Shown here piece after piece: positions 1 through 64,000 of a DNA stretch of 64,000 bases. Numbering within the stretch: position 1 is the stretch's first letter; every line of letters begins with the position of its first letter. Below the pieces are notes generated by a model. It did no database searches, had not been told where the DNA came from, and saw nothing but the letters and a program-made list of their open reading frames with translations. The stretch covers positions 800,001-864,000 of the forward strand of contig BK006949.2 in assembly GCA_000146045.2 (NCBI GenBank). The letters are read 5' to 3'. The stretch comes from TPA_inf: Saccharomyces. Its lineage: Eukaryota. Position numbers and translations under genes: made by a program.

Positions 1-1
1 C

Positions 2-2017
2 TCTATAAAGGGATATTCCCTACAAAAGACGTTGTCCACAAATCTCTCATCAACAAAGGCTCATTTCATTGATTTGCAATTTGACCCGTTACGTGGAACT
101 TACATTGCGGCAGTAGATTTAAATAATAAGTTAACGGTATGGAATTGGGAAACTTCCGAGATCCACTACACCAGGGAATTCAAAAGAAAAATTACTAATA
201 TTGCCTGGAAAATCCAAGCGGACTCAAAAACTCTAGACCTTGTTTTAGGTACCTGGTCCGGTAGTATAGCCATTGTCCAAAATTTGGCAGAGTCCGTAGT
301 ATCTAATATACCTGACCAATCTGTTGCTGAATCTTCAACTAAACATGGGCTTTTTGTAGACTCCGAATCTGACTTGGAAAACTTAGAGGGAAATGATGAT
401 ATAAACAAAAGCGATAAGCTATTTTCAGATATTACTCAAGAAGCGAATGCGGAAGATGTGTTCACTCAAACACACGACGGCCCCAGTGGATTAAGTGAAA
501 AGAGAAAATACAACTTCGAAGATGAAGAAGACTTTATTGATGATGACGATGGTGCTGGTTATATTAGTGGCAAAAAACCACATAATGAACATTCTTATTC
601 GAGAGTACACAAGACTCATTCGTTTCCAATCAGTTTGGCAAACACAGGAAAATTTCGTTATATGCCTTTTTCTCCAGCGGGAACACCTTTTGGCTTTACT
701 GACAGGCGTTATTTGACAATGAATGAAGTGGGCTACGTATCTACTGTCAAGAATAGTGAGCAATACAGCATAACTGTCTCTTTTTTTGATGTTGGACGTT
801 TTAGAGAATACCATTTCGAGGACTTATTTGGCTACGATTTATGCTTCCTAAATGAAAAAGGCACTTTATTTGGCCAATCCAAAACTGGGCAGATACAATA
901 TAGGCCACACGATAGCATACATTCAAACTGGACCAAGATTATTCCTTTGCAAGCTGGTGAGAGAATAACAAGTGTGGCAGCCACCCCGGTTCGCGTTATT
1001 GTTGGTACATCATTAGGCTATTTCAGAAGTTTCAATCAATTCGGGGTTCCATTTGCTGTTGAAAAGACATCCCCAATTGTAGCGCTTACTGCTCAGAATT
1101 ATAGGGTTTTTTCAGTACATTATTCGCAGTTTCATGGCCTTTCATACTCTTTATCTGAATTGGGTACTTCTAGTAAAAGGTACTATAAAAGAGAGTGTCC
1201 ACTTCCAATGAGTTTACCAAACATTAATTCTGATATGAAAAAAGACGCAAATCTTGACTACTACAATTTTAATCCGATGGGCATCAAAAGTTTGTTCTTT
1301 TCAAGCTACGGAGATCCATGCATTTTTGGGTCCGACAACACGCTTCTATTGTTATCAAAGTGGAGATCACCAGAAGAAAGTAAATGGCTCCCTATTCTAG
1401 ATAGCAACATGGAAATATGGAAGATGTCAGGAGGGAAGGAAACGACAGATATACATGTCTGGCCCTTGGCTTTGGCGTATGACACATTGAATTGTATCTT
1501 AGTTAAGGGCAAGCATATATGGCCCGAGTTTCCCCTTCCGTTGCCATCCGAAATGGAGATTAGAATGCCAGTATTTGTTAAGAGTAAATTACTAGAGGAA
1601 AACAAAGCTATATTAAATAAAAAGAACGAAATTGGAGCTGACACCGAAGCGGAAGAAGGGGAAGAAGACAAAGAAATACAGATTCCTGTTTCTATGGCGG
1701 CGGAAGAAGAGTATCTGCGCAGCAAGGTTTTGTCAGAGCTGTTGACAGATACACTCGAAAATGACGGTGAAATGTACGGCAACGAAAATGAGGTATTGGC
1801 AGCATTGAACGGTGCATATGATAAGGCTTTGTTACGTTTATTTGCGTCTGCATGCTCAGACCAAAATGTTGAAAAGGCTCTTTCGCTTGCTCATGAATTA
1901 AAACAAGATAGAGCACTTACTGCAGCCGTTAAGATATCAGAAAGAGCTGAGCTGCCCTCTCTCGTTAAAAAAATTAATAATATAAGGGAAGCTAGATATG
2001 AACAGCAATTGAAATAA
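2..2017 (+). CDS. CTF4: C-terminal about 670 codons of a larger ORF that continues upstream of the window; probable CTF4 (YPR135W) 3' portion
   Basis: The frame is open from nt 2 with no stop until TAA at 2015-2017. The ORF-track start at 32 is TTG, not ATG, so the true start lies outside the window. Identified from its position immediately upstream of RRP9 and from WD/beta-propeller-like sequence. The gene name rests on remembered gene order. Confidence 0.65.
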   Translation, partial: SIKGYSLQKTLSTNLSSTKAHFIDLQFDPLRGTYIAAVDLNNKLTVWNWETSEIHYTREFKRKITNIAWKIQADSKTLDLVLGTWSGSIAIVQNLAESVVSNIPDQSVAESSTKHGLFVDSESDLENLEGNDDINKSDKLFSDITQEANAEDVFTQTHDGPSGLSEKRKYNFEDEEDFIDDDDGAGYISGKKPHNEHSYSRVHKTHSFPISLANTGKFRYMPFSPAGTPFGFTDRRYLTMNEVGYVSTVKNSEQYSITVSFFDVGRFREYHFEDLFGYDLCFLNEKGTLFGQSKTGQIQYRPHDSIHSNWTKIIPLQAGERITSVAATPVRVIVGTSLGYFRSFNQFGVPFAVEKTSPIVALTAQNYRVFSVHYSQFHGLSYSLSELGTSSKRYYKRECPLPMSLPNINSDMKKDANLDYYNFNPMGIKSLFFSSYGDPCIFGSDNTLLLLSKWRSPEESKWLPILDSNMEIWKMSGGKETTDIHVWPLALAYDTLNCILVKGKHIWPEFPLPLPSEMEIRMPVFVKSKLLEENKAILNKKNEIGADTEAEEGEEDKEIQIPVSMAAEEEYLRSKVLSELLTDTLENDGEMYGNENEVLAALNGAYDKALLRLFASACSDQNVEKALSLAHELKQDRALTAAVKISERAELPSLVKKINNIREARYEQQLK

Positions 2018-2358
2018 AAAAATGTAAAATATATATACGCAAGAGACAATTATTTGATACCTGTTCATTTGTTCAAATCATCGTTCAAAATGCTCCCACA
2101 TTAACATATATTTCTTTGAATGCGACGATAATAAAGAGTTACGTTGAACATGATCTGAGCTGGAAGCGTCCTTGCGAATTTTCGCGAAAGGAAAAAGTGA
2201 AAAAATATGAAAAAAAAAAAAAGAGATGACATTTTATAGATGAGCTTTGATTAAACAGTGTAACACCTGGTCCTGTACCGTAAATATTCAAATAAGCATC
2301 AATTCAAAGTTCTTTATTTCTTCTTTAGCATTTCAAAATTATAGAAAATCTAGAAAAG

Positions 2359-4080
2359 ATGTCAGATGTTACCCAACAGAAAAAGAGGAAAAGATCCAAA
2401 GGAGAAGTTAATCCATCAAAACCCACAGTAGACGAAGAAATCACAGATCCATCCTCAAACGAAGATGAACAACTAGAAGTTTCGGATGAAGAAGACGCAT
2501 TGGAATCTGAAGAAGAATTCGAGGGTGAAAATCCAGCCGATAAAAGAAGGAGGCTTGCAAAGCAATATCTGGAGAATCTGAAAAGCGAAGCTAATGACAT
2601 TTTAACTGATAATAGGAACGCTGAAGAAAAAGATTTAAACAATCTCAAGGAAAGAACAATCGACGAGTACAACAATTTTGATGCTGGAGATTTGGATAAG
2701 GATATCATTGCGTCCAGGTTAAAAGAAGACGTTGCTGAACAGCAAGGCCGAGTCTTCAGATATTTTGGCGATAAACTTCTAATATCTGAAGCAAAACAGA
2801 GCTTTACCAGGGTAGGGGAAAATAACCTTACTTGCATTAGTTGTTTCCAACCCGTTTTAAACAAATACACCTTCGAGGAATCATCTAATGGCGATAAGAA
2901 CAAAGGTAGGTTATTTGCCTATACAGTTAGCAAAGACTTACAACTCACCAAATATGACATTACTGACTTTAGCAAAAGACCAAAGAAGCTAAAATACGCT
3001 AAAGGAGGAGCAAAATATATACCTACGAGCAAGCACGAATATGAGAATACCACAGAAGGCCATTATGACGAAATCTTAACTGTAGCAGCCTCACCAGATG
3101 GTAAATATGTTGTCACAGGTGGAAGAGATAGGAAGTTAATTGTATGGAGCACAGAATCTCTATCACCCGTTAAAGTTATTCCAACAAAGGATCGCCGAGG
3201 GGAAGTTTTATCGTTGGCTTTTAGAAAAAATTCTGATCAGTTATATGCATCCTGCGCAGATTTTAAGATAAGAACATATTCAATAAATCAATTTTCCCAG
3301 TTGGAGATTCTTTATGGGCATCATGATATAGTGGAAGATATATCTGCGTTGGCGATGGAAAGGTGTGTTACCGTTGGTGCCCGTGATAGAACAGCTATGC
3401 TTTGGAAGATTCCTGACGAGACCAGACTAACATTTAGAGGTGGCGATGAACCTCAAAAGCTACTAAGGAGATGGATGAAAGAAAACGCTAAGGAGGGAGA
3501 AGATGGAGAAGTCAAATATCCTGATGAATCAGAGGCACCTTTATTTTTCTGCGAGGGTAGTATTGACGTTGTGAGTATGGTGGATGATTTTCACTTTATA
3601 ACAGGCTCCGATAATGGTAATATATGTCTATGGTCTCTGGCGAAGAAGAAACCTATCTTCACGGAAAGAATTGCCCATGGTATTTTACCTGAGCCCTCTT
3701 TCAATGACATTTCGGGGGAAACCGATGAAGAATTAAGAAAAAGACAGTTGCAAGGCAAGAAATTGCTACAACCATTTTGGATCACATCTCTTTACGCTAT
3801 TCCATATTCGAATGTATTCATATCTGGATCATGGAGTGGATCGCTAAAAGTTTGGAAAATTAGTGATAATCTCAGATCATTTGAGTTGCTAGGTGAATTA
3901 TCTGGCGCTAAAGGTGTAGTTACCAAGATTCAGGTTGTAGAAAGTGGTAAACATGGGAAGGAGAAGTTCCGTATTTTGGCTAGTATTGCCAAAGAACACA
4001 GACTCGGTAGATGGATTGCAAATGTTTCAGGTGCCAGAAATGGTATATATTCAGCTGTCATTGACCAAACAGGCTTTTAG
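2359..4080 (+). CDS. RRP9: U3 snoRNP WD40-repeat protein (573 aa)
   Basis: ATG at 2359. The N-terminus is acidic and lysine-rich, followed by WD40 repeats (e.g. LTVAASPDGKYVVTGGRDRKLIVW). Length 573 aa matches RRP9. A PAC-like motif TAGATGAGCT lies at 2237-2246 upstream. Confidence 0.85.
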   Translation: MSDVTQQKKRKRSKGEVNPSKPTVDEEITDPSSNEDEQLEVSDEEDALESEEEFEGENPADKRRRLAKQYLENLKSEANDILTDNRNAEEKDLNNLKERTIDEYNNFDAGDLDKDIIASRLKEDVAEQQGRVFRYFGDKLLISEAKQSFTRVGENNLTCISCFQPVLNKYTFEESSNGDKNKGRLFAYTVSKDLQLTKYDITDFSKRPKKLKYAKGGAKYIPTSKHEYENTTEGHYDEILTVAASPDGKYVVTGGRDRKLIVWSTESLSPVKVIPTKDRRGEVLSLAFRKNSDQLYASCADFKIRTYSINQFSQLEILYGHHDIVEDISALAMERCVTVGARDRTAMLWKIPDETRLTFRGGDEPQKLLRRWMKENAKEGEDGEVKYPDESEAPLFFCEGSIDVVSMVDDFHFITGSDNGNICLWSLAKKKPIFTERIAHGILPEPSFNDISGETDEELRKRQLQGKKLLQPFWITSLYAIPYSNVFISGSWSGSLKVWKISDNLRSFELLGELSGAKGVVTKIQVVESGKHGKEKFRILASIAKEHRLGRWIANVSGARNGIYSAVIDQTGF

Positions 4081-4456
4081 ATTGCTGATATTGCCGTAAT
4101 TTTCCATGCCCTTTTCACTCTCTCAGAACGCAAAGCGGCTCCGGCTCCCAAGTATATAGAAATAAGCATATAGAATGAAATGTATCTTTTGTAAAATATC
4201 TAAAAAAAAAATAGTACATGTATTTTAGTCTTTTTGGTACATTAAAAAAGTTTTCATTGTCACGTATCTGCAATGGCATTCTTCACAAAGCATGTTAGAT
4301 GCGGGGGGAGGGGAATGATTATGGACAAGAAGACCAATATTATTATTTATTCTTCAATGGAATCGGAAATAGAATGAAGAATTATGACTCCCTGATATGC
4401 GAATAGTTTGAACCTAAAACGCGCCAGGACTGTTTAAAAATAACAAAATCGAACAT

Positions 4457-4644
4457 TGTTAGAATGAAACTCTAACATGTTATCTATTTAGTAGTATGAA
4501 CGGAAGGATAAATAATCGAAATATTATTATGTAGAAATACCGATTCCATTTTGATTCTTATATTCTCGAGAGAACTTCTAGTATATCTGTATACATAATA
4601 TGATAGCCTTTACCAACAATGGAATCCCAACAATTATCGAATTA
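4457..4644 (+). repeat. Diverged, internally deleted solo delta (Ty1/2 LTR) fragment in + orientation, interrupted 15 bp from its 3' end by the Ty1 insertion; its remaining tail is at about 10563-10585
   Basis: tgttagaatgaaactc... aligns to the delta start TGTTGGAATAGAAATC. The segment ...gtagaaataccgattccattttga...ctagtatatctgtatac...cctttaccaacaatggaatcccaacaattatcgaatta aligns to the delta 3' third, ending just before the Ty1 LTR. Confidence 0.55.
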
Positions 4645-4978
4645 TGAGAAATGGGTGAATGTTGAGATAATTGTTGGGATTCCATTGTTGATAAAGGCTA
4701 TAATATTAGGTATACAGAATATACTAGAAGTTCTCCTCAAGGATTTAGGAATCCATAAAAGGGAATCTGCAATTCTACACAATTCTATAAATATTATTAT
4801 CATCATTTTATATGTTTATATTCATTGATCCTATTACATTATCAATCCTTGCGTTTCAGCTTCCACTAATTTAGATGACTATTTCTCATCATTTGCGTCA
4901 TCTTCTAACACCGTATATGATAATATACTAGTAATGTAAATACTAGTTAGTAGATGATAGTTGATTTCTATTCCAACA
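4645..4978 (-). repeat. 3' LTR (delta, Ty1-H3-type U3) of Ty1 copy 1
   Basis: 334 bp, identical to the 10229-10562 copy. Ends with the canonical TGTTGG...TCTCA termini in element orientation. Confidence 0.95.
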
Positions 4979-5000
4979 TACCACCCATAATGTAATAGAT

Positions 5001-8000
5001 CTAATGAATCCATTTGTTAGTTAATAGTTTAAATGTTTTTATCGGAAGAGGTTTTGTCATCACATCAGCAATGTTCTTCTTGGTCTCGATGTAGTATACG
5101 TATAGATTATTACCTGATACTTCATCTCTAAGTCTCATTGCCTTTGTGCCAAAAAATCTGTTTCTAAATTTCTCTTCATTTGTAGACTTAATTATACTGA
5201 TCGTTGATCTACTATCAGTAAGTAAGCCTTTAATAATTGGTTTCTTGTTAAGTTCTTGCACAAGGTGACTGAGGTTATTCAATAGCGGAATAGCTTCACT
5301 GACTGCGTGTATTTCTGCTTCTGTAGTTGAAGTGCATGTTAACGAAGCCTTTGTCGACTTTCCTCCAATCACTTTTCCGTTGAGTAGGAAAATGTTACCA
5401 ATTTGTGACTTGTAATATGGTTGGTTACCATATGAAGCATCGCTTATTGCGACTAGTTTATTATCTGGCTCGGTAGGTTTGTTTTTGTGCCATATCAGTT
5501 GTTTATCTCTAGTGTCCCACATGAATTGTATTAACTCATATGTCATGTCTAAAACTTGCCTAGAGGGGAATAGTATATGTTGAGCAAGTGTGTTGATGTA
5601 GTATAGTAAGTCAAATCTAAATTTATATCCAACATATGAAGCTAGACCAATCAACTTTTGCATTTCATGTACCTTCTCTTTGTATTCATCTTCATCTATT
5701 TCTAGTTCATCCTGGTCTATATAAAGACCTGGTTGACCTGGAGCGCTAAGTTTTCTTCCTTTTGGATTCAAAGGTACGTTTAATTTGGGTATTTTCTCAG
5801 TTAATGAGTTTTCCATACCTAATTTCATGTATTTACCTCTTTGATATTTGATTTCTAAGCCAAGTATGTCGTACTGAATTTCGTTATCACTTTCACCCAG
5901 ATTTATTATCTTTGTATCGTATTGTTTCTTGAGTGTTGTTATGATTTTCTTATTTGCATTTAAGTCTTTGCTGAACAATATCATATCATCAACGAATAAG
6001 CAAATTGTTACTTGACTATTCTTAAATACGCATGACCATCCACGAACTTCTTCCATACCACACTGTTTTATCAGGTATGATTTGATAGTTTCGTACCAGT
6101 TCGCTCCACTTTGTTTCAATCCATAATGTGATTTCTTCAAACGTATCAACTTATCATTCATTCCTAAATGTGGTGGAGGTCTTATGTATAATTCTTCTTT
6201 GATGTCTGCATACAAATATGCCGAAGATATGTCTAATTGTGTAATATAGTAGTTATTGTCTAATGCAAGTGACAGGGATGTCATCAACGCATAATGATGT
6301 ACAGTGTTGGATTGCATACCTGTATCGTACGTATCAGGATGCTGAATGTCACCTCTTGCAACAAATCTAGCTTTATGAGTTCCGTCACGTTTCTTGTTGA
6401 AGATAAACATTGAGTTTATTACTCTTTTAGGGTCTATTTCTTTTCTGTCATAATATTTGTCAGTGTCCCAAGTATTCATTTTCAATAGTTGGTTGACTTC
6501 TTTGTGGTATGCCTCGATATATTTTTCTTTTTCTTTAATATCTTTATTATAGGTGATTGCCTCATCGTATCGTAAGGTTGTCCGTATTGGTTTGATTGAT
6601 TTTACTGCTTTTACAGCTGCAATCAGGTGAATTCGTTTCTTCGATCTCGGAGGTTCTAAACTACGCATATTCTTAGTATTCCATGTGTCTCGTGATACCT
6701 TAATTTCAGTTTCATTATCTTCTAATGATCTTTTCTTACTGTTGATAGTAGTATAGGCATTAGAGTCACCAATACCACCCAAACTGGAATTAGTTTGATG
6801 AGAATTTATCGGTGGGAGTTCTTTAAATGGGTCAGGGAATTCGGTAGGAGATTCTGGAGGTAGATCAGGGAGTGGGAGATCAGCGATGATAGATTCCTCG
6901 GTATTCTGTTCAGAAACAGTAGTTGGCGTTTTGATAGGAACAATATTGTGCGATGAATTATTTTCCGGTGGAGAAGCATCGATTGAAGGTGAACGGTGTA
7001 TAATCCTTTTCTCAGTCTCTTGGTCACTTATCTGCGGAACAGTTTTGTTGTTGGTACCACCCGTACTGGATATTGGTACGTTTGTATGATTAGTCTCATT
7101 TTCACTGTACGAGTCTGAGTGTCTGAAATCTTTAGATTTACTGGCGTGCGACGACTCATGTGTGTTAGATTGGGACATGGGAGCAAGTAAAGGAACATTT
7201 AATTTATGCATACCACCCGAACCGGTACTCTCGATATTGGAAATTTGGGGGGTGCTAGATCTCTTCTTTGATGGAAGAATATTAGATTCAGATATGTTGG
7301 GGTCAACTTCTCTGGGTGCGCGAATATTGGTTTTAGAAACACGTTTCGAATCTTCAGTATGAGTTGACGGAGGTGTGGAATCGGTTGGACTCACAGCTTT
7401 TGAAAGGACATTTCTCGGTTGCTCAGGATGTAGTTCAATGTCGGATTGGAAGTCATGGTCAGATTCTATGTTAAGATCATTGGATTCTTGGATCTCATTT
7501 GACGCAATGAACGAATGATATGAAGCAGTTAAACGGTTTAAGTCTTCATCGAAAGTGAGTGCGTCGTAATTGAATTGATCTAATCTGGATTCCTTGCCCT
7601 GAAGAATAACATAGTTAGTTGTATCTACTGTCTTCTTTAAGGATGGAAGATAGATGATATATCCATAAGAGTTTCGAGACGGATGTAGAGCGTAGCCTGG
7701 GATGCCACGAGGATGTATTTTGGAGTTAGGGTTGTGATCATTGACGATAACAGGTTGACCGAAAGGTAACAAAGTACTGATATCAAGTCCTGCCAAGCCA
7801 GCATGTTGTCTTGCAGATTTTTTGCTTTTAGGTGAAGCTAGTGAATTTCTCACAATAGTAGAAAATTCGATTGCAGAGAACCATAAATGGTTCGGTAAAC
7901 CACTACATTGCAGTTGAGTACGGCAGTCATCTAATAAGGTACGGTTTAGCCGTTCAGCGACTCCATGTGCTCGGGAATCCGCTGTGGTTGTATAGCATGG

Positions 8001-8963
8001 AGTTATACCATTTTTTTCAAGGAATTTATGGAGAGTTCTGTTAGTATACTCAGAACCACGGTCCATTTGTATAACCAAGACACTGGCCTGAAACTGGTTT
8101 TTAATAAAAGCTAGTATCGTAGTAAAAACATCGAGGATAGAGTCCTCGCGACGGTCGTGTAATGGATAAACCCAACGGAATTTTGTTGTCTCATCAGTAA
8201 ATGAGATGAAATAGGATGGTGCACTTTTTGGTAGGTTGTGAACTGGACCAAATATGTCAGTATGTAGGTATTGAAAGGGTTCGTATGAATTTTGGTATTT
8301 TAGTCGTGAACCTTTGATATGTCTGTGTTTGGTGCTTTTGCCGATTAAACAATCAGGACATTGATAGTCAATAGCACTAGACCAGTCGACATCTGATTCG
8401 TTAAAATACGTGATGGTGTTATTTTTAAGTGAGTATCGAATTGTCTGTGCATTGGCATGCGCAAGCATTCGATGAATGAAAGGATAAGGATATTTGCGTG
8501 TACTTTCACTTGTATGGACATTATTGATGGTGGGTACGGAGATATTTGATGGAAGCAAGTACTTTTTAGATACCCAGTAAAAGTCTCCATATTTTACGAT
8601 AGGTGCAAGTACAGTGCCGTCAGACCGTTCTAAGACGTTTTTGGTAAAGCATGCTGTGATATCTACTGCAGCCAATTCATTCAAACTGAGTAAGTCATAG
8701 GCTATGTTAGGAGTGTGCAATACCTTTATTGATGTTTTGGTGTTGTCCTGGAAGTGAAATTGTAGGTCACCAATAGCGTTAATTGGTATATTTCTTTTTT
8801 GAGCATCAACTACGTTTATGTCAGGATTAGATGATGCTGAGTGTATGTGATGAGCAGATCTTATAAGGGTTCGTGATGCTCCTGAATCGAGAAGGAGGTG
8901 TCCAGGGAGTTCATCATCAGAATGATTAGTATGATTTACTGTAGATTCAGTAAGTTTCTGGCC
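5001..8963 (-). CDS. TYB: TYB (Pol: protease, integrase, RT, RNase H) of Ty1 copy 1, expressed as a Gag-Pol fusion by +1 frameshift at CTT-AGG-C
   Basis: Open frame of 1321 codons from GGC (8963-8961) to the stop at 5001. Retroviral integrase, RT and RNase H motifs (e.g. YVDDM-like [11 protein letters not shown]) are present. The 38-nt overlap with TYA is typical of Ty1. Confidence 0.9.
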
Positions 8964-10269
8964 TAAGATGAAGGTCGTGCTTATTGTTCAATTGAATCGG
9001 TTCAGTAGTTGATTTACTGATGGAATCGTTGTCCGTGCTGGGAGAGTTATTAGATGTGGATACATTGTGAGCCCTGGCTGTTTTCGATTTCGAATTATTT
9101 GTTTTTTGAGGATTCCGAGCTATAACTTTGGGTTTGGTTGTATTCGTATAGCTGCGAGAATCATTCTTCTCATCACTCGGATTTCTCCTGTAATTAGGTT
9201 TACTGTTTCTCGATCCCTGTTGTTCTTCATAAATAGCATGGATATCTAAGAACAGTTCAGCGACTGTCATATTTAGATGTCGATGACGTGTGTAGCGTAA
9301 AAATTTATATTCGCCAGATAGACCTCTCATAATTAATTGGCATGCGACCTTGTTATTGATATGAATGCCATTATTGTTCAGTCTGTCGATAATGTTTGTG
9401 ACTTTTGTTTCAAATGCATCTGCAGGTGTACTGCCATTATATTGCAAATTTGCCAGGGTCACAATGTCGTTTGCCTCTTGGGTATCAGATTGCATTTTTT
9501 CAATACTTTTGGAAAGAATTTTCATGATATCCGTATAATCAACGGATAGGATGTCTTTGACCCAGGTAGGTAGGAATTGAGAGGGAGCAAATATTTGAAA
9601 AGTGTTATACAAGAAGGTGAGTTCATCATCAGTGATCTGACGTACGGGTTTTCCGTTTACTGTCGGAATAATACCACCGAGATTCGAGTTTTGTAAAAAT
9701 TTGATGTATGTTTTAACCCAATTTGGAAAGTCATTAGGTGAGGTTAACATTGGTGGTGGTCTGACATATTTTTTAGTGGATGTCATATCAGAGTCCGCTG
9801 AGGATGAATCAGTAAATGTATTACCTGACTCAGGTGATGGAGTGCTCAGAGGCGTTCCAACTGATGATGGATACTGCGGAAACTGTGATTGTGGCCCAGG
9901 TGGAAAGTACATAGGCGACATTTGATAAGGTGTATACGGAATCATAGATGGGTGTCCGTAAAATGACCAACCAGATGGATTGGCTTGGTTTTGGGTCATC
10001 ATGCACTGCTGTGGGTACGGCCCATTCTGTGGTGAATGTGACTGAGCAGTTTGAGGAGAGGCATGATGGGGGTTCTCTGGAACAGCTGATGAAGCAGGTG
10101 TTGTTGTCTGTTGAGAGTTAGCCTTAGTGGAAGCCTTCTCACATTCTTCTGTTTTGGAAGCTGAAACGTCTAACGGATCTTGATTTGTGTGGACTTCCTT
10201 AGAAGTAACCGAAGCACAGGCGCTACCATGAGAAATGGGTGAATGTTGAGATAATTGTTGGGATTCCAT
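8947..10269 (-). CDS. TYA: TYA (Gag, 440 aa) of Ty1 copy 1
   Basis: The ATG lies inside the 5' LTR ([15 protein letters not shown]...), a canonical Ty1-H3-like Gag. It ends ...HLRPETY* with the frameshift heptamer 7 codons before the stop. Confidence 0.95.
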
Positions 10270-10562
10270 TGTTGATAAAGGCTATAATATTAGGTATACA
10301 GAATATACTAGAAGTTCTCCTCAAGGATTTAGGAATCCATAAAAGGGAATCTGCAATTCTACACAATTCTATAAATATTATTATCATCATTTTATATGTT
10401 TATATTCATTGATCCTATTACATTATCAATCCTTGCGTTTCAGCTTCCACTAATTTAGATGACTATTTCTCATCATTTGCGTCATCTTCTAACACCGTAT
10501 ATGATAATATACTAGTAATGTAAATACTAGTTAGTAGATGATAGTTGATTTCTATTCCAACA
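10229..10562 (-). repeat. 5' LTR (delta) of Ty1 copy 1
   Basis: Identical to the LTR at 4645-4978. Confidence 0.95.
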
Positions 10563-10675
10563 AATTATTCATCAAATACATCTCGATATCCATATTTTGG
10601 TTGCAAAGAAATAAATACCGGAGATATGATTCAGATGTGGAAGCGGTTTTAAAGTCCCAATTCATCATTATTTGC

Positions 10676-10749
10676 GACTCCATGGCCAAGTTGGTTAAGG
10701 CGTGCGACTGTTAATCGCAAGATCGTGAGTTCAACCCTCACTGGGGTCG
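10676..10749 (+). tRNA. tRNA-Asn (anticodon GUU)
   Basis: 74-nt sequence GACTCCATGGCCAAGTTGGTTAAGGCGTGCGACTGTTAATCGCAAGATCGTGAGTTCAACCCTCACTGGGGTCG with cloverleaf-compatible stems and an A box/B box (GGTTCAACC). An oligo-T terminator lies at 10753-10758. Confidence 0.93.
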
Positions 10750-10983
10750 TATTTTTTACTAAATTAGTTTTTTTTTAGGGAACAGACGTTAAGTTTTTTA
10801 ATATTATTATGGCATATAGAATGGTGAGTAAAAATACCAAATGATGAAATGAATTTGTTTTGTGAGTCTATGATAAAATGCAGAATATAAAATTAAAAAG
10901 TTCAGAAATAAATAAATAAAAAAAAATCTAGTATCGCGGCACTTCCGTTCAATGTGCCGACGAGCAGTTACTGGGGAGTTGAT

Positions 10984-12453
10984 TCATGCTTCTTTTGCGT
11001 GATGCAATTTAGGATTATTACTTTTTTCGTTTTGGCCGCTTACTGTAGCTGATGACAATGAGGAGTTTTGGCTGTCCTCAGTAGGATTTGTCTCAGACGC
11101 AGAATTAGCGCCATTGCATGTAGTATGAAGTGCATCTGTATCTACACCCCACTGGTAATAATCTCTCCTAACCTCCACGTAATCGTAAGCGAATTCGCCT
11201 ATTTGATCTTCATCCAACCCCAATGCTTCGGCTTCCTCAGTGACTCTTAGATGGACACCCGGAATTTTACCTAATACGAAGCAAATGATGGCCGTGACCA
11301 CAGCACAATAGCCGGCAGAGGCACCGATATAGGCAATTTGAATATACATTTGTTTCCAGTTATGCGTCAACCAACCACCCTTATGCTTTGTTGTGCCGTC
11401 CATTCCAATAACCCAATCAGCTGCAAATAGAGCGTTAAAAATCAATCCCACCACACCGGCGATACCGTGTTCAGCTAATAGATCTAAGGAATCATCCACT
11501 TTTAAATAATACTTTATTTTTGTTGCAAAATTACAAACAACACCCGCTATTATACCTTGGATCAAAGAGCCATATAGAGTAATACAACCCGAGCTAGGCG
11601 TGGCAGCAACTAAACCACAGATAATGCCGGAGCATAACCCAACAGTGGACCATTTTTTTTCAGATCGATAATCTAATAAACACCACGTCATTCCACCCGT
11701 GGTGGCGCTGAGACAAGTGTTCATGAACGCATATACGGACCTCATATTTGGTGACAGTGAGCTTGCAGCATTGAAAAGCAACCAACCAAACCAAAGTATA
11801 GAAGTACCCAAAGTCACCATGGAAACATTATGTGGTCTAAAGTTGATCAGGAGGTTTTCTTTTCTTCTTCCTAGAAAATAAGAATAAACGAAACCAGCCA
11901 CAGCACTTAGGATTTCAATATTCCCACCGCCAGCCCAGTCTAATACCCCCCATTGGTAGGCCCAACCACCTGGGGCCCAAATCCAATAAGTGATGGGACA
12001 GTAAACCAAAGTCGCAAAAACAAAAAGAAAAACCATATGTGGAAAAAGCTTACCTCTTTCCGCAGTGGCACCAGCTATAATACTCAATGCGACACACATG
12101 AACATCATTTGGAAAATGGCATAAATCAGTTCAGGATACGTGGAATCATCCGAAATTTTGCCATAGACGTTTCTAAACCCAAATGAATCCAAGTTGCCGA
12201 TAAATTTGTTGTTCGTCGCAGTCTTAGAGAATGCTAAAGAATAGCCCCAAAAATACCATTGCAGTATACCTACTAAGGTAGCCATTATCACTACCCAAAT
12301 CAAAGCCAGAGCAGATTTTCTTCTTGCTAAACCGGAATAAAGAAAGCCCAGCCCCGGTACCATGAAGAAAACCAGGGCGGCACCTAAAATCATAAAAGCG
12401 ACTGTGGAACTATCATATGTCTCTGTCCATAGATGTCCGTCACCCCGAGCCAT
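10984..12453 (-). CDS. MEP3: Ammonium transporter, Amt/MEP family (489 aa)
   Basis: About 11 TM helices characteristic of the Amt/Mep family. The ORF-track start at 12480 is TTG; the first ATG is at 12453 (MARGDGHLW...), which gives 489 aa, matching MEP3. Confidence 0.85.
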   Translation of the reverse strand: MARGDGHLWTETYDSSTVAFMILGAALVFFMVPGLGFLYSGLARRKSALALIWVVIMATLVGILQWYFWGYSLAFSKTATNNKFIGNLDSFGFRNVYGKISDDSTYPELIYAIFQMMFMCVALSIIAGATAERGKLFPHMVFLFVFATLVYCPITYWIWAPGGWAYQWGVLDWAGGGNIEILSAVAGFVYSYFLGRRKENLLINFRPHNVSMVTLGTSILWFGWLLFNAASSLSPNMRSVYAFMNTCLSATTGGMTWCLLDYRSEKKWSTVGLCSGIICGLVAATPSSGCITLYGSLIQGIIAGVVCNFATKIKYYLKVDDSLDLLAEHGIAGVVGLIFNALFAADWVIGMDGTTKHKGGWLTHNWKQMYIQIAYIGASAGYCAVVTAIICFVLGKIPGVHLRVTEEAEALGLDEDQIGEFAYDYVEVRRDYYQWGVDTDALHTTCNGANSASETNPTEDSQNSSLSSATVSGQNEKSNNPKLHHAKEA

Positions 12454-12688
12454 GTGAACTCTAAATCTATATGTTTTCAATTGTATCTTCTAAAAAAAAA
12501 ATGCCTTCGCTTTTTACAAAACAATTTCAAAAGTGATTGGACCCTTAACTAGCCTGCATTGATTGTAATAGACAATCAAAGAACCAAAAGAGAGAAGAAG
12601 CGACCGAAAGAAGACGGCTATCAGACTCAAAGCACACAACCTTATTCTACAAGATAGGAAAGGGAGAAGATATCTATCAAATTGTTGC

Positions 12689-12948
12689 GATAAGATGCGA
12701 TAAGACAAGGAGAGGGAAAGTCCGTGCTGCATATCAGCATATCAAATCTGCTAAAACATATTAACTTAACATATATATATAATATATAAAGTATGCCATC
12801 GGGTACCTTAACTAAAAAGGGTCATAGCGTGGAAAGCGAGGAAAAACCTCGAGATGGAAAACCAGTTTATGGAAAACTTCAAAATAACTCGCCCGCCTTA
12901 TCGCGGGCAAACCAGCTACGAGAGATAAGGATTTGGCGCCGAGATAAG
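12689..12948. promoter_or_regulatory. Cluster of GATA-factor (Gln3/Gat1) core sites upstream of MEP3: GATAAG at 12689-12694, 12699-12704, 12924-12929 and 12943-12948, plus CTTATC at 12895-12900
   Basis: Five GATAAG/CTTATC motifs lie within about 260 bp, 240-500 bp upstream of the MEP3 ATG. MEP genes are nitrogen-catabolite-repression targets with GATAAG UAS elements. Confidence 0.5.
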
Positions 12949-13155
12949 GTGGAGATGTTTCTCCGCCGCGCGGCACTTTTTGCCGGAACTGGAACTGGTT
13001 TGAGGTAGGTCAAGAAAGTGTCAGTAAATAGGAGTGACAGAAACGGGCACATCTACTCTTCTTTTTCTTGTTTGTTTCGATTAAATGCAATACATACTCC
13101 TAAAGACATATATATATAAATATGTATGCATGCATGCATGCCTTCATAAGTATTT

Positions 13156-14058
13156 CTACTTCCTCTTTTTACGTTGATCGCTGATATATTCCTTCACAAA
13201 ATTCCTCTTAGATTCAACATCTAACTTCCGTGAGACTAGTTTATATTTGTCGCCACCGTTTAATGCAACGCGTAATTCCTCTAAATTATCCGAGAGTACT
13301 TGTGGCTCGTTGATCTTGCATTTAACATTAATGCCCTTGTTCAGAAATCTAGATAAATACTCCATATTGGAGATGGGCAATGTGGTGATGGCAGTTTTAT
13401 TAGTTTTGATTTGGATGGTCTGCAATTCAAATTTTTTAGTTTTGGCCATTGCGGGGTTCATTGTGGTTATTGAAGGGTCTATGAATTCTTTAAGTTTTTT
13501 CCCGGTTATACTAAACGGTAAGACGCTTTTACCATTACATGAGGTACCCTCAGCAAACATAAAATTCACGGTATTGCCCAATTGAGATAGCTCTGCTACC
13601 TCGTGGCCATAGAGTTTTATATCTAACCCACCGGCGAGGATGAAGTTGATGAATTCTCTTATGGAAACTTTGTATACAATGTCATTGGATGGGACCAACA
13701 ACGTAACAGGCCCTTGAGCTAATAACACCACTGAAAAAGCATCTAAAGGTGAGGTACAATTGCAAATATAAAGCTTGCCCTTCTGTGGATAATGCTTGGA
13801 TTTCCTTACGTCACGTTTCTTGATTCCTTGCACGGTAATTTCCTCTTTCCAACTGAATGTAAACTTCAATATCAAACCCAGTAAGTTGTTCTGGCCAGTT
13901 AGAAGGTACAGCATAATCAATGGTAGCATTATAATGGTTTTCACCCCTAGGATACCCAACAAACACGCTGTCATCACCTTACTAGGTTTCCTGATTGTGT
14001 TTGGTAGAAATGGAGCTATTCCCGTACCATTGTCTCTCCAATTGGTGTACTTTTCCAT
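13156..14058 (-). CDS. LOA1: Lysophosphatidic acid acyltransferase (300 aa), YPR139C
   Basis: 300-aa ORF with an N-terminal TM segment and an acyltransferase-like fold. Position between MEP3 and TAZ1. Confidence 0.7.
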   Translation of the reverse strand: MEKYTNWRDNGTGIAPFLPNTIRKPSKVMTACLLGILGVKTIIMLPLIMLYLLTGQNNLLGLILKFTFSWKEEITVQGIKKRDVRKSKHYPQKGKLYICNCTSPLDAFSVVLLAQGPVTLLVPSNDIVYKVSIREFINFILAGGLDIKLYGHEVAELSQLGNTVNFMFAEGTSCNGKSVLPFSITGKKLKEFIDPSITTMNPAMAKTKKFELQTIQIKTNKTAITTLPISNMEYLSRFLNKGINVKCKINEPQVLSDNLEELRVALNGGDKYKLVSRKLDVESKRNFVKEYISDQRKKRK

Positions 14059-14390
14059 TACTTTTCTTGTATTTTGTCACCTCGTAGGAGCTACTTCTTT
14101 CACGCCAGGATCTGACAGTATTTCTATTACGTTACTCCAGTCACGTTGAGAAAAGGCTTCATCTTTTTCTTTTTTCTTGAGATAACTTTTTTCTTCTACC
14201 TTCACTCAGACCGAGATATCGGACCTCAAACATAGCGTTTTTTTTTGTAAAACACTTAAGGATGGAGGAACATGTATGCTGAGTAATTCCAGCAGAAACC
14301 ATTTACTGAGAGCCTCATCTTTTGTTAAAAAATTTGTTTAATAAAATATTTCATTTTCAAAAAAAAAAAAAGTAAAGTTTTCCCTATCAA

Positions 14391-15536
14391 ATGTCTTTTA
14401 GGGATGTCCTAGAAAGAGGAGATGAATTTTTAGAAGCCTATCCCAGAAGAAGCCCCCTTTGGAGATTTCTTTCATACAGTACATCATTACTGACCTTCGG
14501 TGTATCAAAACTGCTTCTTTTCACATGCTATAATGTCAAATTGAATGGTTTTGAAAAATTAGAAACTGCCTTGGAACGTTCCAAAAGGGAAAATAGAGGC
14601 CTTATGACGGTCATGAACCATATGAGTATGGTCGATGATCCGTTAGTTTGGGCAACACTACCATATAAGTTATTTACGTCTTTGGACAACATAAGATGGT
14701 CTTTGGGTGCACATAATATTTGCTTTCAAAATAAATTTCTGGCCAACTTTTTCTCACTTGGCCAAGTCCTTTCAACAGAAAGATTTGGGGTGGGCCCATT
14801 TCAAGGTTCTATAGATGCTTCAATAAGATTGTTAAGCCCTGACGACACTTTAGACTTGGAATGGACCCCTCACTCTGAGGTCTCTTCTTCGCTAAAAAAA
14901 GCCTACTCCCCGCCCATAATAAGGTCGAAGCCATCTTGGGTCCATGTTTATCCAGAAGGATTTGTACTACAATTATATCCGCCTTTTGAAAATTCGATGA
15001 GGTATTTTAAATGGGGTATTACCAGAATGATCCTAGAAGCAACAAAGCCGCCCATTGTAGTACCAATATTTGCTACAGGGTTTGAAAAAATAGCATCCGA
15101 AGCAGTCACAGATTCAATGTTTAGACAAATTCTACCAAGAAACTTTGGCTCTGAAATAAATGTTACCATAGGGGATCCTTTAAATGATGATTTAATCGAC
15201 AGGTATAGAAAAGAATGGACACATTTGGTTGAAAAATACTATGATCCCAAAAATCCTAACGACCTCTCTGACGAATTGAAATATGGTAAAGAGGCGCAAG
15301 ATTTAAGAAGCAGATTAGCCGCTGAACTGAGAGCCCATGTTGCTGAAATTAGAAATGAAGTTCGCAAATTACCACGCGAAGACCCTAGGTTCAAATCCCC
15401 CTCATGGTGGAAGCGGTTCAACACCACGGAAGGTAAATCGGACCCAGATGTTAAAGTCATTGGCGAAAATTGGGCAATAAGGAGGATGCAAAAGTTTCTG
15501 CCTCCAGAGGGTAAACCAAAGGGTAAGGATGATTGA
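14391..15536 (+). CDS. TAZ1: Tafazzin, lyso-phospholipid acyltransferase (381 aa)
   Basis: Carries the HX4D acyltransferase motif (HMSMVDDP). Length 381 aa matches TAZ1. Confidence 0.85.
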   Translation: MSFRDVLERGDEFLEAYPRRSPLWRFLSYSTSLLTFGVSKLLLFTCYNVKLNGFEKLETALERSKRENRGLMTVMNHMSMVDDPLVWATLPYKLFTSLDNIRWSLGAHNICFQNKFLANFFSLGQVLSTERFGVGPFQGSIDASIRLLSPDDTLDLEWTPHSEVSSSLKKAYSPPIIRSKPSWVHVYPEGFVLQLYPPFENSMRYFKWGITRMILEATKPPIVVPIFATGFEKIASEAVTDSMFRQILPRNFGSEINVTIGDPLNDDLIDRYRKEWTHLVEKYYDPKNPNDLSDELKYGKEAQDLRSRLAAELRAHVAEIRNEVRKLPREDPRFKSPSWWKRFNTTEGKSDPDVKVIGENWAIRRMQKFLPPEGKPKGKDD

Positions 15537-15733
15537 AATTTAAGCAATTAAATTCGTGTAAATACTAGCATGTATGAGGTCATTTTTACATAACAAATAT
15601 TCATTACTTACTTTGCTTTTTATCTGTGCGCATTAAAATGAGTTTCATATATAATATAGTTACATGTGATGAATGTATGGACAGTCTCTGTCATTTGTCA
15701 AAGGAGTGAAAAAGACCAGAAAAGGCCTTGACC

Positions 15734-17923
15734 TCATTTTCTACTAACCAATCTGGTAGAATTCACTTTAGACGCAAATCTTAACGAATTGAGAGTCTCA
15801 TTAATATGAGAGGAGCTTGGTGAAATGTTTACAAACATTAATGTTTTCGAATCCCCAGTGAGTGAATATTGCAGTAGGTATGTCAGTTTTGAGTTCCTGA
15901 ACGGTATATGTCTTTTGGTACTATCAGGCTGACCTAAAGCATGAATAACGTCACCTAAGCAACTTAAAGATTTATTTATATTTTGTGTTTCTCTTAATCT
16001 ATCCCCTACAACTTGAGAGACATTTATTCTTTCGGAACCGGCCAAATCAACAAGATTTAGTGTGCCATACGAGTGTGCTCCAGTTTTTGCATTTGATCCA
16101 GACAAATGAATTATGAAAATACTGTGTGAACGGGAGGAATGCTCATTTGATGCTGTGCTAGCGGTGGATCTTAATTTATTTGCTTTTTTCAGGATTATTT
16201 CCACCATTTCTTCCGACTCAAGCTTGCAACTCGTAACATTCGTTATCGTGGTAGTCTTAGTTTCCTGATCATGACGTATTTCGTGCTTTAAGCCAATGCT
16301 TGTGTCTTCTTTATTATTATTATCACTTCTCAATAAGTCTACGATGTTCTCGTTGTAGATCTCAATGAATTCGCAGTTAACTTTATAATCCCATCCTTTT
16401 GTCTTTAATTTATTGATCCAGTTAAATATATGAGATATTGTGGACGGAATGATACCATCACCTGGATTTAACATCGTGAAAGTTTTCCCAGATCCTGTTT
16501 GTCCGTATGCGAAGATACAAACATTATATCCATCTAATGAACTTTGCACTAACTGACCAACTTCTTTAAAAACATCCACATTTGTATCCTGTTGATCAAA
16601 TATTTTATCAAATTTGAATTCATGCACTTGCGCTGTGTTTTGTATTTTCGTCACTTCCATAGATTGAACACCACTATTGTCATCAAATTCATTAACATTA
16701 ATAAGGCTAGTATCAGAATTTTCCAAATTTTTTAGAGCTGGACGAATCCTACAATAAACTCGTATATTTCCTCTTAACTCTTGTAACTCATTATGCAATG
16801 TGCGTCTAACCGTTTCCTCTTTAATCAGAATTTCATTCAACTCCTTCATACCCAGTTCAGTGTCTTTTATATATTCCTCAAGTTCTTTGATCTTTTCCAA
16901 AGTTTCTAAATTAGTTTTCTGTTTTAATGCCACCTCATCTCTCAGCCTTGTAGTTTCCTCTTCCTTTTCTTTAACTTTTACTTTGATAGCTTCATACGCG
17001 TTACGCTTTTCTGTTAAGAGCTTCTTTTTTTCTGCCAACTCAGGTTTTAATGTATTTTCGATTTCCTTTTTTATGCTTTCGATTTCTTGCATATGTTTAT
17101 TATTCAGCTCTATATCCTTTTTCCACTGCGATTGGTACTCTGTAAGCCATTCTTCTTTTTCAAGCATATGCTTTTGTTCAACATCGTTCAACATTTCCTG
17201 TAAAGTGGAAGGGTTCATGGTGATTTTATTTCTTACCTCTTCTATTTTATCTAAAAGCGACGCTCTTTCATTTTCAAACTGTTTAATCTTCATAAATTTC
17301 AATTTCTCAATTTTTGTTTTGTATTCATTTTCCATTTGTTTCAGCTCTTTTTTATTAGATGCCGCTAGCTGCTTTAAATGTATTTCATGTCCTTCATTCA
17401 TGAACTGCTTCTTTGACAAAAATTCTTCTTTAATCGAGATAAGTTCATTGTTTTTCAAATTCAGTTGCTGTTCAATTTTTATCTTTTCTTCACGAAGGGT
17501 TTCAAATTTGAGATTAACGGCATTGATTTTCTCTTTCGTTTCTGTTAGTTCATCTTTGAGTAAATCTAGTGTTGCCTTTTTCTCAAATAAGATTGCTTGT
17601 GTTCTATTGAGTTCATTAACATTTTCTTTATAAAAGGAAGTTACACCGGAGTTGCTTTTCTGGTTTCCATAAATCAAATTTGCTGTACCTTTATAATTCT
17701 TTAAAAGCTCGCGATTAGGTGACATGGATATGCGACTCTGACTAGCTAATGAGTGTCTATGAATATCCGTACGTTGCGGCTTCAGAAGAGTGTGCTTAGG
17801 CGGTGGAGTTGTTGTATTTCTTCTTTTGTGGCCATTCATAGCTAAAATATCATTCTTCGGCGATGGTGTCGAGAGATGCTGCGTAGATCTGCCTTTTGTG
17901 GGAGTACGTGGAAGTGATTCCAT
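15734..17923 (-). CDS. KAR3: Kinesin-14 minus-end-directed motor (729 aa)
   Basis: Long N-terminal coiled coil rich in E/K/L, then a C-terminal motor domain with P-loop GQTGSGKT, switch I SSRSH and switch II DLAGSE. Length 729 aa matches KAR3. Confidence 0.9.
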   Translation of the reverse strand: MESLPRTPTKGRSTQHLSTPSPKNDILAMNGHKRRNTTTPPPKHTLLKPQRTDIHRHSLASQSRISMSPNRELLKNYKGTANLIYGNQKSNSGVTSFYKENVNELNRTQAILFEKKATLDLLKDELTETKEKINAVNLKFETLREEKIKIEQQLNLKNNELISIKEEFLSKKQFMNEGHEIHLKQLAASNKKELKQMENEYKTKIEKLKFMKIKQFENERASLLDKIEEVRNKITMNPSTLQEMLNDVEQKHMLEKEEWLTEYQSQWKKDIELNNKHMQEIESIKKEIENTLKPELAEKKKLLTEKRNAYEAIKVKVKEKEEETTRLRDEVALKQKTNLETLEKIKELEEYIKDTELGMKELNEILIKEETVRRTLHNELQELRGNIRVYCRIRPALKNLENSDTSLINVNEFDDNSGVQSMEVTKIQNTAQVHEFKFDKIFDQQDTNVDVFKEVGQLVQSSLDGYNVCIFAYGQTGSGKTFTMLNPGDGIIPSTISHIFNWINKLKTKGWDYKVNCEFIEIYNENIVDLLRSDNNNKEDTSIGLKHEIRHDQETKTTTITNVTSCKLESEEMVEIILKKANKLRSTASTASNEHSSRSHSIFIIHLSGSNAKTGAHSYGTLNLVDLAGSERINVSQVVGDRLRETQNINKSLSCLGDVIHALGQPDSTKRHIPFRNSKLTYLLQYSLTGDSKTLMFVNISPSSSHINETLNSLRFASKVNSTRLVSRK

Positions 17924-18322
17924 AGTTTAATAGTTGCCAGAATTTCTCTAAGTCCTTTATTTCAAAATCTACCTTTTTTAAACAAAGACTCCGGATAGTT
18001 GTTCTGGTATATTCAAATAGAATAATAAGAAACACAAAGAGCGGAAAAATTGATAGCTTTAATGCTTATATAATATTCGATAATTTTTTTAGCTGTAATA
18101 CTCATCATCATATTTTGATTCGAGGCGCATCAAATTGTAAACAGTGTTTGTTTTGATTTTGTTTGAGATTCATTTTGGTGTATCTCCATTACCCTCTTAT
18201 TGGAAAATTTTGAAAGAAAAAAATCTAGGATTCGATGCCCATAAGATATAAGGAAAGGTAATAAACAGATGCTATGAATAAAGCGATAGAGAAGCCGAAG
18301 GAAAATCAGTACATAATTGATC

Positions 18323-19075
18323 ATGGGCTCCAAGCACAGAGTAGACACTAAGGATAAGAAAAGAACCAGAAAGAATGCAGAATTTGGGCGTGAAAAAAGG
18401 AATAGTGGCAACCAAGAGTTAAGTAATGAGCCGGAAAAAGATACAATAATGGAAGGTGATGAAGCCGAAGAAGACGAGCAGAATAGCTCTAGCGATGAAT
18501 CATCTAAAATTATAGATAACGAACAAAGTGATGCTGAAGAAGATGATGATGAAGAAGAAGAGGACGACGACTTCCCAAGAAAGAAAAAATCGAAAAACAG
18601 CAAACATGATGATGGTTCTACTGGATTTTCTGCTGCAGTAAATGCTATTTTATCATCACATCTGAAAGCATACGACAGGAAGGACCCCATCATGGCTAGA
18701 AACAAAAAGGTGCTGAAGCAAAGTGAGTCAGAAAAGCTAGAATACAAGGCCAAAAAAGCATTGTTGGCAGAAAAAAAAAAGTTATTAGGTAAAGCCAGAA
18801 AGACGGATATTATTCCAATTGCTTCCGGAGAAGACAGGTCAGAAAATATTAGAAAAGTCCTTGAGAAGGAGACAGCGCTCAGAAAGATAGCTCAAAAAGG
18901 TGCCGTGAAATTATTTAACGCCATTTTAGCAACTCAAGTCAAGACAGAAAAGGAAGTATCCGAAAATTTAAGCGAAATTAAGAATAAAGAAGAAAAGAAA
19001 GAATTGATCACTGAAGTTTCCAAAGAAAAATTTTTGGATTTAGTTAAAGCTGCCGCAGGAAGCGACAATGAATAA
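18323..19075 (+). CDS. RRP15: Nucleolar pre-rRNA processing protein (250 aa)
   Basis: The ORF-track start at 18317 is TTG; the first ATG is at 18323 (MGSKHRVD...), giving 250 aa. The protein is highly charged with an acidic stretch [14 protein letters not shown], typical of nucleolar assembly factors. An RRPE motif GAAAATTTTG lies at 18203-18212 upstream. Confidence 0.75.
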
Positions 19076-19528
19076 TCAACATGTTCATGTCAAAAGAAGA
19101 AAAAAAATAAAGAAATAAAAACTGTATATTATTTAGTCTATGTCAAGCGAGAAAGGGGCCCTATATCTTCCCTCCTCCTTGCAATTGAATTTTGTTTGCA
19201 TTCTATATTATCATATAGTTTCATATCAATTGCAAAAACTTTTGCAGCCAATGTTACAAAATTGTTTTCAATCAAAGAAATACAGGTGTGGTGTCCTTCA
19301 CCATCGATATATTAATATTAATATATCATGAATAAATATAAAAATTCAAGGTAATGTACTTGTGCACTTCTTTTAGAATATAGCAATTTCCCTTAGCTCT
19401 TTTTCAAATTGTAATTCTCTACAATACATAAAAAGAAATTGATCTTTGGTTCAACTTTATATATCGCAATAAGCAATTCTCAACATTATGAAAGTTTATC
19501 TAAATTAAACAATCTTCAACAATAGAAT

Positions 19529-19602
19529 GGTCTCTTGGCCCAGTTGGTTAAGGCACCGTGCTAATAACGCGGGGATCAGCGGTTCGATCCCGCTAGAGAC
19601 CA
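19529..19602 (+). tRNA. tRNA-Ile (anticodon AAU)
   Basis: 74-nt sequence GGTCTCTTGGCCCAGTTGGTTAAGGCACCGTGCTAATAACGCGGGGATCAGCGGTTCGATCCCGCTAGAGACCA. The acceptor stem GGTCTCT/AGAGACC pairs, the B box is GGTTCGATCC, and a T-run follows. Confidence 0.93.
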
Positions 19603-19764
19603 TTTATTTTTGACCCAGGTTTTTTTCCTAGGCAAAATTGATAACAGGGACTTACTATTTTCTATTTTTTTTTTTTTTTACATCTCAAACAAGGGAAATC
19701 GATGACTCTGTTGATATAAATGTATATATACACACTTTTAAAACTTCGTTGTTCATCTTCGCTT

Positions 19765-21423
19765 TCACCATGCTACCCCAGGCAAGTAGACGTTACCTTG
19801 GGATGACGCTTCGCTATCGCCGTCTTCATTATCAAAAACGTTTGTGAAAGCCTCAAATTCTAACGTAGGAAGTGTCTTCAACTTTCTTGAAGATTCTGCA
19901 TTGAGCAAAGAATCATAGTTCCAGTCTAAGAAATCTTCCATGTTATAACTTAGCTTCTTAAATGGTTGAGCAAATATCTTCGCCAACGTGGCTACATTAG
20001 GATGATAATGTTCCATCAATGACGCCAGCTCCCACAGAGAGGAATCCAGTGCATGAGTTAACTCAGGGTCCGATTCATGAACATCGAAGGGATCTACATA
20101 GTTTTCTTTCAGAGTTTTCAAGTTCGCCACTTGGTCAGGTGTCTGGAATGGGTTGGAAATGAAGGCTGGGTTGTGCAGCATAATCATACAATTCGGATGT
20201 TTCCTGATTAAATTATAGATGAAGGGAATCACGGTGACAATAGCAGAGGGTGGTGATTCTAGGGTGAGTCTGGCTAGCTTTTTGATGAAAGATGCTACTA
20301 AATGGGCGGATAAATGTGTTGATGACAAAAATACGTCCATTAACCTGAAAAATCTTGCTCTGTATTTAACATGCATTAAGTCTGGATTTATAATTTGATA
20401 AAGTTTCATATAAAAATTTGGATATTCCAAGTTGAATCTTTTCATCAATTCAAAAAGGCCATTCAGAGCCAAGATCGGAACAACACCGGCGTTTTTATTA
20501 GAGCTTTGCAAATTGTAGGAATCAGTAAGGAAATCCATTAGTTTAGTTGGAGTGTGGAAATGAGGTATTATTCTCTTATGCAAAATTAACAGAATAGACT
20601 TATACTGCTGTAAAGACAATTGGCCGTTTAAAAGGGATAACCAATTTTTCTCGAAATTGGACTTGAATTTGGACTCGTTCTCTATGGCTTGTGGGGGATT
20701 TGGTACAAAGATCTCTAAATCTGCATCAACACTAGAGCAATGTTTGTCATGATTTACTAAAGCTAACCATTTACCAACGTTTTTCAAAAGCAAGTCCTGG
20801 TAGGCTGGATCCTCTAATAGTTGGTTAAATTCTGATTGAAAGTAGTATTGAATATCTGCAAATTTCGTATAATATTTTTCCGTGAATTCTACTATGATTA
20901 AATTTTCAGACGCACCCGAGCTTTTGACATCCTCTATTTCACCCATGTTCGAGGACCATAGGGCGATGATTAACTTTCTGAATGTTTTATTGGGGAAAAA
21001 TGGTGCGCCCTTTTCAGATGCAAAATGAGTTGATTCCAGCTCTGCAAGTTGAAGATAGACATCAAGCGAATCTAACCCAAGTGATGTTTCGAAAGGTATG
21101 TCCGAAATGATAGCTAACAGCTTCGTCTTGAACGCTTCATACACCTTTCTACACCAATTAACAAACTGTTCCTTCTCTAATGTGCTCTTTTTGGACGAAG
21201 GAAGGGTCAAGTCGCCGCGGGAAAACAGCTTTCTAAATATCTGGAATAGCGACATAACCAGAAATCTCAAATTTTTTTCTGTCTCATCTTCTTCCAATTG
21301 AGTAACATTTTCTGGAATCACTAGTTCATTGATTAACTTGATAATGGAGTTGTACTGCTTTCTGTCACCCGCAGCAGTCAGCCTCTTGGCAATATCTTTA
21401 ATTTCTGATATAAGCAATACCAT
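19765..21423 (-). CDS. NOC4: Nucleolar complex protein with a CBF/Mak21-family domain (552 aa)
   Basis: 552-aa ORF with ATG at 21423. Its upstream region carries PAC and RRPE motifs. Length and position match NOC4. Confidence 0.8.
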   Translation of the reverse strand: MVLLISEIKDIAKRLTAAGDRKQYNSIIKLINELVIPENVTQLEEDETEKNLRFLVMSLFQIFRKLFSRGDLTLPSSKKSTLEKEQFVNWCRKVYEAFKTKLLAIISDIPFETSLGLDSLDVYLQLAELESTHFASEKGAPFFPNKTFRKLIIALWSSNMGEIEDVKSSGASENLIIVEFTEKYYTKFADIQYYFQSEFNQLLEDPAYQDLLLKNVGKWLALVNHDKHCSSVDADLEIFVPNPPQAIENESKFKSNFEKNWLSLLNGQLSLQQYKSILLILHKRIIPHFHTPTKLMDFLTDSYNLQSSNKNAGVVPILALNGLFELMKRFNLEYPNFYMKLYQIINPDLMHVKYRARFFRLMDVFLSSTHLSAHLVASFIKKLARLTLESPPSAIVTVIPFIYNLIRKHPNCMIMLHNPAFISNPFQTPDQVANLKTLKENYVDPFDVHESDPELTHALDSSLWELASLMEHYHPNVATLAKIFAQPFKKLSYNMEDFLDWNYDSLLNAESSRKLKTLPTLEFEAFTNVFDNEDGDSEASSQGNVYLPGVAW

Positions 21424-21481
21424 ATTCTTTGACGTTTCTTTTTAATAGATCTCTCTTCATGGCAATAGAGGATGATAATTA

Positions 21482-21555
21482 CATCTCATCTCATCTCATC
21501 AAAACCGTAATACACTTTTTTTTTTCTCAGTTGGAAAATTTTAGTGAAAAATTTC
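21482..21555 (-). promoter_or_regulatory. Ribosome-biogenesis promoter motifs upstream of NOC4: three tandem GATGAG (PAC-like) repeats at 21482-21500 and RRPE cores GAAAATTTT at 21534-21542 and GAAAAATTTC at 21546-21555
   Basis: The + strand reads catctcatctcatctcatc, which is GATGAGATGAGATGAGATG in the NOC4 sense. These lie 60-130 bp upstream of the ATG. PAC plus RRPE is the hallmark of RiBi genes. Confidence 0.55.
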
Positions 21556-22263
21556 AAGAATAGCCCTAAACCTTCAAATACGAGGATTACCCGTAGAGAA
21601 GTGCTGAAAAACTTTTTTCTTTTTCTTTTTTTTCGATTTTCATTTAACAGGTATAAAAAGCGAAACACTCGGTACATATATTTTACCAAGACGCGTTAGA
21701 TTTTCTTTGGAGGTTTCATTTAAAGAAACCAATGACCTTCCAAGTTTTTAAAAGAATACGATGATATTATTTGCGTTTCAAATCGAACAATTCTTCTCGG
21801 AGCGATCTGAGGTTTTAATGGAGATAGCGGTTCCTGCGCAACCCATTGATCTTGTTACATTCTTAAGAATGACAAGGACGCTTTTATAAAATTCTGATTC
21901 TTTTTTCTTTCATTCTTTTGTTGTTTTTGACTTGGGAGTAGTCATCTCATCTGTACACAAGTAGCTTTTTATATGTTCTTAAATTGTAGACTAGTCAAAA
22001 CTTGTGTCCTTTAAACCGTGCCGAAACAGTTTTAAAGCGGACATCCAGGGAAACTTGCCGTTAACAATAAGTGACCTTGCATGGAAGACTGTCGATTGGT
22101 CTCTGTGGAAACCAGTGCATATCTAAATTAAATCTATTGTCATCACGAATGCCGCCCGTGTTCGTGCAACGTGAGCGCAAATACGCCTGGGGTCTGTCTT
22201 TCTGCGCTGGAAAGCACCTTCGGGCATCAACTACCGTTTCTTATCGCTGGCACTATCTATCCA

Positions 22264-22486
22264 CCAATCACACGGCAGCAGTACTGCTGCCGTGGACGGC
22301 AAATTAGGTACAGGGCCTATGACTGTTATCATTTGGCAGGCTCAGACAGAGAGAGAGAGCACAAGGAAAAGAGCCTTAACTCATGTAACATTTGACTCAT
22401 TCTGTAAACTGAAAATTTGCTGCCCACTCGAGATGACAAATAGTTCGTTCTTGAATTTATGCGCATTTATAGATACGCATATATAA
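22264..22486 (+). promoter_or_regulatory. ASN1 promoter elements: CCAAT box (22264-22268), Gcn4 site TGACTCA (22393-22399) and TATATAA (22480-22486)
   Basis: A perfect Gcn4 response element lies about 220 bp and a TATA box about 135 bp upstream of the ASN1 ATG. ASN1 is a general-amino-acid-control and CCAAT-factor target. Confidence 0.55.
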
Positions 22487-22619
22487 CCCTATAGTGAACG
22501 CCACTAGGAGACAGATTCTGTTTGGACCCTGATCGCATACTCTTCTTACCTTTACATAATAAAATAAGAAAAAGTATAACTTGCTTTACGCTAAGGATAT
22601 AAATCGGACGTAACTTAAG

Positions 22620-24338
22620 ATGTGTGGTATTTTCGCCGCTTTCAGGCACGAAGACGTGCATAGATATAAGCCAAAGGCTCTACAACTATCAAAAAGAATC
22701 AGACACCGTGGTCCAGATTGGTCCGGTAATGCTATCAAGAACTCCACTATATTTGTTCATGAAAGACTAGCCATTGTCGGTGTGGAATCCGGTGCTCAAC
22801 CAATTACTTCTTCAGACGGAGAGTACATGCTATGTGTTAACGGTGAAATCTACAACCACATTCAATTAAGAGAAGAATGCGCAGACTACGAGTTTGGAAC
22901 ACTGAGTGACTGTGAGCCTATCATCCCAATGTACTTAAAGCACGATATCGACGCTCCTAAGTACTTGGATGGTATGTTTGCTTGGACTCTTTACGACGCT
23001 AAACAAGATCGTATTGTGGCAGCCAGAGACCCAATCGGTATTACGACATTATATATGGGACGCTCTTCCGCTTCTCCAAAGACCGTTTATTTTGCATCCG
23101 AACTAAAATGTTTGACTGACGACTGTGACACTATCACTGCATTCCCACCGGGCCACGTATACGATTCTAAGACTGACAAGATCACCCGTTACTTCACACC
23201 AGATTGGCTGGACGAAAAACGCATTCCTTCCACCCCAATAGATTACATGGCAATTAGACACTCCTTAGAAAAAGCCGTTAGAAAGAGATTAATGGCCGAA
23301 GTCCCATACGGTGTTCTATTGTCGGGTGGTTTGGACTCCTCTTTAATCGCTTCCATTGCTGCCCGTGAAACTGCAAAGGCCACTAACGATGTCGAACCAT
23401 CAACTTACGATAGTAAGGCAAGACATCTAGCAGGTATCGACGATGACGGTAAGCTACACACTGCTGGTTGGACAAGTCTCCATTCCTTTGCCATCGGTTT
23501 ACCAAATGCTCCAGATTTGCAAGCCGCAAGAAAGGTTGCCAAATTCATCGGCTCTATTCATCATGAACACACCTTTACATTACAAGAAGGTTTGGATGCT
23601 TTGGACGACGTGATCTACCATTTGGAAACTTACGACGTTACCACTATCAGAGCTTCCACTCCAATGTTCTTACTATCCAGAAAGATTAAGGCCCAAGGGG
23701 TCAAGATGGTTCTTTCCGGTGAAGGTTCCGATGAAATCTTCGGTGGTTATCTATATTTCGCACAAGCTCCTTCTGCGGCAGAATTTCACACTGAATCCGT
23801 GCAACGTGTCAAGAACTTGCATTTGGCAGATTGTTTGAGAGCTAACAAGTCTACGATGGCTTGGGGTCTAGAAGCTCGTGTTCCATTCTTAGACAGAGAA
23901 TTTTTGCAATTGTGTATGAACATCGATCCAAATGAAAAGATGATTAAACCAAAGGAAGGACGTATTGAAAAGTACATTCTAAGGAAGGCATTCGACACCA
24001 CAGGAGAACCAGATGCTAAGCCATATTTACCAGAAGAAATTTTATGGAGACAAAAAGAACAATTTTCCGACGGTGTTGGTTACTCCTGGATCGACGGATT
24101 AAAAGATACCGCCGAAGCAGTCATTTCAGATGAAATGTTTGCCAGTCCAAAGGCCGAATGGGGTAGTGACATTCCAACCACAAAAGAGGCTTTCTGGTAC
24201 AGACTAAAATTCGATGCTTTGTTCCCTCAAAAGACCGTGGCTGACACCGTTATGAGATGGATTCCAAAGGCCGACTGGGGTTGTGCTGAAGATCCTTCTG
24301 GTAGATATGCCCAAATTCATGAAAAACATATCGAATAA
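22620..24338 (+). CDS. ASN1: Asparagine synthetase, glutamine-hydrolysing (572 aa)
   Basis: N-terminal MCGIF with the class-II glutamine amidotransferase catalytic Cys2, plus the PP-loop SGGLDSS. Length 572 aa. Confidence 0.92.
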
Positions 24339-24689
24339 ATAACATTAAAAAATAGAAAAAGAATTATGGATTAATCTTATAGATATTTTTATAGAAAAAC
24401 AAACACTAACAATAATAATAATAATAAATAGAATATAGAAATACATATTTTTCATAATAGTTTGATGAAGTTTTATTCATAAATCATTTTTTATCGCCAG
24501 TGCTAAAAAATTAAGTGTGTGGATGACTGTATATATGCGTATCGAACGATCTTGATGCAAATCATTTTGAAACATTATTCTTGACTTTGATATTTCCTAT
24601 TATACATCCTCCTTCCTTGAGACCCAATAATCTTAAAAATGATGGAGACAGTGCATGCCCTCCTTTTCACCCTTCTTTTATGTCGTTTC

Positions 24690-24926
24690 TTACAATTTTC
24701 GAGATTCTTTTGAATCTGATCTCCTTTTACCTTGTGACTGAAGATTCCTAATCGAATTGCTCCTCTCTAGCGACGCCCTTTGTTTCATTTCGTGTGCAAT
24801 TAGTAGATCGTGCCTTGTTATTACTGTATTCTTATTTCTTGATTTAATTTCCGCTCGATAGTTTTGCGGATATTGACTATCACTTTTCTTAAATATTAGT
24901 TTTATTTTTCTGAAGGCAGTGCTCAT
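24690..24926 (-). CDS. Small ATG-initiated ORF (78 aa) in the ASN1/YPR147C convergent gap; possibly the annotated small ORF of this interval (YPR145C-A?); uncertain
   Basis: ATG confirmed at 24926-24924 on the minus strand. Basic, low-complexity protein with no recognisable domain. Confidence 0.25.
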   Translation of the reverse strand: MSTAFRKIKLIFKKSDSQYPQNYRAEIKSRNKNTVITRHDLLIAHEMKQRASLERSNSIRNLQSQGKRRSDSKESRKL

Positions 24927-25644
24927 ATGTAAAGTAGTAACGTTGTTAGTGCAGTGTTAGCAGTCAAACCTAAAAATAAAAGTATAAAAAAACTATATCT
25001 ATTTTTTTTTTGTTTGTTTACGCACGTTTATATATTTAACACGGTGAAGTAGTCCTGCCATTATGCTGCTCTAACACAAGAGTCGTATATGGATGAGCTA
25101 ATGACTAAGATCCGAGTAGCGAAGTCATGTATGCAAGCTAACGCAACAAGGCTGTAAAGAATACAAGCCTTGTCACCCTAGTACCAGCATCAAGCAAATT
25201 GCTCATTTACGACTGTGCCATGAAGTAGGGATGAATGAGGTGTTTCTGATGACACCTCTGAGGAGCTTTTCTTGAGCTCGTTTCTGTGCCACTTTTTGTT
25301 CCCGCGGCTAAGCCGCGCAGACCGATAATACTCGCTTAGATGCACATCAAGCCAAATCTCTATAAAAAAATCGACGTTTCCCAAACGACGCTGACCCTTT
25401 ATTCATCGTTATCAAAAAAAGGCAGCTTTCCAGTGTACTCATACGAGAAGCAATCGATGCCTCACTTCCGTTTGTAGATATATACATATTTACATGCACA
25501 CTAATGCAATTATATGCGAGAACAATTTGTGAGATCATAAGGTCTCGTAAACTGTCAATTGTTGAGCAGTCACCCAGAATTGAGAGTTGGTATAAAAACA
25601 CTATTACCCTCATCGAAGCCATTGCATTCAAACTTGCCATCACA

Positions 25645-26559
25645 CTAAAAAAATGCATTGATAGCATATTCTGCATGTTTTACTACAAATGAATGAGGTA
25701 TTTTGTCAGTGACATCAATTTTTAAGCGTTCCTGCTTGACTTTATCCTTATAATAATCCGACAAATGTGATCTGGTCTTACCAGAAACCCAATGGTCGTT
25801 GCTACTGAAGAGAAACCAAATAGAAATTCCGTTCTCTTCGCAATAATTGATAAATCTATCTTGAAACTCCCAGTTCGTAGTTATTTCTTCCATCTCCTGG
25901 GCAGCTAATCCTAGAGATTGACGAACAAACTGCCTATGAGTCAAAAAAATTCTTGTAGATAGTACTGCCTGATAACCAGTACTTCCACAGCCCATAAATT
26001 TATCAATAATAAATCTTGAAAACCCTTCTGATAAGATCCAATAAAAGAAAATATAACTGAACAATGATACCACATGAGCCAATGGTGGAATATAACGAAG
26101 TGCCGCTGTCATTTTGATACCCATCTCAGAGGTGTGAATGTCCATCACAGTTGGTGTAACGAGACCAACTTTTTGTACGGAGCCAACCAGTTTGTTAGAA
26201 AGGCATACTTTTTGTACGATGTATGCCCCAACCGAATGTCCCATAATAATAATTTTCCTGTTCTTGCATGAGAAATTGTTAATTACCTCTACCTGATGAT
26301 CTACTTGATCTTGTAAAGAAAATATCGGTGTATTAGAATGAGCGTTCAATGTCATTCCGGCATGGGATATGCCAAGAATTTCCCAATCTGGGTGCTTCAA
26401 GTGTAGATGATGTAGCATTTCTTGATAATAGTATAAAAGCCCAGGATTACCAGGGATCCATACTAGAAGAGGCGCATCCTCGCCACTTTTAGTGACTGTA
26501 GGTTTGATATTCAATATCGAGCATGGCAACTTCGATTTAGTATACTCTTTTACAGTCAT
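25645..26559 (-). CDS. Alpha/beta-hydrolase, lipid-droplet-associated-hydrolase-like (304 aa), YPR147C
   Basis: Carries the GXSXG nucleophile elbow (GHSVGAY). Length 304 aa. Confidence 0.75.
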
Positions 26560-26832
26560 TTGTCACTAGAATTGAGCAGGCGGGCAATGGCGTAGCAAGC
26601 GGACTGTCTATTTTCCCTCCAGTAGTTTTGGGCTTTGCTGCCGTTTTAATGCTGTTTTCCTTTCCTCTTAATGAGCGCTTTCCAGTTGCGATACTTTTCG
26701 GGTAAGGAATTGTAAGGACAGCGACGCAATTCAAGCGGTTAAATAGAAGAAACTTACATCATATATAATGTTTAAAAATAACAATCAAATTACTTTATAC
26801 ATGAATGAGTAATGTTTTAGTTGCCTGATTTG

Positions 26833-28140
26833 CTAAATTTCCAAACCATTTAGAACTTTAAGGTTTGCCTCCACTTCTTGGACACATTGTCTAAAGTAAA
26901 CCAACTGGAAATTCTGGAACAGTTTTATCAAGCCCAGAATTTCAGAACTGTCAGTGATTTCTTCCATTGTTTCCACTGCTGCTGTAGTATTGGAGACAAA
27001 TTCATCCTCCAGTTTTTCCAGTAATTTATTATCCTCAGATTCTTCAATCGGTGGCTCATCATTTACTTTGTTACTCTTTAAATCTTCTTTTCTATCAGCA
27101 ACGTCATCAACAGTAGGCTCATTCGCTTCTTTCTTTGATTCCTCTTCGGCACCCTCTGATTTTGGCTTTTCATCCTCGGTAGAAGGCGTTTCGTCAAAAG
27201 AGGTGGTAGTGTTTGCGCTAATGTCCTTTGCGCTAACATCCTTGCTATGTGCTTCTCCTGTGGCTTCAGCTTTTTTCGCCTCTAACTCTGCTTCTTTTGC
27301 TTTGACTTCATAACGCATTGTATCAAATTTGAGTCTTGATTCTTCCACTTTTTTGCGCAGGTCATGGACCTTCTTGAAGTCTTGGTTTATTAATGTTTCT
27401 AATTTTTTGTTGAATTCCTTGACCATCATAGAATCCATCTCTGCCTTCCCTTCATCGATATTTTTATAGCATGTCGACCACGAATCGAAAACTTTGATCA
27501 AATTAGACAAATCTTCATCATCTTCTTCATCTTCTTCATCTTCCTCGTCTTCTTCATTATGGTCGGCACCCTGAGCTTCCGTTGTCTGTGCAGTTTTGAT
27601 AGACTCCTTTTTCTTCTTTAGTTCTGCCTTTTCGTTGTGTTCTAAATTTTGAAATTCACATTCGCAGTCAACAGCGGCTTTTGAGATGGCTTGAGCAAAA
27701 GACCTTGGCAAAAAAGCATCGTCATGGTTAGATCCCTTTTTTTTAGTGGAACTTTCGGATTTTTTAGAGCCAAACCAGCCATCTTTATTGAGAGACCACC
27801 AATCCGAAATACTCTCCGTTAAATTTGGTGGATAGTCGTAGCCCTCTACTTCGAACGTTTTGGACACCAGTAGAATCCTTTTACATACCTTCTCTAAGGA
27901 ATCACTTTTTTTCTCCAAGAATTGGTACTGTGGTGGTAATTTACTTATATCTGATACAGTACCCAATGATTCCTGAACAAATCTAGTTCGCGATTTGATT
28001 GATAGTCTTGTTTGAGGGTCATTTAAGTTTACATTTGCATTTGCTAATGCATTGTTCAAAGTGTCTTGGGTCTTGTGAGCAGCGGTGGCAATTGAATCGG
28101 TGATCTTGTTTAGAGAAAACCCTGAAAAATAACCAGACAT
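26833..28140 (-). CDS. Protein of unknown function with an N-terminal BAR-like helical region and an acidic Asp/Glu-rich central stretch (435 aa), YPR148C
   Basis: 435-aa ORF with ATG at 28140 and an EDEEDEEDEEDDED run. Identified by position and length. Confidence 0.7.
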   Translation of the reverse strand: MSGYFSGFSLNKITDSIATAAHKTQDTLNNALANANVNLNDPQTRLSIKSRTRFVQESLGTVSDISKLPPQYQFLEKKSDSLEKVCKRILLVSKTFEVEGYDYPPNLTESISDWWSLNKDGWFGSKKSESSTKKKGSNHDDAFLPRSFAQAISKAAVDCECEFQNLEHNEKAELKKKKESIKTAQTTEAQGADHNEEDEEDEEDEEDDEDLSNLIKVFDSWSTCYKNIDEGKAEMDSMMVKEFNKKLETLINQDFKKVHDLRKKVEESRLKFDTMRYEVKAKEAELEAKKAEATGEAHSKDVSAKDISANTTTSFDETPSTEDEKPKSEGAEEESKKEANEPTVDDVADRKEDLKSNKVNDEPPIEESEDNKLLEKLEDEFVSNTTAAVETMEEITDSSEILGLIKLFQNFQLVYFRQCVQEVEANLKVLNGLEI

Positions 28141-29917
28141 TTTCTAACCAGAATTTTATGGTTTTACCTAACTTTGCTGTTCAGATGTATAAGTATTGCA
28201 ACCTTTTTTTCCCTGATCATTATTATTTCAAGAGAAATGAAAACCAAAACTGGGATATGCGTGTCGAGTGCTAAAAAAAGCCAACTAGCGATTTAAGAGT
28301 GAGAAGTAATCCTCGTTAAAAGCGATGCAGAGCCAACTAACTAAACTGCTAACCTCGCTTTCTTTACACAAGTAGTACTCAAGAAGTTTCATAAAATGCC
28401 CAGTTACACACTCGTGAAATGCACTTCAAGGTGGTGTTACAATTTTCACGAACTGCAACAATTGAGTATATTTATTAAAGCAGGAATATGTTTGCCCAAT
28501 CAAACGTAATTTCATATATGAACATATATGAAGTTGCACACATCAGCGGGAAAGATGTCTCTACCGCTCGAGGAGCCACACGTTTGATTTGCAATCCATG
28601 AAATAGAACTGCTAATCCCATATACAATTAACTATATCAATTTCCTGAACAAAGAGATTACAATCAACGGCAAAGCCGCCTGCCTCTCCGGAGATCTCCT
28701 TTTTTCTTCTTTCTTTTGTCCTATGTTGCATAGTTGCTCATGTCTTTTCCTTAGGCGGACAATTAAGAGCAGCCACAATATTTCCAAAACTAAATTGCTA
28801 AAAAAGCGTAGCAAAAAATTCTCGTCATTCCCACTTTCCCTACCTTAACCCTTGATGTTAACGCCGTTTCGCTCATCGGAACAAACTATACAGATAATTA
28901 AGCTTTTCGGCAGCGGTGAGAAAGGAAGCAGCCAGGAGGAATACGCGGCTTTCTCGCGGAGCCCGATTGCCGATACAAAGGAACTGTTGCCTCCTCCCGG
29001 CTATTTCCATAGGCCTTCATTCAGCATACTGTTGTGTAGTTGCATCACATCCTTGTTGAATGAATTCCAACTATTTCGATAAACCATCCCATGAAGGAGA
29101 ATGCAATGCGGCTTTTGTTTGTAAACGGGCTTGAGAGGTTCTATGCGGTTAATTCTGTCACTAGGGGTCCGAATCTCGGATTAAGTATAAAATATGTATT
29201 ACCCTGATGATTGACCGGATGATGTAAGGATGCATGTCCCTACTGTTTTGGTATTTCCACATACGGACGGGGCCCCGAAACACCACCCCCATTTTAACGG
29301 CCGCATCTGAGCATCGGCCCATTTGGCACACGCCCGTTAGTGACGTTGGTAGGGGCATTTCCCTGAGGTAGGCCCAAGGTTGCTTTAAAAGGTCCATCGC
29401 AAACCCCTTGTCCGCGGACCTCTGCGTCATAATTAAAATGCCCAAAACATAAAAGTGATCGCCCCCTCACAGAAACTTATGGGCAGCTTGCTGCCTTAAC
29501 GGAATTGACTAGAATTGGTTTGATTTTTTTTTCTTCCTACTTCTTCTTCCATTTCCCTCCCCTCTTCCTCATATATGTATACAGAAAAATCATACCCCTA
29601 TAAATTCCTTGGCCCCAATCTTCTGTCAGATTTTCCTTTATAAAAGAGTCTTTGTTTTGTAATTAAAAGATACTTTTTTCTTTCTTCTTCTACGTCTCCT
29701 TTTTTTTTTTTAAGAAAATTTAACTTATACCACTATTTTGTTCGCAATTGATCAAGAAAAAATACAATTGAAAAGGTTTTACATTTTTAATTTTTCTGCT
29801 CATCGCGCTTTTTTAAAAGGATAAATAAACATTTCTTTAAAAAACATCTTCAATAAGAAAAATCGGTTAAAAAAACTTTTCTTCTCAAAGCATACCTAAT
29901 AACAATATAATCCCATA

Positions 29918-30439
29918 ATGCTAGCCCTAGCTGATAACATTCTACGTATAATAAATTTCCTATTTTTGGTTATTTCCATCGGTTTAATCAGTTCGTTGTT
30001 AAACACCCAACATAGGCACAGCTCCAGAGTAAACTACTGTATGTTTGCTTGTGCATATGGTATATTCACCGATTCATTGTACGGTGTCTTTGCCAACTTC
30101 ATTGAACCATTGGCATGGCCACTAGTTTTGTTCACACTGGACTTTTTGAACTTTGTGTTCACTTTCACTGCCGGTACAGTGTTGGCCGTTGGTATCAGAG
30201 CTCACTCATGTAACAACAGCTCATACGTTGACAGTAACAAGATTACTCAAGGTTCCGGTACCAGATGTAGACAAGCTCAAGCCGCTGTTGCATTCCTCTA
30301 CTTCTCTTGTGCCATCTTTTTGGCTAAGACCCTGATGTCTGTTTTCAACATGATCTCCAATGGTGCCTTTGGTTCTGGTTCTTTCTCCAAGAGAAGAAGA
30401 ACTGGCCAAGTCGGTGTTCCAACCATTTCCCAAGTCTAA
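29918..30439 (+). CDS. NCE102: MARVEL-like 4-TM eisosome/plasma-membrane protein (173 aa)
   Basis: Four predicted TM helices in 173 aa. High codon bias (abundant protein). Position matches. Confidence 0.8.
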   Translation: MLALADNILRIINFLFLVISIGLISSLLNTQHRHSSRVNYCMFACAYGIFTDSLYGVFANFIEPLAWPLVLFTLDFLNFVFTFTAGTVLAVGIRAHSCNNSSYVDSNKITQGSGTRCRQAQAAVAFLYFSCAIFLAKTLMSVFNMISNGAFGSGSFSKRRRTGQVGVPTISQV

Positions 30440-31054
30440 TTGAAGCGCACCAACTTAAATTTTACGCCACTTTCAATTAAGAATATAATAAATGGACACC
30501 GTGAATAAATTAGGGAAAAAAGAAAGCAAATAAGAAAACTCCGTTTTCCCTCATCCCTTTCCGTCTTTCGGAAGAAACAAAAAATTATACCCAAGGAAAA
30601 CCCGAAAAAAATGAAAAAAATACCAGAAAAAAAATAACAAATCATATGCACTTCTTCATTAACGATTATGAAGAAGTCTTATTTCTAACTAATATTATTA
30701 TTATTATTATTATTATTATCATTCACCCCGCTTTCTTTTATTATAATTTGTTCTTCTAATATTTTAATTTTTAATCTTTTCATACTATTCTTATATCTAA
30801 CTAAAGTATCCTTCTCTTTGTCTAGTTTTACTTCACTACATACCTGTTGCGTTGATTTGAGTTTTTTGTATGTAAGTTCTGTTTATCCTTTTTCATCCTA
30901 CCGTTCCGCGCACGGCGTGACGTGGATCCCTAATGTGAGTTCAAATCGGTTACAAAAATTAATAGTTTTGTTTCCTATTATTATTATTATTATTATGTAT
31001 GAGGAATCGTGCTATAAAATCATTTTCCATATGTATATGCCAAATATTTATTAT

Positions 31055-31675
31055 TTATTTCATCTTTTTTTTGCTTTTGTGTGTCAACCGCATTTGCAGT
31101 GCCTTGTCAAACGGCTTCAACTTTCTCATCATATATGGGGGCACGTTTTTCCATTCAGGAAAATATTCCATACCCATACTGGACGTAGACCACCAATTGA
31201 ATGGCAACAGCTCATTGGGTACGGTGGGATTGTACTTCCATGTACCGTTCACGCCACCTGACATTATACCACCAGTGCCACGTTCACCAAACAATATGTT
31301 CTTGTGCTTTTTCTCATCGATCGTCTTCGCCTCTGCGTTTGTTTTCTCGTTCATTGTTAATAACGTTTGCAAGGACTTTCTCTTCTTATCTCTGAATAGC
31401 GGGTTTTCCTTCACTGGGTACATTACTGGCCTGTATCCGCTATACAGAATATCGCGGGTGAGCTCCCTAGCTTCCAAATACTGTGTAGTAGGTACTTTGG
31501 GCAGCGATCTAAAGTCATAGAAATGCGCATTCTTTAAAATCTTTGAACTCCTTTGCTTGGTAATTTGTTGATGTTGCTGCCTTATGGGGTTCACCAGTCT
31601 GCTGTGAGTCCTTCTTTGCAAGCTTACAAAAGAGACGCTGACGCCCCTAATTTTTGTCCTCTTTAATAAAATCAT
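31055..31675 (-). CDS. SUE1: Mitochondrial protein required for degradation of unstable cytochrome c (206 aa)
   Basis: 206-aa ORF with ATG at 31675 and a basic N-terminal presequence-like segment. Identified by position and length. Confidence 0.65.
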   Translation of the reverse strand: MILLKRTKIRGVSVSFVSLQRRTHSRLVNPIRQQHQQITKQRSSKILKNAHFYDFRSLPKVPTTQYLEARELTRDILYSGYRPVMYPVKENPLFRDKKRKSLQTLLTMNEKTNAEAKTIDEKKHKNILFGERGTGGIMSGGVNGTWKYNPTVPNELLPFNWWSTSSMGMEYFPEWKNVPPYMMRKLKPFDKALQMRLTHKSKKKMK

Positions 31676-32060
31676 CCTTATTCACTATTTCCGTACGTAT
31701 ATATGTCTTTGTATATACGTGTATGCGTGTGTGTTTCGTTACTCTCTATAATTCAACTAAAATGTATACATGCAGACACACACTCAGAGGGAAAAAATAA
31801 ATGTGCTATAAATAATGAAACACAAGAAACATCTAAAGTCCGAAAATTGCACCTGCTCTTATCATTCATTCTTATACAAAAGTGACTAGATATGATGGCG
31901 GATCCCGCAGCCCCAATCACTGGCAAAGAGCCTGAATACCGATAGGTACACTAAGCGTAAAGACCCTACCGTATTCTGGTTGCTATCACCACCCCACTTC
32001 CATCACGTCCATACCAGGTGCGTAAGCTTAATCACTCTTTGCTCCCCTGGTCTGCCCTTC

Positions 32061-33458
32061 CTATTCCGGATTTATCGGCTCGTTCCCCGCGCCCACTGGG
32101 GTAAACCGGCTTGATGGCCCGACCTCGGCGGCTAGCCACCGCACCCAGACCACGGTCTTCTCCAGAATGCCCACGACGTAGTAGCGTGGTTCCGTCACCA
32201 CTATTGGGCTGACACAACACCTGTGCTCAATGCTCAGCAATATATCCTCTATACTACTACTGTCCGCGGGTGCTTTCAGAAGTGTTTGCCATCGGTCGAT
32301 AAGCTCTTTGTCCTGACGCAGCGATTCGACTGCCCCCGTAAAGTCTCGTTCGTGATCCCGTAGGCAATCGCAGAAAATCTCTTTCCGCTGTTCCAAGTCG
32401 AACGTCTTATAATAAAACAGCAGTTGGGAAACGAATTTGTCTTGGTCGCGCTTCGACGGTATATACTCCTTGATTTTGTAGGCCTTGTATAACGCTTTTT
32501 GTTGTTTCCTTATATCTTGTGGGATGGTGTCGGGTGCGATTGTTCCCGCATTAGCAACAATTTGTGCCAGATAATGGTATTTTGTTGGTTCTAGTACTTC
32601 GCTATCGTCTTCGCTATTATCTTCGCTATCGCTTTCTTCAGCGGTGGCATTGCCACTGCGCTCGCCGCACCATTCTTCGAAAAGACTTTCACGAACTGTG
32701 TCATCTCTGATCTTGTAAAAATCAGGATCGTTTTCGATTTTCTTGCTTTGCAGCGACCACGTGGAAAACTTGTCTAGTTTATACCTATCGAATAATTCGA
32801 AGAAGATATTACGCTCGTCAATGTCATCTGTATCAATACGATTCAGATCATCGATAATGCTGATATCTTGATTTACAATTTGTTCTTCATTCTCTTCGTC
32901 TTCCTCTTCGTCTTCCTCTTCGTCTTCCTCCCCCGAAGATGAACCATACCCGCTGACTAGCCCAGTGTGGCTTTCCTGTAAAGGGGATTTTACGTCACCC
33001 GCCTCTTCGCTGATCTCATCTTTTCTCTCAACTTCGTCTTGATTTCTTTTAAATAGATGAATCTCTTCGTTGCAAGATTCGAGGATTTTATCAATGTCCT
33101 CCTCCCGCATAGTGTAACCTCTGGCAACGCCAATCAGAAGAACCAGTTTTTCCTTATCTAACGACTCGATTAATGAGCGACACCTGCTGTCGTCCTCTTG
33201 ACTGATGTCATTTTTGAACTCCTTAGAGTCATCATTAAAGTAAAGTTTTGTACCATCGTTGTATATTATTAAGTGCCAACCATTAACCAGTTCTAATGAA
33301 AATGTTGGCTTCCTCTCTGTCTGTGATTCTTTCGCATTGCTTTCTAGGTTAGAGCCTTTCTTCAAATTAGGTTTTTCCCATCGAGACTGCTTCGTGTTCT
33401 TATTATAGTAATACTTTTTGCCTGCAGGTGTCTTAAATTCCTGCCATTCTCCACGCAT
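32061..33458 (-). CDS. URN1: Pre-mRNA splicing factor with WW and FF domains (465 aa)
   Basis: N-terminal WW domain (GEWQEFKTPAGKKYYYNKNTKQSRWEKP), an acidic Glu/Asp tract and FF-like helical repeats. Confidence 0.8.
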   Translation of the reverse strand: MRGEWQEFKTPAGKKYYYNKNTKQSRWEKPNLKKGSNLESNAKESQTERKPTFSLELVNGWHLIIYNDGTKLYFNDDSKEFKNDISQEDDSRCRSLIESLDKEKLVLLIGVARGYTMREEDIDKILESCNEEIHLFKRNQDEVERKDEISEEAGDVKSPLQESHTGLVSGYGSSSGEEDEEEDEEEDEENEEQIVNQDISIIDDLNRIDTDDIDERNIFFELFDRYKLDKFSTWSLQSKKIENDPDFYKIRDDTVRESLFEEWCGERSGNATAEESDSEDNSEDDSEVLEPTKYHYLAQIVANAGTIAPDTIPQDIRKQQKALYKAYKIKEYIPSKRDQDKFVSQLLFYYKTFDLEQRKEIFCDCLRDHERDFTGAVESLRQDKELIDRWQTLLKAPADSSSIEDILLSIEHRCCVSPIVVTEPRYYVVGILEKTVVWVRWLAAEVGPSSRFTPVGAGNEPINPE

Positions 33459-33688
33459 GGCGATTCTGTGTTACTGAACTGTCTTTCTCTTTATAATACA
33501 TATCAGAATCTCTTTCGGACACTATTTCCTCTTTCTTCAATTATATTGTTTTCTCTTTCATTGCCGAAGAAAAAAAGAAACATACTGAAAGTTGATAAAT
33601 ATGCAATAATAAAACCTTTTCCTACTCTTGACGCTTCTGTATAAGATAAAAACTGCCAACAAGATCAGTTCCAACTTCCTGCCGTATT

Positions 33689-34245
33689 ATGAGGTATGTT
33701 ATTCATTACCAAGACTATATCCGCCACGGCTGGATGCAGGCATCGCTCCCTGTGGCTTAAGAAAATAATAGGCACAAAACTAACAATAAAAACATCCACT
33801 ACTCTGTCGCATGTTCCCTGTGCTCAGATCATTCGTAACAAATAACGATATACCTGTTGGATATGTAACGCCAAAATTCCCCTCATTATACTGGCCCATC
33901 AACAACTCGAAGTATAATACTGCATTCTTATACTATATATCTGACATTTGGAAATTTTCGCTGTACTGGACTTTGATCTTTAATGGTGCATTTTACGTTA
34001 CTGCTGGTGTGTATGCTAGCTTGACCCATAGAAAGAAGGCTGGAAGTGTATGGATATTCGTCATGTACGTCTTATACGGAGGCGTTCAAGGCTTGACGAC
34101 TGGTACAGTTATGGGGTTTTTAATAGGTGCGATCTATAGATCTGGTTTATTTTCTATGTCTACATGGGTCCCACTTTGTTGCGCAGTAGTCCAAATCCTT
34201 TTCGATGTGGTGCTAAGTTATTCCATGGTTGGTTCCGTTATGTGA
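33689..34245 (+). CDS. Spliced gene: exon 1 33689-33693 (ATGAG), intron 33694-33827, exon 2 33828-34245; 140-aa small membrane protein (YPR153W)
   Basis: 5' splice site GTATGT at 33694-33699, branchpoint ACTAAC at 33779-33784, and 3' AG at 33826-33827 about 43 nt downstream. Splicing joins in frame (ATG AG|A TCA...) to give 140 aa. The ORF-track ORF 33811-34245 starts at an intronic ATG. Confidence 0.75.
33694..33827 (+). other. Spliceosomal intron (134 nt) of YPR153W
   Basis: GTATGT ... (A)ACTAAC ... CAG. The branchpoint-to-3' splice site spacing is canonical. Confidence 0.7.
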
Positions 34246-34564
34246 AAGCTTCTGTCAAGAAAAAACAAGAAGGGGTTTACTGATTTGATGATAAAAGTTA
34301 GCAGCAACTTTTGAATGAGAATGTGCCATCCTTCACGTAAAGAGCCTAATACTCTTTCTTCAAAGCGCTAGATTGTTCTAAACGTTTCTTTAACTATTGT
34401 TTTCGTTCGTGCAGCGTGATTAACCGAGCCTCCTTCGAGGCGGGGATGGATATTGTAAGCTGCATATATAGTCGAACCTCAAATCGGTTGAGACAATAGG
34501 CAAAGTGCCCACATTGGCGCAAACACAAGAACATTAGGAAAGAAGGCAATCTGATATTTCAAAA

Positions 34565-35212
34565 ATGTCTGCTTCATTGATTAATCGTTCCTTAACAAAC
34601 ATTAGGACAGAACTGGATTTTCTAAAAGGGTCAAATGTCATTTCAAATGACGTTTACGATCAAATAAATAAGAGCTTGCCGGCAAAATGGGATCCTGCCA
34701 ATGCACCCCGCAACGCCAGTCCAGCTTCCTTGGAATATGTCGAAGCTCTTTATCAATTTGATCCTCAACAAGATGGTGATTTGGGCTTAAAACCAGGTGA
34801 CAAGGTCCAACTTTTAGAAAAATTATCTCCAGAGTGGTACAAGGGTAGCTGTAATGGCCGTACCGGTATTTTCCCAGCAAACTATGTCAAGCCAGCTTTC
34901 TCTGGGTCTAACGGTCCATCCAATCTTCCACCACCTCCACAGTATAAAGCTCAAGAATTACAACAAATCCCCACGCAAAATAGTGCCGCATCATCTTATC
35001 AACAGCAGCCATTTCCTCCACCTTCCACAAATTATTATCAGCAGCCTCAACAACAGCCGCAACAAGCTCCTCCTCCCCAACAACAACAACAACAACAACA
35101 ACATCAGAGCTCACATAGCCACTTGAAGAGCTTTGGTAGCAAATTGGGTAATGCCGCCATTTTTGGGGCAGGCGCTAGTATTGGGTCAGATATTGTTAAT
35201 AATATCTTTTAA
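34565..35212 (+). CDS. PIN3: SH3-domain protein with a Q/P/N-rich prion-like C-terminus (215 aa)
   Basis: SH3 domain (ALYQFDPQQDGDLGLKPGDKVQLLEKLSPEWYKGSCNGRTGIFPANYV). Contains a (CAA)8 polyglutamine tract at 35078-35101. Confidence 0.85.
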   Translation: MSASLINRSLTNIRTELDFLKGSNVISNDVYDQINKSLPAKWDPANAPRNASPASLEYVEALYQFDPQQDGDLGLKPGDKVQLLEKLSPEWYKGSCNGRTGIFPANYVKPAFSGSNGPSNLPPPPQYKAQELQQIPTQNSAASSYQQQPFPPPSTNYYQQPQQQPQQAPPPQQQQQQQQHQSSHSHLKSFGSKLGNAAIFGAGASIGSDIVNNIF

Positions 35213-35562
35213 GTCGTTTTTCTCTTTATATACTTCATTCATTTGTTCTCCATTATGGCCAAACCTTTCATAAATTGAACGAAGTTCTACCTTTGGTGTT
35301 GTTATCCCTAGAATTTTTTTCTAATGAGTATGAATTTAAGTAACCTTTTTTTTTCTTTTTTTTTAAACAGATATATCGTATATGGAGGATAATAGTACAT
35401 CACTTATGATATGAGCGAGAAAATCTGTCTTTTTAGTAAAAAAGTATAAAAAGTAAAAAGGCGTCGATTTTGCGTTGATTTCTTTATATTTACGTCTGTA
35501 CAAAAAATACATTAAGAATATATTCAATATCTTCCCTTTCTTCTTCCCCAGCAGGCTATACG

Positions 35563-37413
35563 CTAATGGATTAAAAACCTGCCATATACGTGGTATATCC
35601 TGTTGACGACATTTATATGAGCTCCGGAGTCAAGATTGGTATCCACCAGTTCCTCAACGTCCCTAAACCATTCTTTCTTTCTTGAACGCGGGATCAAAAA
35701 ACTTCCCAATTTGTATAAGTTAGAAACCTCAATCACTAGTAGACCCTGGTTTAAGTGTTCCTCATCGGCGTCCGCACCTTGTTTAGAATAATTCAAAACT
35801 CTTTCCACATTATTCAAACTTATACTTATTTGCTCCCTATACCGTTTTTCATTAGACCAGACATTGCCTAGTTTGACAAATCTTTTTAACGCCACTATAG
35901 AAGAATATAGTATCACTAAAGCCGGAGATAATGCTACAACTCCAAACACCAACTGTTGCGATTTCAGCATTTTATCAATGCCATTCAATGCCATAGATCC
36001 ATCGACTTTTGTTTTTTGCAGTTGAATCAATAAAGACCTGACTAATCCACCCGTAGCTATATTCTTTATCGGATGATGTAGTTGTGTTTCATATATTTCC
36101 ATAAATTCGGTCAAATCACCATGTTCGACTTTAGTACTCAATAGAATAGGGTCTATGGGGCTGTTAGACGTCGAATCACTATTATCCACAACAAAACTAA
36201 CAATCATTCTGGTAAGAGAATCCATGTCAGAGTTTAATGTCTCCTGTGATGTCACTGAAATGGCGCTTCCCTCGTCATGCTTAACAGTAGACCAAACCTG
36301 TTTCAGGGGTGCCCATAACCAGTTCAAGATCAGCCCTTTCGCAAAGTCAACGACATTGGTCTTAATGAAATCTTGAATAAAATACCGGGAATTCCACAAC
36401 GACATAACAGAAGATGGTCCATATAAAAGACACAACAAAATTGAAGGCCAGTATCTAGTCAATATACTTGGTTTAGTGAACCTTCTTAAAGGATGATCTT
36501 TATGAAATTTCGCTGAGCATCGGATCACATCTAGTAAATTCGAATCAGACATGGCTAATCCAAAGAAGTCCTGTAAAGATTTTAGACGTCTTTCGTAGTT
36601 CGGTAAATGTACTTCGGTGAACATACCATTTTCTTCTGGTTGTTGATCGAATTCAGTGATCAACTGCCCCAGTTTAATAGTATAATACTTTGATGATTGA
36701 GTGACCATATCAAGTCTTTCGTGCACTATACCGCGAGGTATATCAGAAACCAATGAAGCTATTTCAATTGGTTTCTTCGGTAGCCCGACAAACCTGAAGT
36801 TCCGAATCACCATAAATTTGTTTATTCTTGGGCGTATTTTTTCTAGTAAATCAACTGACAAGGCCTTTAGGGACCATTTTTGATGCGACAGTTTTTTCTT
36901 ATTTACATCCTTCAAAACAGTTTGAGATAAAAGACGTATTGTCGATACTGAATTTTGTAAACAGTAAAGAAAAGACTTTAGGATTGAATCACTTACTGTT
37001 TTGTAGTACTGTTCAGCTTCATACACGGCAGGTAAACCTTGGACGCATTCGTTGGTCACAGAATAGTAGCACAATAATATAATGTACTCAAATATGGCTT
37101 GGCTAACAAGATATTGCAAATCTCCGTCTTCAAAGGATGAGGGATCAGCAATGTCCTTGCAAATATTGTATAGCAAATCAAAAGGCACCGAACAATAAGA
37201 GTCAATATTGTCAGTTTTGATTGAAATGCAGATTTTTTCAACAATTGACCTGATCAATTGTAATTGATCTTGTAACCTACTTAGTTCTTCATTTTCCTCA
37301 CGTACGTCTTGAATCAATTGTTGCTGTGAATCAAATGCAACCTCTCGTAGTGATTCCTCTAATGAATGACTTATCTCTTCAAAAGATTTCAAAATACGCC
37401 TATTGATGATCAT
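35563..37413 (-). CDS. NCA2: Nuclear control of ATPase protein 2 (616 aa)
   Basis: 616-aa ORF with C-terminal TM segments. Length and position match NCA2. Confidence 0.75.
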   Translation of the reverse strand: MIINRRILKSFEEISHSLEESLREVAFDSQQQLIQDVREENEELSRLQDQLQLIRSIVEKICISIKTDNIDSYCSVPFDLLYNICKDIADPSSFEDGDLQYLVSQAIFEYIILLCYYSVTNECVQGLPAVYEAEQYYKTVSDSILKSFLYCLQNSVSTIRLLSQTVLKDVNKKKLSHQKWSLKALSVDLLEKIRPRINKFMVIRNFRFVGLPKKPIEIASLVSDIPRGIVHERLDMVTQSSKYYTIKLGQLITEFDQQPEENGMFTEVHLPNYERRLKSLQDFFGLAMSDSNLLDVIRCSAKFHKDHPLRRFTKPSILTRYWPSILLCLLYGPSSVMSLWNSRYFIQDFIKTNVVDFAKGLILNWLWAPLKQVWSTVKHDEGSAISVTSQETLNSDMDSLTRMIVSFVVDNSDSTSNSPIDPILLSTKVEHGDLTEFMEIYETQLHHPIKNIATGGLVRSLLIQLQKTKVDGSMALNGIDKMLKSQQLVFGVVALSPALVILYSSIVALKRFVKLGNVWSNEKRYREQISISLNNVERVLNYSKQGADADEEHLNQGLLVIEVSNLYKLGSFLIPRSRKKEWFRDVEELVDTNLDSGAHINVVNRIYHVYGRFLIH

Positions 37414-37908
37414 TTAAGAATATTAATTAAGGAACCTGCAATTTTGCAATAGGACTATTTTGTTGACTTTGTTGTTATTACTAAGTTTTAAAGTGGAAAA
37501 GAATTCCGACCCTTTGTTTAGTGAGTGGGGGTCAATCAAATTCGTATTCCTCGGTCAAATGAGGAGGAATGTAAAAACCGAAAATAAAGTCATCGCATAG
37601 GTACAAGAAGAATGAACTTGAGAAGTTCAAATTTCTAATTCAATTTTTTTTTTTTTCTATACATATAAATTAATAAAGTTACTCACGGTTTGAAGGTCAA
37701 TCAATATATTTGTTTAGGATAGCAATAGATAAAAGAACAATAGAGAAAGAATGTAAAATACGTAAAAATATATGTACATTACTGTCGGATAATGGTTTGA
37801 ATGCATGTTTGATATGTTTGCTTATGTTTGCTTATGTTTGCTTATGTTTTTATCATTACTACTACTATAATTTTTCATTATTATGCTCGATTCGTAAAAT
37901 CGTTACTC

Positions 37909-39777
37909 TTATTCAATACTATCTATGGAATAATCCTTCTTGGATAACTTATGTCTCAAACCTTTGCCCCAGTAAGAAAATGCAAAAGGTAAAGCAATCA
38001 TAGCAGTGGAGATGAAAGCCAACAACCAAGAACCCCAGTGCAGATTCAATTTGTGGTACATTTGAATGGTAAACAAGGGGAAGGCAGCACCACCGGCGGA
38101 TCTTAAGAAAACCTTTGTAGCCAGAGCACTGGATGCGTATTGGACGTAGCAATCAATAATGTAATTATTCAATGAATAATAAATCAACACCATACCGAAA
38201 CCAAAAGCTAAACCAGCTGAAGCTGGACCAACCCAAATAATATGTTTATAAGCGGTAGCACCCAGGATCCATAAAGCAATTGCAGCAAATGGAGCACCGA
38301 TCTTAGCACCTAGCAAACGATCTTCAGGAGTAGGTTTACGCTGTTTGACAATTTGTAAATACTTGTTTTCACAGTAGAAAGTTGTGGCTAACGCCCAAAG
38401 AGCACCGATAACAATAGGAATAAACATCAAACCCACAAGGTTGTCTTTGTAGCCATATAGTTCACCGAAAATGACAGGGAAGGCAAAGAAGAACGCATAT
38501 AGTAGAGAGTAAATCAAACACACGTAGAAACAAGTAGCAACTAGAACAGGTTCAGTGACAGAGAAGTACAAAGGTCTCAACAGACAAGCCCTCATCATTT
38601 CACCCATACTGACACCTTGCGCTTCCTGCTCAGTCATAATCTTGGGATTACCAGTTTCCTTTCTTAATCTAGCAGCCTTTCTCTTCAAGATAACTGGAGC
38701 GTACGTTTCTGGGATGGCAGAAGATATGATCCACATAACACCTGCAAAGGCCATATTGACCCAGAAAATCAGGTCCATACGTCCGGTAGAAACGGAAATA
38801 AAACCGTTAACTAGTGGACCAACAACGGGACCAACGTAAGGAGCAAAAGCGAAGAAAGCAATAGCCTTACCTCTTGTTTCACTTGGGAACATATCGGCAA
38901 TAGACCCACCAACTAAACACAAACCAGATGATGACCAAACACCACATAAAAATCTACAAGCTAAAAGACTACCTAGATTTGGAGCTAAGGCGCAAGGGAT
39001 ATTGAAGATGACATAAAGACCCATAGAAACAAAGTAAGCAACTCTTCTACCGTAAAGATCACTAACAGGAGACCAAATCAAAGGACCCAGCGAGAACCCA
39101 ATAACCATTAAAGAAACCGATAAAATAGCGGCTTCCATACCTACATGGTATTTCTTTTCAACGGTTCCCAACCCACCACTGATACAAGCAGACCCGTAGG
39201 CGACACAAATAACTAAGATTGACAGTAGGACAGTGTAACTCCAACGGATCCATGCAGGCCAGTTATGGGGGTTTTCTGGATCGCCAGTCACAAAGGTAAC
39301 GAATTCAATTTCCGGATCTAGATCTGGAGCTTCGTCATTCGCACCACTAGAGTCGCCTTCTTTACCCTTTTCGTTATTATCACTTTCTAAAGCATCTTCA
39401 TTAGAAGAAGGCGAAGAAGCGCCATCGATCTGTCTAGTTCTCGTACGGGAAATCGCAGTAGAAGTTCTACCTATGGAATGTAGAGTGGCGACAGGAACTA
39501 AACCTGTAGGGGTTTCTAAAGTATATTCTTCAGGAAAAATCTTATTCTTGCTAGATTGAGGAGCATTAACATCAGGAACGGGGGCTTTGGAGCTCACACC
39601 CATGTCCTGCAATGACTTCACGGTTTCCGTCCGGGTCAACTTCAGTTGATTAGGAGCCATGTTGGATTTAGATCCACTCTCTGAAGGGATATATTGTTGC
39701 GGCTGCTGACTTTCTACATCAGACAACGAAGATGTTTCGTCTGAATTAAACGAATTTATGGATTCCTGTCTGTTCAT
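37909..39777 (-). CDS. TPO3: MFS (DHA1) polyamine/drug:H+ antiporter (622 aa)
   Basis: 12-TM major-facilitator core preceded by a long hydrophilic Ser-rich N-terminus of about 170 aa. Length 622 aa. Confidence 0.85.
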   Translation of the reverse strand: MNRQESINSFNSDETSSLSDVESQQPQQYIPSESGSKSNMAPNQLKLTRTETVKSLQDMGVSSKAPVPDVNAPQSSKNKIFPEEYTLETPTGLVPVATLHSIGRTSTAISRTRTRQIDGASSPSSNEDALESDNNEKGKEGDSSGANDEAPDLDPEIEFVTFVTGDPENPHNWPAWIRWSYTVLLSILVICVAYGSACISGGLGTVEKKYHVGMEAAILSVSLMVIGFSLGPLIWSPVSDLYGRRVAYFVSMGLYVIFNIPCALAPNLGSLLACRFLCGVWSSSGLCLVGGSIADMFPSETRGKAIAFFAFAPYVGPVVGPLVNGFISVSTGRMDLIFWVNMAFAGVMWIISSAIPETYAPVILKRKAARLRKETGNPKIMTEQEAQGVSMGEMMRACLLRPLYFSVTEPVLVATCFYVCLIYSLLYAFFFAFPVIFGELYGYKDNLVGLMFIPIVIGALWALATTFYCENKYLQIVKQRKPTPEDRLLGAKIGAPFAAIALWILGATAYKHIIWVGPASAGLAFGFGMVLIYYSLNNYIIDCYVQYASSALATKVFLRSAGGAAFPLFTIQMYHKLNLHWGSWLLAFISTAMIALPFAFSYWGKGLRHKLSKKDYSIDSIE

Positions 39778-41265
39778 TTCTGTTTATCTTTGGCTAGAGG
39801 AGTACTAATGCAAAATTAAAATAATGAAGTAAGAAGGGAGAAAGTAATTAGTTATATTAGAAAACTAGACCACGAAATTTGTAGTATAATTATGGGTATG
39901 ACAATTAAAGAATTAGGGTGAACGCTACCGGTGAGGACAAAAAAGGCTGAACGAAGAAGAAAAATAAAAAGAAGATTAGATCAACGCACCTAGACGAAAA
40001 AGAGCAAATACTGCTTATTGTATTCACTTTGGAGAACAGGTTGTAACAGGACAGCTGACAATTGCTAAGTTAAGTAGATTACAAAGACAAATGTTCTTAG
40101 GCGAAAAGAATATATAAACTAAAAGAAAAAGTGGAAAAAGGGTACGTGTAAAAAGAGACTAGGATGGTTGAGCAGCGAATGATTGCAAGATATATAAAAG
40201 AAACGAGCCAGTTTTACAGCGTTTAACGCAGATCCAGAATATGAACAAAATGCATTAGGAAATAAATGAAAAAAATGGCTCTATGGATCAGGGATCATCA
40301 TGGCTGCCGGAAACTACGCCGTTCTGTTTTGTTTTTGTTTTTCCTTTTTCCCGTTTGGGTGAAATCAGTGAGCTGTTCCGATCCGTTGGGCGAAGACATT
40401 GCCGCAGTGACGAAGCCCGGCTAGTCCGATTGGGCTCCAGTAAACCCCTCGCCAAGCACAGAGAAGCTAGTCAGAGGCCCGCTAGACTGTACTTACTGGT
40501 CTTTAGCACACGACGACCGTACTTTGCACGTGGCTGCAGACACATTTTGTATGGAGGGAATGCTTGATTATATAAAGAGCTCTGTTTTTATGTTACCCGT
40601 CCAACGTTCTCACCCGGCTCCGCGCTATTTTTTTTTTTTTTTTTTTTTTTTTTCAGACCCACACAAAATCCGCGTAGCCGAGATTGCTTATGTATGTTAT
40701 CATATTGCCTGTTTGAGATATGCAGGATCAGCATAGCATGTCTCTAACCAAATTGTGGGTCAGTCAATTATGTTGCTCTTTTGGGTATACGCTTTCACCG
40801 GATTCTCGAGAAATCGTATAATGCATGCCCCAAAGCAGTGGCCGTTCTCGGAAAAATAAAAATAGTTTATATCTCAATTTAGTTATATGGCTATGACGGA
40901 AACGACAAAATCAAATTGAAACTTAGAAAAAATAAAAAACAGCGCATTATTAAGGTTTCATGACTCCGTATTCGCTGTCCTACGTGTAAATAGGAAGAAG
41001 AAAAAAGTGAAAAAGGAAGAACCCTTCTTTTGAAGGAAAGCATAACTCGTTACTCATACGACGGATGCGAGATATACTCTCTACGTAGTTGTACTAGCCG
41101 AATGAAAAAAGAGAAAGTTCCGAATATGTAAAATTGAAATTTCTCTTCTTTATAATAGAACTAACAATTGAACTTTCCTTTTCTTTTGAAGCTACCGTCA
41201 ATGACAAAGAAGGCAGCTTTGATAAAGTACTCAATAGGTAAAGCAAACTTCAATTCAGTTAGCGA

Positions 41266-42669
41266 ATGCATTGCGTACTAGCGCGAATATTGTTATGGTT
41301 CTTAATAGTAGATCTAAGCGTCATACGGGCGCTTGTCCTTCCACCATTGAAAGATTATGATCCGTTAGAGCCTTTGATGAAAAGAGACATGGCCATGGGT
41401 CAACGGAACAGATTCAAAGTCGACGGCCAATTGCCGCCCATACTAAATTCCACAGATGTGACAGATGATCAGAGAAGTCTGCATACGCCTGGAGAGATTC
41501 CATCTTATGTCATCAATCATTGTCCCTTAGTGCACTTGTATAGCGAAGAGAAATATTGGCCATCGGACATTGCTGAGTACGTTCAAAACTTCCAAATTAA
41601 AGATAAAAACGGCAATTCTATATCCACTCATGAAAATTTGACACTGCATGACTTGAAGGCGGAATACCACGTAGATTTATTTGGCAACAAAACGGAAACG
41701 CATATCCCCAGTAGCGAGGTATTTTTAACCAGTTTGGACGATTTCGACAAGGACCCTAAATGGTTGCTCGGTCATCTACCCGAATACGGAACAGGCTACA
41801 ACTCTAAGGCGCCTGCTATTCTGATCGTAGTCGACAAGGGGAACGGGTGGGTTGATGCGTTCTGGTTTTTCTTCTACCCATTCAATCATGGCCCTTTTAT
41901 TATGGGCCATGGACCCTGGGGCAATCACGTCGGTGACTGGGAACACTCTTTGGTTCGGTTTTATAAAGGTATTCCAAAATATCTTTGGATGAGTGCGCAT
42001 TCCAGTGGAACAGGCTACAGATACGAAGCTGTTGAGAAATTTAAGAAACTACGGAAAAGAAAACAGCAAGATAGTGACGATGGTGGGGATACTATACTGG
42101 AAAGACCGTTGATTTTTAGTGCTAGAGGCACGCATGCTAATTATGCATCCGCTGGGCAGCATGCTCATGACATTCCTTTTTTTTTCATGCCTTTGAGTGA
42201 TTTTACCGATCGTGGTCCCCTGTGGGATCCATCTTTGAACTTTTACTCCTATACTTTTGATGGTAAAACTGTGACACCCTCCTCAGAGAGAGAAGAATCT
42301 CTCGGTTTGGATTGGTTGCATTTTCAAGGTGGATGGGGTGATCAACAACTACCAGCTAGAGATCCAAGACAGAAATGGTGCGTAGCTCAATGGAAGTATA
42401 TCGGAGGTCCTCGTGGCCCCCTGTTTAAGAAATTGGATAGATTGAATCTATGCGGCGGTGTGAAAAAGTGGAATTTCTGGAATGGTGGCTGCCCCGCAAG
42501 AAGATTGATAAAAAAAGCAGAAGGCTTGGACTCTGAGAGCACTGATCTTATGGGTGATAATTGTGGTGTCCTACTCTATAGAATCAGACCAAAATGGCTG
42601 AGAGGAATTCTAAGATTTCTAATGTGGAGAGGTATACTCTGTTCTCTTATGGAATTTTTCACCAATTGA
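41266..42669 (+). CDS. TDA6: Vps62-family protein (467 aa), YPR157W
   Basis: N-terminal signal/TM segment followed by a Vps62-like domain. Length 467 aa. Confidence 0.7.
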   Translation: MHCVLARILLWFLIVDLSVIRALVLPPLKDYDPLEPLMKRDMAMGQRNRFKVDGQLPPILNSTDVTDDQRSLHTPGEIPSYVINHCPLVHLYSEEKYWPSDIAEYVQNFQIKDKNGNSISTHENLTLHDLKAEYHVDLFGNKTETHIPSSEVFLTSLDDFDKDPKWLLGHLPEYGTGYNSKAPAILIVVDKGNGWVDAFWFFFYPFNHGPFIMGHGPWGNHVGDWEHSLVRFYKGIPKYLWMSAHSSGTGYRYEAVEKFKKLRKRKQQDSDDGGDTILERPLIFSARGTHANYASAGQHAHDIPFFFMPLSDFTDRGPLWDPSLNFYSYTFDGKTVTPSSEREESLGLDWLHFQGGWGDQQLPARDPRQKWCVAQWKYIGGPRGPLFKKLDRLNLCGGVKKWNFWNGGCPARRLIKKAEGLDSESTDLMGDNCGVLLYRIRPKWLRGILRFLMWRGILCSLMEFFTN

Positions 42670-43261
42670 AGAACTTTATGACAACAGAATGTTCTGATTG
42701 TAATATAATGACAAATTTTAATCTTTAGTAATATCTAATATAATAGTTAATGATAAATAGTTAATTCTAATGTTTAATGATCTGCAAATACTTTTTATGT
42801 TTTTCAACATAGTTTTTAATGTGTTTCTACACTTGATCGCAACTAAATCTAAATAAACACACAAGCACAAAATATGATAAAAAAGCAATTTGGCTAGAAG
42901 CACAGGAACCAAATATGACGTTCAATTCAAATAGACCCTTATTTCTGGTCTTGTTCATCAGTCCCTGATGTCTTGCTCTTTCCTTCTGCAATTGATAGCG
43001 CCACACTTCTCAAAAGCAGTGGAAAAAAAAATCATTTCCCAGAAGAACGCGAGAGAACTCCATAGAAAAAAGGGAACTTTCCTACTCAAAAGAGAAAGGG
43101 AAAAATAATTGCGATATATCTTATAGCCTTTTTTTTTTTCCAACTTTCTATTTTTGTAAAAATGAAAATTTCCTTCATAAGCTACAATAAGACTACTCCA
43201 TCCCTTGTTTCCTCAACGCACCGAACTCGATAGGACTGGTCGTAAAACAGAAAACTGACTA

Positions 43262-44020
43262 ATGGCTGCCGCATGCATTTGTCAACCTAATCTTCTTGAG
43301 ATTAATGTATCTGATGGACCACTGGATATGATCCGCAAGAAAAGAAAAATACAACAGCCGCAACTACGTCCACCCCTTCGAGAGAATAAATGCCAACCAC
43401 ACTTTTCTGTACGAAAGGTAAACCAGTCTTACATAATTTCTCTCCATAAAGAAATCACATGCCAACTCATTGCAGAAATTGTCAAACAAAAGTTATCGAG
43501 GATTTGGGAAAAAGTATACATACCATCTTATGAACTGATATCAGACAAAGACGGTAATCAAATTTATGTGGAACAGAGTGTCGACGAAAATAGGCTAACT
43601 TCTGAGATTATGGAGAAACTGGACCCCAACAATATTGATATAGAGGCGATCGAAATATTATTCGACGACTATCACCTAGAATTATCACGCTTGACAAACG
43701 GTATTATTATATCTAGTGCCAATGATCACTTTTACAGGGAATTCTCCTTCAATAACATAATTGATGACAACTTTAAAATTTGTGGAACAAGCATGTCTGC
43801 AGACAGTTTTGATAAGATTTATGGCGTTATGTGGATTGAAGTACCTTTCAATGGCAATGGCTTACAGAATGATAGCGCCGTTAATAGGGTTTCAACATCT
43901 CACAATCAGATAGAAGAATTGAATGACATAGAGCAGGAGATAAGAGCTTTTAATATTAGTCGAAGTAATCAAGAAAGTATCATCAAAAAGGAAGTATCTA
44001 GAAGATTGAATGGGCGGTAA
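43262..44020 (+). CDS. CUR1: Btn2-paralog sorting factor/chaperone (252 aa)
   Basis: 252-aa ORF. A heat-shock element TTCccaGAA lies at 43036-43044 upstream. Position immediately before the Ty cluster. Confidence 0.7.
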   Translation: MAAACICQPNLLEINVSDGPLDMIRKKRKIQQPQLRPPLRENKCQPHFSVRKVNQSYIISLHKEITCQLIAEIVKQKLSRIWEKVYIPSYELISDKDGNQIYVEQSVDENRLTSEIMEKLDPNNIDIEAIEILFDDYHLELSRLTNGIIISSANDHFYREFSFNNIIDDNFKICGTSMSADSFDKIYGVMWIEVPFNGNGLQNDSAVNRVSTSHNQIEELNDIEQEIRAFNISRSNQESIIKKEVSRRLNGR

Positions 44021-44349
44021 GAAATACGGGCTACGGAATTTACCGTGTGTCTTCAAATTGAGTGTCACCCTGTAAGGCTTTCTACTCTATCACAAAATAT
44101 TACATATTCTAATTCTACAATTATAGATATCAAACTTGATAAATTTAGTAGCAAATATGAAGTATTATTATGCATTTCAAAAAATTCCATTGTCCCTTCT
44201 CTTGGGCGCTTGAATTCTAAAAAAAATTAGCGCATCGCTAATAGCGCGTTTGAACCCGTCTTAAGAATGTTCATACCAGTATCAACAAGGGGTATGTTCC
44301 TCAGCATTATCTGAAGGTACTCCTCTAAATTTTTAAGTAAGAAAAGGCG

Positions 44350-44411
44350 TATAGTCATATAATTGTTGGGAATCCACCACTGATAAAGGTTATAATATCA
44401 GGTAAAGAAAT
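44350..44411 (-). repeat. Left part of an old, diverged solo delta (minus orientation) split by the Ty1 copy 2 insertion; the right part is 50341-50512
   Basis: ...ataattgttgggaatccaccactgataaaggttataatatcaggtaaagaaat aligns to the + strand reading of the LTR end TGAGATAATTGTTGGGATTCCATTGTTGATAAAGGCTATAATATTAGGTATACAGAA. The left boundary is approximate. Confidence 0.55.
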
Positions 44412-44749
44412 TGTTGGAATAAAAATCCACTATCGTCTATCAACTAATAGTTATATTATCAATATATTATCATATACGGTGTTAAGATGATGACATAAGT
44501 TATGAGAAGCTGTCATCGATGTTAGAGGAAGCTGAAACGCAAGGATTGATAATGTAATAGGATCAATGAATATAAACATATAAAACGGAATGAGGAATAA
44601 TCGTAATATTAGTATGTAGAAATATAGATTCCATTTTGAGGATTCCTATATCCTCGAGGAGAACTTCTAGTATATTCTGTATACCTAATATTATAGCCTT
44701 TATCAACAATGGAATCCCAACAATTATCTAATTACCCACATATATCTCA
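44412..44749 (+). repeat. 5' LTR of Ty1 copy 2 (338 bp; U3 variant distinct from copy 1)
   Basis: TGTTGGAATAAAAATCCACTATCG...ATATATCTCA. Identical to the 50003-50340 copy. Confidence 0.93.
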
Positions 44750-46031
44750 TGGTAGCGCCTGTGCTTCGGTTACTTCTAAGGAAGTCCACACAAATCAAGA
44801 TCCGTTAGACGTTTCAGCTTCCAAAATTCAAGAATATGATAAGGCTTCCACTAAGGCTAACTCTCAACAGACAACAACACCTGCTTCATCAGCTGTTCCA
44901 GAGAACCCCCATCATGCCTCTCCTCAACCTGCTTCAGTACCACCTCCACAGAATGGGCCGTACCCACAGCAGTGCATGATGACCCAAAACCAAGCCAATC
45001 CATCTGGTTGGTCATTTTACGGACACCCATCTATGATTCCGTATACACCTTATCAAATGTCGCCTATGTACTTTCCACCTGGGCCACAATCACAGTTTCC
45101 GCAGTATCCATCATCAGTTGGAACGCCTCTGAGCACTCCATCACCTGAGTCAGGTAATACATTTACTGATTCATCCTCAGCGGACTCTGATATGACATCC
45201 ACTAAAAAATATGTCAGACCACCACCAATGTTAACCTCACCTAATGACTTTCCAAATTGGGTTAAAACATACATCAAATTTTTACAAAACTCGAATCTCG
45301 GTGGTATTATTCCGACAGTAAACGGAAAACCCGTACGTCCGATCACTGATGATGAACTCACCTTCTTGTATAACACTTTTCAAATATTTGCTCCCTCTCA
45401 ATTCCTACCTACCTGGGTCAAAGACATCCTATCCGTTGATTATACGGATATCATGAAAATTCTTTCCAAAAGTATTGAAAAAATGCAATCTGATACCCAA
45501 GAGGCAAACGACATTGTGACCCTGGCAAATTTGCAATATAATGGCAGTACACCTGCAGATGCATTTGAAACAAAAGTCACAAACATTATCGACAGACTGA
45601 ACAATAATGGCATTCATATCAATAACAAGGTCGCATGTCAATTAATTATGAGAGGTCTATCTGGCGAATATAAATTTTTACGCTACACACGTCATCGACA
45701 TCTAAATATGACAGTCGCTGAACTGTTCTTAGATATCCATGCTATTTATGAAGAACAACAGGGATCGAGAAACAGCAAACCTAATTACAGGAGAAATCCG
45801 AGTGATGAGAAGAATGATTCTCGCAGCTATACGAATACAACCAAACCCAAAGTTATAGCTCGGAATCCTCAAAAAACAAATAATTCGAAATCGAAAACAG
45901 CCAGGGCTCACAATGTATCCACATCTAATAACTCTCCCAGCACGGACAACGATTCCATCAGTAAATCAACTACTGAACCGATTCAATTGAACAATAAGCA
46001 CGACCTTCATCTTAGGCCAGAAACTTACTGA
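44709..46031 (+). CDS. TYA: TYA (Gag, 440 aa) of Ty1 copy 2
   Basis: [15 protein letters not shown]... Ty1-type Gag. The stop TGA is at 46029-46031. Confidence 0.93.
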
Positions 46032-49000
46032 ATCTACAGTAAATCATACTAATCATTCTGATGATGAACTCCCTGGACACCTCCTTCTCGATTCAGGAGC
46101 ATCACGAACCCTTATAAGATCTGCTCATCACATACACTCAGCATCATCTAATCCTGACATAAACGTAGTTGATGCTCAAAAAAGAAATATACCAATTAAC
46201 GCTATTGGTGACCTACAATTTCACTTCCAGGACAACACCAAAACATCAATAAAGGTATTGCACACTCCTAACATAGCCTATGACTTACTCAGTTTGAATG
46301 AATTGGCTGCAGTAGATATCACAGCATGCTTTACCAAAAACGTCTTAGAACGGTCTGACGGCACTGTACTTGCACCTATCGTAAAATATGGAGACTTTTA
46401 CTGGGTATCTAAAAAGTACTTGCTTCCATCAAATATCTCCGTACCCACCATCAATAATGTCCATACAAGTGAAAGTACACGCAAATATCCTTATCCTTTC
46501 ATTCATCGAATGCTTGCGCATGCCAATGCACAGACAATTCGATACTCACTTAAAAATAACACCATCACGTATTTTAACGAATCAGATGTCGACTGGTCTA
46601 GTGCTATTGACTATCAATGTCCTGATTGTTTAATCGGCAAAAGCACCAAACACAGACATATCAAAGGTTCACGACTAAAATACCAAAATTCATACGAACC
46701 CTTTCAATACCTACATACTGACATATTTGGTCCAGTTCACAACCTACCAAAAAGTGCACCATCCTATTTCATCTCATTTACTGATGAGACAACAAAATTC
46801 CGTTGGGTTTATCCATTACACGACCGTCGCGAGGACTCTATCCTCGATGTTTTTACTACGATACTAGCTTTTATTAAAAACCAGTTTCAGGCCAGTGTCT
46901 TGGTTATACAAATGGACCGTGGTTCTGAGTATACTAACAGAACTCTCCATAAATTCCTTGAAAAAAAAAATGGTATAACTCCATGCTATACAACCACAGC
47001 GGATTCCCGAGCACATGGAGTCGCTGAACGGCTAAACCGTACCTTATTAGATGACTGCCGTACTCAACTGCAATGTAGTGGTTTACCGAACCATTTATGG
47101 TTCTCTGCAATCGAATTTTCTACTATTGTGAGAAATTCACTAGCTTCACCTAAAAGCAAAAAATCTGCAAGACAACATGCTGGCTTGGCAGGACTTGATA
47201 TCAGTACTTTGTTACCTTTCGGTCAACCTGTTATCGTCAATGATCACAACCCTAACTCCAAAATACATCCTCGTGGCATCCCAGGCTACGCTCTACATCC
47301 GTCTCGAAACTCTTATGGATATATCATCTATCTTCCATCCTTAAAGAAGACAGTAGATACAACTAACTATGTTATTCTTCAGGGCAAGGAATCCAGATTA
47401 GATCAATTCAATTACGACGCACTCACTTTCGATGAAGACTTAAACCGTTTAACTGCTTCATATCATTCGTTCATTGCGTCAAATGAGATCCAAGAATCCA
47501 ATGATCTTAACATAGAATCTGACCATGACTTCCAATCCGACATTGAACTACATCCTGAGCAACCGAGAAATGTCCTTTCAAAAGCTGTGAGTCCAACCGA
47601 TTCCACACCTCCGTCAACTCATACTGAAGATTCGAAACGTGTTTCTAAAACCAATATTCGCGCACCCAGAGAAGTTGACCCCAACATATCTGAATCTAAT
47701 ATTCTTCCATCAAAGAAGAGATCTAGCACCCCCCAAATTTCCAATATCGAGAGTACCGGTTCGGGTGGTATGCATAAATTAAATGTTCCTTTACTTGCTC
47801 CCATGTCCCAATCTAACACACATGAGTCGTCGCACGCCAGTAAATCTAAAGATTTCAGACACTCAGACTCGTACAGTGAAAATGAGACTAATCATACAAA
47901 CGTACCAATATCCAGTACGGGTGGTACCAACAACAAAACTGTTCCGCAGATAAGTGACCAAGAGACTGAGAAAAGGATTATACACCGTTCACCTTCAATC
48001 GATGCTTCTCCACCGGAAAATAATTCATCGCACAATATTGTTCCTATCAAAACGCCAACTACTGTTTCTGAACAGAATACCGAGGAATCTATCATCGCTG
48101 ATCTCCCACTCCCTGATCTACCTCCAGAATCTCCTACCGAATTCCCTGACCCATTTAAAGAACTCCCACCGATAAATTCTCATCAAACTAATTCCAGTTT
48201 GGGTGGTATTGGTGACTCTAATGCCTATACTACTATCAACAGTAAGAAAAGATCATTAGAAGATAATGAAACTGAAATTAAGGTATCACGAGACACATGG
48301 AATACTAAGAATATGCGTAGTTTAGAACCTCCGAGATCGAAGAAACGAATTCACCTGATTGCAGCTGTAAAAGCAGTAAAATCAATCAAACCAATACGGA
48401 CAACCTTAAGATACGATGAGGCAATCACCTATAATAAAGATATTAAAGAAAAGGAAAAATATATCGAAGCATACCACAAAGAAGTCAACCAACTATTGAA
48501 AATGAATACTTGGGACACTGACAAATATTATGACAGAAAAGAAATAGACCCTAAAAGAGTAATAAATTCAATGTTTATCTTCAACAGGAAACGTGACGGT
48601 ACTCATAAAGCTAGATTTGTTGCAAGAGGTGATATTCAGCATCCTGACACTTACGACTCAGGCATGCAATCCAATACCGTACATCACTATGCATTAATGA
48701 CATCCCTGTCACTTGCATTAGACAATAACTACTATATTACACAATTAGACATATCTTCGGCATATTTGTATGCAGACATCAAAGAAGAATTATACATAAG
48801 ACCTCCACCACATTTAGGAATGAATGATAAGTTGATACGTTTGAAGAAATCACTTTATGGATTGAAACAAAGTGGAGCGAACTGGTACGAAACTATCAAA
48901 TCATACCTGATAAAACAGTGTGGTATGGAAGAAGTTCGTGGATGGTCATGCGTATTTAAGAATAGTCAAGTAACAATTTGCTTATTCGTTGATGATATGA

Positions 49001-49980
49001 TATTGTTCAGCAAAGACTTAAATGCAAATAAGAAAATCATAACAACACTCAAGAAACAATACGATACAAAGATAATAAATCTGGGTGAAAGTGATAACGA
49101 AATTCAGTACGACATACTTGGCTTAGAAATCAAATATCAAAGAGGTAAATACATGAAATTAGGTATGGAAAACTCATTAACTGAGAAAATACCCAAATTA
49201 AACGTACCTTTGAATCCAAAAGGAAGAAAACTTAGCGCTCCAGGTCAACCAGGTCTTTATATAGACCAGGATGAACTAGAAATAGATGAAGATGAATACA
49301 AAGAGAAGGTACATGAAATGCAAAAGTTGATTGGTCTAGCTTCATATGTTGGATATAAATTTAGATTTGACTTACTATACTACATCAACACACTTGCTCA
49401 ACATATACTATTCCCCTCTAGGCAAGTTTTAGACATGACATATGAGTTAATACAATTCATGTGGGACACTAGAGATAAACAACTGATATGGCACAAAAAC
49501 AAACCTACCGAGCCAGATAATAAACTAGTCGCAATAAGTGATGCTTCATATGGTAACCAACCATATTACAAGTCACAAATTGGCAACATATATTTACTTA
49601 ATGGAAAGGTAATTGGAGGAAAGTCCACCAAGGCTTCATTAACATGTACTTCAACTACGGAAGCAGAAATACACGCGATAAGTGAATCTGTCCCATTATT
49701 AAATAACCTCAGTCACCTTGTGCAAGAACTTAACAAGAAACCAATTACTAAAGGATTACTAACCGACAGTAAATCTACAATCAGTATAATTATATCCAAT
49801 AATGAAGAGAAATTTAGAAACAGATTTTTTGGTACTAAAGCAATGAGACTAAGAGATGAAGTATCAGGAAATCATCTGCACGTATGCTATATCGAAACCA
49901 AAAAGAATATTGCAGACGTAATGACCAAACCTCTTCCGATAAAAACATTCAAACTATTAACAAACAAATGGATTCATTAG
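46015..49980 (+). CDS. TYB: TYB (Pol) of Ty1 copy 2 via +1 frameshift at CTTAGGC (46011-46017)
   Basis: 1322-codon open frame from GGC at 46015 to the stop at 49978-49980. The ORF-track 1240-aa segment starts at an internal Met. Confidence 0.9.
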
Positions 49981-50002
49981 ATCTATTACATTATGGGTGG
50001 TA

Positions 50003-50340
50003 TGTTGGAATAAAAATCCACTATCGTCTATCAACTAATAGTTATATTATCAATATATTATCATATACGGTGTTAAGATGATGACATAAGTTATGAGAAG
50101 CTGTCATCGATGTTAGAGGAAGCTGAAACGCAAGGATTGATAATGTAATAGGATCAATGAATATAAACATATAAAACGGAATGAGGAATAATCGTAATAT
50201 TAGTATGTAGAAATATAGATTCCATTTTGAGGATTCCTATATCCTCGAGGAGAACTTCTAGTATATTCTGTATACCTAATATTATAGCCTTTATCAACAA
50301 TGGAATCCCAACAATTATCTAATTACCCACATATATCTCA
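50003..50340 (+). repeat. 3' LTR of Ty1 copy 2
   Basis: Identical to the 5' LTR. Confidence 0.93.
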
Positions 50341-50512
50341 GAAATTTTACTAGAAGTTCATTATCCTATTACTTATCAATCCTTGCATTTCAGCTTTCAT
50401 TAAATGTGCTCACTGTTTCTCAATCTTTATGCCATATTTTTGCACCGTATACGATAACATGCAAATAGTACGAATACTAATCGATATGTGATGGTTGATT
50501 CTTATTCCAACA
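50341..50512 (-). repeat. Right part of the old diverged solo delta (minus orientation) into which Ty1 copy 2 inserted
   Basis: gaaattttactagaagttcattatcctattacttatcaatccttgcatttcagc...ttattccaaca. Delta-like but about 15-20% diverged. It starts with the TSD copy GAAAT. Confidence 0.6.
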
Positions 50513-50613
50513 ATTATCTTGAACTTCAATCAACTCTCGCAGTTGTCACGTGCAATTTGATACATGTCGCGTTGATATACAAGTACTAAATACGGTACAC
50601 AATGGATTATTTC

Positions 50614-50628
50614 TGTTGTATCTCAAAA
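50614..50628 (+). repeat. First 15 bp of a Ty3 sigma LTR (TGTTGTATCTCAAAA), separated from the rest of the sigma (56555-56885) by the Ty1 copy 3 insertion
   Basis: Joining 50614-50628 to 56560 onward reconstitutes the sigma 5' end TGTTGTATCTCAAAATGAGATATGTCAG. CAAAA is duplicated at both Ty1 flanks. Confidence 0.8.
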
Positions 50629-50966
50629 TGAGAAATGGGTGAATGTTGAGATAATTGTTGGGATTCCATTGTTGATAAAGGCTATAATATTAGGTATACA
50701 GAATATACTAGAAGTTCTCCTCGAGGATATAGGAATCCTCAAAATGGAATCTATATTTCTACATACTAATATTACGATTATTCCTCATTCCGTTTTATAT
50801 GTTTATATTCATTGATCCTATTACATTATCAATCCTTGCGTTTCAGCTTCCTCTAACATCGATGACAGCTTCTCATAACTTATGTCATCATCTTAACACC
50901 GTATATGATAATATATTGATAATATAACTATTAGTTGATAGACGATAGTGGATTTTTATTCCAACA
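50629..50966 (-). repeat. 3' LTR of Ty1 copy 3
   Basis: 338 bp, reading TGAGAAATGG...TTCCAACA on the + strand. Same U3 family as the copy 2 LTRs. Confidence 0.93.
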
Positions 50967-50988
50967 TACCACCCATAATGTAATAGAT

Positions 50989-53900
50989 CTAATGAATCCA
51001 TTTGTTTGTTAATAGTTTGAATGTTTTTATCGGAAGAGGTTTGGTCATTACGTCTGCAATATTCTTTTTGGTTTCGATATAGCATACGTGCAGATGATTT
51101 CCTGATACTTCATCTCTTAGTCTCATTGCTTTAGTACCAAAAAATCTGTTTCTAAATTTCTCTTCATTATTGGATATAATTATACTGATTGTAGATTTAC
51201 TGTCGGTTAGTAATCCTTTAGTAATTGGTTTCTTGTTAAGTTCTTGCACAAGGTGACTGAGGTTATTTAATAATGGGACAGATTCACTTATCGCGTGTAT
51301 TTCTGCTTCCGTAGTTGAAGTACATGTTAATGAAGCCTTGGTGGACTTTCCTCCAATTACCTTTCCATTAAGTAAATATATGTTGCCAATTTGTGACTTG
51401 TAATATGGTTGGTTACCATACGAAGCATCACTTATTGCGACTAGTTTATTATCTGGCTCGGTAGGTTTGTTTTTGTGCCATATCAGTTGTTTATCTCTAG
51501 TGTCCCACATGAATTGTATCAACTCATATGTCATGTCTAAAACTTGCCTAGAGGGGAATAGTATATGTTGAGCAAGTGTGTTGATGTAGTATAGTAAGTC
51601 AAATCTAAATTTATATCCAACATATGAAGCTAGACCAATCAACTTTTGCATTTCATGTACCTTCTCTTTGTATTCATCTTCATCTATTTCTAGTTCATCC
51701 TGGTCTATATAAAGACCTGGTTGACCTGGAGCGCTAAGTTTTCTTCCTTTTGGATTCAAAGGTACGTTTAATTTGGGTATTTTCTCAGTTAATGAGTTTT
51801 CCATACCTAATTTCATGTATTTACCTCTTTGATATTTGATTTCTAAGCCAAGTATGTCGTACTGAATTTCGTTATCACTTTCACCCAGATTTATTATCTT
51901 TGTATCGTATTGTTTCTTGAGTGTTGTTATGATTTTCTTATTTGCATTTAAGTCTTTGCTGAACAATATCATATCATCAACGAATAAGCAAATTGTTACT
52001 TGACTATTCTTAAATACGCATGACCATCCACGAACTTCTTCCATACCACACTGTTTTATCAGGTATGATTTGATAGTTTCGTACCAGTTCGCTCCACTTT
52101 GTTTCAATCCATAATGTGATTTCTTCAAACGTATCAACTTATCATTCATTCCTAAATGTGGTGGAGGTCTTATGTATAATTCTTCTTTGATGTCTGCATA
52201 CAAATATGCCGAAGATATGTCTAATTGTGTAATATAGTAGTTATTGTCTAATGCAAGTGACAGGGATGTCATCAACGCATAATGATGTACAGTGTTGGAT
52301 TGCATACCTGTATCGTACGTATCAGGATGCTGAATGTCACCTCTTGCAACAAATCTAGCTTTATGAGTTCCGTCACGTTTCTTGTTGAAGATAAACATTG
52401 AATTTATTACTCTTTTGGGGTCTATTTCTTTTCTGTCATAATATCTGTCAGTGTCCCAAGTTTTCATCTTCAACAGTTGGTTGACTTCTTTGTGGTATGC
52501 TTCGATATATTTTTCTTTTTCTTTAATATCTTTATTATAGGTGATTGCCTCATCGTATCGTAAGGTTGTTCGTATTGGTTTGATTGATTTTACTGCTTTT
52601 ACAGCTGCAATCAGGTGAATTCGTTTCTTCGATCTCGGAGGTTCTAAACTACGCATATTCTTAGTATTCCATGTGTCTCGTGATACCTTAATTTCAGTTT
52701 CATTATCTTCTAATGATCTTTTCTTACTGTTGATAGTAGTATAGGCATTAGAGTCACCAATACCACCCAAACTGGAATTAGTTTGACGAGAATTGATCGG
52801 TGGAAGTTCTTTAAAGGAGTCTGATAATTCGGTAGGAGGTTCTGGAGGCGGATCGGGAAGTGGGAGATCAGCGATAATAGATTCCTCGGTATTCTGTTCA
52901 GAAACAGTAGTTGGCGTTTTGATAGGAACAATATTGTGCGATGAATTATTTTCCGGTGGAGAAGCATCGATTGAAGGTGAACGGTGTATAATCCTTTTCT
53001 CAGTCTCCTGGTCGCTTATCTGCGGAACAGTTTTGTTGTTGGTACCACCCGTACTGGATATTGGTACGTTTGTATGATTAGTCTCATTGTTACTGTACGA
53101 GTCTGAGTGTCTGAAATCTTTAGATTTACTGGCGTGCGACGACTCATGTGTGTTAGATTGGGACATGGGAGCAAGTAAAGGAACATTTAATTTATGCATA
53201 CCACCCGAACCGGTACTCTCGATATTGGAAATTTGGGGGGTGCTAGATCTCTTCTTTGATGGAAGAATATTAGATTCAGATATGTTGGGGTCAACTTCTC
53301 TGGGTGCACGAAGATTGATTTCAGATATAGGTTTTGAATCTTCAGTATGAGTTGACGGAGGTGTGGAATCGGTTGGACTCACAGCTTTTGAAAGGACATT
53401 TCTCGGTTGCTCAGGATGTAGTTCAATGTCAGATTGGAAGTCATGGTCAGATTCTATGTTAAGATCATTGGATTCTTGGATCTCATTTGACGCAATGAAC
53501 GAATGATATGAAGCAGTTAAACGGTTTAAGTCTTCATCGAAAGTGAGTGCGTCGTAATTGAATTGATCTAATCTGGATTCCTTGCCCTGAAGAATAACAT
53601 AGTTAGTTGTATCTACTGTCTTCTTTAAGGATGGAAGATAGATGATATATCCATAAGAGTTTCGAGACGGATGTAGAGCGTAACCTGGGATGCCACGAGG
53701 ATGTATTTTGGAGTTAGGGTTGTGATCATTGACGATAACAGGTTGACCGAAAGGTAACAAAGTACTGATATCAAGTCCTGCCAAGCCAGCATGTTGGCTT
53801 GCAGATTTTTTGCTTTTAGGTGAAGCTAGTGAATTTCTCACAATAGTAGAAAATTCGATTGCAGAGAACCATAAATGGTTCGGTAAACCACTACATTGCA

Positions 53901-54951
53901 GTTGAGTACGGCAGTCATCTAATAAGGTACGGTTGAGCCGTTCAGCGACTCCATGTGCTCGGGAATCCGCTGTGGTTGTATAGCATGGAGTTATACCATT
54001 TTTTTCAAGGAATTTATGGAGAGTTCTGTTAGTATACTCAGAACCACGGTCCATTTGTATAACCAAGACACTGGCCTGAAATTGGTTTTTAATGAAAGCT
54101 AGTATCGTGGTAAATACATCGAGGATAGAGTCCTCGCGACGGTCGTGCAATGGATAAACCCAACGGAATTTTGTTGTCTCATCAGTAAATGAGATGAAAT
54201 AGGATGGTGCACTTTTTGGTAGGTTGTGAACTGGACCAAATATGTCAGTATGTAGGTATTGAAAGGGTTCGTATGAATTTTGGTATTTTAGTCGTGAACC
54301 TTTGATATGTCTGTGTTTGGTGCTTTTGCCGATTAAACAATCAGGACATTGATAGTCAATAGCACTAGACCAGTCGACATCTGATTCGTTAAAATACGTG
54401 ATGGTGTTATTTTTAAGTGAGTATCGAATTGTCTGTGCATTGGCATGCGCAAGCATTCGATGAATGAAAGGATAAGGATATTTGCGTGTACTTTCACTTG
54501 TATGGACATTATTGATGGTGGGTACGGAGATATTTGATGGAAGCAAGTACCTTTTAGATACCCAGTAAAAGTCTCCATATTGTACGATAGGTGCAAGTAC
54601 AGTGCCGTCAGATCGTTCTAAGACGTTTTTGGTAAAGCATGCTGTGATATCTACTGCAGCCAATTCATTCAAACTGAGTAAGTCATAGGCTATGTTAGGA
54701 GTGTGCAATACCTTTATTGATGTTTTGGTGTTGTCCTGGAAGTGAAATTGTAGGTCACCAATAGCGTTAATTGGTATATTTCTTTTTTGAGCATCAACTA
54801 CGTTTATGTCAGGATTAGATGATGCTGAGTGTATGTGATGAGCAGATCTTATAAGGGTTCGTGATGCTCCTGAATCGAGAAGGAGGTGTCCAGGGAGTTC
54901 ATCATCAGAATGATTAGTGTGATTTACCGTAGATTCAGTAAGTTCCTGGCC
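50989..54951 (-). CDS. TYB: TYB (Pol) of Ty1 copy 3 via +1 frameshift
   Basis: 1321-codon open frame from GGC (54951-54949) to the stop at 50989. The integrase C-terminal variable region (…[13 protein letters not shown]…[14 protein letters not shown]…) differs from copies 1 and 2. Confidence 0.9.
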
Positions 54952-56257
54952 TAAGGTGAAGGTCGTGCTTATTGTTCAATTGAATCGGTTCAGTAGTTGA
55001 TTTACTGATGGAATCGTTGTCCGTGCTGGGAGAGTTATTAGATGTGGATACATTGTGAGCCCTGGCTGTTTTCGATTTCGAATTATTTGTTTTTTGAGGA
55101 TTCCGAGCTATAACTTTGGGTTTGGTTGTATTCGTATAGCTGCGAGAATCATTCTTCTCATCACTCAGATTTCTCCTGTAATTAGGTTTGCTGTTTCTCG
55201 ATCCCTGTTGTTCTTCATAAATAGCATGGATATCTAAGAACAGTTCAGCGACTGTCATATTTAGATGTCGATGACGTGTGTAGCGTAAAAATTTATATTC
55301 GCCAGATAGACCTCTCATAATTAATTGGCATGCGACCTTGTTATTGATATGAATGCCATTATTGTTCAGTCTGTCGATAATGTTTGTGACTTTTGTTTCA
55401 AATGCATCTGCAGGTGTACTGCCATTATATTGCAAATTTGCCAGGGTCACAATGTCGTTTGCCTCTTGGGTATCAGATTGCATTTTTTCAATACTTTTGG
55501 AAAGAATTTTCATGATATCCGTATAATCAACGGATAGGATGTCTTTGACCCAGGTAGGTAGGAATTGAGAGGGAGCAAATATTTGAAAAGTGTTATACAA
55601 GAAGGTGAGTTCATCATCAGTGATCTGACGTACGGGTTTTCCGTTTACTGTCGGAATAATACCACCGAGATTCGAGTTTTGTAAAAATTTGATGTATGTT
55701 TTAACCCAATTTGGAAAGTCATTAGGTGAGGTTAACATTGGTGGTGGTCTGACATATTTTTTAGTGGATGTCATATCAGAGTCTGCTGAGGATGAATCAG
55801 TAAATGTATTACCTGACTCAGGTGATGGAGTGCTCAGAGGCGTTCCAACTGATGATGGATACTGCGGAAACTGTGATTGTGGCCCAGGTGGAAAGTACAT
55901 AGGCGACATTTGATAAGGTGTATACGGAATCATAGATGGGTGTCCGTAAAATGACCAACCAGATGGATTGGCTTGGTTTTGGGTCATCATGCACTGCTGT
56001 GGGTACGGCCCATTCTGTGGAGGTGGTACTGAAGCAGGTTGAGGAGAGGCATGATGGGGGTTCTCTGGAACAGCTGATGAAGCAGGTGTTGTTGTCTGTT
56101 GAGAGTTAGCCTTAGTAGAAGCCTTCTCACATTCTTCTGTTTTGGAAGCTGAAACGTCTAACGGATCTTGATTTGTGTGGACTTCCTTAGAAGTAACCGA
56201 AGCACAGGCGCTACCATGAGAAATGGGTGAATAATTAGATAATTGTTGGGATTCCAT
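54935..56257 (-). CDS. TYA: TYA (Gag, 440 aa) of Ty1 copy 3
   Basis: [15 protein letters not shown]... ending ...HLRPGTY*. Confidence 0.93.
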
Positions 56258-56554
56258 TGTTGATAAAGGCTATAATATTAGGTATACAGAATATACTAGA
56301 AGTTCTCCTCGAGGATATAGGAATCCTCAAAATGGAATCTATATTTCTACATACTAATATTACGATTATTCCTCATTCCGTTTTATATGTTTATATTCAT
56401 TGATCCTATTACATTATCAATCCTTGCGTTTCAGCTTCCTCTAACATCGATGACAGCTTCTCATAACTTATGTCATCATCTTAACACCGTATATGATAAT
56501 ATATTGATAATATAACTATTAGTTGATAGACGATAGTGGATTTTTATTCCAACA
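56217..56554 (-). repeat. 5' LTR of Ty1 copy 3
   Basis: 338 bp. Contains the TYA ATG. Confidence 0.93.
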
Positions 56555-56885
56555 CAAAATGAGATATGTCAGTATGACAATACGTCATCCTGAACGTTCA
56601 TAAAACACATATGAAACAACCTTATAACAAAACGAACAACATGAGACAAAACCCGTCCTTCCCTAGCTGAACTACCCAAAAGTATAAATGCCTGAACAAT
56701 TAGTTTAGATCCGAGATTCCGCGCTTCCACCACTTAGTATGATTCATATTTTATATAATATATAAGATAAGTAACATTCCGTGAATTAATCTGATAAACT
56801 GTTTTGACAACTGGTTACTTCCCTAAGACTGTTTATATTAGGATTGTCAAGACACTCCGGTATTACTCGAGCCCGTAATACAACA
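56555..56885 (+). repeat. Ty3 sigma solo LTR (remaining 331 bp of about 341) ending 16 bp upstream of tRNA-Ala
   Basis: ...TGAGATATGTCAGTATGACAATACGTCA...CGAGCCCGTAATACAACA is a recognisable sigma sequence. Its position 16 bp 5' of the mature tRNA end is the canonical Ty3 target at the Pol III start site. Confidence 0.85.
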
Positions 56886-56901
56886 ATTTACAACAAGATT
56901 C

Positions 56902-56974
56902 GGGCGTGTGGCGTAGTCGGTAGCGCGCTCCCTTAGCATGGGAGAGGTCTCCGGTTCGATTCCGGACTCGTCCA
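56902..56974 (+). tRNA. tRNA-Ala (anticodon AGC)
   Basis: 73-nt sequence GGGCGTGTGGCGTAGTCGGTAGCGCGCTCCCTTAGCATGGGAGAGGTCTCCGGTTCGATTCCGGACTCGTCCA. Contains the G3:U70 alanine identity pair and a B box GGTTCGATTCC. A T-run follows. Confidence 0.93.
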
Positions 56975-57582
56975 TTTTAATTTTTGATTATGGAATACAA
57001 AATGTATATTTCGTATAAAATTATCTTTATTGTTTTTGTGGCTTAGTGATTTTCATTCCCCTCTTTTCTTTTTCCTCTCAGCCTGCAAGTGTGACGCGAT
57101 CTGAAAGGCGTTTTACCCGCAAAACGCCAAAGAATCATCCTGAAGCGGTAAATTCTAGACTTCAGATCACATACGCTCTATTTGGACAGTTTTTTTTTTT
57201 TTTTCATATTCCTGATCAGATGAAAGTTAACGCTATTTTTGGTGAAAACACAGAATAAAACAGCTTCTGATAAAATTTAACTAGGAACGTCGAAAACAAC
57301 AACCGTTAAAATATTTTTAGCTTACAGAAGCACTTAAGAATCACTAACGTTTTCTTCTTTTTTTATTTTCAGTCCAAAGCTTTCGTATTGCTGCAAGTGC
57401 TCGAGAAAGCTGCATATTGTTATTGTATTCGTCCTCTCGTACTAGTGTTCATTACTTTATCGTCTATAAATATATTGTTGTTAGAATTTTTCTACTAAGG
57501 CAAGTTAGTAGTTGCACAACATTTCTCTCGTTAAATCATCTAAAGTTTACAGAATAGGTATACCACTCACTCCTTTACTCTA

Positions 57583-59745
57583 ATGCCTTTGAGAAATCTA
57601 ACTGAAACGCACAACTTTAGTAGCACAAACCTGGACACAGATGGTACAGGCGACGATCATGATGGTGCTCCTCTTTCCTCATCTCCTTCTTTTGGACAAC
57701 AAAATGACAATAGCACCAACGATAATGCTGGTCTCACAAACCCTTTTATGGGGAGTGACGAAGAATCTAATGCGCGGGATGGAGAATCTCTGTCTTCTTC
57801 TGTTCATTATCAGCCACAGGGGAGTGACTCTTCACTACTTCATGACAATTCTCGTCTAGATCTAAGTCAAAATAAAGGTGTATCTGATTACAAAGGTTAC
57901 TATTCCAGGAACAATAGTAGAGCTGTGAGTACGGCTAATGATAACTCATTTCTTCAGCCACCACATAGAGCTATAGCCTCTTCTCCTTCTTTGAATTCTA
58001 ATTTATCGAAGAATGATATTCTCTCACCGCCAGAATTTGATAGATATCCCTTAGTGGGTTCCAGAGTCACTTCTATGACTCAACTGAACCATCATGGTCG
58101 CTCGCCAACATCATCTCCAGGAAACGAGTCGTCCGCCTCATTCTCTTCTAATCCGTTTTTGGGCGAGCAAGATTTTTCTCCATTTGGTGGGTATCCTGCT
58201 TCATCGTTCCCACTTATGATAGATGAAAAGGAAGAAGATGATTATTTACACAATCCTGACCCCGAAGAAGAGGCAAGACTGGATAGAAGGAGGTTCATAG
58301 ATGACTTCAAGTACATGGATAAAAGGTCTGCTAGTGGGCTAGCTGGTGTATTGCTCTTGTTTCTGGCAGCCATCTTTATTTTTATTGTTTTGCCAGCGTT
58401 GACCTTTACCGGTGCTATTGATCACGAAAGCAACACTGAAGAAGTTACATATTTAACTCAATACCAATATCCTCAACTATCCGCCATTAGAACATCTCTG
58501 GTTGACCCAGACACACCTGATACAGCGAAGACAAGAGAAGCTATGGATGGCTCTAAGTGGGAATTAGTATTTTCTGATGAGTTTAATGCAGAAGGCAGAA
58601 CATTTTATGATGGGGATGATCCATACTGGACAGCCCCTGATGTTCACTATGATGCTACTAAGGATTTAGAATGGTACAGTCCAGACGCTTCCACAACTGT
58701 GAACGGAACCTTGCAGCTGAGAATGGATGCCTTTAAGAACCATGGCTTATATTACAGATCAGGTATGTTGCAGAGTTGGAATAAGGTTTGTTTCACGCAG
58801 GGTGCTCTAGAAATCTCTGCAAATCTACCAAATTATGGCCGTGTTTCAGGTTTGTGGCCCGGTCTTTGGACTATGGGTAATTTAGGGAGGCCCGGTTATT
58901 TGGCTAGTACCCAAGGTGTCTGGCCTTATTCTTATGAATCGTGTGATGCTGGTATTACACCCAACCAAAGTTCCCCGGATGGTATTTCTTACTTGCCGGG
59001 ACAAAAGTTAAGTATTTGTACTTGTGATGGTGAAGATCATCCGAATCAAGGTGTTGGTAGAGGAGCTCCAGAAATTGATGTTTTGGAAGGTGAAACTGAT
59101 ACTAAGATTGGTGTAGGTATAGCCTCTCAATCCTTGCAAATTGCACCTTTTGATATCTGGTACATGCCTGACTATGATTTTATCGAGGTTTACAATTTCA
59201 CAACAACGACCATGAACACTTATGCTGGCGGTCCATTTCAACAAGCCGTATCTGCTGTCTCAACTTTGAACGTAACTTGGTATGAATTCGGTGAGTACGG
59301 TGGCTACTTTCAAAAATATGCCATTGAGTATCTGAACGATGACGACAATGGTTATATCCGTTGGTTTGTTGGTGATACTCCAACTTATACTATTCATGCT
59401 AAAGCCTTACATCCTGATGGTAATATTGGTTGGAGAAGAATCAGTAAAGAACCAATGTCGATTATTCTAAATCTGGGTATTTCCAACAATTGGGCTTATA
59501 TTGATTGGCAGTATATTTTCTTCCCAGTGGTTATGTCGATTGACTATGTTAGAATATACCAACCAAGTAATGCTATATCCGTGACATGCGATCCAAGTGA
59601 CTATCCAACATATGATTATATTCAATCGCACTTAAATGCATTCCAGAATGCAAACTTAACTACTTGGGAAGATGCTGGTTACACGTTCCCTAAGAATATC
59701 CTAACTGGTAAATGTACTAGCTCGAAGTTCAAGTTATCCTCTTAA
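57583..59745 (+). CDS. KRE6: Type II membrane glycoside-hydrolase-family-16-like protein required for beta-1,6-glucan synthesis (720 aa)
   Basis: Ser-rich cytoplasmic N-terminus, a single TM (LAGVLLLFLAAIFIFIVLPAL) and a luminal GH16-like domain. Length 720 aa. Confidence 0.85.
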   Translation: MPLRNLTETHNFSSTNLDTDGTGDDHDGAPLSSSPSFGQQNDNSTNDNAGLTNPFMGSDEESNARDGESLSSSVHYQPQGSDSSLLHDNSRLDLSQNKGVSDYKGYYSRNNSRAVSTANDNSFLQPPHRAIASSPSLNSNLSKNDILSPPEFDRYPLVGSRVTSMTQLNHHGRSPTSSPGNESSASFSSNPFLGEQDFSPFGGYPASSFPLMIDEKEEDDYLHNPDPEEEARLDRRRFIDDFKYMDKRSASGLAGVLLLFLAAIFIFIVLPALTFTGAIDHESNTEEVTYLTQYQYPQLSAIRTSLVDPDTPDTAKTREAMDGSKWELVFSDEFNAEGRTFYDGDDPYWTAPDVHYDATKDLEWYSPDASTTVNGTLQLRMDAFKNHGLYYRSGMLQSWNKVCFTQGALEISANLPNYGRVSGLWPGLWTMGNLGRPGYLASTQGVWPYSYESCDAGITPNQSSPDGISYLPGQKLSICTCDGEDHPNQGVGRGAPEIDVLEGETDTKIGVGIASQSLQIAPFDIWYMPDYDFIEVYNFTTTTMNTYAGGPFQQAVSAVSTLNVTWYEFGEYGGYFQKYAIEYLNDDDNGYIRWFVGDTPTYTIHAKALHPDGNIGWRRISKEPMSIILNLGISNNWAYIDWQYIFFPVVMSIDYVRIYQPSNAISVTCDPSDYPTYDYIQSHLNAFQNANLTTWEDAGYTFPKNILTGKCTSSKFKLSS

Positions 59746-60378
59746 GCGGGTATTTTGATGGTAAATCTACAAGCCCTCGGCTTTAATTATTACCATGGTC
59801 ATAAAAAGTTACTTACAATGCATACATTTTTCTTTTAGGAAGAAATAAAATATAAAAGACTTATCGTTCAAATCGGGTCATAAAGGGAACTAAAGGTATA
59901 CTAAGGTAAGACGGGGTTCTCATCTGCACGTAATTTTTTATTATTTTTAGTGAGGGAGAACTTTACCTCTAAGATTGTTTATATAGGTATACACATTTTT
60001 GTAAAACTGATTATTCGTTTTTTTTTTTGAAACAAGTTATTAGTACAAAAATCAAGCTCTCACTACTTACCAGTAGTTATTTTAGTAGAATATTATTAAC
60101 TCTACCGAATAAGTACGATATGAGAAATTGCTGATTTACTTGTGTGTGTTCCTATTATTATCCAGGAGCGCCTCTAATCTATGCTTATAATTTTACGTTG
60201 AAAAAAAAGGAGTCTGTATAATTATTTCAAATTCATCCTTTTCTCACGGATATTGTGTACCCTATGAGGTAAATAATTGCGCTTTATTTTCTCCCTGTGT
60301 TTGCTCGCTCATCTTAAGACGAAAAAAGTAATGGAACACCTACCATCAATAGAAGTACCACACTCATGTAAATAACAA

Positions 60379-60449
60379 GCGCAAGTGGTTTAGTGGTAAA
60401 ATCCAACGTTGCCATCGTTGGGCCCCCGGTTCGATTCCGGGCTTGCGCA
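60379..60449 (+). tRNA. tRNA-Gly (anticodon GCC)
   Basis: 71-nt sequence GCGCAAGTGGTTTAGTGGTAAAATCCAACGTTGCCATCGTTGGGCCCCCGGTTCGATTCCGGGCTTGCGCA. The acceptor stem pairs (GCGCAAG/CTTGCGC). A T-run follows. Confidence 0.93.
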
Positions 60450-60760
60450 GATTTTATTTTTTGCTCCCTTCTAAAGCTCTGGATGATTCACCAACTTATC
60501 CAAGGCAAGGTCCAACTACCGTTTCCTTCGATGAAAAAGACAATAGGTAGCTCTGTCAAACCCCGTGGAAACGCAAACTCATCGGGAGTGTCCTACTGCT
60601 TTCCACTAGTTATCCGACTAGCAAGGCAACTAGTCAAGATGAAACCGTCTCACGAACATTTGTATACGATCTCTTCTCCTGATAGACAATGAAATATACC
60701 CCGGTGCTTGTTTCCCACTAAGGAAAAAAGGCCGCTGCCCCACAGCGGGAAGGCCCTTCA

Positions 60761-60984
60761 AGGGGTAGCGGCATCGCCTAGTAGCACTGTGGGGGGAAGA
60801 ATACAACGCTCAACGGAAGAGGAAGCTCTGCGAGATGCAGCCAGCACCTTCTATGTTTCAAGGATAACATTTTGAATTAACAAGGAACGCCTTCCCCAAT
60901 TACCGTTATTGTATTTTTACTTTTTAGAGACTCTCGAGGAAATAAGTAAGGGGTGGATAATTTTCGCTAAAAAAGTTTCAGGGG
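60761..60984. promoter_or_regulatory. Three STRE cores (AGGGG at 60761-60765, 60949-60953 and 60980-60984) in the GPH1 upstream region
   Basis: Msn2/4-type stress response elements lie 320-550 bp upstream of the GPH1 ATG. GPH1 is a known STRE/HOG-regulated gene. Confidence 0.5.
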
Positions 60985-61305
60985 AGGTTAATAACTACCA
61001 TGTGCATGCTACAAAGATAAGGAAGGAACACCGACGAATATATTATATGTATAAAAGGAGCATGAAGTTTGTATAGCAGTAAAGCAAGATTCTTTGTGCC
61101 TTCCCGTTTCTTGTTGTACCTTTTGTTTTGATTACGTACGAAGTATTATAAGTTTTTTCTGCTTGCTATTGTAATATAAAGTAAGCACAGATTGAGAAGG
61201 TAACGATTACTAAAAATATCCAAAAGAAAAACAATTGGATCTTTTTTGACTTCTCTACATTACAATTTCAGTAAAGCAGCTTTCAACTTAATTTAATTTT
61301 GAACA

Positions 61306-64000
61306 ATGCCGCCAGCTAGTACTAGTACTACCAATGATATGATAACCGAAGAACCTACTTCTCCACACCAAATCCCAAGGCTTACAAGGAGACTTACGGG
61401 GTTTCTTCCCCAAGAAATCAAGTCAATTGACACGATGATTCCTTTAAAGTCAAGAGCGTTATGGAATAAGCATCAAGTCAAAAAATTTAACAAGGCAGAA
61501 GATTTTCAAGATAGATTCATTGACCATGTGGAAACTACATTAGCACGTTCCCTATATAATTGTGATGACATGGCTGCTTATGAAGCTGCTTCGATGAGTA
61601 TTCGTGACAATTTGGTCATTGACTGGAACAAAACTCAGCAGAAATTCACCACAAGAGACCCAAAGAGAGTTTACTATTTGTCTTTGGAGTTTTTGATGGG
61701 TAGGGCTTTGGATAATGCCCTGATTAATATGAAGATTGAAGATCCGGAAGACCCTGCTGCCTCAAAGGGAAAACCAAGAGAAATGATTAAAGGGGCTTTG
61801 GATGATTTAGGTTTCAAGTTAGAGGATGTCTTGGACCAAGAACCGGACGCAGGTTTAGGTAATGGTGGTCTAGGTCGTCTTGCAGCTTGCTTCGTCGACT
61901 CAATGGCAACGGAAGGCATCCCTGCCTGGGGTTATGGTCTACGTTATGAGTATGGTATCTTTGCTCAAAAGATTATTGACGGTTACCAGGTGGAAACTCC
62001 AGATTACTGGTTAAATTCTGGTAATCCATGGGAAATTGAACGTAACGAAGTGCAAATTCCTGTCACCTTTTATGGTTATGTTGATAGACCAGAAGGCGGT
62101 AAAACTACACTGAGTGCGTCACAATGGATCGGTGGGGAAAGAGTTCTTGCTGTCGCGTATGATTTCCCAGTTCCGGGTTTCAAGACTTCCAATGTAAATA
62201 ACTTAAGACTATGGCAAGCAAGGCCAACAACAGAATTTGATTTTGCAAAATTCAATAATGGTGACTATAAAAACTCTGTGGCTCAGCAACAACGCGCAGA
62301 GTCTATAACCGCTGTGTTGTATCCAAACGATAACTTTGCTCAAGGTAAGGAGTTGAGGTTGAAACAGCAGTACTTCTGGTGTGCTGCATCCTTACACGAC
62401 ATCTTAAGAAGATTCAAAAAATCCAAGAGGCCATGGACTGAATTTCCTGACCAAGTGGCTATTCAGTTGAATGATACTCATCCAACTTTAGCCATCGTTG
62501 AATTACAGAGAGTTTTGGTCGATCTAGAAAAACTAGATTGGCACGAGGCTTGGGACATCGTGACCAAGACTTTTGCTTATACTAACCACACTGTTATGCA
62601 AGAGGCCCTGGAAAAATGGCCCGTCGGCCTCTTTGGCCATTTGCTACCCAGACATTTGGAAATTATATATGATATCAACTGGTTCTTCTTGCAAGATGTG
62701 GCCAAAAAATTCCCCAAGGATGTTGATCTTTTGTCTCGTATATCCATCATCGAAGAAAACTCTCCAGAAAGACAGATCAGAATGGCCTTTTTGGCTATTG
62801 TTGGTTCACACAAGGTTAATGGTGTTGCTGAATTGCACTCTGAATTAATCAAAACGACCATATTTAAAGATTTTGTCAAGTTCTATGGTCCATCAAAGTT
62901 TGTCAATGTCACTAACGGTATCACACCAAGGAGATGGTTGAAGCAAGCTAACCCTTCATTGGCTAAACTGATCAGTGAAACCCTTAACGATCCAACAGAG
63001 GAGTATTTGTTGGACATGGCCAAACTGACCCAGTTGGGAAAATATGTTGAAGATAAGGAGTTTTTGAAAAAATGGAACCAAGTCAAGCTTAATAATAAGA
63101 TCAGATTAGTAGATTTAATCAAAAAGGAAAATGATGGAGTAGACATCATTAACAGAGAGTATTTGGACGACACCTTGTTTGATATGCAAGTTAAACGTAT
63201 TCATGAATATAAGCGTCAACAGCTAAACGTCTTTGGTATTATATACCGTTACCTGGCAATGAAGAATATGCTGAAGAACGGTGCTTCGATCGAAGAAGTT
63301 GCCAAGAAATATCCACGCAAGGTTTCAATCTTTGGTGGTAAGAGTGCTCCTGGTTACTACATGGCTAAGCTGATCATAAAATTGATCAACTGTGTTGCTG
63401 ACATTGTTAATAACGACGAGTCAATTGAGCATTTGTTGAAGGTTGTCTTTGTTGCTGATTATAATGTTTCTAAGGCTGAAATCATTATTCCAGCAAGTGA
63501 CTTGAGTGAGCATATTTCTACTGCTGGTACTGAAGCGTCTGGTACTTCTAATATGAAGTTTGTTATGAACGGTGGTTTGATTATTGGTACTGTTGATGGT
63601 GCCAATGTGGAAATCACAAGGGAAATTGGTGAAGATAATGTCTTCTTGTTTGGTAACCTAAGTGAAAATGTCGAAGAATTGAGATACAACCATCAATACC
63701 ATCCACAAGATTTACCATCTAGTTTGGATTCTGTTTTATCCTACATTGAAAGTGGACAATTTTCTCCAGAAAATCCAAATGAATTCAAACCTTTAGTCGA
63801 CAGTATTAAGTACCACGGCGATTATTACCTGGTCAGTGATGACTTTGAATCCTATCTGGCCACCCATGAATTAGTGGACCAGGAGTTCCACAATCAAAGG
63901 TCAGAATGGTTAAAAAAGAGTGTCCTGAGCGTTGCAAACGTCGGCTTCTTTAGCAGTGATCGTTGTATCGAGGAATACTCCGATACCATTTGGAACGTTG
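61306..64000 (+). CDS. GPH1: Glycogen phosphorylase; 5' 898 codons, with the gene continuing past the window end
   Basis: ATG at 61306 with an open frame to the window edge. The pyridoxal-phosphate Lys motif EASGTSNMKF is at about 63530-63560. The N-terminal regulatory RRLTGF carries the Thr phosphosite. Confidence 0.92.
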   Translation, partial: MPPASTSTTNDMITEEPTSPHQIPRLTRRLTGFLPQEIKSIDTMIPLKSRALWNKHQVKKFNKAEDFQDRFIDHVETTLARSLYNCDDMAAYEAASMSIRDNLVIDWNKTQQKFTTRDPKRVYYLSLEFLMGRALDNALINMKIEDPEDPAASKGKPREMIKGALDDLGFKLEDVLDQEPDAGLGNGGLGRLAACFVDSMATEGIPAWGYGLRYEYGIFAQKIIDGYQVETPDYWLNSGNPWEIERNEVQIPVTFYGYVDRPEGGKTTLSASQWIGGERVLAVAYDFPVPGFKTSNVNNLRLWQARPTTEFDFAKFNNGDYKNSVAQQQRAESITAVLYPNDNFAQGKELRLKQQYFWCAASLHDILRRFKKSKRPWTEFPDQVAIQLNDTHPTLAIVELQRVLVDLEKLDWHEAWDIVTKTFAYTNHTVMQEALEKWPVGLFGHLLPRHLEIIYDINWFFLQDVAKKFPKDVDLLSRISIIEENSPERQIRMAFLAIVGSHKVNGVAELHSELIKTTIFKDFVKFYGPSKFVNVTNGITPRRWLKQANPSLAKLISETLNDPTEEYLLDMAKLTQLGKYVEDKEFLKKWNQVKLNNKIRLVDLIKKENDGVDIINREYLDDTLFDMQVKRIHEYKRQQLNVFGIIYRYLAMKNMLKNGASIEEVAKKYPRKVSIFGGKSAPGYYMAKLIIKLINCVADIVNNDESIEHLLKVVFVADYNVSKAEIIIPASDLSEHISTAGTEASGTSNMKFVMNGGLIIGTVDGANVEITREIGEDNVFLFGNLSENVEELRYNHQYHPQDLPSSLDSVLSYIESGQFSPENPNEFKPLVDSIKYHGDYYLVSDDFESYLATHELVDQEFHNQRSEWLKKSVLSVANVGFFSSDRCIEEYSDTIWNV

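Follow-up and report, generated by a model that had tools for sequence, protein, structure and literature searches.

How three Ty1 retrotransposons came to carry different combinations of the same sequence blocks is the question raised by the 64,000-nucleotide stretch of DNA analysed here (the window). It holds three full-length elements, all with intact ORFs and with near-identical LTRs within each, at exactly the coordinates given by a first-pass annotation of the sequence. Copy 1 (4645-10562, minus strand, 5918 bp, hybrid Ty1/Ty2 LTR type) is flanked by the target-site duplication (TSD) AATTA (4640-4644 and 10563-10567). Its two 334-bp LTRs (5', 10229-10562; 3', 4645-4978; both minus) are 100% identical, and its Gag-Pol ORF (5001-10269, minus) contains the +1 frameshift site CTTAGGC. 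Copy 2 (44412-50340, plus strand, 5929 bp, plain Ty1 U3) lies between two copies of GAAAT (44407-44411 and 50341-50345), has 338-bp LTRs (44412-44749 and 50003-50340, plus) that are likewise 100% identical, and encodes a Gag-Pol of 1756 aa (44709-49980, plus) with an additional AAA codon at 46961-46963. Copy 3 (50629-56554, minus strand, 5926 bp, plain Ty1 U3; Gag-Pol ORF 50989-56257, minus) has a solo sigma as its insertion site and CAAAA as its TSD (50624-50628 and 56555-56559). Its two LTRs disagree at three clustered U5 sites (5', 56233-56236; 3', 50645-50648; both minus; LTR nt 319, 321 and 322), and the 5' variant allele is also found in the 3' LTR of another S288c element in the published alignment. 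Copies 2 and 3 are adjacent and inverted; the inverted repeat that they make up is 1466 bp long, has 2 mismatches and encloses a spacer of 328 bp.

The assignment of all three copies to Ty1, an LTR retrotransposon of the Ty1/copia type (Pseudoviridae), has several grounds. The LTRs of ~334-338 bp have TG...CA ends (TGTTGG...TCTCA) and 5-bp TSDs, the PBS TGGTAGCGCC (initiator tRNA-Met) abuts the 5' LTR, and the PPT GGGTGGTA abuts the 3' LTR on its upstream side. Gag (TYA, 440 aa) is extended to Gag-Pol (1755 or 1756 aa) by the +1 frameshift at CTTAGGC, the domains (TYA 17-400, Pol_BBD 459-533, rve 663-763, RVT_2 1281-1487) following the copia-type order PR-IN-RT. The gag and integrase blocks are those of Ty1 and not of Ty2, gag being only ~61% identical to its Ty2 counterpart, and copy 1 differs from Ty1-H3 at only 2 positions over nt 535-3950. 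None of the three has the gag, 8-15% diverged from canonical, of the Ty1' subfamily; the gag of each is essentially that of Ty1-H3 and has ~85.5% identity to that of the Ty1'-gag element L002. All insertions lie within ~750 bp upstream of a Pol III-transcribed gene, a zone that, upstream of tRNA genes, is the customary target of Ty1. The end of copy 1 is 113 bp upstream of tRNA-Asn(GTT) (10675-10750, plus), that of copy 3 is 348 bp upstream of tRNA-Ala(AGC) (56902-56974, plus), and copy 2 is ~636 bp upstream of the latter gene with copy 3 discounted. The strands (minus, plus, minus) give a Crick-Watson-Crick layout with 33.85 kb between copies 1 and 2, and array and PFGE work placed ~34 kb between the first chromosome XVI element and an inverted adjacent pair (PMC2712687). 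By this layout, the copies are YPRCTy1-2, YPRWTy1-3 and YPRCTy1-4 of Saccharomyces cerevisiae chromosome XVI-R.

The alignment of the three copies contains 264 variable columns that fall into 20 runs, where permutation gave a mean of 136.6 (sd 6.2, minimum 111, 20,000 shuffles; z = -18.9). Identity between the copies, pair by pair, is strongly segmental. Uniform divergence, which the first-pass annotation had set against its own proposal, is rejected by the pairwise differences along the element (chi-square p = 1e-11 to 5e-85), and its proposal of segmental mosaicism requiring recombination stands (20 runs against ~137 expected). Its phrase "mosaics of each other" is right as to mosaicism and too narrow as to partners, since the block alleles occur in many other elements. 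The three block types that it named (LTR U3, integrase C-terminus and pol 3' end) are all real, but further blocks exist in the U5 and leader, in gag and in the reverse transcriptase (RT) region. What these elements show directly is how the blocks are arranged, what the parentage of each is and where the junctions lie.

For parentage we used as references a curated TY1/TY2 library and Ty1-H3 (Czaja 2020 supplements), plus four Ty2 loci. The U3 of copy 1 (10323-10562 in the 5' LTR) has 4 mismatches to TY2-LTR versus 49 to TY1-LTR and recurs in 4/4 independent Ty2 elements; its R-U5 (10229-10322) has 2 mismatches to TY1-LTR versus 17 to TY2-LTR. The U3 of copies 2 and 3 shows 1 mismatch to TY1-LTR versus 50 to TY2-LTR, and a Ty2-type U3 is absent from both in the comparison with the curated LTRs and the four Ty2 loci. 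The combination of a Ty2-type U3 with a Ty1-type R-U5 was therefore found in copy 1 only. Both U3 strings quoted by the first-pass annotation are present in the window, all eight of its peptides occur in precisely the copies named, and it rightly called the copy 1 LTR Ty1-H3-type (it agrees with the M18706 3' LTR at 334/334 positions). Its labels were inverted, however, in assigning a Ty2-type LTR and hybrid status to copies 2 and 3.

The same polarity holds for the end of pol. In copy 1, a Ty2-derived tract that differs from copies 2 and 3 (4739-5442, minus) comprises the pol 3' end with the PPT (element nt 5121-5584) and, contiguous with it, the U3 of the 3' LTR (5585-5824), and stops at the U3/R boundary. 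Its pol 3' end carries the Ty2 allele at 55/55 diagnostic sites and is 99.6-99.8% identical to three Ty2 elements, versus 87.7% for copies 2 and 3, which have 96% identity to L002. The peptide AVSEAIPLL... of copy 1 is accordingly the Ty2 version, and that of copies 2 and 3 the Ty1 version; Ty2-likeness in the pol of the latter is confined to the upstream RT/RNase H tracts. Judged by sequence, copy 1 is a Ty1/Ty2 hybrid in the sense of Jordan & McDonald, and by the same measure the H3-type LTR is itself a Ty2-U3/Ty1-R-U5 hybrid, as described for the LTR of canonical Ty1 and Ty1-H3 (Czaja 2020, PMC7055915).

The remaining blocks assort differently. Copy 2 alone has a distinct U5 and leader (44730-44840, plus), the U5 allele being repeated in its 3' LTR (50321-50340). 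The leader patch is also found in the "pure canonical" elements of DBVPG6044, in which U5 is similar (ctaattacccacacatttctca vs ctaattacccacatatatctca in copy 2); the published alignment has 19 LTRs with the U5 allele and 35 elements with that of the leader. The gag patch at element nt 513-530 is of the non-Ty2 "Ty1c1" version in copy 1 (10033-10050, minus) and of the 20-bp Ty2-like "Ty1c2" version in copy 2 (44928-44945, plus) and copy 3 (56021-56038, minus). The two versions differ at 10 of 18 nt, with 5 of 6 consecutive codons altered, and copies 2 and 3 have the Ty2 allele at 10/10 sites and are 100% identical to Ty2 across 26 nt. In a 268-bp RT block (element nt 4176-4443; copy 2, 48587-48854, plus) copies 1 and 3 have one common allele and copy 2 the other, which matches Ty1-H3 and L002 (the latter at 14/14 sites). 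The integrase C-terminal difference earlier ascribed to copy 3 is present, but it belongs to a wider copy 3-specific tract (52570-55167, minus; element nt ~1388-3988) that spans late gag, PR and IN. Differences there come in short clusters, including near 53298-53378 and within 52568-52958; the patch at element nt 3600-3990 matches L002 at 13/15 sites, and 6 published-alignment elements carry the allele at nt 3223-3250. The RT/RNase H region is Ty2-like in all three copies (5443-6027, minus; 48954-49538, plus; 51431-52015, minus), in two parts (element nt 4536-4685 and 4836-5120) separated by a Ty1-like stretch, with 0-4 mismatches per 100 nt to TY2-I versus 7-24 to TY1-I. At nt 4536-4685, Ty1-H3 and L002 have the other, non-Ty2 allele. 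The pol 3' allele of copies 2 and 3 is common to 10 elements of the published alignment, and all block alleles that we checked were found again in other family members; the donors thus need not be the three copies themselves.

We consider it probable, at roughly 0.8, that the three copies are young, coding-competent Ty1s whose block assortments arose mainly before insertion, through RNA template switching. Each would be a different assortment from a shared pool of canonical Ty1, Ty1' and Ty2 blocks. Each Ty1 particle packages two RNAs, between which reverse transcriptase switches. For copy 1, the clearest case, a Ty1 5' R-U5 would have served as template for minus-strand strong-stop DNA, which would have jumped to the 3' R of an RNA whose 3' end was of Ty2 type; the Ty2 U3, PPT and end of pol would then have been copied before synthesis moved back onto a Ty1 template, and normal LTR formation would have given both ends the Ty2 U3. 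The outcome would be a classical Ty1/Ty2 hybrid with the LTR of Ty1-H3, while copies 2 and 3 would have retained the Ty1 U3 and Ty1 pol 3' end and imported other patches. The Ty2 tract of copy 1 is unbroken: it begins in pol, takes in the PPT and reaches the last Ty2-diagnostic site in U3. The first Ty1-diagnostic site is in R, so that the junction interval is LTR nt 235-259. This interval brackets RNA +1 at LTR nt 241, a position that follows from the location of the PBS, at nt 335 of the DNA and nt 95 of the RNA (PMC7969010). The hybrid LTR at both ends fits exactly what one RNA-level exchange together with the obligatory strand transfer predicts. Among complete elements, the four-gamete test for block 4536-4685 versus U3 was positive, the combinations being copy 1 (Ty2, Ty2), copy 2 (Ty2, Ty1), Ty1-H3 (Ty1, Ty2) and L002 (Ty1, Ty1). 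The 100% identity of the LTR pairs of copies 1 and 2 marks these as recent transposition products, and the intact 5-bp TSDs of all three copies rule out ectopic crossover. A template-switch origin of Ty1/2 hybrids is credited to Jordan & McDonald 1998 (as cited in PMC7055915 and PMC8476168), and acquisition of Ty2 sequence in the LTR and in segments of pol is described for Ty1-H3 (PMC7055915). That sequence moved from Ty2 to Ty1, and not the reverse, is taken from the literature.

We infer that reverse transcription, and not chromosomal gene conversion, lies behind most junctions. Had the mosaic instead been made after insertion, by homologous recombination of a chromosomal Ty copy with another such copy (ectopic conversion) or with Ty cDNA, the matched LTRs of copy 1, with a Ty2 U3 in both, the same U3/R junction and contiguity with the Ty2 pol 3' end, would need two independent, matching tracts. 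That origin is unlikely, and the identity of the LTR pairs in copies 1 and 2 also speaks against it, as do the mosaics from reverse-transcription recombination observed directly among new S288C Ty1 insertions (Bleykasten-Grosshans 2011, as reported in PMC6894440). Ty-Ty gene conversion is nevertheless established (Roeder and Fink, as cited in PMC8476168), with conversion tracts reported (PMC9879454), and for the internal patches a conversion tract and a template switch would look alike at the nucleotide level. A short imported tract best explains copy 3, whose LTRs differ only at the three clustered U5 sites by an allele found elsewhere in the genome. This difference falls outside the simple reverse-transcription scheme, so at least one event took another route, the candidates being post-insertion conversion, intermolecular plus-strand transfer or an unrepaired heteroduplex. 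Local conversion between copies 2 and 3 may also have occurred, given their adjacency and near-identity over the 1466-bp inverted repeat. As a counterpoint, their shared pol 3' allele, being that of 10 published-alignment elements, is not peculiar to the adjacent pair.

A chimeric consensus assembled from reads of different Ty copies is very improbable. Ty elements are ~6-kb repeats, copies 2 and 3 are adjacent, and the metagenome contig L004 resembles such a chimera; yet in each of the three elements the ORFs are intact, the TSDs match and the LTR pair is concordant, and their layout agrees with the independent array and PFGE descriptions (PMC2712687). Moreover, Czaja 2020 gives a PacBio-based alignment, compared here by allele strings, in which the tested copy 3-specific strings co-occur with a copy 3-specific leader SNP and the pol 3' allele of copies 2 and 3 recurs in 10 elements. 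Separate divergence of hypervariable or selected regions in each copy, with no recombination, could be entertained for differences in short patches, some of them within the poorly conserved integrase C-terminus. It has next to no probability, and is effectively refuted by the diagnostic-site matches and the four-gamete test: the blocks are near-identical to existing alleles in Ty2, L002, Ty1-H3 and others (55/55, 48/50, 14/14 and 10/10 sites), all four allele combinations exist, and the identical LTR pairs leave almost no mutation time since insertion.

Template switching before insertion, the reading that we prefer, places these copies among known systems. Copy 1 belongs with the Ty1/Ty2 hybrids (Kim et al. 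1998; Jordan & McDonald 1998, 1999), with Ty1 gag and most of pol, Ty2 pol 3' end, Ty2 U3 and Ty1 R-U5; copies 2 and 3, unlike these, are not hybrid in U3 or pol 3' end. Copy 1 equals Ty1-H3 (M18706) in length (5918 bp) and LTR length (PMC7055915), but differs in its non-Ty2 gag patch, in its allele at element nt 4169-4280, in being Ty2-like at 4536-4685, and in a Ty2 tract that starts near nt 5136 as against nt 5290, ~150 nt further upstream. The gag versions correspond without difference to Ty1c1 (copy 1) and Ty2-like Ty1c2 (copies 2 and 3), a polymorphism of 24 versus 6 elements in S288C in which a 20-bp segment has ~10 differences and 5 of 6 consecutive residues changed (Bleykasten-Grosshans et al. 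2021, PMC8476168). Resembling recombinants of canonical Ty1 and Ty1' in pol (PMC7055915), copy 2 at nt 4176-4443 and copy 3 at nt 1590-1640 and 3600-3990 match L002, and both copies are Ty1'-like in U3 and at the pol 3' end; unlike in Ty1', gag is canonical in all three copies (~85% identity to L002 gag). As in retroviral copy-choice, a dimeric genome is required, strand transfers occur at R, internal switches yield mosaics and U3 is duplicated; Ty1 differs in being intracellular, with no extracellular phase, and the exchange here is across two families, Ty1 and Ty2. Ty1/Ty2 mosaicism is already published (Kim 1998; Jordan & McDonald 1998/1999; Bleykasten-Grosshans 2011/2021; Czaja 2020), and block-assorted copies such as these are a well-documented outcome of recombination during reverse transcription.

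The three full-length Ty1 elements of the window were delimited by a direct-repeat search and inspection of their ends. Copy 1 (4645-10562, minus strand, 5918 bp) has identical LTRs of 334 bp and the target-site duplication (TSD) AATTA; copy 2 (44412-50340, plus strand, 5929 bp) has identical LTRs of 338 bp and the TSD GAAAT; copy 3 (50629-56554, minus strand, 5926 bp) has the TSD CAAAA, and its 338-bp LTRs show three clustered differences. In each copy the primer-binding site (PBS, TGGTAGCGCC) adjoins the 5' LTR and the polypurine tract (PPT, GGGTGGTA) adjoins the 3' LTR. Gag has 440 aa, and Gag-Pol, reached via the +1 frameshift site CTTAGGC, has 1755 aa in copies 1 and 3 and 1756 aa in copy 2, where an A-run in pol holds one additional AAA (Lys) codon (46961-46963). 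The Pfam domains follow the copia order (TYA, Pol beta-barrel domain, integrase core, RVT_2). The published layout of YPRCTy1-2, YPRWTy1-3 and YPRCTy1-4 on chromosome XVI (PMC2712687) matches that of copies 1, 2 and 3, respectively, with strand order minus, plus, minus and 33.85 kb from copy 1 to the inverted adjacent pair of copies 2 and 3. Copy 1 ends 113 bp upstream of a tRNA-Asn gene and copy 3 ends 348 bp upstream of a tRNA-Ala gene; the tRNA genes Ile(AAT) (19528-19603) and Gly(GCC) (60379-60449) have no full-length Ty alongside. Old degenerate solo delta remnants lie at or beside copy 1 (4499-4644 and 10563 to about 10600) and copy 2 (44351-44411), and this location in or near such remnants shows that Ty1 has targeted the same tRNA-upstream zones repeatedly. 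Copy 3 is a nested Ty1-in-sigma insertion: it interrupts a solo sigma (Ty3 LTR) at position 15, leaving parts at 50614-50628 and 56560-56885. This sigma is identical to the curated TY3-LTR at 338/340 positions; its end is 16 nt away from tRNA-Ala (56902), on the upstream side, as is classic for Ty3.

The first-pass annotation had described the copies as mosaics of each other, and both U3 strings and all eight peptides that it quoted were recovered exactly as given. In a three-way MAFFT alignment, identity is 96.4% for copies 1 and 2, 96.2% for copies 1 and 3, and 98.5% for copies 2 and 3. When the 264 variable columns were classed by the odd copy out, they fell into only 20 runs (20,000 permutations: mean 136.6, minimum 111; z = -18.9), and chi-square values for a uniform spread of the pairwise differences gave p from 1e-11 to 5e-85. 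The differences are clustered, uniform divergence is clearly absent, and the segmental mosaic is borne out in a pattern richer than had been described. In copy 2 coordinates, copy 1 is the odd copy in the U3 of both LTRs (11-244), in a gag patch of 10 sites (517-534) and at 105 sites across the pol 3' end, the PPT and the U3 of the 3' LTR (5173-5835). Copy 2 is odd in the U5 plus leader (324-429), the U5 of the 3' LTR (5910-5924) and an RT block (4176-4443), and copy 3 from late gag through PR and IN (1388-3988). A reading in which the short patches (20-110 nt) give the lengths of the tracts was rejected, since unbroken single-pattern runs such as 1388-3988 show that the patches merely mark where the parental lineages differ.

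Reference sequences were obtained by three independent routes. A protein database search with Gag-Pol returned four matches, among which a broken Ty2 protein and a broken Ty1'-gag protein led to contigs with a Ty2 locus (L001) and a Ty1'-gag element (L002); gaps were ignored in identity scoring because L001 has long-read indel errors. Three additional Ty2 loci (L003-L005) came from a scan of metagenome contigs for the published PBS primer of Ty2-917. The curated TY1-LTR, TY1-I, TY2-LTR and TY2-I were taken from the supplements of Czaja et al. 2020 (PMC7055915), as was the alignment from whose first entry Ty1-H3 (M18706) was transcribed (5918 nt, the published length). One of the Ty2 elements (L004; OGZV01003563.1, 686-6644) has a Ty2-type 5' LTR and a copy-2-type Ty1 3' LTR. 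This combination most likely stems from chimeric assembly of short reads, and possibly from real Ty2/Ty1 recombination; L004 was treated as a probable chimera, and no part of it but the 5' LTR and the internal region was used.

Mismatches to the curated LTRs were counted separately for U3 and R-U5. The U3 of copy 1 has 49 mismatches to TY1-LTR and 4 to TY2-LTR, and its R-U5 has 2 and 17. In the 5' LTR of copy 2 and both LTRs of copy 3, the U3 has 1 mismatch to TY1-LTR versus 50 to TY2-LTR; the corresponding R-U5 counts are 6 and 18 (copy 2, 5'), 5 and 19 (copy 3, 5'), and 2 and 17 (copy 3, 3'). All four fetched Ty2 5' LTRs carry the copy 1 type of U3, and the Ty1-H3 3' LTR is identical to the copy 1 LTR (334/334). 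At the pol 3' end (copy 1 nt 5126-5584), copy 1 has the Ty2 allele at 55/55 diagnostic sites, and its identity to three Ty2 elements is 99.6-99.8%. Over the same interval, copies 2 and 3 show an identity of 87.7% to Ty2 and of 96% to L002, with 0-8 mismatches per 100 nt to TY1-I. Together these comparisons invert the earlier assignment of Ty2-type LTRs to copies 2 and 3, whose U3 is that of ordinary Ty1 LTRs. It is copy 1 that, like Ty1-H3, is the Ty1/Ty2 hybrid, its LTR joining a Ty2 U3 to a Ty1 R-U5; Czaja et al. (PMC7055915) also state such an LTR for canonical Ty1 and Ty1-H3.

Further blocks recur among family members. Two intervals, nt 4536-4685 and nt 4836-5120 in copy 1 numbering, are Ty2-like in all three copies; Ty1-H3 and/or L002 have the Ty1 allele there. 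A 20-bp Ty2 segment in gag is carried by copies 2 and 3 and Ty1-H3 (10/10 sites); copy 1 has the other version, which alters 5 of 6 consecutive residues, and this 18-nt patch is the published polymorphism of the gag variants Ty1c1 and Ty1c2. The copy 2 block 4176-4443 is the allele of Ty1-H3 and L002 (14/14 sites), and the copy 3 patches 1590-1640 and 3600-3990 are L002-like. A 13-residue patch of copy 3 had no match among the fetched and curated references; its allele occurs in six elements of the published alignment, DBVPG6044 copies among them. The leader patch of copy 2 is shared by 'pure canonical' elements of DBVPG6044; their U5 resembles that of copy 2 but is not identical to it. Ty1-H3 has the same blocks in yet another combination. 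Its LTRs (Czaja 2020 S8 File) show six differences, five of which form a Ty1-type patch in the 5' LTR (nt 218-240) and the sixth of which is at nt 328, and its Ty2 tract in pol begins about 150 nt later than that of copy 1; this laboratory reference element is thus a mosaic unlike all three window copies. A four-gamete test of block 4536-4685 against U3 was positive, with all four allele combinations present among complete elements (copies 1 and 2, Ty1-H3 and L002). The three copies are therefore samples from a recombining family. Recombination as the general interpretation is supported by the segmental pattern and the block parentage; the copies need not have been each other's donors, as the alleles recur in other members.

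We consider recombination during reverse transcription the main source of these mosaics, with a probability of about 80%. The Ty2 tract of copy 1 starts in pol and continues without a break across the PPT as far as the last Ty2-diagnostic site of U3; Ty1-diagnostic sites begin in R, and this places the junction within LTR nt 235-259. With the PBS at DNA nt 335 and at RNA nt 95 (PMC7969010), RNA +1 corresponds to DNA nt 241. Minus-strand strong-stop DNA made from a Ty1 5' end would transfer to the 3' R of a co-packaged RNA that ends in Ty2-type sequence, and would copy U3 and the end of pol before a single template switch. Such a model predicts both the tract and the one identical hybrid LTR found at both ends of copy 1. 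Chromosomal gene conversion would require two matched tracts for the same result. Conversion after insertion may account for individual internal patches. Ectopic crossovers are excluded by the intact TSDs, and the identical LTR pairs show copies 1 and 2 to be recent transposition products. New Ty1 insertions in S288C were experimentally found to be such mosaics (Bleykasten-Grosshans 2011, as cited in PMC6894440; discussed also in PMC8476168).

Only the U5 of copy 3, which is discordant between the two LTRs, falls outside the standard reverse-transcription scheme. The LTRs of this copy differ solely at LTR nt 319, 321 and 322, where the 5' LTR reads 'TAATTATT' (56233-56236) and the 3' LTR 'TCAACATT' (50645-50648). 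The 5' variant recurs in another S288c element of the published alignment, in its 3' LTR, and is therefore an imported allele and not a cluster of point mutations. Post-insertion gene conversion is the ordinary candidate. It seems improbable that the discordance preserves the trace of an intermolecular plus-strand strong-stop transfer, or of a heteroduplex that two cDNAs within one particle formed by strand assimilation; if it does, natural Ty1 copies would record a replication step that only engineered assays have otherwise revealed. In the tail-to-tail pair of copies 2 and 3, the 1466 bp of 48855-50320 recur inverted, with only 2 mismatches, at 50649-52114, and the 328-bp spacer between these arms includes a degenerate delta remnant (50357-50512). 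Chromosome rearrangements are known to occur at inverted Ty pairs of this kind (PMC2712687). Local conversion between the two copies was rejected as a necessary cause of their near-identical 3' arms, since 10 elements of the published alignment carry the same allele.

All block types, like the proposed mechanism, have been published before, and no new question is raised. Ty1/2 hybrids were described by Jordan & McDonald and Kim et al., as cited in Czaja 2020 and Bleykasten-Grosshans 2021; Ty1c1/Ty1c2, recombinants of canonical Ty1 with Ty1', and template switching in reverse transcription are likewise on record (PMC8476168, PMC7055915). The three copies are a textbook example of LTR retrotransposon families evolving as recombining populations, in which regulatory (U3) and coding blocks pass from one Ty1 lineage to another and also between Ty1 and Ty2. 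The practical consequence in annotation is that the family of an internal region is not identifiable from the type of its LTR; half of the widely used 'Ty1-H3' LTR is itself Ty2.

What the first reader, a model, noticed from the sequence alone, without database searches (positions are those of the whole stretch)
44412..56554. Tail-to-tail inverted Ty1 pair 288 bp apart: a roughly 12-kb quasi-palindrome and candidate fragile site
Copy 2 (+) and copy 3 (-) face each other through their 3' LTRs with only 288 bp (50341-50628) between them. Their inward-facing 3' halves are the most similar parts: same LTR family, and the same pol 3' end (...NIYLLNGK...[11 protein letters not shown]...). Closely spaced inverted Ty1 pairs are known to form hairpin/cruciform intermediates on the lagging strand and to act as double-strand-break and translocation hotspots when replication is perturbed (the FS2-type fragile site on chromosome III).
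Basis: partly seen in the sequence, partly recalled or inferred. Interest (0 to 1): 0.6.

Follow-up and report, generated by a model that had tools for sequence, protein, structure and literature searches.

The report
Known inverted Ty1 pair, yeast chrXVI
This is the already annotated pair of back-to-back Ty1 retrotransposons (YPRWTy1-3 and YPRCTy1-4) on chromosome XVI of the yeast reference strain S288C: a real 12-kb near-palindrome made by two separate insertions next to a tRNA gene, which looks like a known fragile site but has never been shown to break.

Summary
Ty1 copy 2 (+, 44412-50340) and copy 3 (-, 50629-56554) lie tail-to-tail, 288 bp apart. The arms are 98.45% identical overall and 99.0% identical over the innermost 1 kb.

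The window is S. cerevisiae S288C chrXVI 800,001-864,000, and the elements are the annotated YPRWTy1-3 and YPRCTy1-4. The literature already calls them "inverted" and reports them as borders of chromosome rearrangements.

Each element has its own perfect 5-bp target-site duplication (GAAAT, CAAAA), intact Gag and Gag-Pol, and (near-)identical LTRs. Other strains carry the exact empty site, or copy 2 alone. So these are two independent, recent insertions upstream of tRNA-Ala(AGC). Copy 2 landed in an old delta; copy 3 landed later in a sigma-like solo LTR. This is not a fold-back duplication.

The fragile-site reading is plausible by analogy with FS2 (two inverted Ty1s, 283-bp spacer), but it is untested:
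- W303-1A, one parent of the W303 x YJM789 mapping diploids, lacks YPRCTy1-4.
- In S288C-derived wild-type cells, 0 of 112 Ty-mediated rearrangements involved XVI-R, against 11 at FS2.

Verdict: a real but already known structure. Its fragility is an inference. Low interest.

The parts
44412..50340 (+). Left arm: full-length Ty1 element YPRWTy1-3 (5929 bp). 5' LTR 44412-44749, primer-binding site 44750-44759, Gag 44709-46031, +1 frameshift site CTTAGGC 46011-46017, Pol frame 46015-49980, 3' LTR 50003-50340.
   Evidence: The two LTRs are identical at 338/338 positions. PBS is TGGTAGCGCC, Gag is 440 aa and Gag-Pol 1756 aa, both open. Pfam gives TYA, then Pol_BBD, rve, RVT_2 in Ty1/copia order. 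Coordinates equal SGD 844412-850340.
44407..44411 (.). Target-site duplication GAAAT, left copy, of YPRWTy1-3. The right copy is at 50341-50345.
   Evidence: Read directly from the sequence. Removing the element plus one copy restores the empty allele found in other strains.
50341..50628 (.). 288-bp spacer. It consists of the TSD GAAAT (50341-50345), 167 bp of an old degenerate delta in minus orientation (50346-50512, probably YPRCdelta22), 101 bp of unique DNA (50513-50613), and the first 15 bp of a sigma-like solo LTR (50614-50628, including the TSD CAAAA at 50624-50628).
   Evidence: On its own the spacer is no more structured than shuffled sequence (z = 0.2). The literature places YPRCdelta22 between the two Tys.
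50629..56554 (-). Right arm: full-length Ty1 element YPRCTy1-4 (5926 bp). 3' LTR 50629-50966, Pol frame 50989-54951, frameshift site 54949-54955, Gag 54935-56257, 5' LTR 56217-56554.
   Evidence: The LTRs differ at 3 clustered positions. Gag is 440 aa and Gag-Pol 1755 aa, both open. Same Pfam domains as the left arm. Its Gag is an exact match to 'Transposon Ty1-PR3 Gag' of S288C. Coordinates equal SGD 850629-856554.
56555..56559 (.). Target-site duplication CAAAA, right copy, of YPRCTy1-4. The left copy is at 50624-50628.
56560..56885 (+). Remainder of the 341-bp sigma-like solo LTR (TGTTG...CAACA) that YPRCTy1-4 split. It ends 16 nt before the tRNA.
   Evidence: Present or absent among strains, with flanks ATTTC/ATTTA. 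Calling it sigma (a Ty3 LTR) rests on these hallmarks plus my recollection of the sigma sequence.
56902..56974 (+). tRNA-Ala(AGC) gene, the RNA polymerase III gene whose upstream region was the target of all these insertions.
   Evidence: ARAGORN. In empty-site coordinates, the insertion points lie 342 bp (copy 3) and 625 bp (copy 2) upstream of it.
44351..44411 (-). Left 61-bp remnant of the old delta into which YPRWTy1-3 inserted.
   Evidence: BLAST of the LTRs against the reconstructed empty site: 80-82% identity to LTR positions 250-324.
4645..10562 (-). YPRCTy1-2, the third Ty1 of the window (TSD AATTA). It is a direct repeat of the right arm 40 kb away and an inverted repeat of the left arm 34 kb away. 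It is the documented recombination partner of the pair.
   Evidence: 96.2-96.4% identity to the pair. Literature.

Best explanation
The feature is the annotated inverted pair YPRWTy1-3 / YPRCTy1-4 of S. cerevisiae S288C, chromosome XVI 844,412-856,554. It arose from two independent, recent Ty1 integrations into the insertion-prone region upstream of the tRNA-Ala(AGC) gene. An old delta and then a sigma-like LTR were already there. YPRWTy1-3 inserted into the old delta. YPRCTy1-4 later inserted, in the opposite orientation, into the start of the sigma. The opposite orientation is a matter of chance, and the structure has no selected function. Its consequence is structural. It is a 12.1-kb quasi-palindrome (5.9-kb arms, 98.45% identical, 288-bp spacer), and both arms serve as homology for non-allelic recombination with other Ty1s; that role is documented. 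It is also the closest structural twin of fragile site FS2 in the annotated reference. I infer that when long single-stranded stretches are exposed at a slowed fork, the arms could pair into a hairpin and be cut, giving a break repaired through Ty homology. I put this at roughly 45% likely to be detectable under low polymerase alpha. In unperturbed cells it appears not to be a hotspot.
For: - Structure.
- Element ends and two different perfect 5-bp target duplications.
- Identity of the locus: exact matches to S288C TDA6, CUR1, KRE6 and Ty1-PR3 Gag. The published SGD coordinates equal window coordinates + 800,000.
- Independent insertions and their order: the reconstructed 1697-bp empty site occurs contiguously at 99.6% in L009 and L010, and at 99.2% with small indels in L007; five further assemblies have the same CUR1-KRE6 spacing. 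Alleles with copy 2 only occur in L006 and L011, with copy 2 100% identical, and in W303-1A. Alleles lacking the sigma occur in L001, L003 and L008. An independent assembly, L017, has both elements at 99.99%.
- Youth and integrity: LTRs identical (copy 2) or differing at 3 positions (copy 3), Gag and Gag-Pol open, Ty1/copia domain order.
- Recombination substrate: borders of duplications and triplications, break-induced replication events and translocations, and a 40-kb deletion between YPRCTy1-2 and YPRCTy1-4 in the S288C background.
- Hairpin potential: a single strand spanning the centre folds into a continuous stem (-222 kcal/mol for 200-nt arms, z = -35).
- Precedent: FS2.
Against: Nothing contradicts the identity or the origin. 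Against the fragility part:
- XVI-R was the duplicated arm in 0 of 112 wild-type Ty912-mediated rearrangements in S288C-derived strains, whereas FS2 accounted for 11.
- The chrIV inverted Ty pairs are not hotspots under low polymerase alpha, so similar architecture does not guarantee FS2-like behaviour.
- The 288-nt spacer plus about 20 nt of diverged tip on each arm means over 330 nt must be single-stranded before any stem can nucleate.
- No paper in the searchable library reports breaks at this site. Several key papers were not held.
Confidence: 0.85

Rival explanations
1. The pair is a constitutively active fragile site. It forms a hairpin or cruciform and breaks at an appreciable rate even in unperturbed cells, like FS2 and the chrIV hotspots HS3 and HS4.
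For: It has the same architecture as FS2: Ty1/Ty1, with a 288-bp spacer against 283 bp. HS3 and HS4 show that inverted Ty pairs can be spontaneous hotspots. YPRWTy1-3 was a translocation target three or more times across wild-type and mutant isolates. XVI-R duplications rise in msh2, rtt109 and rlf2 mutants.
Against: XVI-R was involved in 0 of 112 wild-type rearrangements, against 11 at FS2 in the same strains. HS3 and HS4 have much shorter spacers, about 100 bp and 25-66 bp. Both target duplications and the spacer orientation are intact, so no crossover between the arms has become fixed. An independent S288C-like assembly is 99.99% identical across the centre.
Confidence: 0.12
2. The palindrome arose in one step as an inverted (fold-back) duplication of a single Ty1, rather than by two insertions.
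For: The arms are highly similar and symmetric, with a short spacer.
Against: The two elements have different perfect target duplications, GAAAT and CAAAA. The 92 differences are clustered in patches, and the U5 ends differ. The spacer is ordinary intergenic DNA, colinear with empty alleles. Alleles with copy 2 only exist.
Confidence: 0.01
3. The near-identity of the inner 1.5 kb reflects gene conversion between the arms after insertion. This would be a sign of ongoing arm-to-arm interaction.
For: There are only 2 mismatches in element positions 4444-5909, against about 2% divergence elsewhere.
Against: Copy 2 is 100% identical in strains that lack copy 3, so copy 2 was not converted. Positions 4501-5000 are identical in all three Ty1s of the window, including the distant copy 1. 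Copy 3's inner LTR is less like copy 2 (8 differences) than its outer LTR is (5 differences). Patchy mosaicism is what recombination during reverse transcription would be expected to produce (my own knowledge).
Confidence: 0.07
4. The pair is an assembly artefact of a repeat-rich region.
For: Ty elements are often mis-assembled, and chrIII of the reference is known to lack Tys that are present in S288C stocks.
Against: Nanopore re-sequencing of S288c lists both elements at these coordinates. Array and qPCR copy-number borders map to the pair. An independent assembly, L017, has copy 2, the spacer and 3.4 kb of copy 3 at 99.99%.
Confidence: 0.01

Closest known systems
Fragile site FS2 on S. cerevisiae chromosome III (an inverted Ty1 pair replacing YCRWdelta11)
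   Same: Both are two full-length Ty1 elements in inverted orientation, with a spacer of about 280 bp (283 bp at FS2, 288 bp here). Both are able in principle to fold into a hairpin with a roughly 6-kb stem. Both lie in Ty/LTR-rich DNA and are present in S288C-derived strains.
   Different: FS2 is head-to-head (Crick then Watson); this pair is tail-to-tail. FS2 is experimentally shown to break under low polymerase alpha and delta, to be stabilised by a 1.8-kb spacer, and to be a translocation hotspot in wild type (11 of 112). This pair has no such evidence and was hit 0 of 112 times. FS2 is missing from the SGD reference annotation, whereas this pair is annotated.
HS3 and HS4 on chromosome IV (YDRWTy2-2/YDRCTy1-2 and YDRWTy2-3/YDRCTy1-3)
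   Same: Both are tail-to-tail (Watson then Crick) inverted full-length Ty pairs that are polymorphic between strains.
   Different: The chrIV pairs are Ty2/Ty1 with much shorter spacers, about 100 bp and 25-66 bp. They are G1-associated spontaneous crossover hotspots but are not hot under low polymerase alpha. The chrXVI pair is Ty1/Ty1 with a 288-bp spacer and is untested.
Nested Ty/LTR clusters upstream of tRNA genes (the Ty1 integration window and Ty3 position-specific integration)
   Same: A solo delta, a sigma-like LTR ending 16 nt before the tRNA, and two Ty1s lie 342 and 625 bp upstream. Each has a 5-bp target duplication. Other strains carry further independent insertions at the same tRNA.
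   Different: Nothing of substance differs. This is a typical example, and the inverted orientation of the two newest insertions is the only notable outcome.

Membership tests
Full-length Ty1 (Ty1/copia LTR retrotransposon), each arm | Direct LTRs of about 334-338 bp with TG...CA termini, flanked by a 5-bp target-site duplication | tested here: met
   338-bp LTRs with TGTTGG...TCTCA termini. TSDs are GAAAT/GAAAT and CAAAA/CAAAA.
Full-length Ty1 (Ty1/copia LTR retrotransposon), each arm | Primer-binding site TGGTAGCGCC next to the 5' LTR, and a purine tract before the 3' LTR | tested here: met
   TGGTAGCGCC lies immediately after LTR position 338 in both elements, and ...TGGGTGGTA precedes the 3' LTR. 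That the site matches initiator tRNA-Met is from my own knowledge.
Full-length Ty1 (Ty1/copia LTR retrotransposon), each arm | Gag (TYA), and Pol reached by a +1 frameshift at CTTAGGC; domain order protease, integrase, reverse transcriptase | tested here: met
   Gag is 440 aa and Gag-Pol 1756/1755 aa, open through CTTAGGC at element position 1600. Pfam gives TYA, then Pol_BBD, rve, RVT_2 in that order. Gag sequences match annotated S288C Ty1 Gag proteins exactly.
FS2-type inverted-Ty fragile site | Two full-length Ty elements in inverted orientation with highly similar arms | tested here: met
   5.9-kb arms, 98.45% identical, with perfect blocks up to 772 bp.
FS2-type inverted-Ty fragile site | Short spacer (about 280 bp at FS2; activity is lost at about 1.8 kb) | tested here: met
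   The spacer is 288 bp, or about 330 nt if the diverged 20-bp tips are counted.
FS2-type inverted-Ty fragile site | Double-strand breaks or rearrangement hotspot at the site when replicative polymerase is limiting | not testable with these tools
   This needs experiments. No report was found. W303-1A, one parent of the W303 x YJM789 mapping diploids, lacks YPRCTy1-4.
FS2-type inverted-Ty fragile site | Preferred target or initiator of Ty-mediated rearrangements in wild-type cells | tested here: not met
   Tested through the literature only: XVI-R was involved in 0 of 112 wild-type GCRs against 11 at FS2, in S288C-derived strains. It is used in mutants and in secondary events.
FS2-type inverted-Ty fragile site | Activity depends on the inverted arrangement (lost when one element is deleted or the spacer is enlarged) | not testable with these tools
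   Natural alleles with copy 2 only exist (W303-1A, L006, L011) and would serve as controls.
tRNA-upstream Ty integration hotspot | Insertions lie within several hundred bp upstream of an RNA polymerase III gene, and there are multiple independent events | tested here: met
   Copies 3 and 2 lie 342 and 625 bp upstream of tRNA-Ala in empty-site coordinates. There is also an old delta and a sigma-like LTR 16 nt upstream. Other strains carry a Ty2-like element or a solo LTR 161 bp upstream.

The most novel reading that the evidence does not exclude
This pair could be a lineage-restricted, conditionally active twin of FS2. It is present in S288C and one S288C-like assembly and absent from W303-1A and the other 17 assemblies sampled. 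Breaks at its centre could seed recurrent XVI-R events, including the 40-kb YPRCTy1-2/YPRCTy1-4 deletion now used as a reporter for RNA:DNA-hybrid-driven instability. That preprint never mentions the inverted arrangement. The contrast between FS2 (hot in wild type) and this near-identical architecture (cold in wild type) would then expose what else an inverted repeat needs in order to be fragile: orientation, origin proximity, or the adjacent tRNA gene.
Probability: 0.3. Interest if true: 0.35.

Novelty: already known. Interest (0 to 1): 0.15.

Why it matters
It matters little as a discovery. The elements are in the reference annotation, the literature already calls them an inverted pair, and the hairpin/fragile-site model for such pairs has been established for FS2 since 2005.

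There are three practical points:
- This is the only annotated Ty1/Ty1 inverted pair in the S288C reference list, and the closest match to FS2 in arm type and spacer.
- It appears never to have been tested for fragility, because W303-1A, one parent of the W303 x YJM789 mapping diploids, lacks one arm.
- People who use this locus should know that an inverted partner sits 288 bp away. The 40-kb Ty1-2/Ty1-4 deletion reporter is one example.

Natural alleles with one arm or no arms give ready-made controls.

Tried and rejected
- **Fold-back duplication origin:** rejected because of the two different target duplications, the patchy divergence and the intermediate alleles.
- **Assembly artefact:** rejected.
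- **Gene conversion homogenising the inner arms:** no support.
- **A structured or functional spacer:** it folds no better than shuffled sequence. It consists of an old delta remnant, unique DNA and the tip of the sigma.
- **Literature evidence for breaks at this site:** I found only recombination-partner usage, no break mapping.
- **Papers not held:** four identifiers were not in the library. They were for Song 2014, Casper 2009, Lemoine 2008 and, by my attribution, Argueso 2008. Lemoine 2005 has no PMC identifier, so I did not try it. I therefore cannot exclude that one of them mentions this locus.
- **Replication context:** an exact ARS consensus match lies at 42793-42803, 1.6 kb to the left, and an origin named ARS1626.5 exists on chrXVI. 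I could not confirm its coordinates, so fork direction through the pair is left open.
- **Two papers checked for XVI breakpoints at the pair**: nothing specific.

Full report

Yes, to the base. A repeat scan of 40-60 kb finds inverted arms 44412-46967/53999-56554 (99% complementary) and 46964-50340/50629-54005 (98%), with 288 nt between the inner ends. A global alignment of 44412-50340 against the reverse complement of 50629-56554 has 92 differing columns in 5929: 89 substitutions and one 3-bp indel, or 98.45% identity.

Counting outward from the spacer, identity is as follows:

| Proximal stretch | Identity |
|---|---|
| 1 kb | 99.0% |
| 1.5 kb | 99.3% |
| 2 kb | 98.4% |
| 3 kb | 98.0% |

The two longest perfect blocks, 772 and 594 bp, both lie in the proximal 1.5 kb.

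Two details need correcting:
- The inner (3') halves are not the most similar parts of this pair. The distal half is 98.9% identical and the proximal half 98.0%. Only the innermost 1.5 kb stands out.
- The last 20 bp at the inner LTR tips carry 8 mismatches, so the effective unpaired centre is about 330 nt rather than 288.

The quoted Pol peptides are present in both copies.

**2. What and where is it?**

The flanking ORFs translate to proteins identical to S. cerevisiae S288C TDA6 (41266-42669), CUR1/YPR158W (43262-44020) and KRE6/YPR159W (57583-59745). The Gag of the right-hand element is identical to 'Transposon Ty1-PR3 Gag'.

A published table of Ty elements gives these coordinates:
- YPRCTy1-2 at chrXVI 804645-810562
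- YPRWTy1-3 at 844412-850340
- YPRCTy1-4 at 850629-856554

These are exactly the window coordinates plus 800,000. The finding is therefore the annotated pair YPRWTy1-3/YPRCTy1-4. The same table reports nanopore re-sequencing of S288c and lists both elements at these positions.

**3. Anatomy.**

Both arms are complete Ty1 elements:
- 338-bp LTRs with TG...CA ends.
- The primer-binding site TGGTAGCGCC directly after the 5' LTR.
- A 440-aa Gag.
- The CTTAGGC +1 frameshift site at element position 1600.
- An open Gag-Pol of 1756 aa (copy 2) or 1755 aa (copy 3).
- Pfam domains TYA, then Pol_BBD, integrase core and RVT_2, in Ty1/copia order.

Copy 2's two LTRs are identical (338/338). Copy 3's differ at three adjacent positions. 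Both are therefore young and probably still competent to transpose.

Each element has its own perfect 5-bp target duplication: GAAAT at 44407-44411 and 50341-50345, and CAAAA at 50624-50628 and 56555-56559.

The 288-bp spacer consists of:
- the GAAAT copy;
- 167 bp of an old, internally deleted delta in minus orientation, 74-82% identical to modern LTRs. Its other 61 bp lie left of copy 2 at 44351-44411;
- 101 bp of unique DNA;
- the first 15 bp of a 341-bp sigma-like solo LTR. The rest of this LTR continues to the right of copy 3 (56560-56885) and ends 16 nt before tRNA-Ala(AGC) at 56902-56974.

The literature names YPRCdelta22 as lying between the two Tys.

**4. How it arose.**

Removing both elements and one copy of each target duplication leaves a 1697-bp CUR1-KRE6 intergenic region. 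I sampled 19 other assemblies (20 loci; two loci come from the same assembly). The allele classes were:

| Allele | Loci |
|---|---|
| Empty site, aligned contiguously (99.6%; L007 99.2% with small indels) | L009, L010, L007 |
| Same 1697-bp CUR1-KRE6 spacing (judged by gene positions only) | L012, L013, L016, L018, L019 |
| Sigma also absent (flanks ATTTC/ATTTA) | L001, L003, L008 |
| Copy 2 only, same site, 100% identical, flanks essentially S288C | L006, L011 |
| Both elements, 99.99% identical across 42262-54020 | L017 |
| Ty2-like element or solo LTR at a third position, 161 bp upstream of the tRNA | L002/L014, L005, L004 |
| Other variants, not followed up | L015, L020 |

W303-1A is also listed with YPRWTy1-3 but without YPRCTy1-4.

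The order of events is therefore old delta, then sigma, then YPRWTy1-3, then YPRCTy1-4. All occurred in the region upstream of one tRNA gene, 342 and 625 bp from it in empty-site coordinates. That this region is a preferred Ty1 target, and that Ty3 inserts right at RNA polymerase III start sites, is established knowledge that I am recalling, not testing.

A one-step fold-back duplication is excluded by three observations: the two different target duplications, the patchy pattern of differences, and the intermediate alleles. The matched target duplications and the unchanged spacer orientation also show that no crossover between the arms has been fixed.

I see no sign of arm-to-arm gene conversion:
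- Copy 2 is unchanged in strains that lack copy 3.
- Element positions 4501-5000 are identical in all three Ty1s of the window.
- Copy 3's inner LTR is less like copy 2 than its outer LTR is.

**5. What it does.**

*Shown.* A single strand spanning the centre folds into one continuous stem (200-nt arms: -222 kcal/mol, z = -35 against shuffles). The spacer alone is unstructured (z = 0.2).

*Documented in the literature* for S288C-derived strains, the pair serves as homology for rearrangements:
- A 91-kb XVI-R duplication bordered by 'YPRWTy1-3, YPRCdelta22, YPRCTy1-4', with YPRWTy1-3 hit three or more times across wild-type and mutant isolates.
- A YPRCTy1-4 junction in a fold-back GCR.
- A 40-kb deletion between YPRCTy1-2 and YPRCTy1-4. 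It is Rad52-dependent and Rad51/Pol32-independent, and is now used as a reporter.

*Inferred.* By analogy with FS2, long single-stranded regions at a slowed fork could let the arms pair into a hairpin. Cleavage would give a break repaired through Ty homology. FS2 consists of two inverted Ty1s about 280-283 bp apart, breaks under low polymerase alpha, and is stabilised when the spacer is raised to about 1.8 kb.

**6. Evidence bearing on fragility at this particular site.**

I found no report of breaks here. There are three relevant facts:
- The mitotic-recombination mapping described in the papers I could read used W303a x YJM789 diploids, and W303-1A lacks YPRCTy1-4. The genome-wide low-polymerase maps, which I recall used the same cross, were not held. 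Such maps would not have contained the pair.
[quoted passage not shown] In the same strains FS2 accounted for 11 and FS1 for 17. XVI-R events appear in msh2, rtt109 and rlf2 mutants.
- The two inverted Ty2/Ty1 pairs on chrIV are spontaneous G1 hotspots but are not hot under low polymerase alpha, which the authors themselves call puzzling.

So architecture is not a reliable predictor. I put the chance that this pair shows FS2-like breakage under polymerase limitation at about 45%. I put the chance that it is a significant hotspot in unperturbed cells at about 12%.

The title of a 2009 paper on FS2, seen only in reference lists, states that aberrations from breaks there are independent of Mre11p and Sae2p.

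**7. Comparison with known systems.**

The published S288c table lists these close inverted Ty pairs:

| Location | Elements | Gap | Orientation |
|---|---|---|---|
| chrIV 871-884 kb | Ty2/Ty1 | 522 bp annotated (about 100 bp by the authors' count) | tail-to-tail |
| chrIV 981-993 kb | Ty2/Ty1 | 24 bp | tail-to-tail |
| chrVII 811-823 kb | Ty2/Ty1 | abutting | tail-to-tail |
| chrXVI 844-857 kb | Ty1/Ty1 | 288 bp | tail-to-tail |
| chrIII FS2 (not annotated in SGD) | Ty1/Ty1 | 283 bp (about 270 bp by the table) | head-to-head |

The chrXVI pair is thus the only annotated Ty1/Ty1 pair and the closest to FS2 in arm type and spacer. It differs from FS2 in orientation and in lacking any experimental evidence of fragility. 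As a member of 'Ty1', each arm passes every structural test. As a member of 'FS2-type fragile sites', it passes the structural criteria, fails the one functional criterion for which published data exist, and is untested on the rest.

**8. Novelty and verdict.**

The structure is already known: it is annotated, named and described as inverted in print. The most interesting residue has three parts. The twin of FS2 seems never to have been tested. It was found only in S288C and one S288C-like assembly, and natural one-arm and no-arm alleles are available as controls. A current deletion reporter sits on it without the inverted partner being considered (the words 'inverted' and 'Ty1-3' do not occur in that text). 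Interest is low.

Noticed in passing
window 4586-4718: A plus-oriented solo-delta fragment (4586-4638) and the 3' LTR of YPRCTy1-2 (4666-4718) form a 53-nt inverted repeat, 94% complementary, with only 27 nt between the arms. Copy 1 also landed inside an older LTR, which creates a short-spacer inverted LTR junction.
   Followed up: partly
window 4645-10562: YPRCTy1-2 (minus strand, TSD AATTA, intact Gag and 1755-aa Gag-Pol) lies 113 bp from tRNA-Asn(GTT) at 10675. It is 96.2-96.4% identical to the pair. Its LTRs and last 900 bp belong to a different subfamily: 106 positions differ in 5001-5929 where copies 2 and 3 agree. It is a direct repeat of the right arm, which makes it the substrate of the published 40-kb deletion, and an inverted repeat of the left arm.
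   Followed up: partly
window 50629-50966 versus 56217-56554: The two LTRs of YPRCTy1-4 differ only at three clustered positions (LTR 319, 321, 322). At those positions the outer 5' LTR matches copy 2 and the inner 3' LTR does not. A cluster like this is not independent point mutation. More likely it is a template switch during reverse transcription or a very short conversion patch.
   Followed up: no
window 46960-46962 (element positions 2550-2552 of copy 2): Copy 2 has an extra AAA (Lys) codon relative to copies 1 and 3, giving a Gag-Pol of 1756 aa instead of 1755.
   Followed up: no
window 50614-50628 plus 56560-56885; loci L001, L003, L008: The 341-bp sigma-like solo LTR that ends 16 nt before tRNA-Ala is itself polymorphic. 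Three assemblies lack it and show the unduplicated target (ATTTC).
   Followed up: yes
L002/L014, L005, L004 (about 161 bp upstream of tRNA-Ala): Other strains carry a different, Ty2-like full-length element (minus strand, 83-88% identical to the Ty1 arms) or a solo LTR at a third position inside the sigma. L015 and L020 show further variants. The same tRNA has therefore been hit repeatedly and independently.
   Followed up: partly
window 42793-42803: An exact match to the 11-bp ARS consensus (TTTTATGTTTT) lies in the TDA6-CUR1 intergenic region, 1.6 kb left of the pair. An early-firing origin named ARS1626.5 exists on chrXVI (literature), but I could not confirm that it is this site.
   Followed up: partly
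window about 59975 (chrXVI 859975), upstream of tRNA-Gly(GCC) at 60379: According to a published SK1 Ty map, strain SK1 carries a Ty1 between KRE6 and GPH1 at this position, where S288C has none. This is another tRNA-linked insertion polymorphism within the window.
   Followed up: no

Follow-up and report, generated by a model that had tools for sequence, protein, structure and literature searches.

The window analysed here, a stretch of 64,000 nucleotides, is chromosome XVI 800001-864000 of S. cerevisiae S288C. Between its CUR1 and KRE6 genes lies a nested group of LTR retrotransposons, ending beside a gene for tRNA-Ala(AGC) that is the Pol III target of all the insertions at the locus (Table 1). 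An exact protein look-up matched KRE6, CUR1, and both Ty1 Gag proteins exactly to S288C entries. The locus is not a discovery because it is already named in the reference genome: SGD uses the names YPRCTy1-4, YPRWsigma3 and tA(AGC)P (Carr, Bensasson & Bergman 2012, PMC3511429), and the sacCer2 coordinates published in the same work, 850625-856550 for YPRCTy1-4 and 856551-856881 for YPRWsigma3, are those of the window plus 800000 minus 4. YPRWTy1-3, YPRCdelta22 and YPRCTy1-4 have also been described, in that order, ~91 kb from TEL16R (Chan & Kolodner 2011). All of the elements are therefore known, and the sole new detail concerns a published re-annotation, in which the sigma measures 331 bp and YPRCTy1-4 is un-nested.

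Table 1. Features of the nested locus, in window coordinates
Feature	Positions	Strand	Remarks
YPRCdelta22, left part	44355-44411	-	old diverged solo delta split by Ty1-A; left boundary approximate
Ty1-A (YPRWTy1-3)	44412-50340	+	full length, 5,929 bp; LTRs 44412-44749 and 50003-50340; TSD GAAAT at 44407-44411 and 50341-50345
YPRCdelta22, right part	50341-50512	-	opens with the second copy of GAAAT (5 bases); 73% to young deltas
Unique spacer	50513-50613	.	ATTTC at its end (50609-50613), putative left copy of the Ty3 duplication
Sigma positions 1-15	50614-50628	+	TGTTGTATCTCAAAA; last 5 bases CAAAA (50624-50628), left copy of the Ty1-B duplication
Ty1-B (YPRCTy1-4)	50629-56554	-	full length, 5,926 bp; 3' LTR 50629-50966, 5' LTR 56217-56554
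CAAAA	56555-56559	+	repeats sigma positions 11-15, as the right-hand duplication copy of Ty1-B
Sigma positions 16-341	56560-56885	+	56555-56885 carries the YPRWsigma3 annotation
tRNA leader, 16 bp	56886-56901	+	ATTTACAACAAGATTC; ATTTA at 56886-56890, putative right copy of the Ty3 duplication
tRNA-Ala(AGC), tA(AGC)P	56902-56974	+	detected by both ARAGORN and Rfam
KRE6 (protein)	57583-59742		

Anatomy of the nested elements

Ty1-B is complete at both ends. From 50629 it reads TGAGAAATGGG... (TGAGAAATGGGTGAAT...), the reverse complement of the end of a delta LTR, and its second delta terminates ...TATTCCAACA at 56554. A repeat finder reported its two LTRs, 338 bp each with TG...CA ends, as a direct pair spaced 5,588 bp, together with a long inverted match between Ty1-B and the second Ty1 on the left. 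Next to the LTRs are the PPT (GGGTGGTA), present as its reverse complement TACCACCCA from 50967, and the PBS (TGGTAGCGCC), present as GGCGCTACCA at 56207-56216. TYA occupies 54935-56257 (440 aa; PF01021, E = 1e-233), and the CTTAGGC +1 frameshift heptamer, which is in frame, leads to an intact 1,755-aa Gag-Pol; in the TYB frame Pfam places rve at residues 147-247 and then RVT_2 at 765-971, which is the copia domain order. The Gag is letter-for-letter the 'Transposon Ty1-PR3 Gag polyprotein' of S288C, and is found on one 948,066-bp contig in the collection. The element is a Ty1 and not a Ty2: the first 100 nt of the TY2-I reference have no match in the window, and they do match the element in another copy of the locus (L005).

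The sigma that hosts Ty1-B is the LTR of Ty3. It resumes after 56559 as TGAGATATGTCAG... (TGAGATATGTCAGTATGAC...) and terminates ...CGTAATACAACA at 56885. When 50614-50628 is joined to 56560-56885, so that one CAAAA is dropped, the result is a 341-bp LTR with TG...CA ends and 8-bp inverted termini (TGTTGTAT / ATACAACA). Compared with the 340-bp TY3-LTR reference (Carr 2012 File S1), the rebuilt sigma has 2 mismatches and 1 extra A, i.e., 99.1% identity. Retaining both copies of CAAAA creates a 5-base insertion relative to this reference, and with the right-hand part alone the first 10-15 bases of the reference stay unmatched. A 5/5 match between the flanks at fixed positions has a chance of ~0.0013. 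The window holds no second sigma, as judged from a 28-mer search with ≤3 mismatches and from BLAST, which matches only the 331-bp part.

The sigma ends 16 bp from tRNA-Ala, in the region where Pol III initiates (~15-19 bp from the tRNA's mature 5' end). The first-pass annotation, made from the sequence, had described a sigma split by a Ty1 into 50614-50628 and 56555-56885, with CAAAA once at each Ty1 flank, with halves that restore a contiguous LTR, and with an end 16 bp from the tRNA at the target position of Ty3; all of this, coordinates included, was confirmed. It had also put both elements at the Pol III start site, which is correct for the sigma and has to be amended for Ty1-B, whose position is 343-347 bp upstream of tRNA-Ala, within the usual ~1 kb window of Ty1.

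The putative duplication of the Ty3 itself is imperfect. The sigma is flanked by ATTTC (left) and by ATTTA (right), which agree at 4/5 bases, and the last base of the right copy is A in every allele with a sigma (in L007 the copy is ATTAA) and C in all the empty alleles. The simplest reading of these bases would be a Ty3 target duplication followed by one substitution in the right copy; the need to assume this substitution counts against the explanation preferred below.

On the left side of the locus, Ty1-A interrupts the old delta at a site that lay ~625-630 bp upstream of the tRNA when the element integrated. Its Gag and the 'Ty1-OR Gag' of S288C agree at every residue, and its LTRs are identical to each other, whereas those of Ty1-B show 3 clustered differences and are identical elsewhere. 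Naive LTR dating would consequently make Ty1-B the older of the two, contrary to the population data given below, and the 3-base cluster is attributed to a probable gene conversion.

Why was the short arm of the sigma overlooked? A piece of 15 bp falls under the detection size of RepeatMasker-type annotation. Such a remnant is invisible to similarity-based annotation, and the consequence is a published re-annotation with a truncated YPRWsigma3 and an un-nested YPRCTy1-4. In the GFF of Carr 2012 (File S3, PMC3511429), YPRWsigma3 is a single 331-bp fragment, with its first 10 bases missing in the alignment, and the label "nested" is given to YPRWTy1-3 and not to YPRCTy1-4, so that the 15-bp 5' piece and the CAAAA duplication go unrecorded there. 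In the literature library searched, neither the 15-bp piece (50614-50628) nor the CAAAA duplication was found on record.

Sigma copies at other loci offer a further view of the reconstruction. Metagenome contigs that were scanned for the rebuilt sigma junction yielded 12 yeast stretches, and these include five independent sigma loci (L014, L016, L017, L018 and L020) that are 98.8-100% identical to the reconstruction. Their distance to a tRNA gene is 15-16 bp, with the sigma in one orientation or the other. Those with both ends present have perfect 5-bp duplications (GAGCG, ATACA and TAATT). One of the neighbouring tRNAs has an intron and was detected by Rfam only. Two contigs of ~5.4-5.6 kb (L015 and L022) are not full-length Ty3 elements and contain only the first 55 nt of a sigma, at a contig end; the link between the sigma and the internal domain of Ty3 consequently rests on a published alignment, in which full-length Ty3 shows the LTR, then the PBS, and then an ORF starting ATGAGCTTTATGGATCAA... 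(Carr 2012, PMC3511429).

Alleles in other assemblies

The KRE6 protein was looked up in public assemblies and the 10-kb flanks were inspected; the 24 index blocks covered, out of 193 that list the protein, gave ten copies of the locus that differ in structure. In three of them (L001, L003 and L008) there is no sigma: the left flank, ...GGATTATTTC, runs directly into CAACAAGATTC and the tRNA, so that the spacer 50513-50613 is contiguous with the tRNA leader, and a single, scar-free ATTTC lies 11 bp before the tRNA, as an empty Ty3 target. Three others (L007, L009 and L010) have the sigma and the old delta, both intact and without Ty1. In L006 (GCA_010356935.1), the sigma accompanies Ty1-A, whose junctions recur exactly as in the window; this sigma is uninterrupted, identical to the reconstruction over 341/341 bp, has the same left flank as in the window, and is followed 16 bp downstream by the tRNA. 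With flanks 99.9-100% identical, L006 is the closest relative among these copies, and its sigma proves the reconstruction directly. The combination of sigma, Ty1-A and Ty1-B, with the Ty1 within the sigma, occurs in the window only, among the matches listed. In the alleles with an intact sigma, CAAAA is present as a single copy, and the old delta is uninterrupted in six assemblies (L002, L004, L005, L007, L009 and L010).

Published population data, scored from SGRP, agree with these stages. YPRCdelta22, spanned across the Ty1, is fixed (29/29; Carr 2012 File S2, PMC3511429), YPRWsigma3 is polymorphic (14/22) and YPRCTy1-4 is restricted to S288c (1/22; Carr 2012, PMC3511429). It is the allelic series in the other assemblies that gives the order of events: old delta, sigma, Ty1-A, Ty1-B. 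The first-pass annotation had counted two successive integrations and had suggested comparing strains to find an allele with the sigma free of Ty1. The comparison, performed in silico with assemblies, located an intact sigma without Ty1-B in L006, L007, L009 and L010; both integrations and their order stand, while the count rises to at least four, since besides the sigma and Ty1-B there is an old delta split by a second Ty1.

Two other accounts of the series were rejected. The sigma-less alleles might have been deletions; each, however, keeps exactly one ATTTC and no scar, and LTR retrotransposons are not known to excise precisely. The oppositely oriented Ty1 elements might have recombined to invert the DNA between them; a single inversion would have swapped the target duplications, and they match for each element (GAAAT/GAAAT and CAAAA/CAAAA). 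The insertions are of integrase type, with 5-bp duplications.

Proposed history and its alternatives

With a probability of about 0.9, we favor a history in which the region upstream of the chromosome XVI tRNA-Ala(AGC) gene of S288C was struck four times by LTR retrotransposons. An ancient insertion of Ty1/Ty2 type would have come first, collapsing to the solo delta YPRCdelta22 that is now fixed in the species. A Ty3 would then have entered the Pol III initiation site, duplicating ATTTC at positions -16 to -12, counted from the mature end of the tRNA, and would later have been reduced to the solo 341-bp sigma by LTR-LTR recombination. Ty1-A came next, entering the old delta and duplicating GAAAT, and finally Ty1-B, in the S288C lineage only, would have inserted at the junction of sigma positions 15 and 16 and duplicated CAAAA. 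That the Ty3 was already a solo LTR when Ty1-B arrived we infer from the fact that every other sigma allele examined is solo and that the sigma of the nearest relative, L006, equals the reconstruction.

The two kinds of target agree with what is established for these families. Ty3 integrates 1-4 bp upstream of the Pol III TSS via TFIIIB (Brf1/TBP) (PMC5911963), and Ty1 integrates via Pol III subunits, Rpc40 and others, in a ~1 kb window of nucleosomal DNA with hot spots ~70-80 bp apart (PMC5911963, PMC3545840). By analogy with this work, tethering to TFIIIB may have brought the Ty3 integrase to the tRNA-Ala start site, and tethering to Pol III (Rpc40/AC40) may have brought the Ty1 integrases to nucleosomal DNA up to ~1 kb upstream.

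Could the same structure have been reached by a different route? Perhaps Ty1-B entered one LTR of a full-length Ty3, and the collapse to a solo sigma took place only later, by recombination between the remnant LTR and the other one. Such a route would end in the structure that the window now has, and the LTR does occur in full-length Ty3 elements (Carr 2012 alignment, PMC3511429). However, the sigma is solo in all the other sigma-bearing alleles seen (L002, L004-L007 and L009-L011), no allele with Ty3 internal sequence occurs among the locus copies examined, and L006, the closest relative by its flanks, has a sigma that does not differ from the reconstruction at any base, which makes a late collapse very improbable. 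There is likewise only a slim chance that a solo delta came first at the CAAAA site and that homologous recombination with Ty1 cDNA, or with another genomic Ty1, later turned it into a full-length element, so that the duplication was not made by the present element. Recombination of Ty cDNA is an established pathway, and the clustered 3-base difference between the LTRs indicates that some recombination or conversion touched Ty1-B. Yet a solo delta at CAAAA is absent from the 11 other locus copies, YPRCTy1-4 is private to S288c, and its LTRs agree outside the 3 clustered sites.

The last alternative is that the sigma was merely 5'-truncated by 10 bp, with a Ty1 abutting it and a 15-mer on the far side that resembles a sigma by coincidence. 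The listing of a single 331-bp fragment and of a YPRCTy1-4 that lacks the nested label (Carr 2012 File S3, PMC3511429) would fit such a truncation, but the 15-mer is exactly sigma 1-15, for which the chance at a fixed position is ~3e-9, and its left flank is the flank of the intact sigma in L006, L007, L009, L010 and L011. The 15-mer match and the intact-sigma alleles refute this reading, and its probability is negligible. The successive integration of Ty3 and of Ty1-B, the latter into a sigma that was probably already solo, remains the preferred account.

The locus is a clean textbook case of two targeting mechanisms that have met at a single tRNA gene, with Ty3 inserted at the Pol III start site and Ty1 among the nucleosomes arrayed upstream. 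Every intermediate allele is present in public assemblies, which makes it a useful case for teaching and for benchmarking nested-TE callers; its importance beyond annotation hygiene is small.

Comparable nested insertions

The nearest term of comparison is in the window itself, where YPRWTy1-3 sits in YPRCdelta22. There the host LTR is a delta, whereas the host of YPRCTy1-4 is the sigma of Ty3, a gypsy-type element, so that the second case superimposes two families, each with targeting rules of its own.

Other copies of the locus provide closer parallels. In L002, a Ty2-like element lies in the tRNA-Ala sigma at positions 193-197, with the TSD GTATG; in L005, a delta and a Ty2, in which the initial 100 nt of the TY2-I reference recur without change, lie at 197-201 with GATTC; and L004 has a solo delta within positions 193-201. 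L001, which is without the tRNA-Ala sigma, has a neighbouring tRNA-Gly sigma with a solo delta nested at ~73-81. At a different locus, the SGRP strain alignment (Carr 2012, PMC3511429) has a sigma in which a Ty1 delta comes after this same GTATG. It is possible, if rather doubtful, that particular sigma positions (e.g., 193-201) are recurrent landing sites of Ty1/Ty2, since a sigma, at its fixed distance from the tRNA, presents one sequence in one nucleosome phase at many loci; were this true, Ty3 LTRs would steer later copia-type integrations to predictable base positions.

Like the window, the four alleles hold a copia-type element, or its LTR, inside a tRNA-proximal sigma. They differ from it in the sigma positions, i.e., 193-197, 197-201 and ~73-81 versus 11-15 in the window, and also in family for L002 and L005 (Ty2) or in state for L004 and L001 (solo LTR). 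Sigmas close to tRNA genes have received copia-type insertions repeatedly, which the two targeting rules would lead one to expect, and the locus described here is an ordinary Ty pile-up at a tRNA gene.

Insertions into sigma elements beside tRNA genes

In other strains, too, the Ty3 solo LTR (sigma) next to tRNA-Ala carries an insertion at sigma positions 193-201: of Ty2 type in L002 and L005, a solo delta in L004. In L001, a copy of the locus lacking this sigma, the adjacent tRNA gene, tRNA-Gly(GCC), has a sigma ~19 bp upstream of it, at L001 ~12785-13470, and that sigma is itself interrupted by a solo delta around sigma positions 73-81. Upstream of tRNA-Gly in the window, neither that sigma nor its solo delta is present.

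Features in the window and in copies of the KRE6 locus (L001, L002, L004, L005) from public assemblies
Feature	Location	Strand	Remarks
Third full-length Ty1, YPRCTy1-2 (named in Carr 2012)	window 4645-10562	minus	
Delta fragment adjoining YPRCTy1-2	window 4499-4638		
Ty1-A (YPRWTy1-3)	window 44412-50340	plus	full-length
Ty1-B (YPRCTy1-4)	window 50629-56554	minus	full-length
Insertion in tRNA-Ala sigma	L002 3187-9154		
Solo delta in tRNA-Ala sigma	L004 8828-9159		flanks differ: GTATG / GATTC
Insertion in tRNA-Ala sigma	L005 2869-9159		order LTR-LTR-internal-LTR; first two LTRs without spacer
tRNA-Gly sigma of L001	equivalent window point ~60358		upstream of tRNA-Gly 60379-60449

Of the two copies of the Ty3 target duplication, the one nearer the tRNA (window 56886-56890) reads ATTTA in every sigma-bearing allele among the window and the ten locus copies (L001-L010, near 9305-9320), with the single exception of L007, where it is ATTAA. 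It was compared with its distal counterpart at window 50609-50613; sites empty of sigma read ATTTC. In ATTTA the altered base, at position -12 relative to the mature end of the tRNA, is near the expected Pol III start.

A sigma was also seen in L014, yeast DNA within metagenome contigs, where it lies 16 bp from the 5' end of an intron-containing tRNA and in the opposite orientation. This tRNA (L014 3164-3259) was detected by Rfam, and ARAGORN, as run here, gave no match for it.

LTR divergence and population frequency

The two LTRs of Ty1-B (50629-50966 and 56217-56554) differ at three places only, clustered at positions 319, 321 and 322 of 338 and reading CTCAACA versus CTAATTA; together they resemble a short tract of gene conversion. 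Ty1-A, the older of the two by population data, has no difference between its LTRs. Dating these elements from LTR divergence would give wrong ages.

For YPRWTy1-3, a recurrent translocation partner in the list of Chan & Kolodner (2011), File S2 of Carr et al. 2012 gives an allele frequency of 0.93, or 14 of the 15 SGRP strains that could be scored; only one of the ten assemblies considered here carries it. The gap is a flag and no contradiction, because the ten were reduced to structurally distinct copies and do not sample strains at random.

Three full-length Ty1 elements

YPRCTy1-2 is 96.5% identical to Ty1-B and lies upstream of tRNA-Asn (10675), with 112 bp between the two. Ty1-A and Ty1-B share 98.45% identity across 5.9 kb and lie tail to tail, separated by a spacer of only 288 bp. 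An inverted-Ty fragile site was reportedly the subject studied by Casper and colleagues in 2009. The tail-to-tail layout of Ty1-A and Ty1-B resembles that site.
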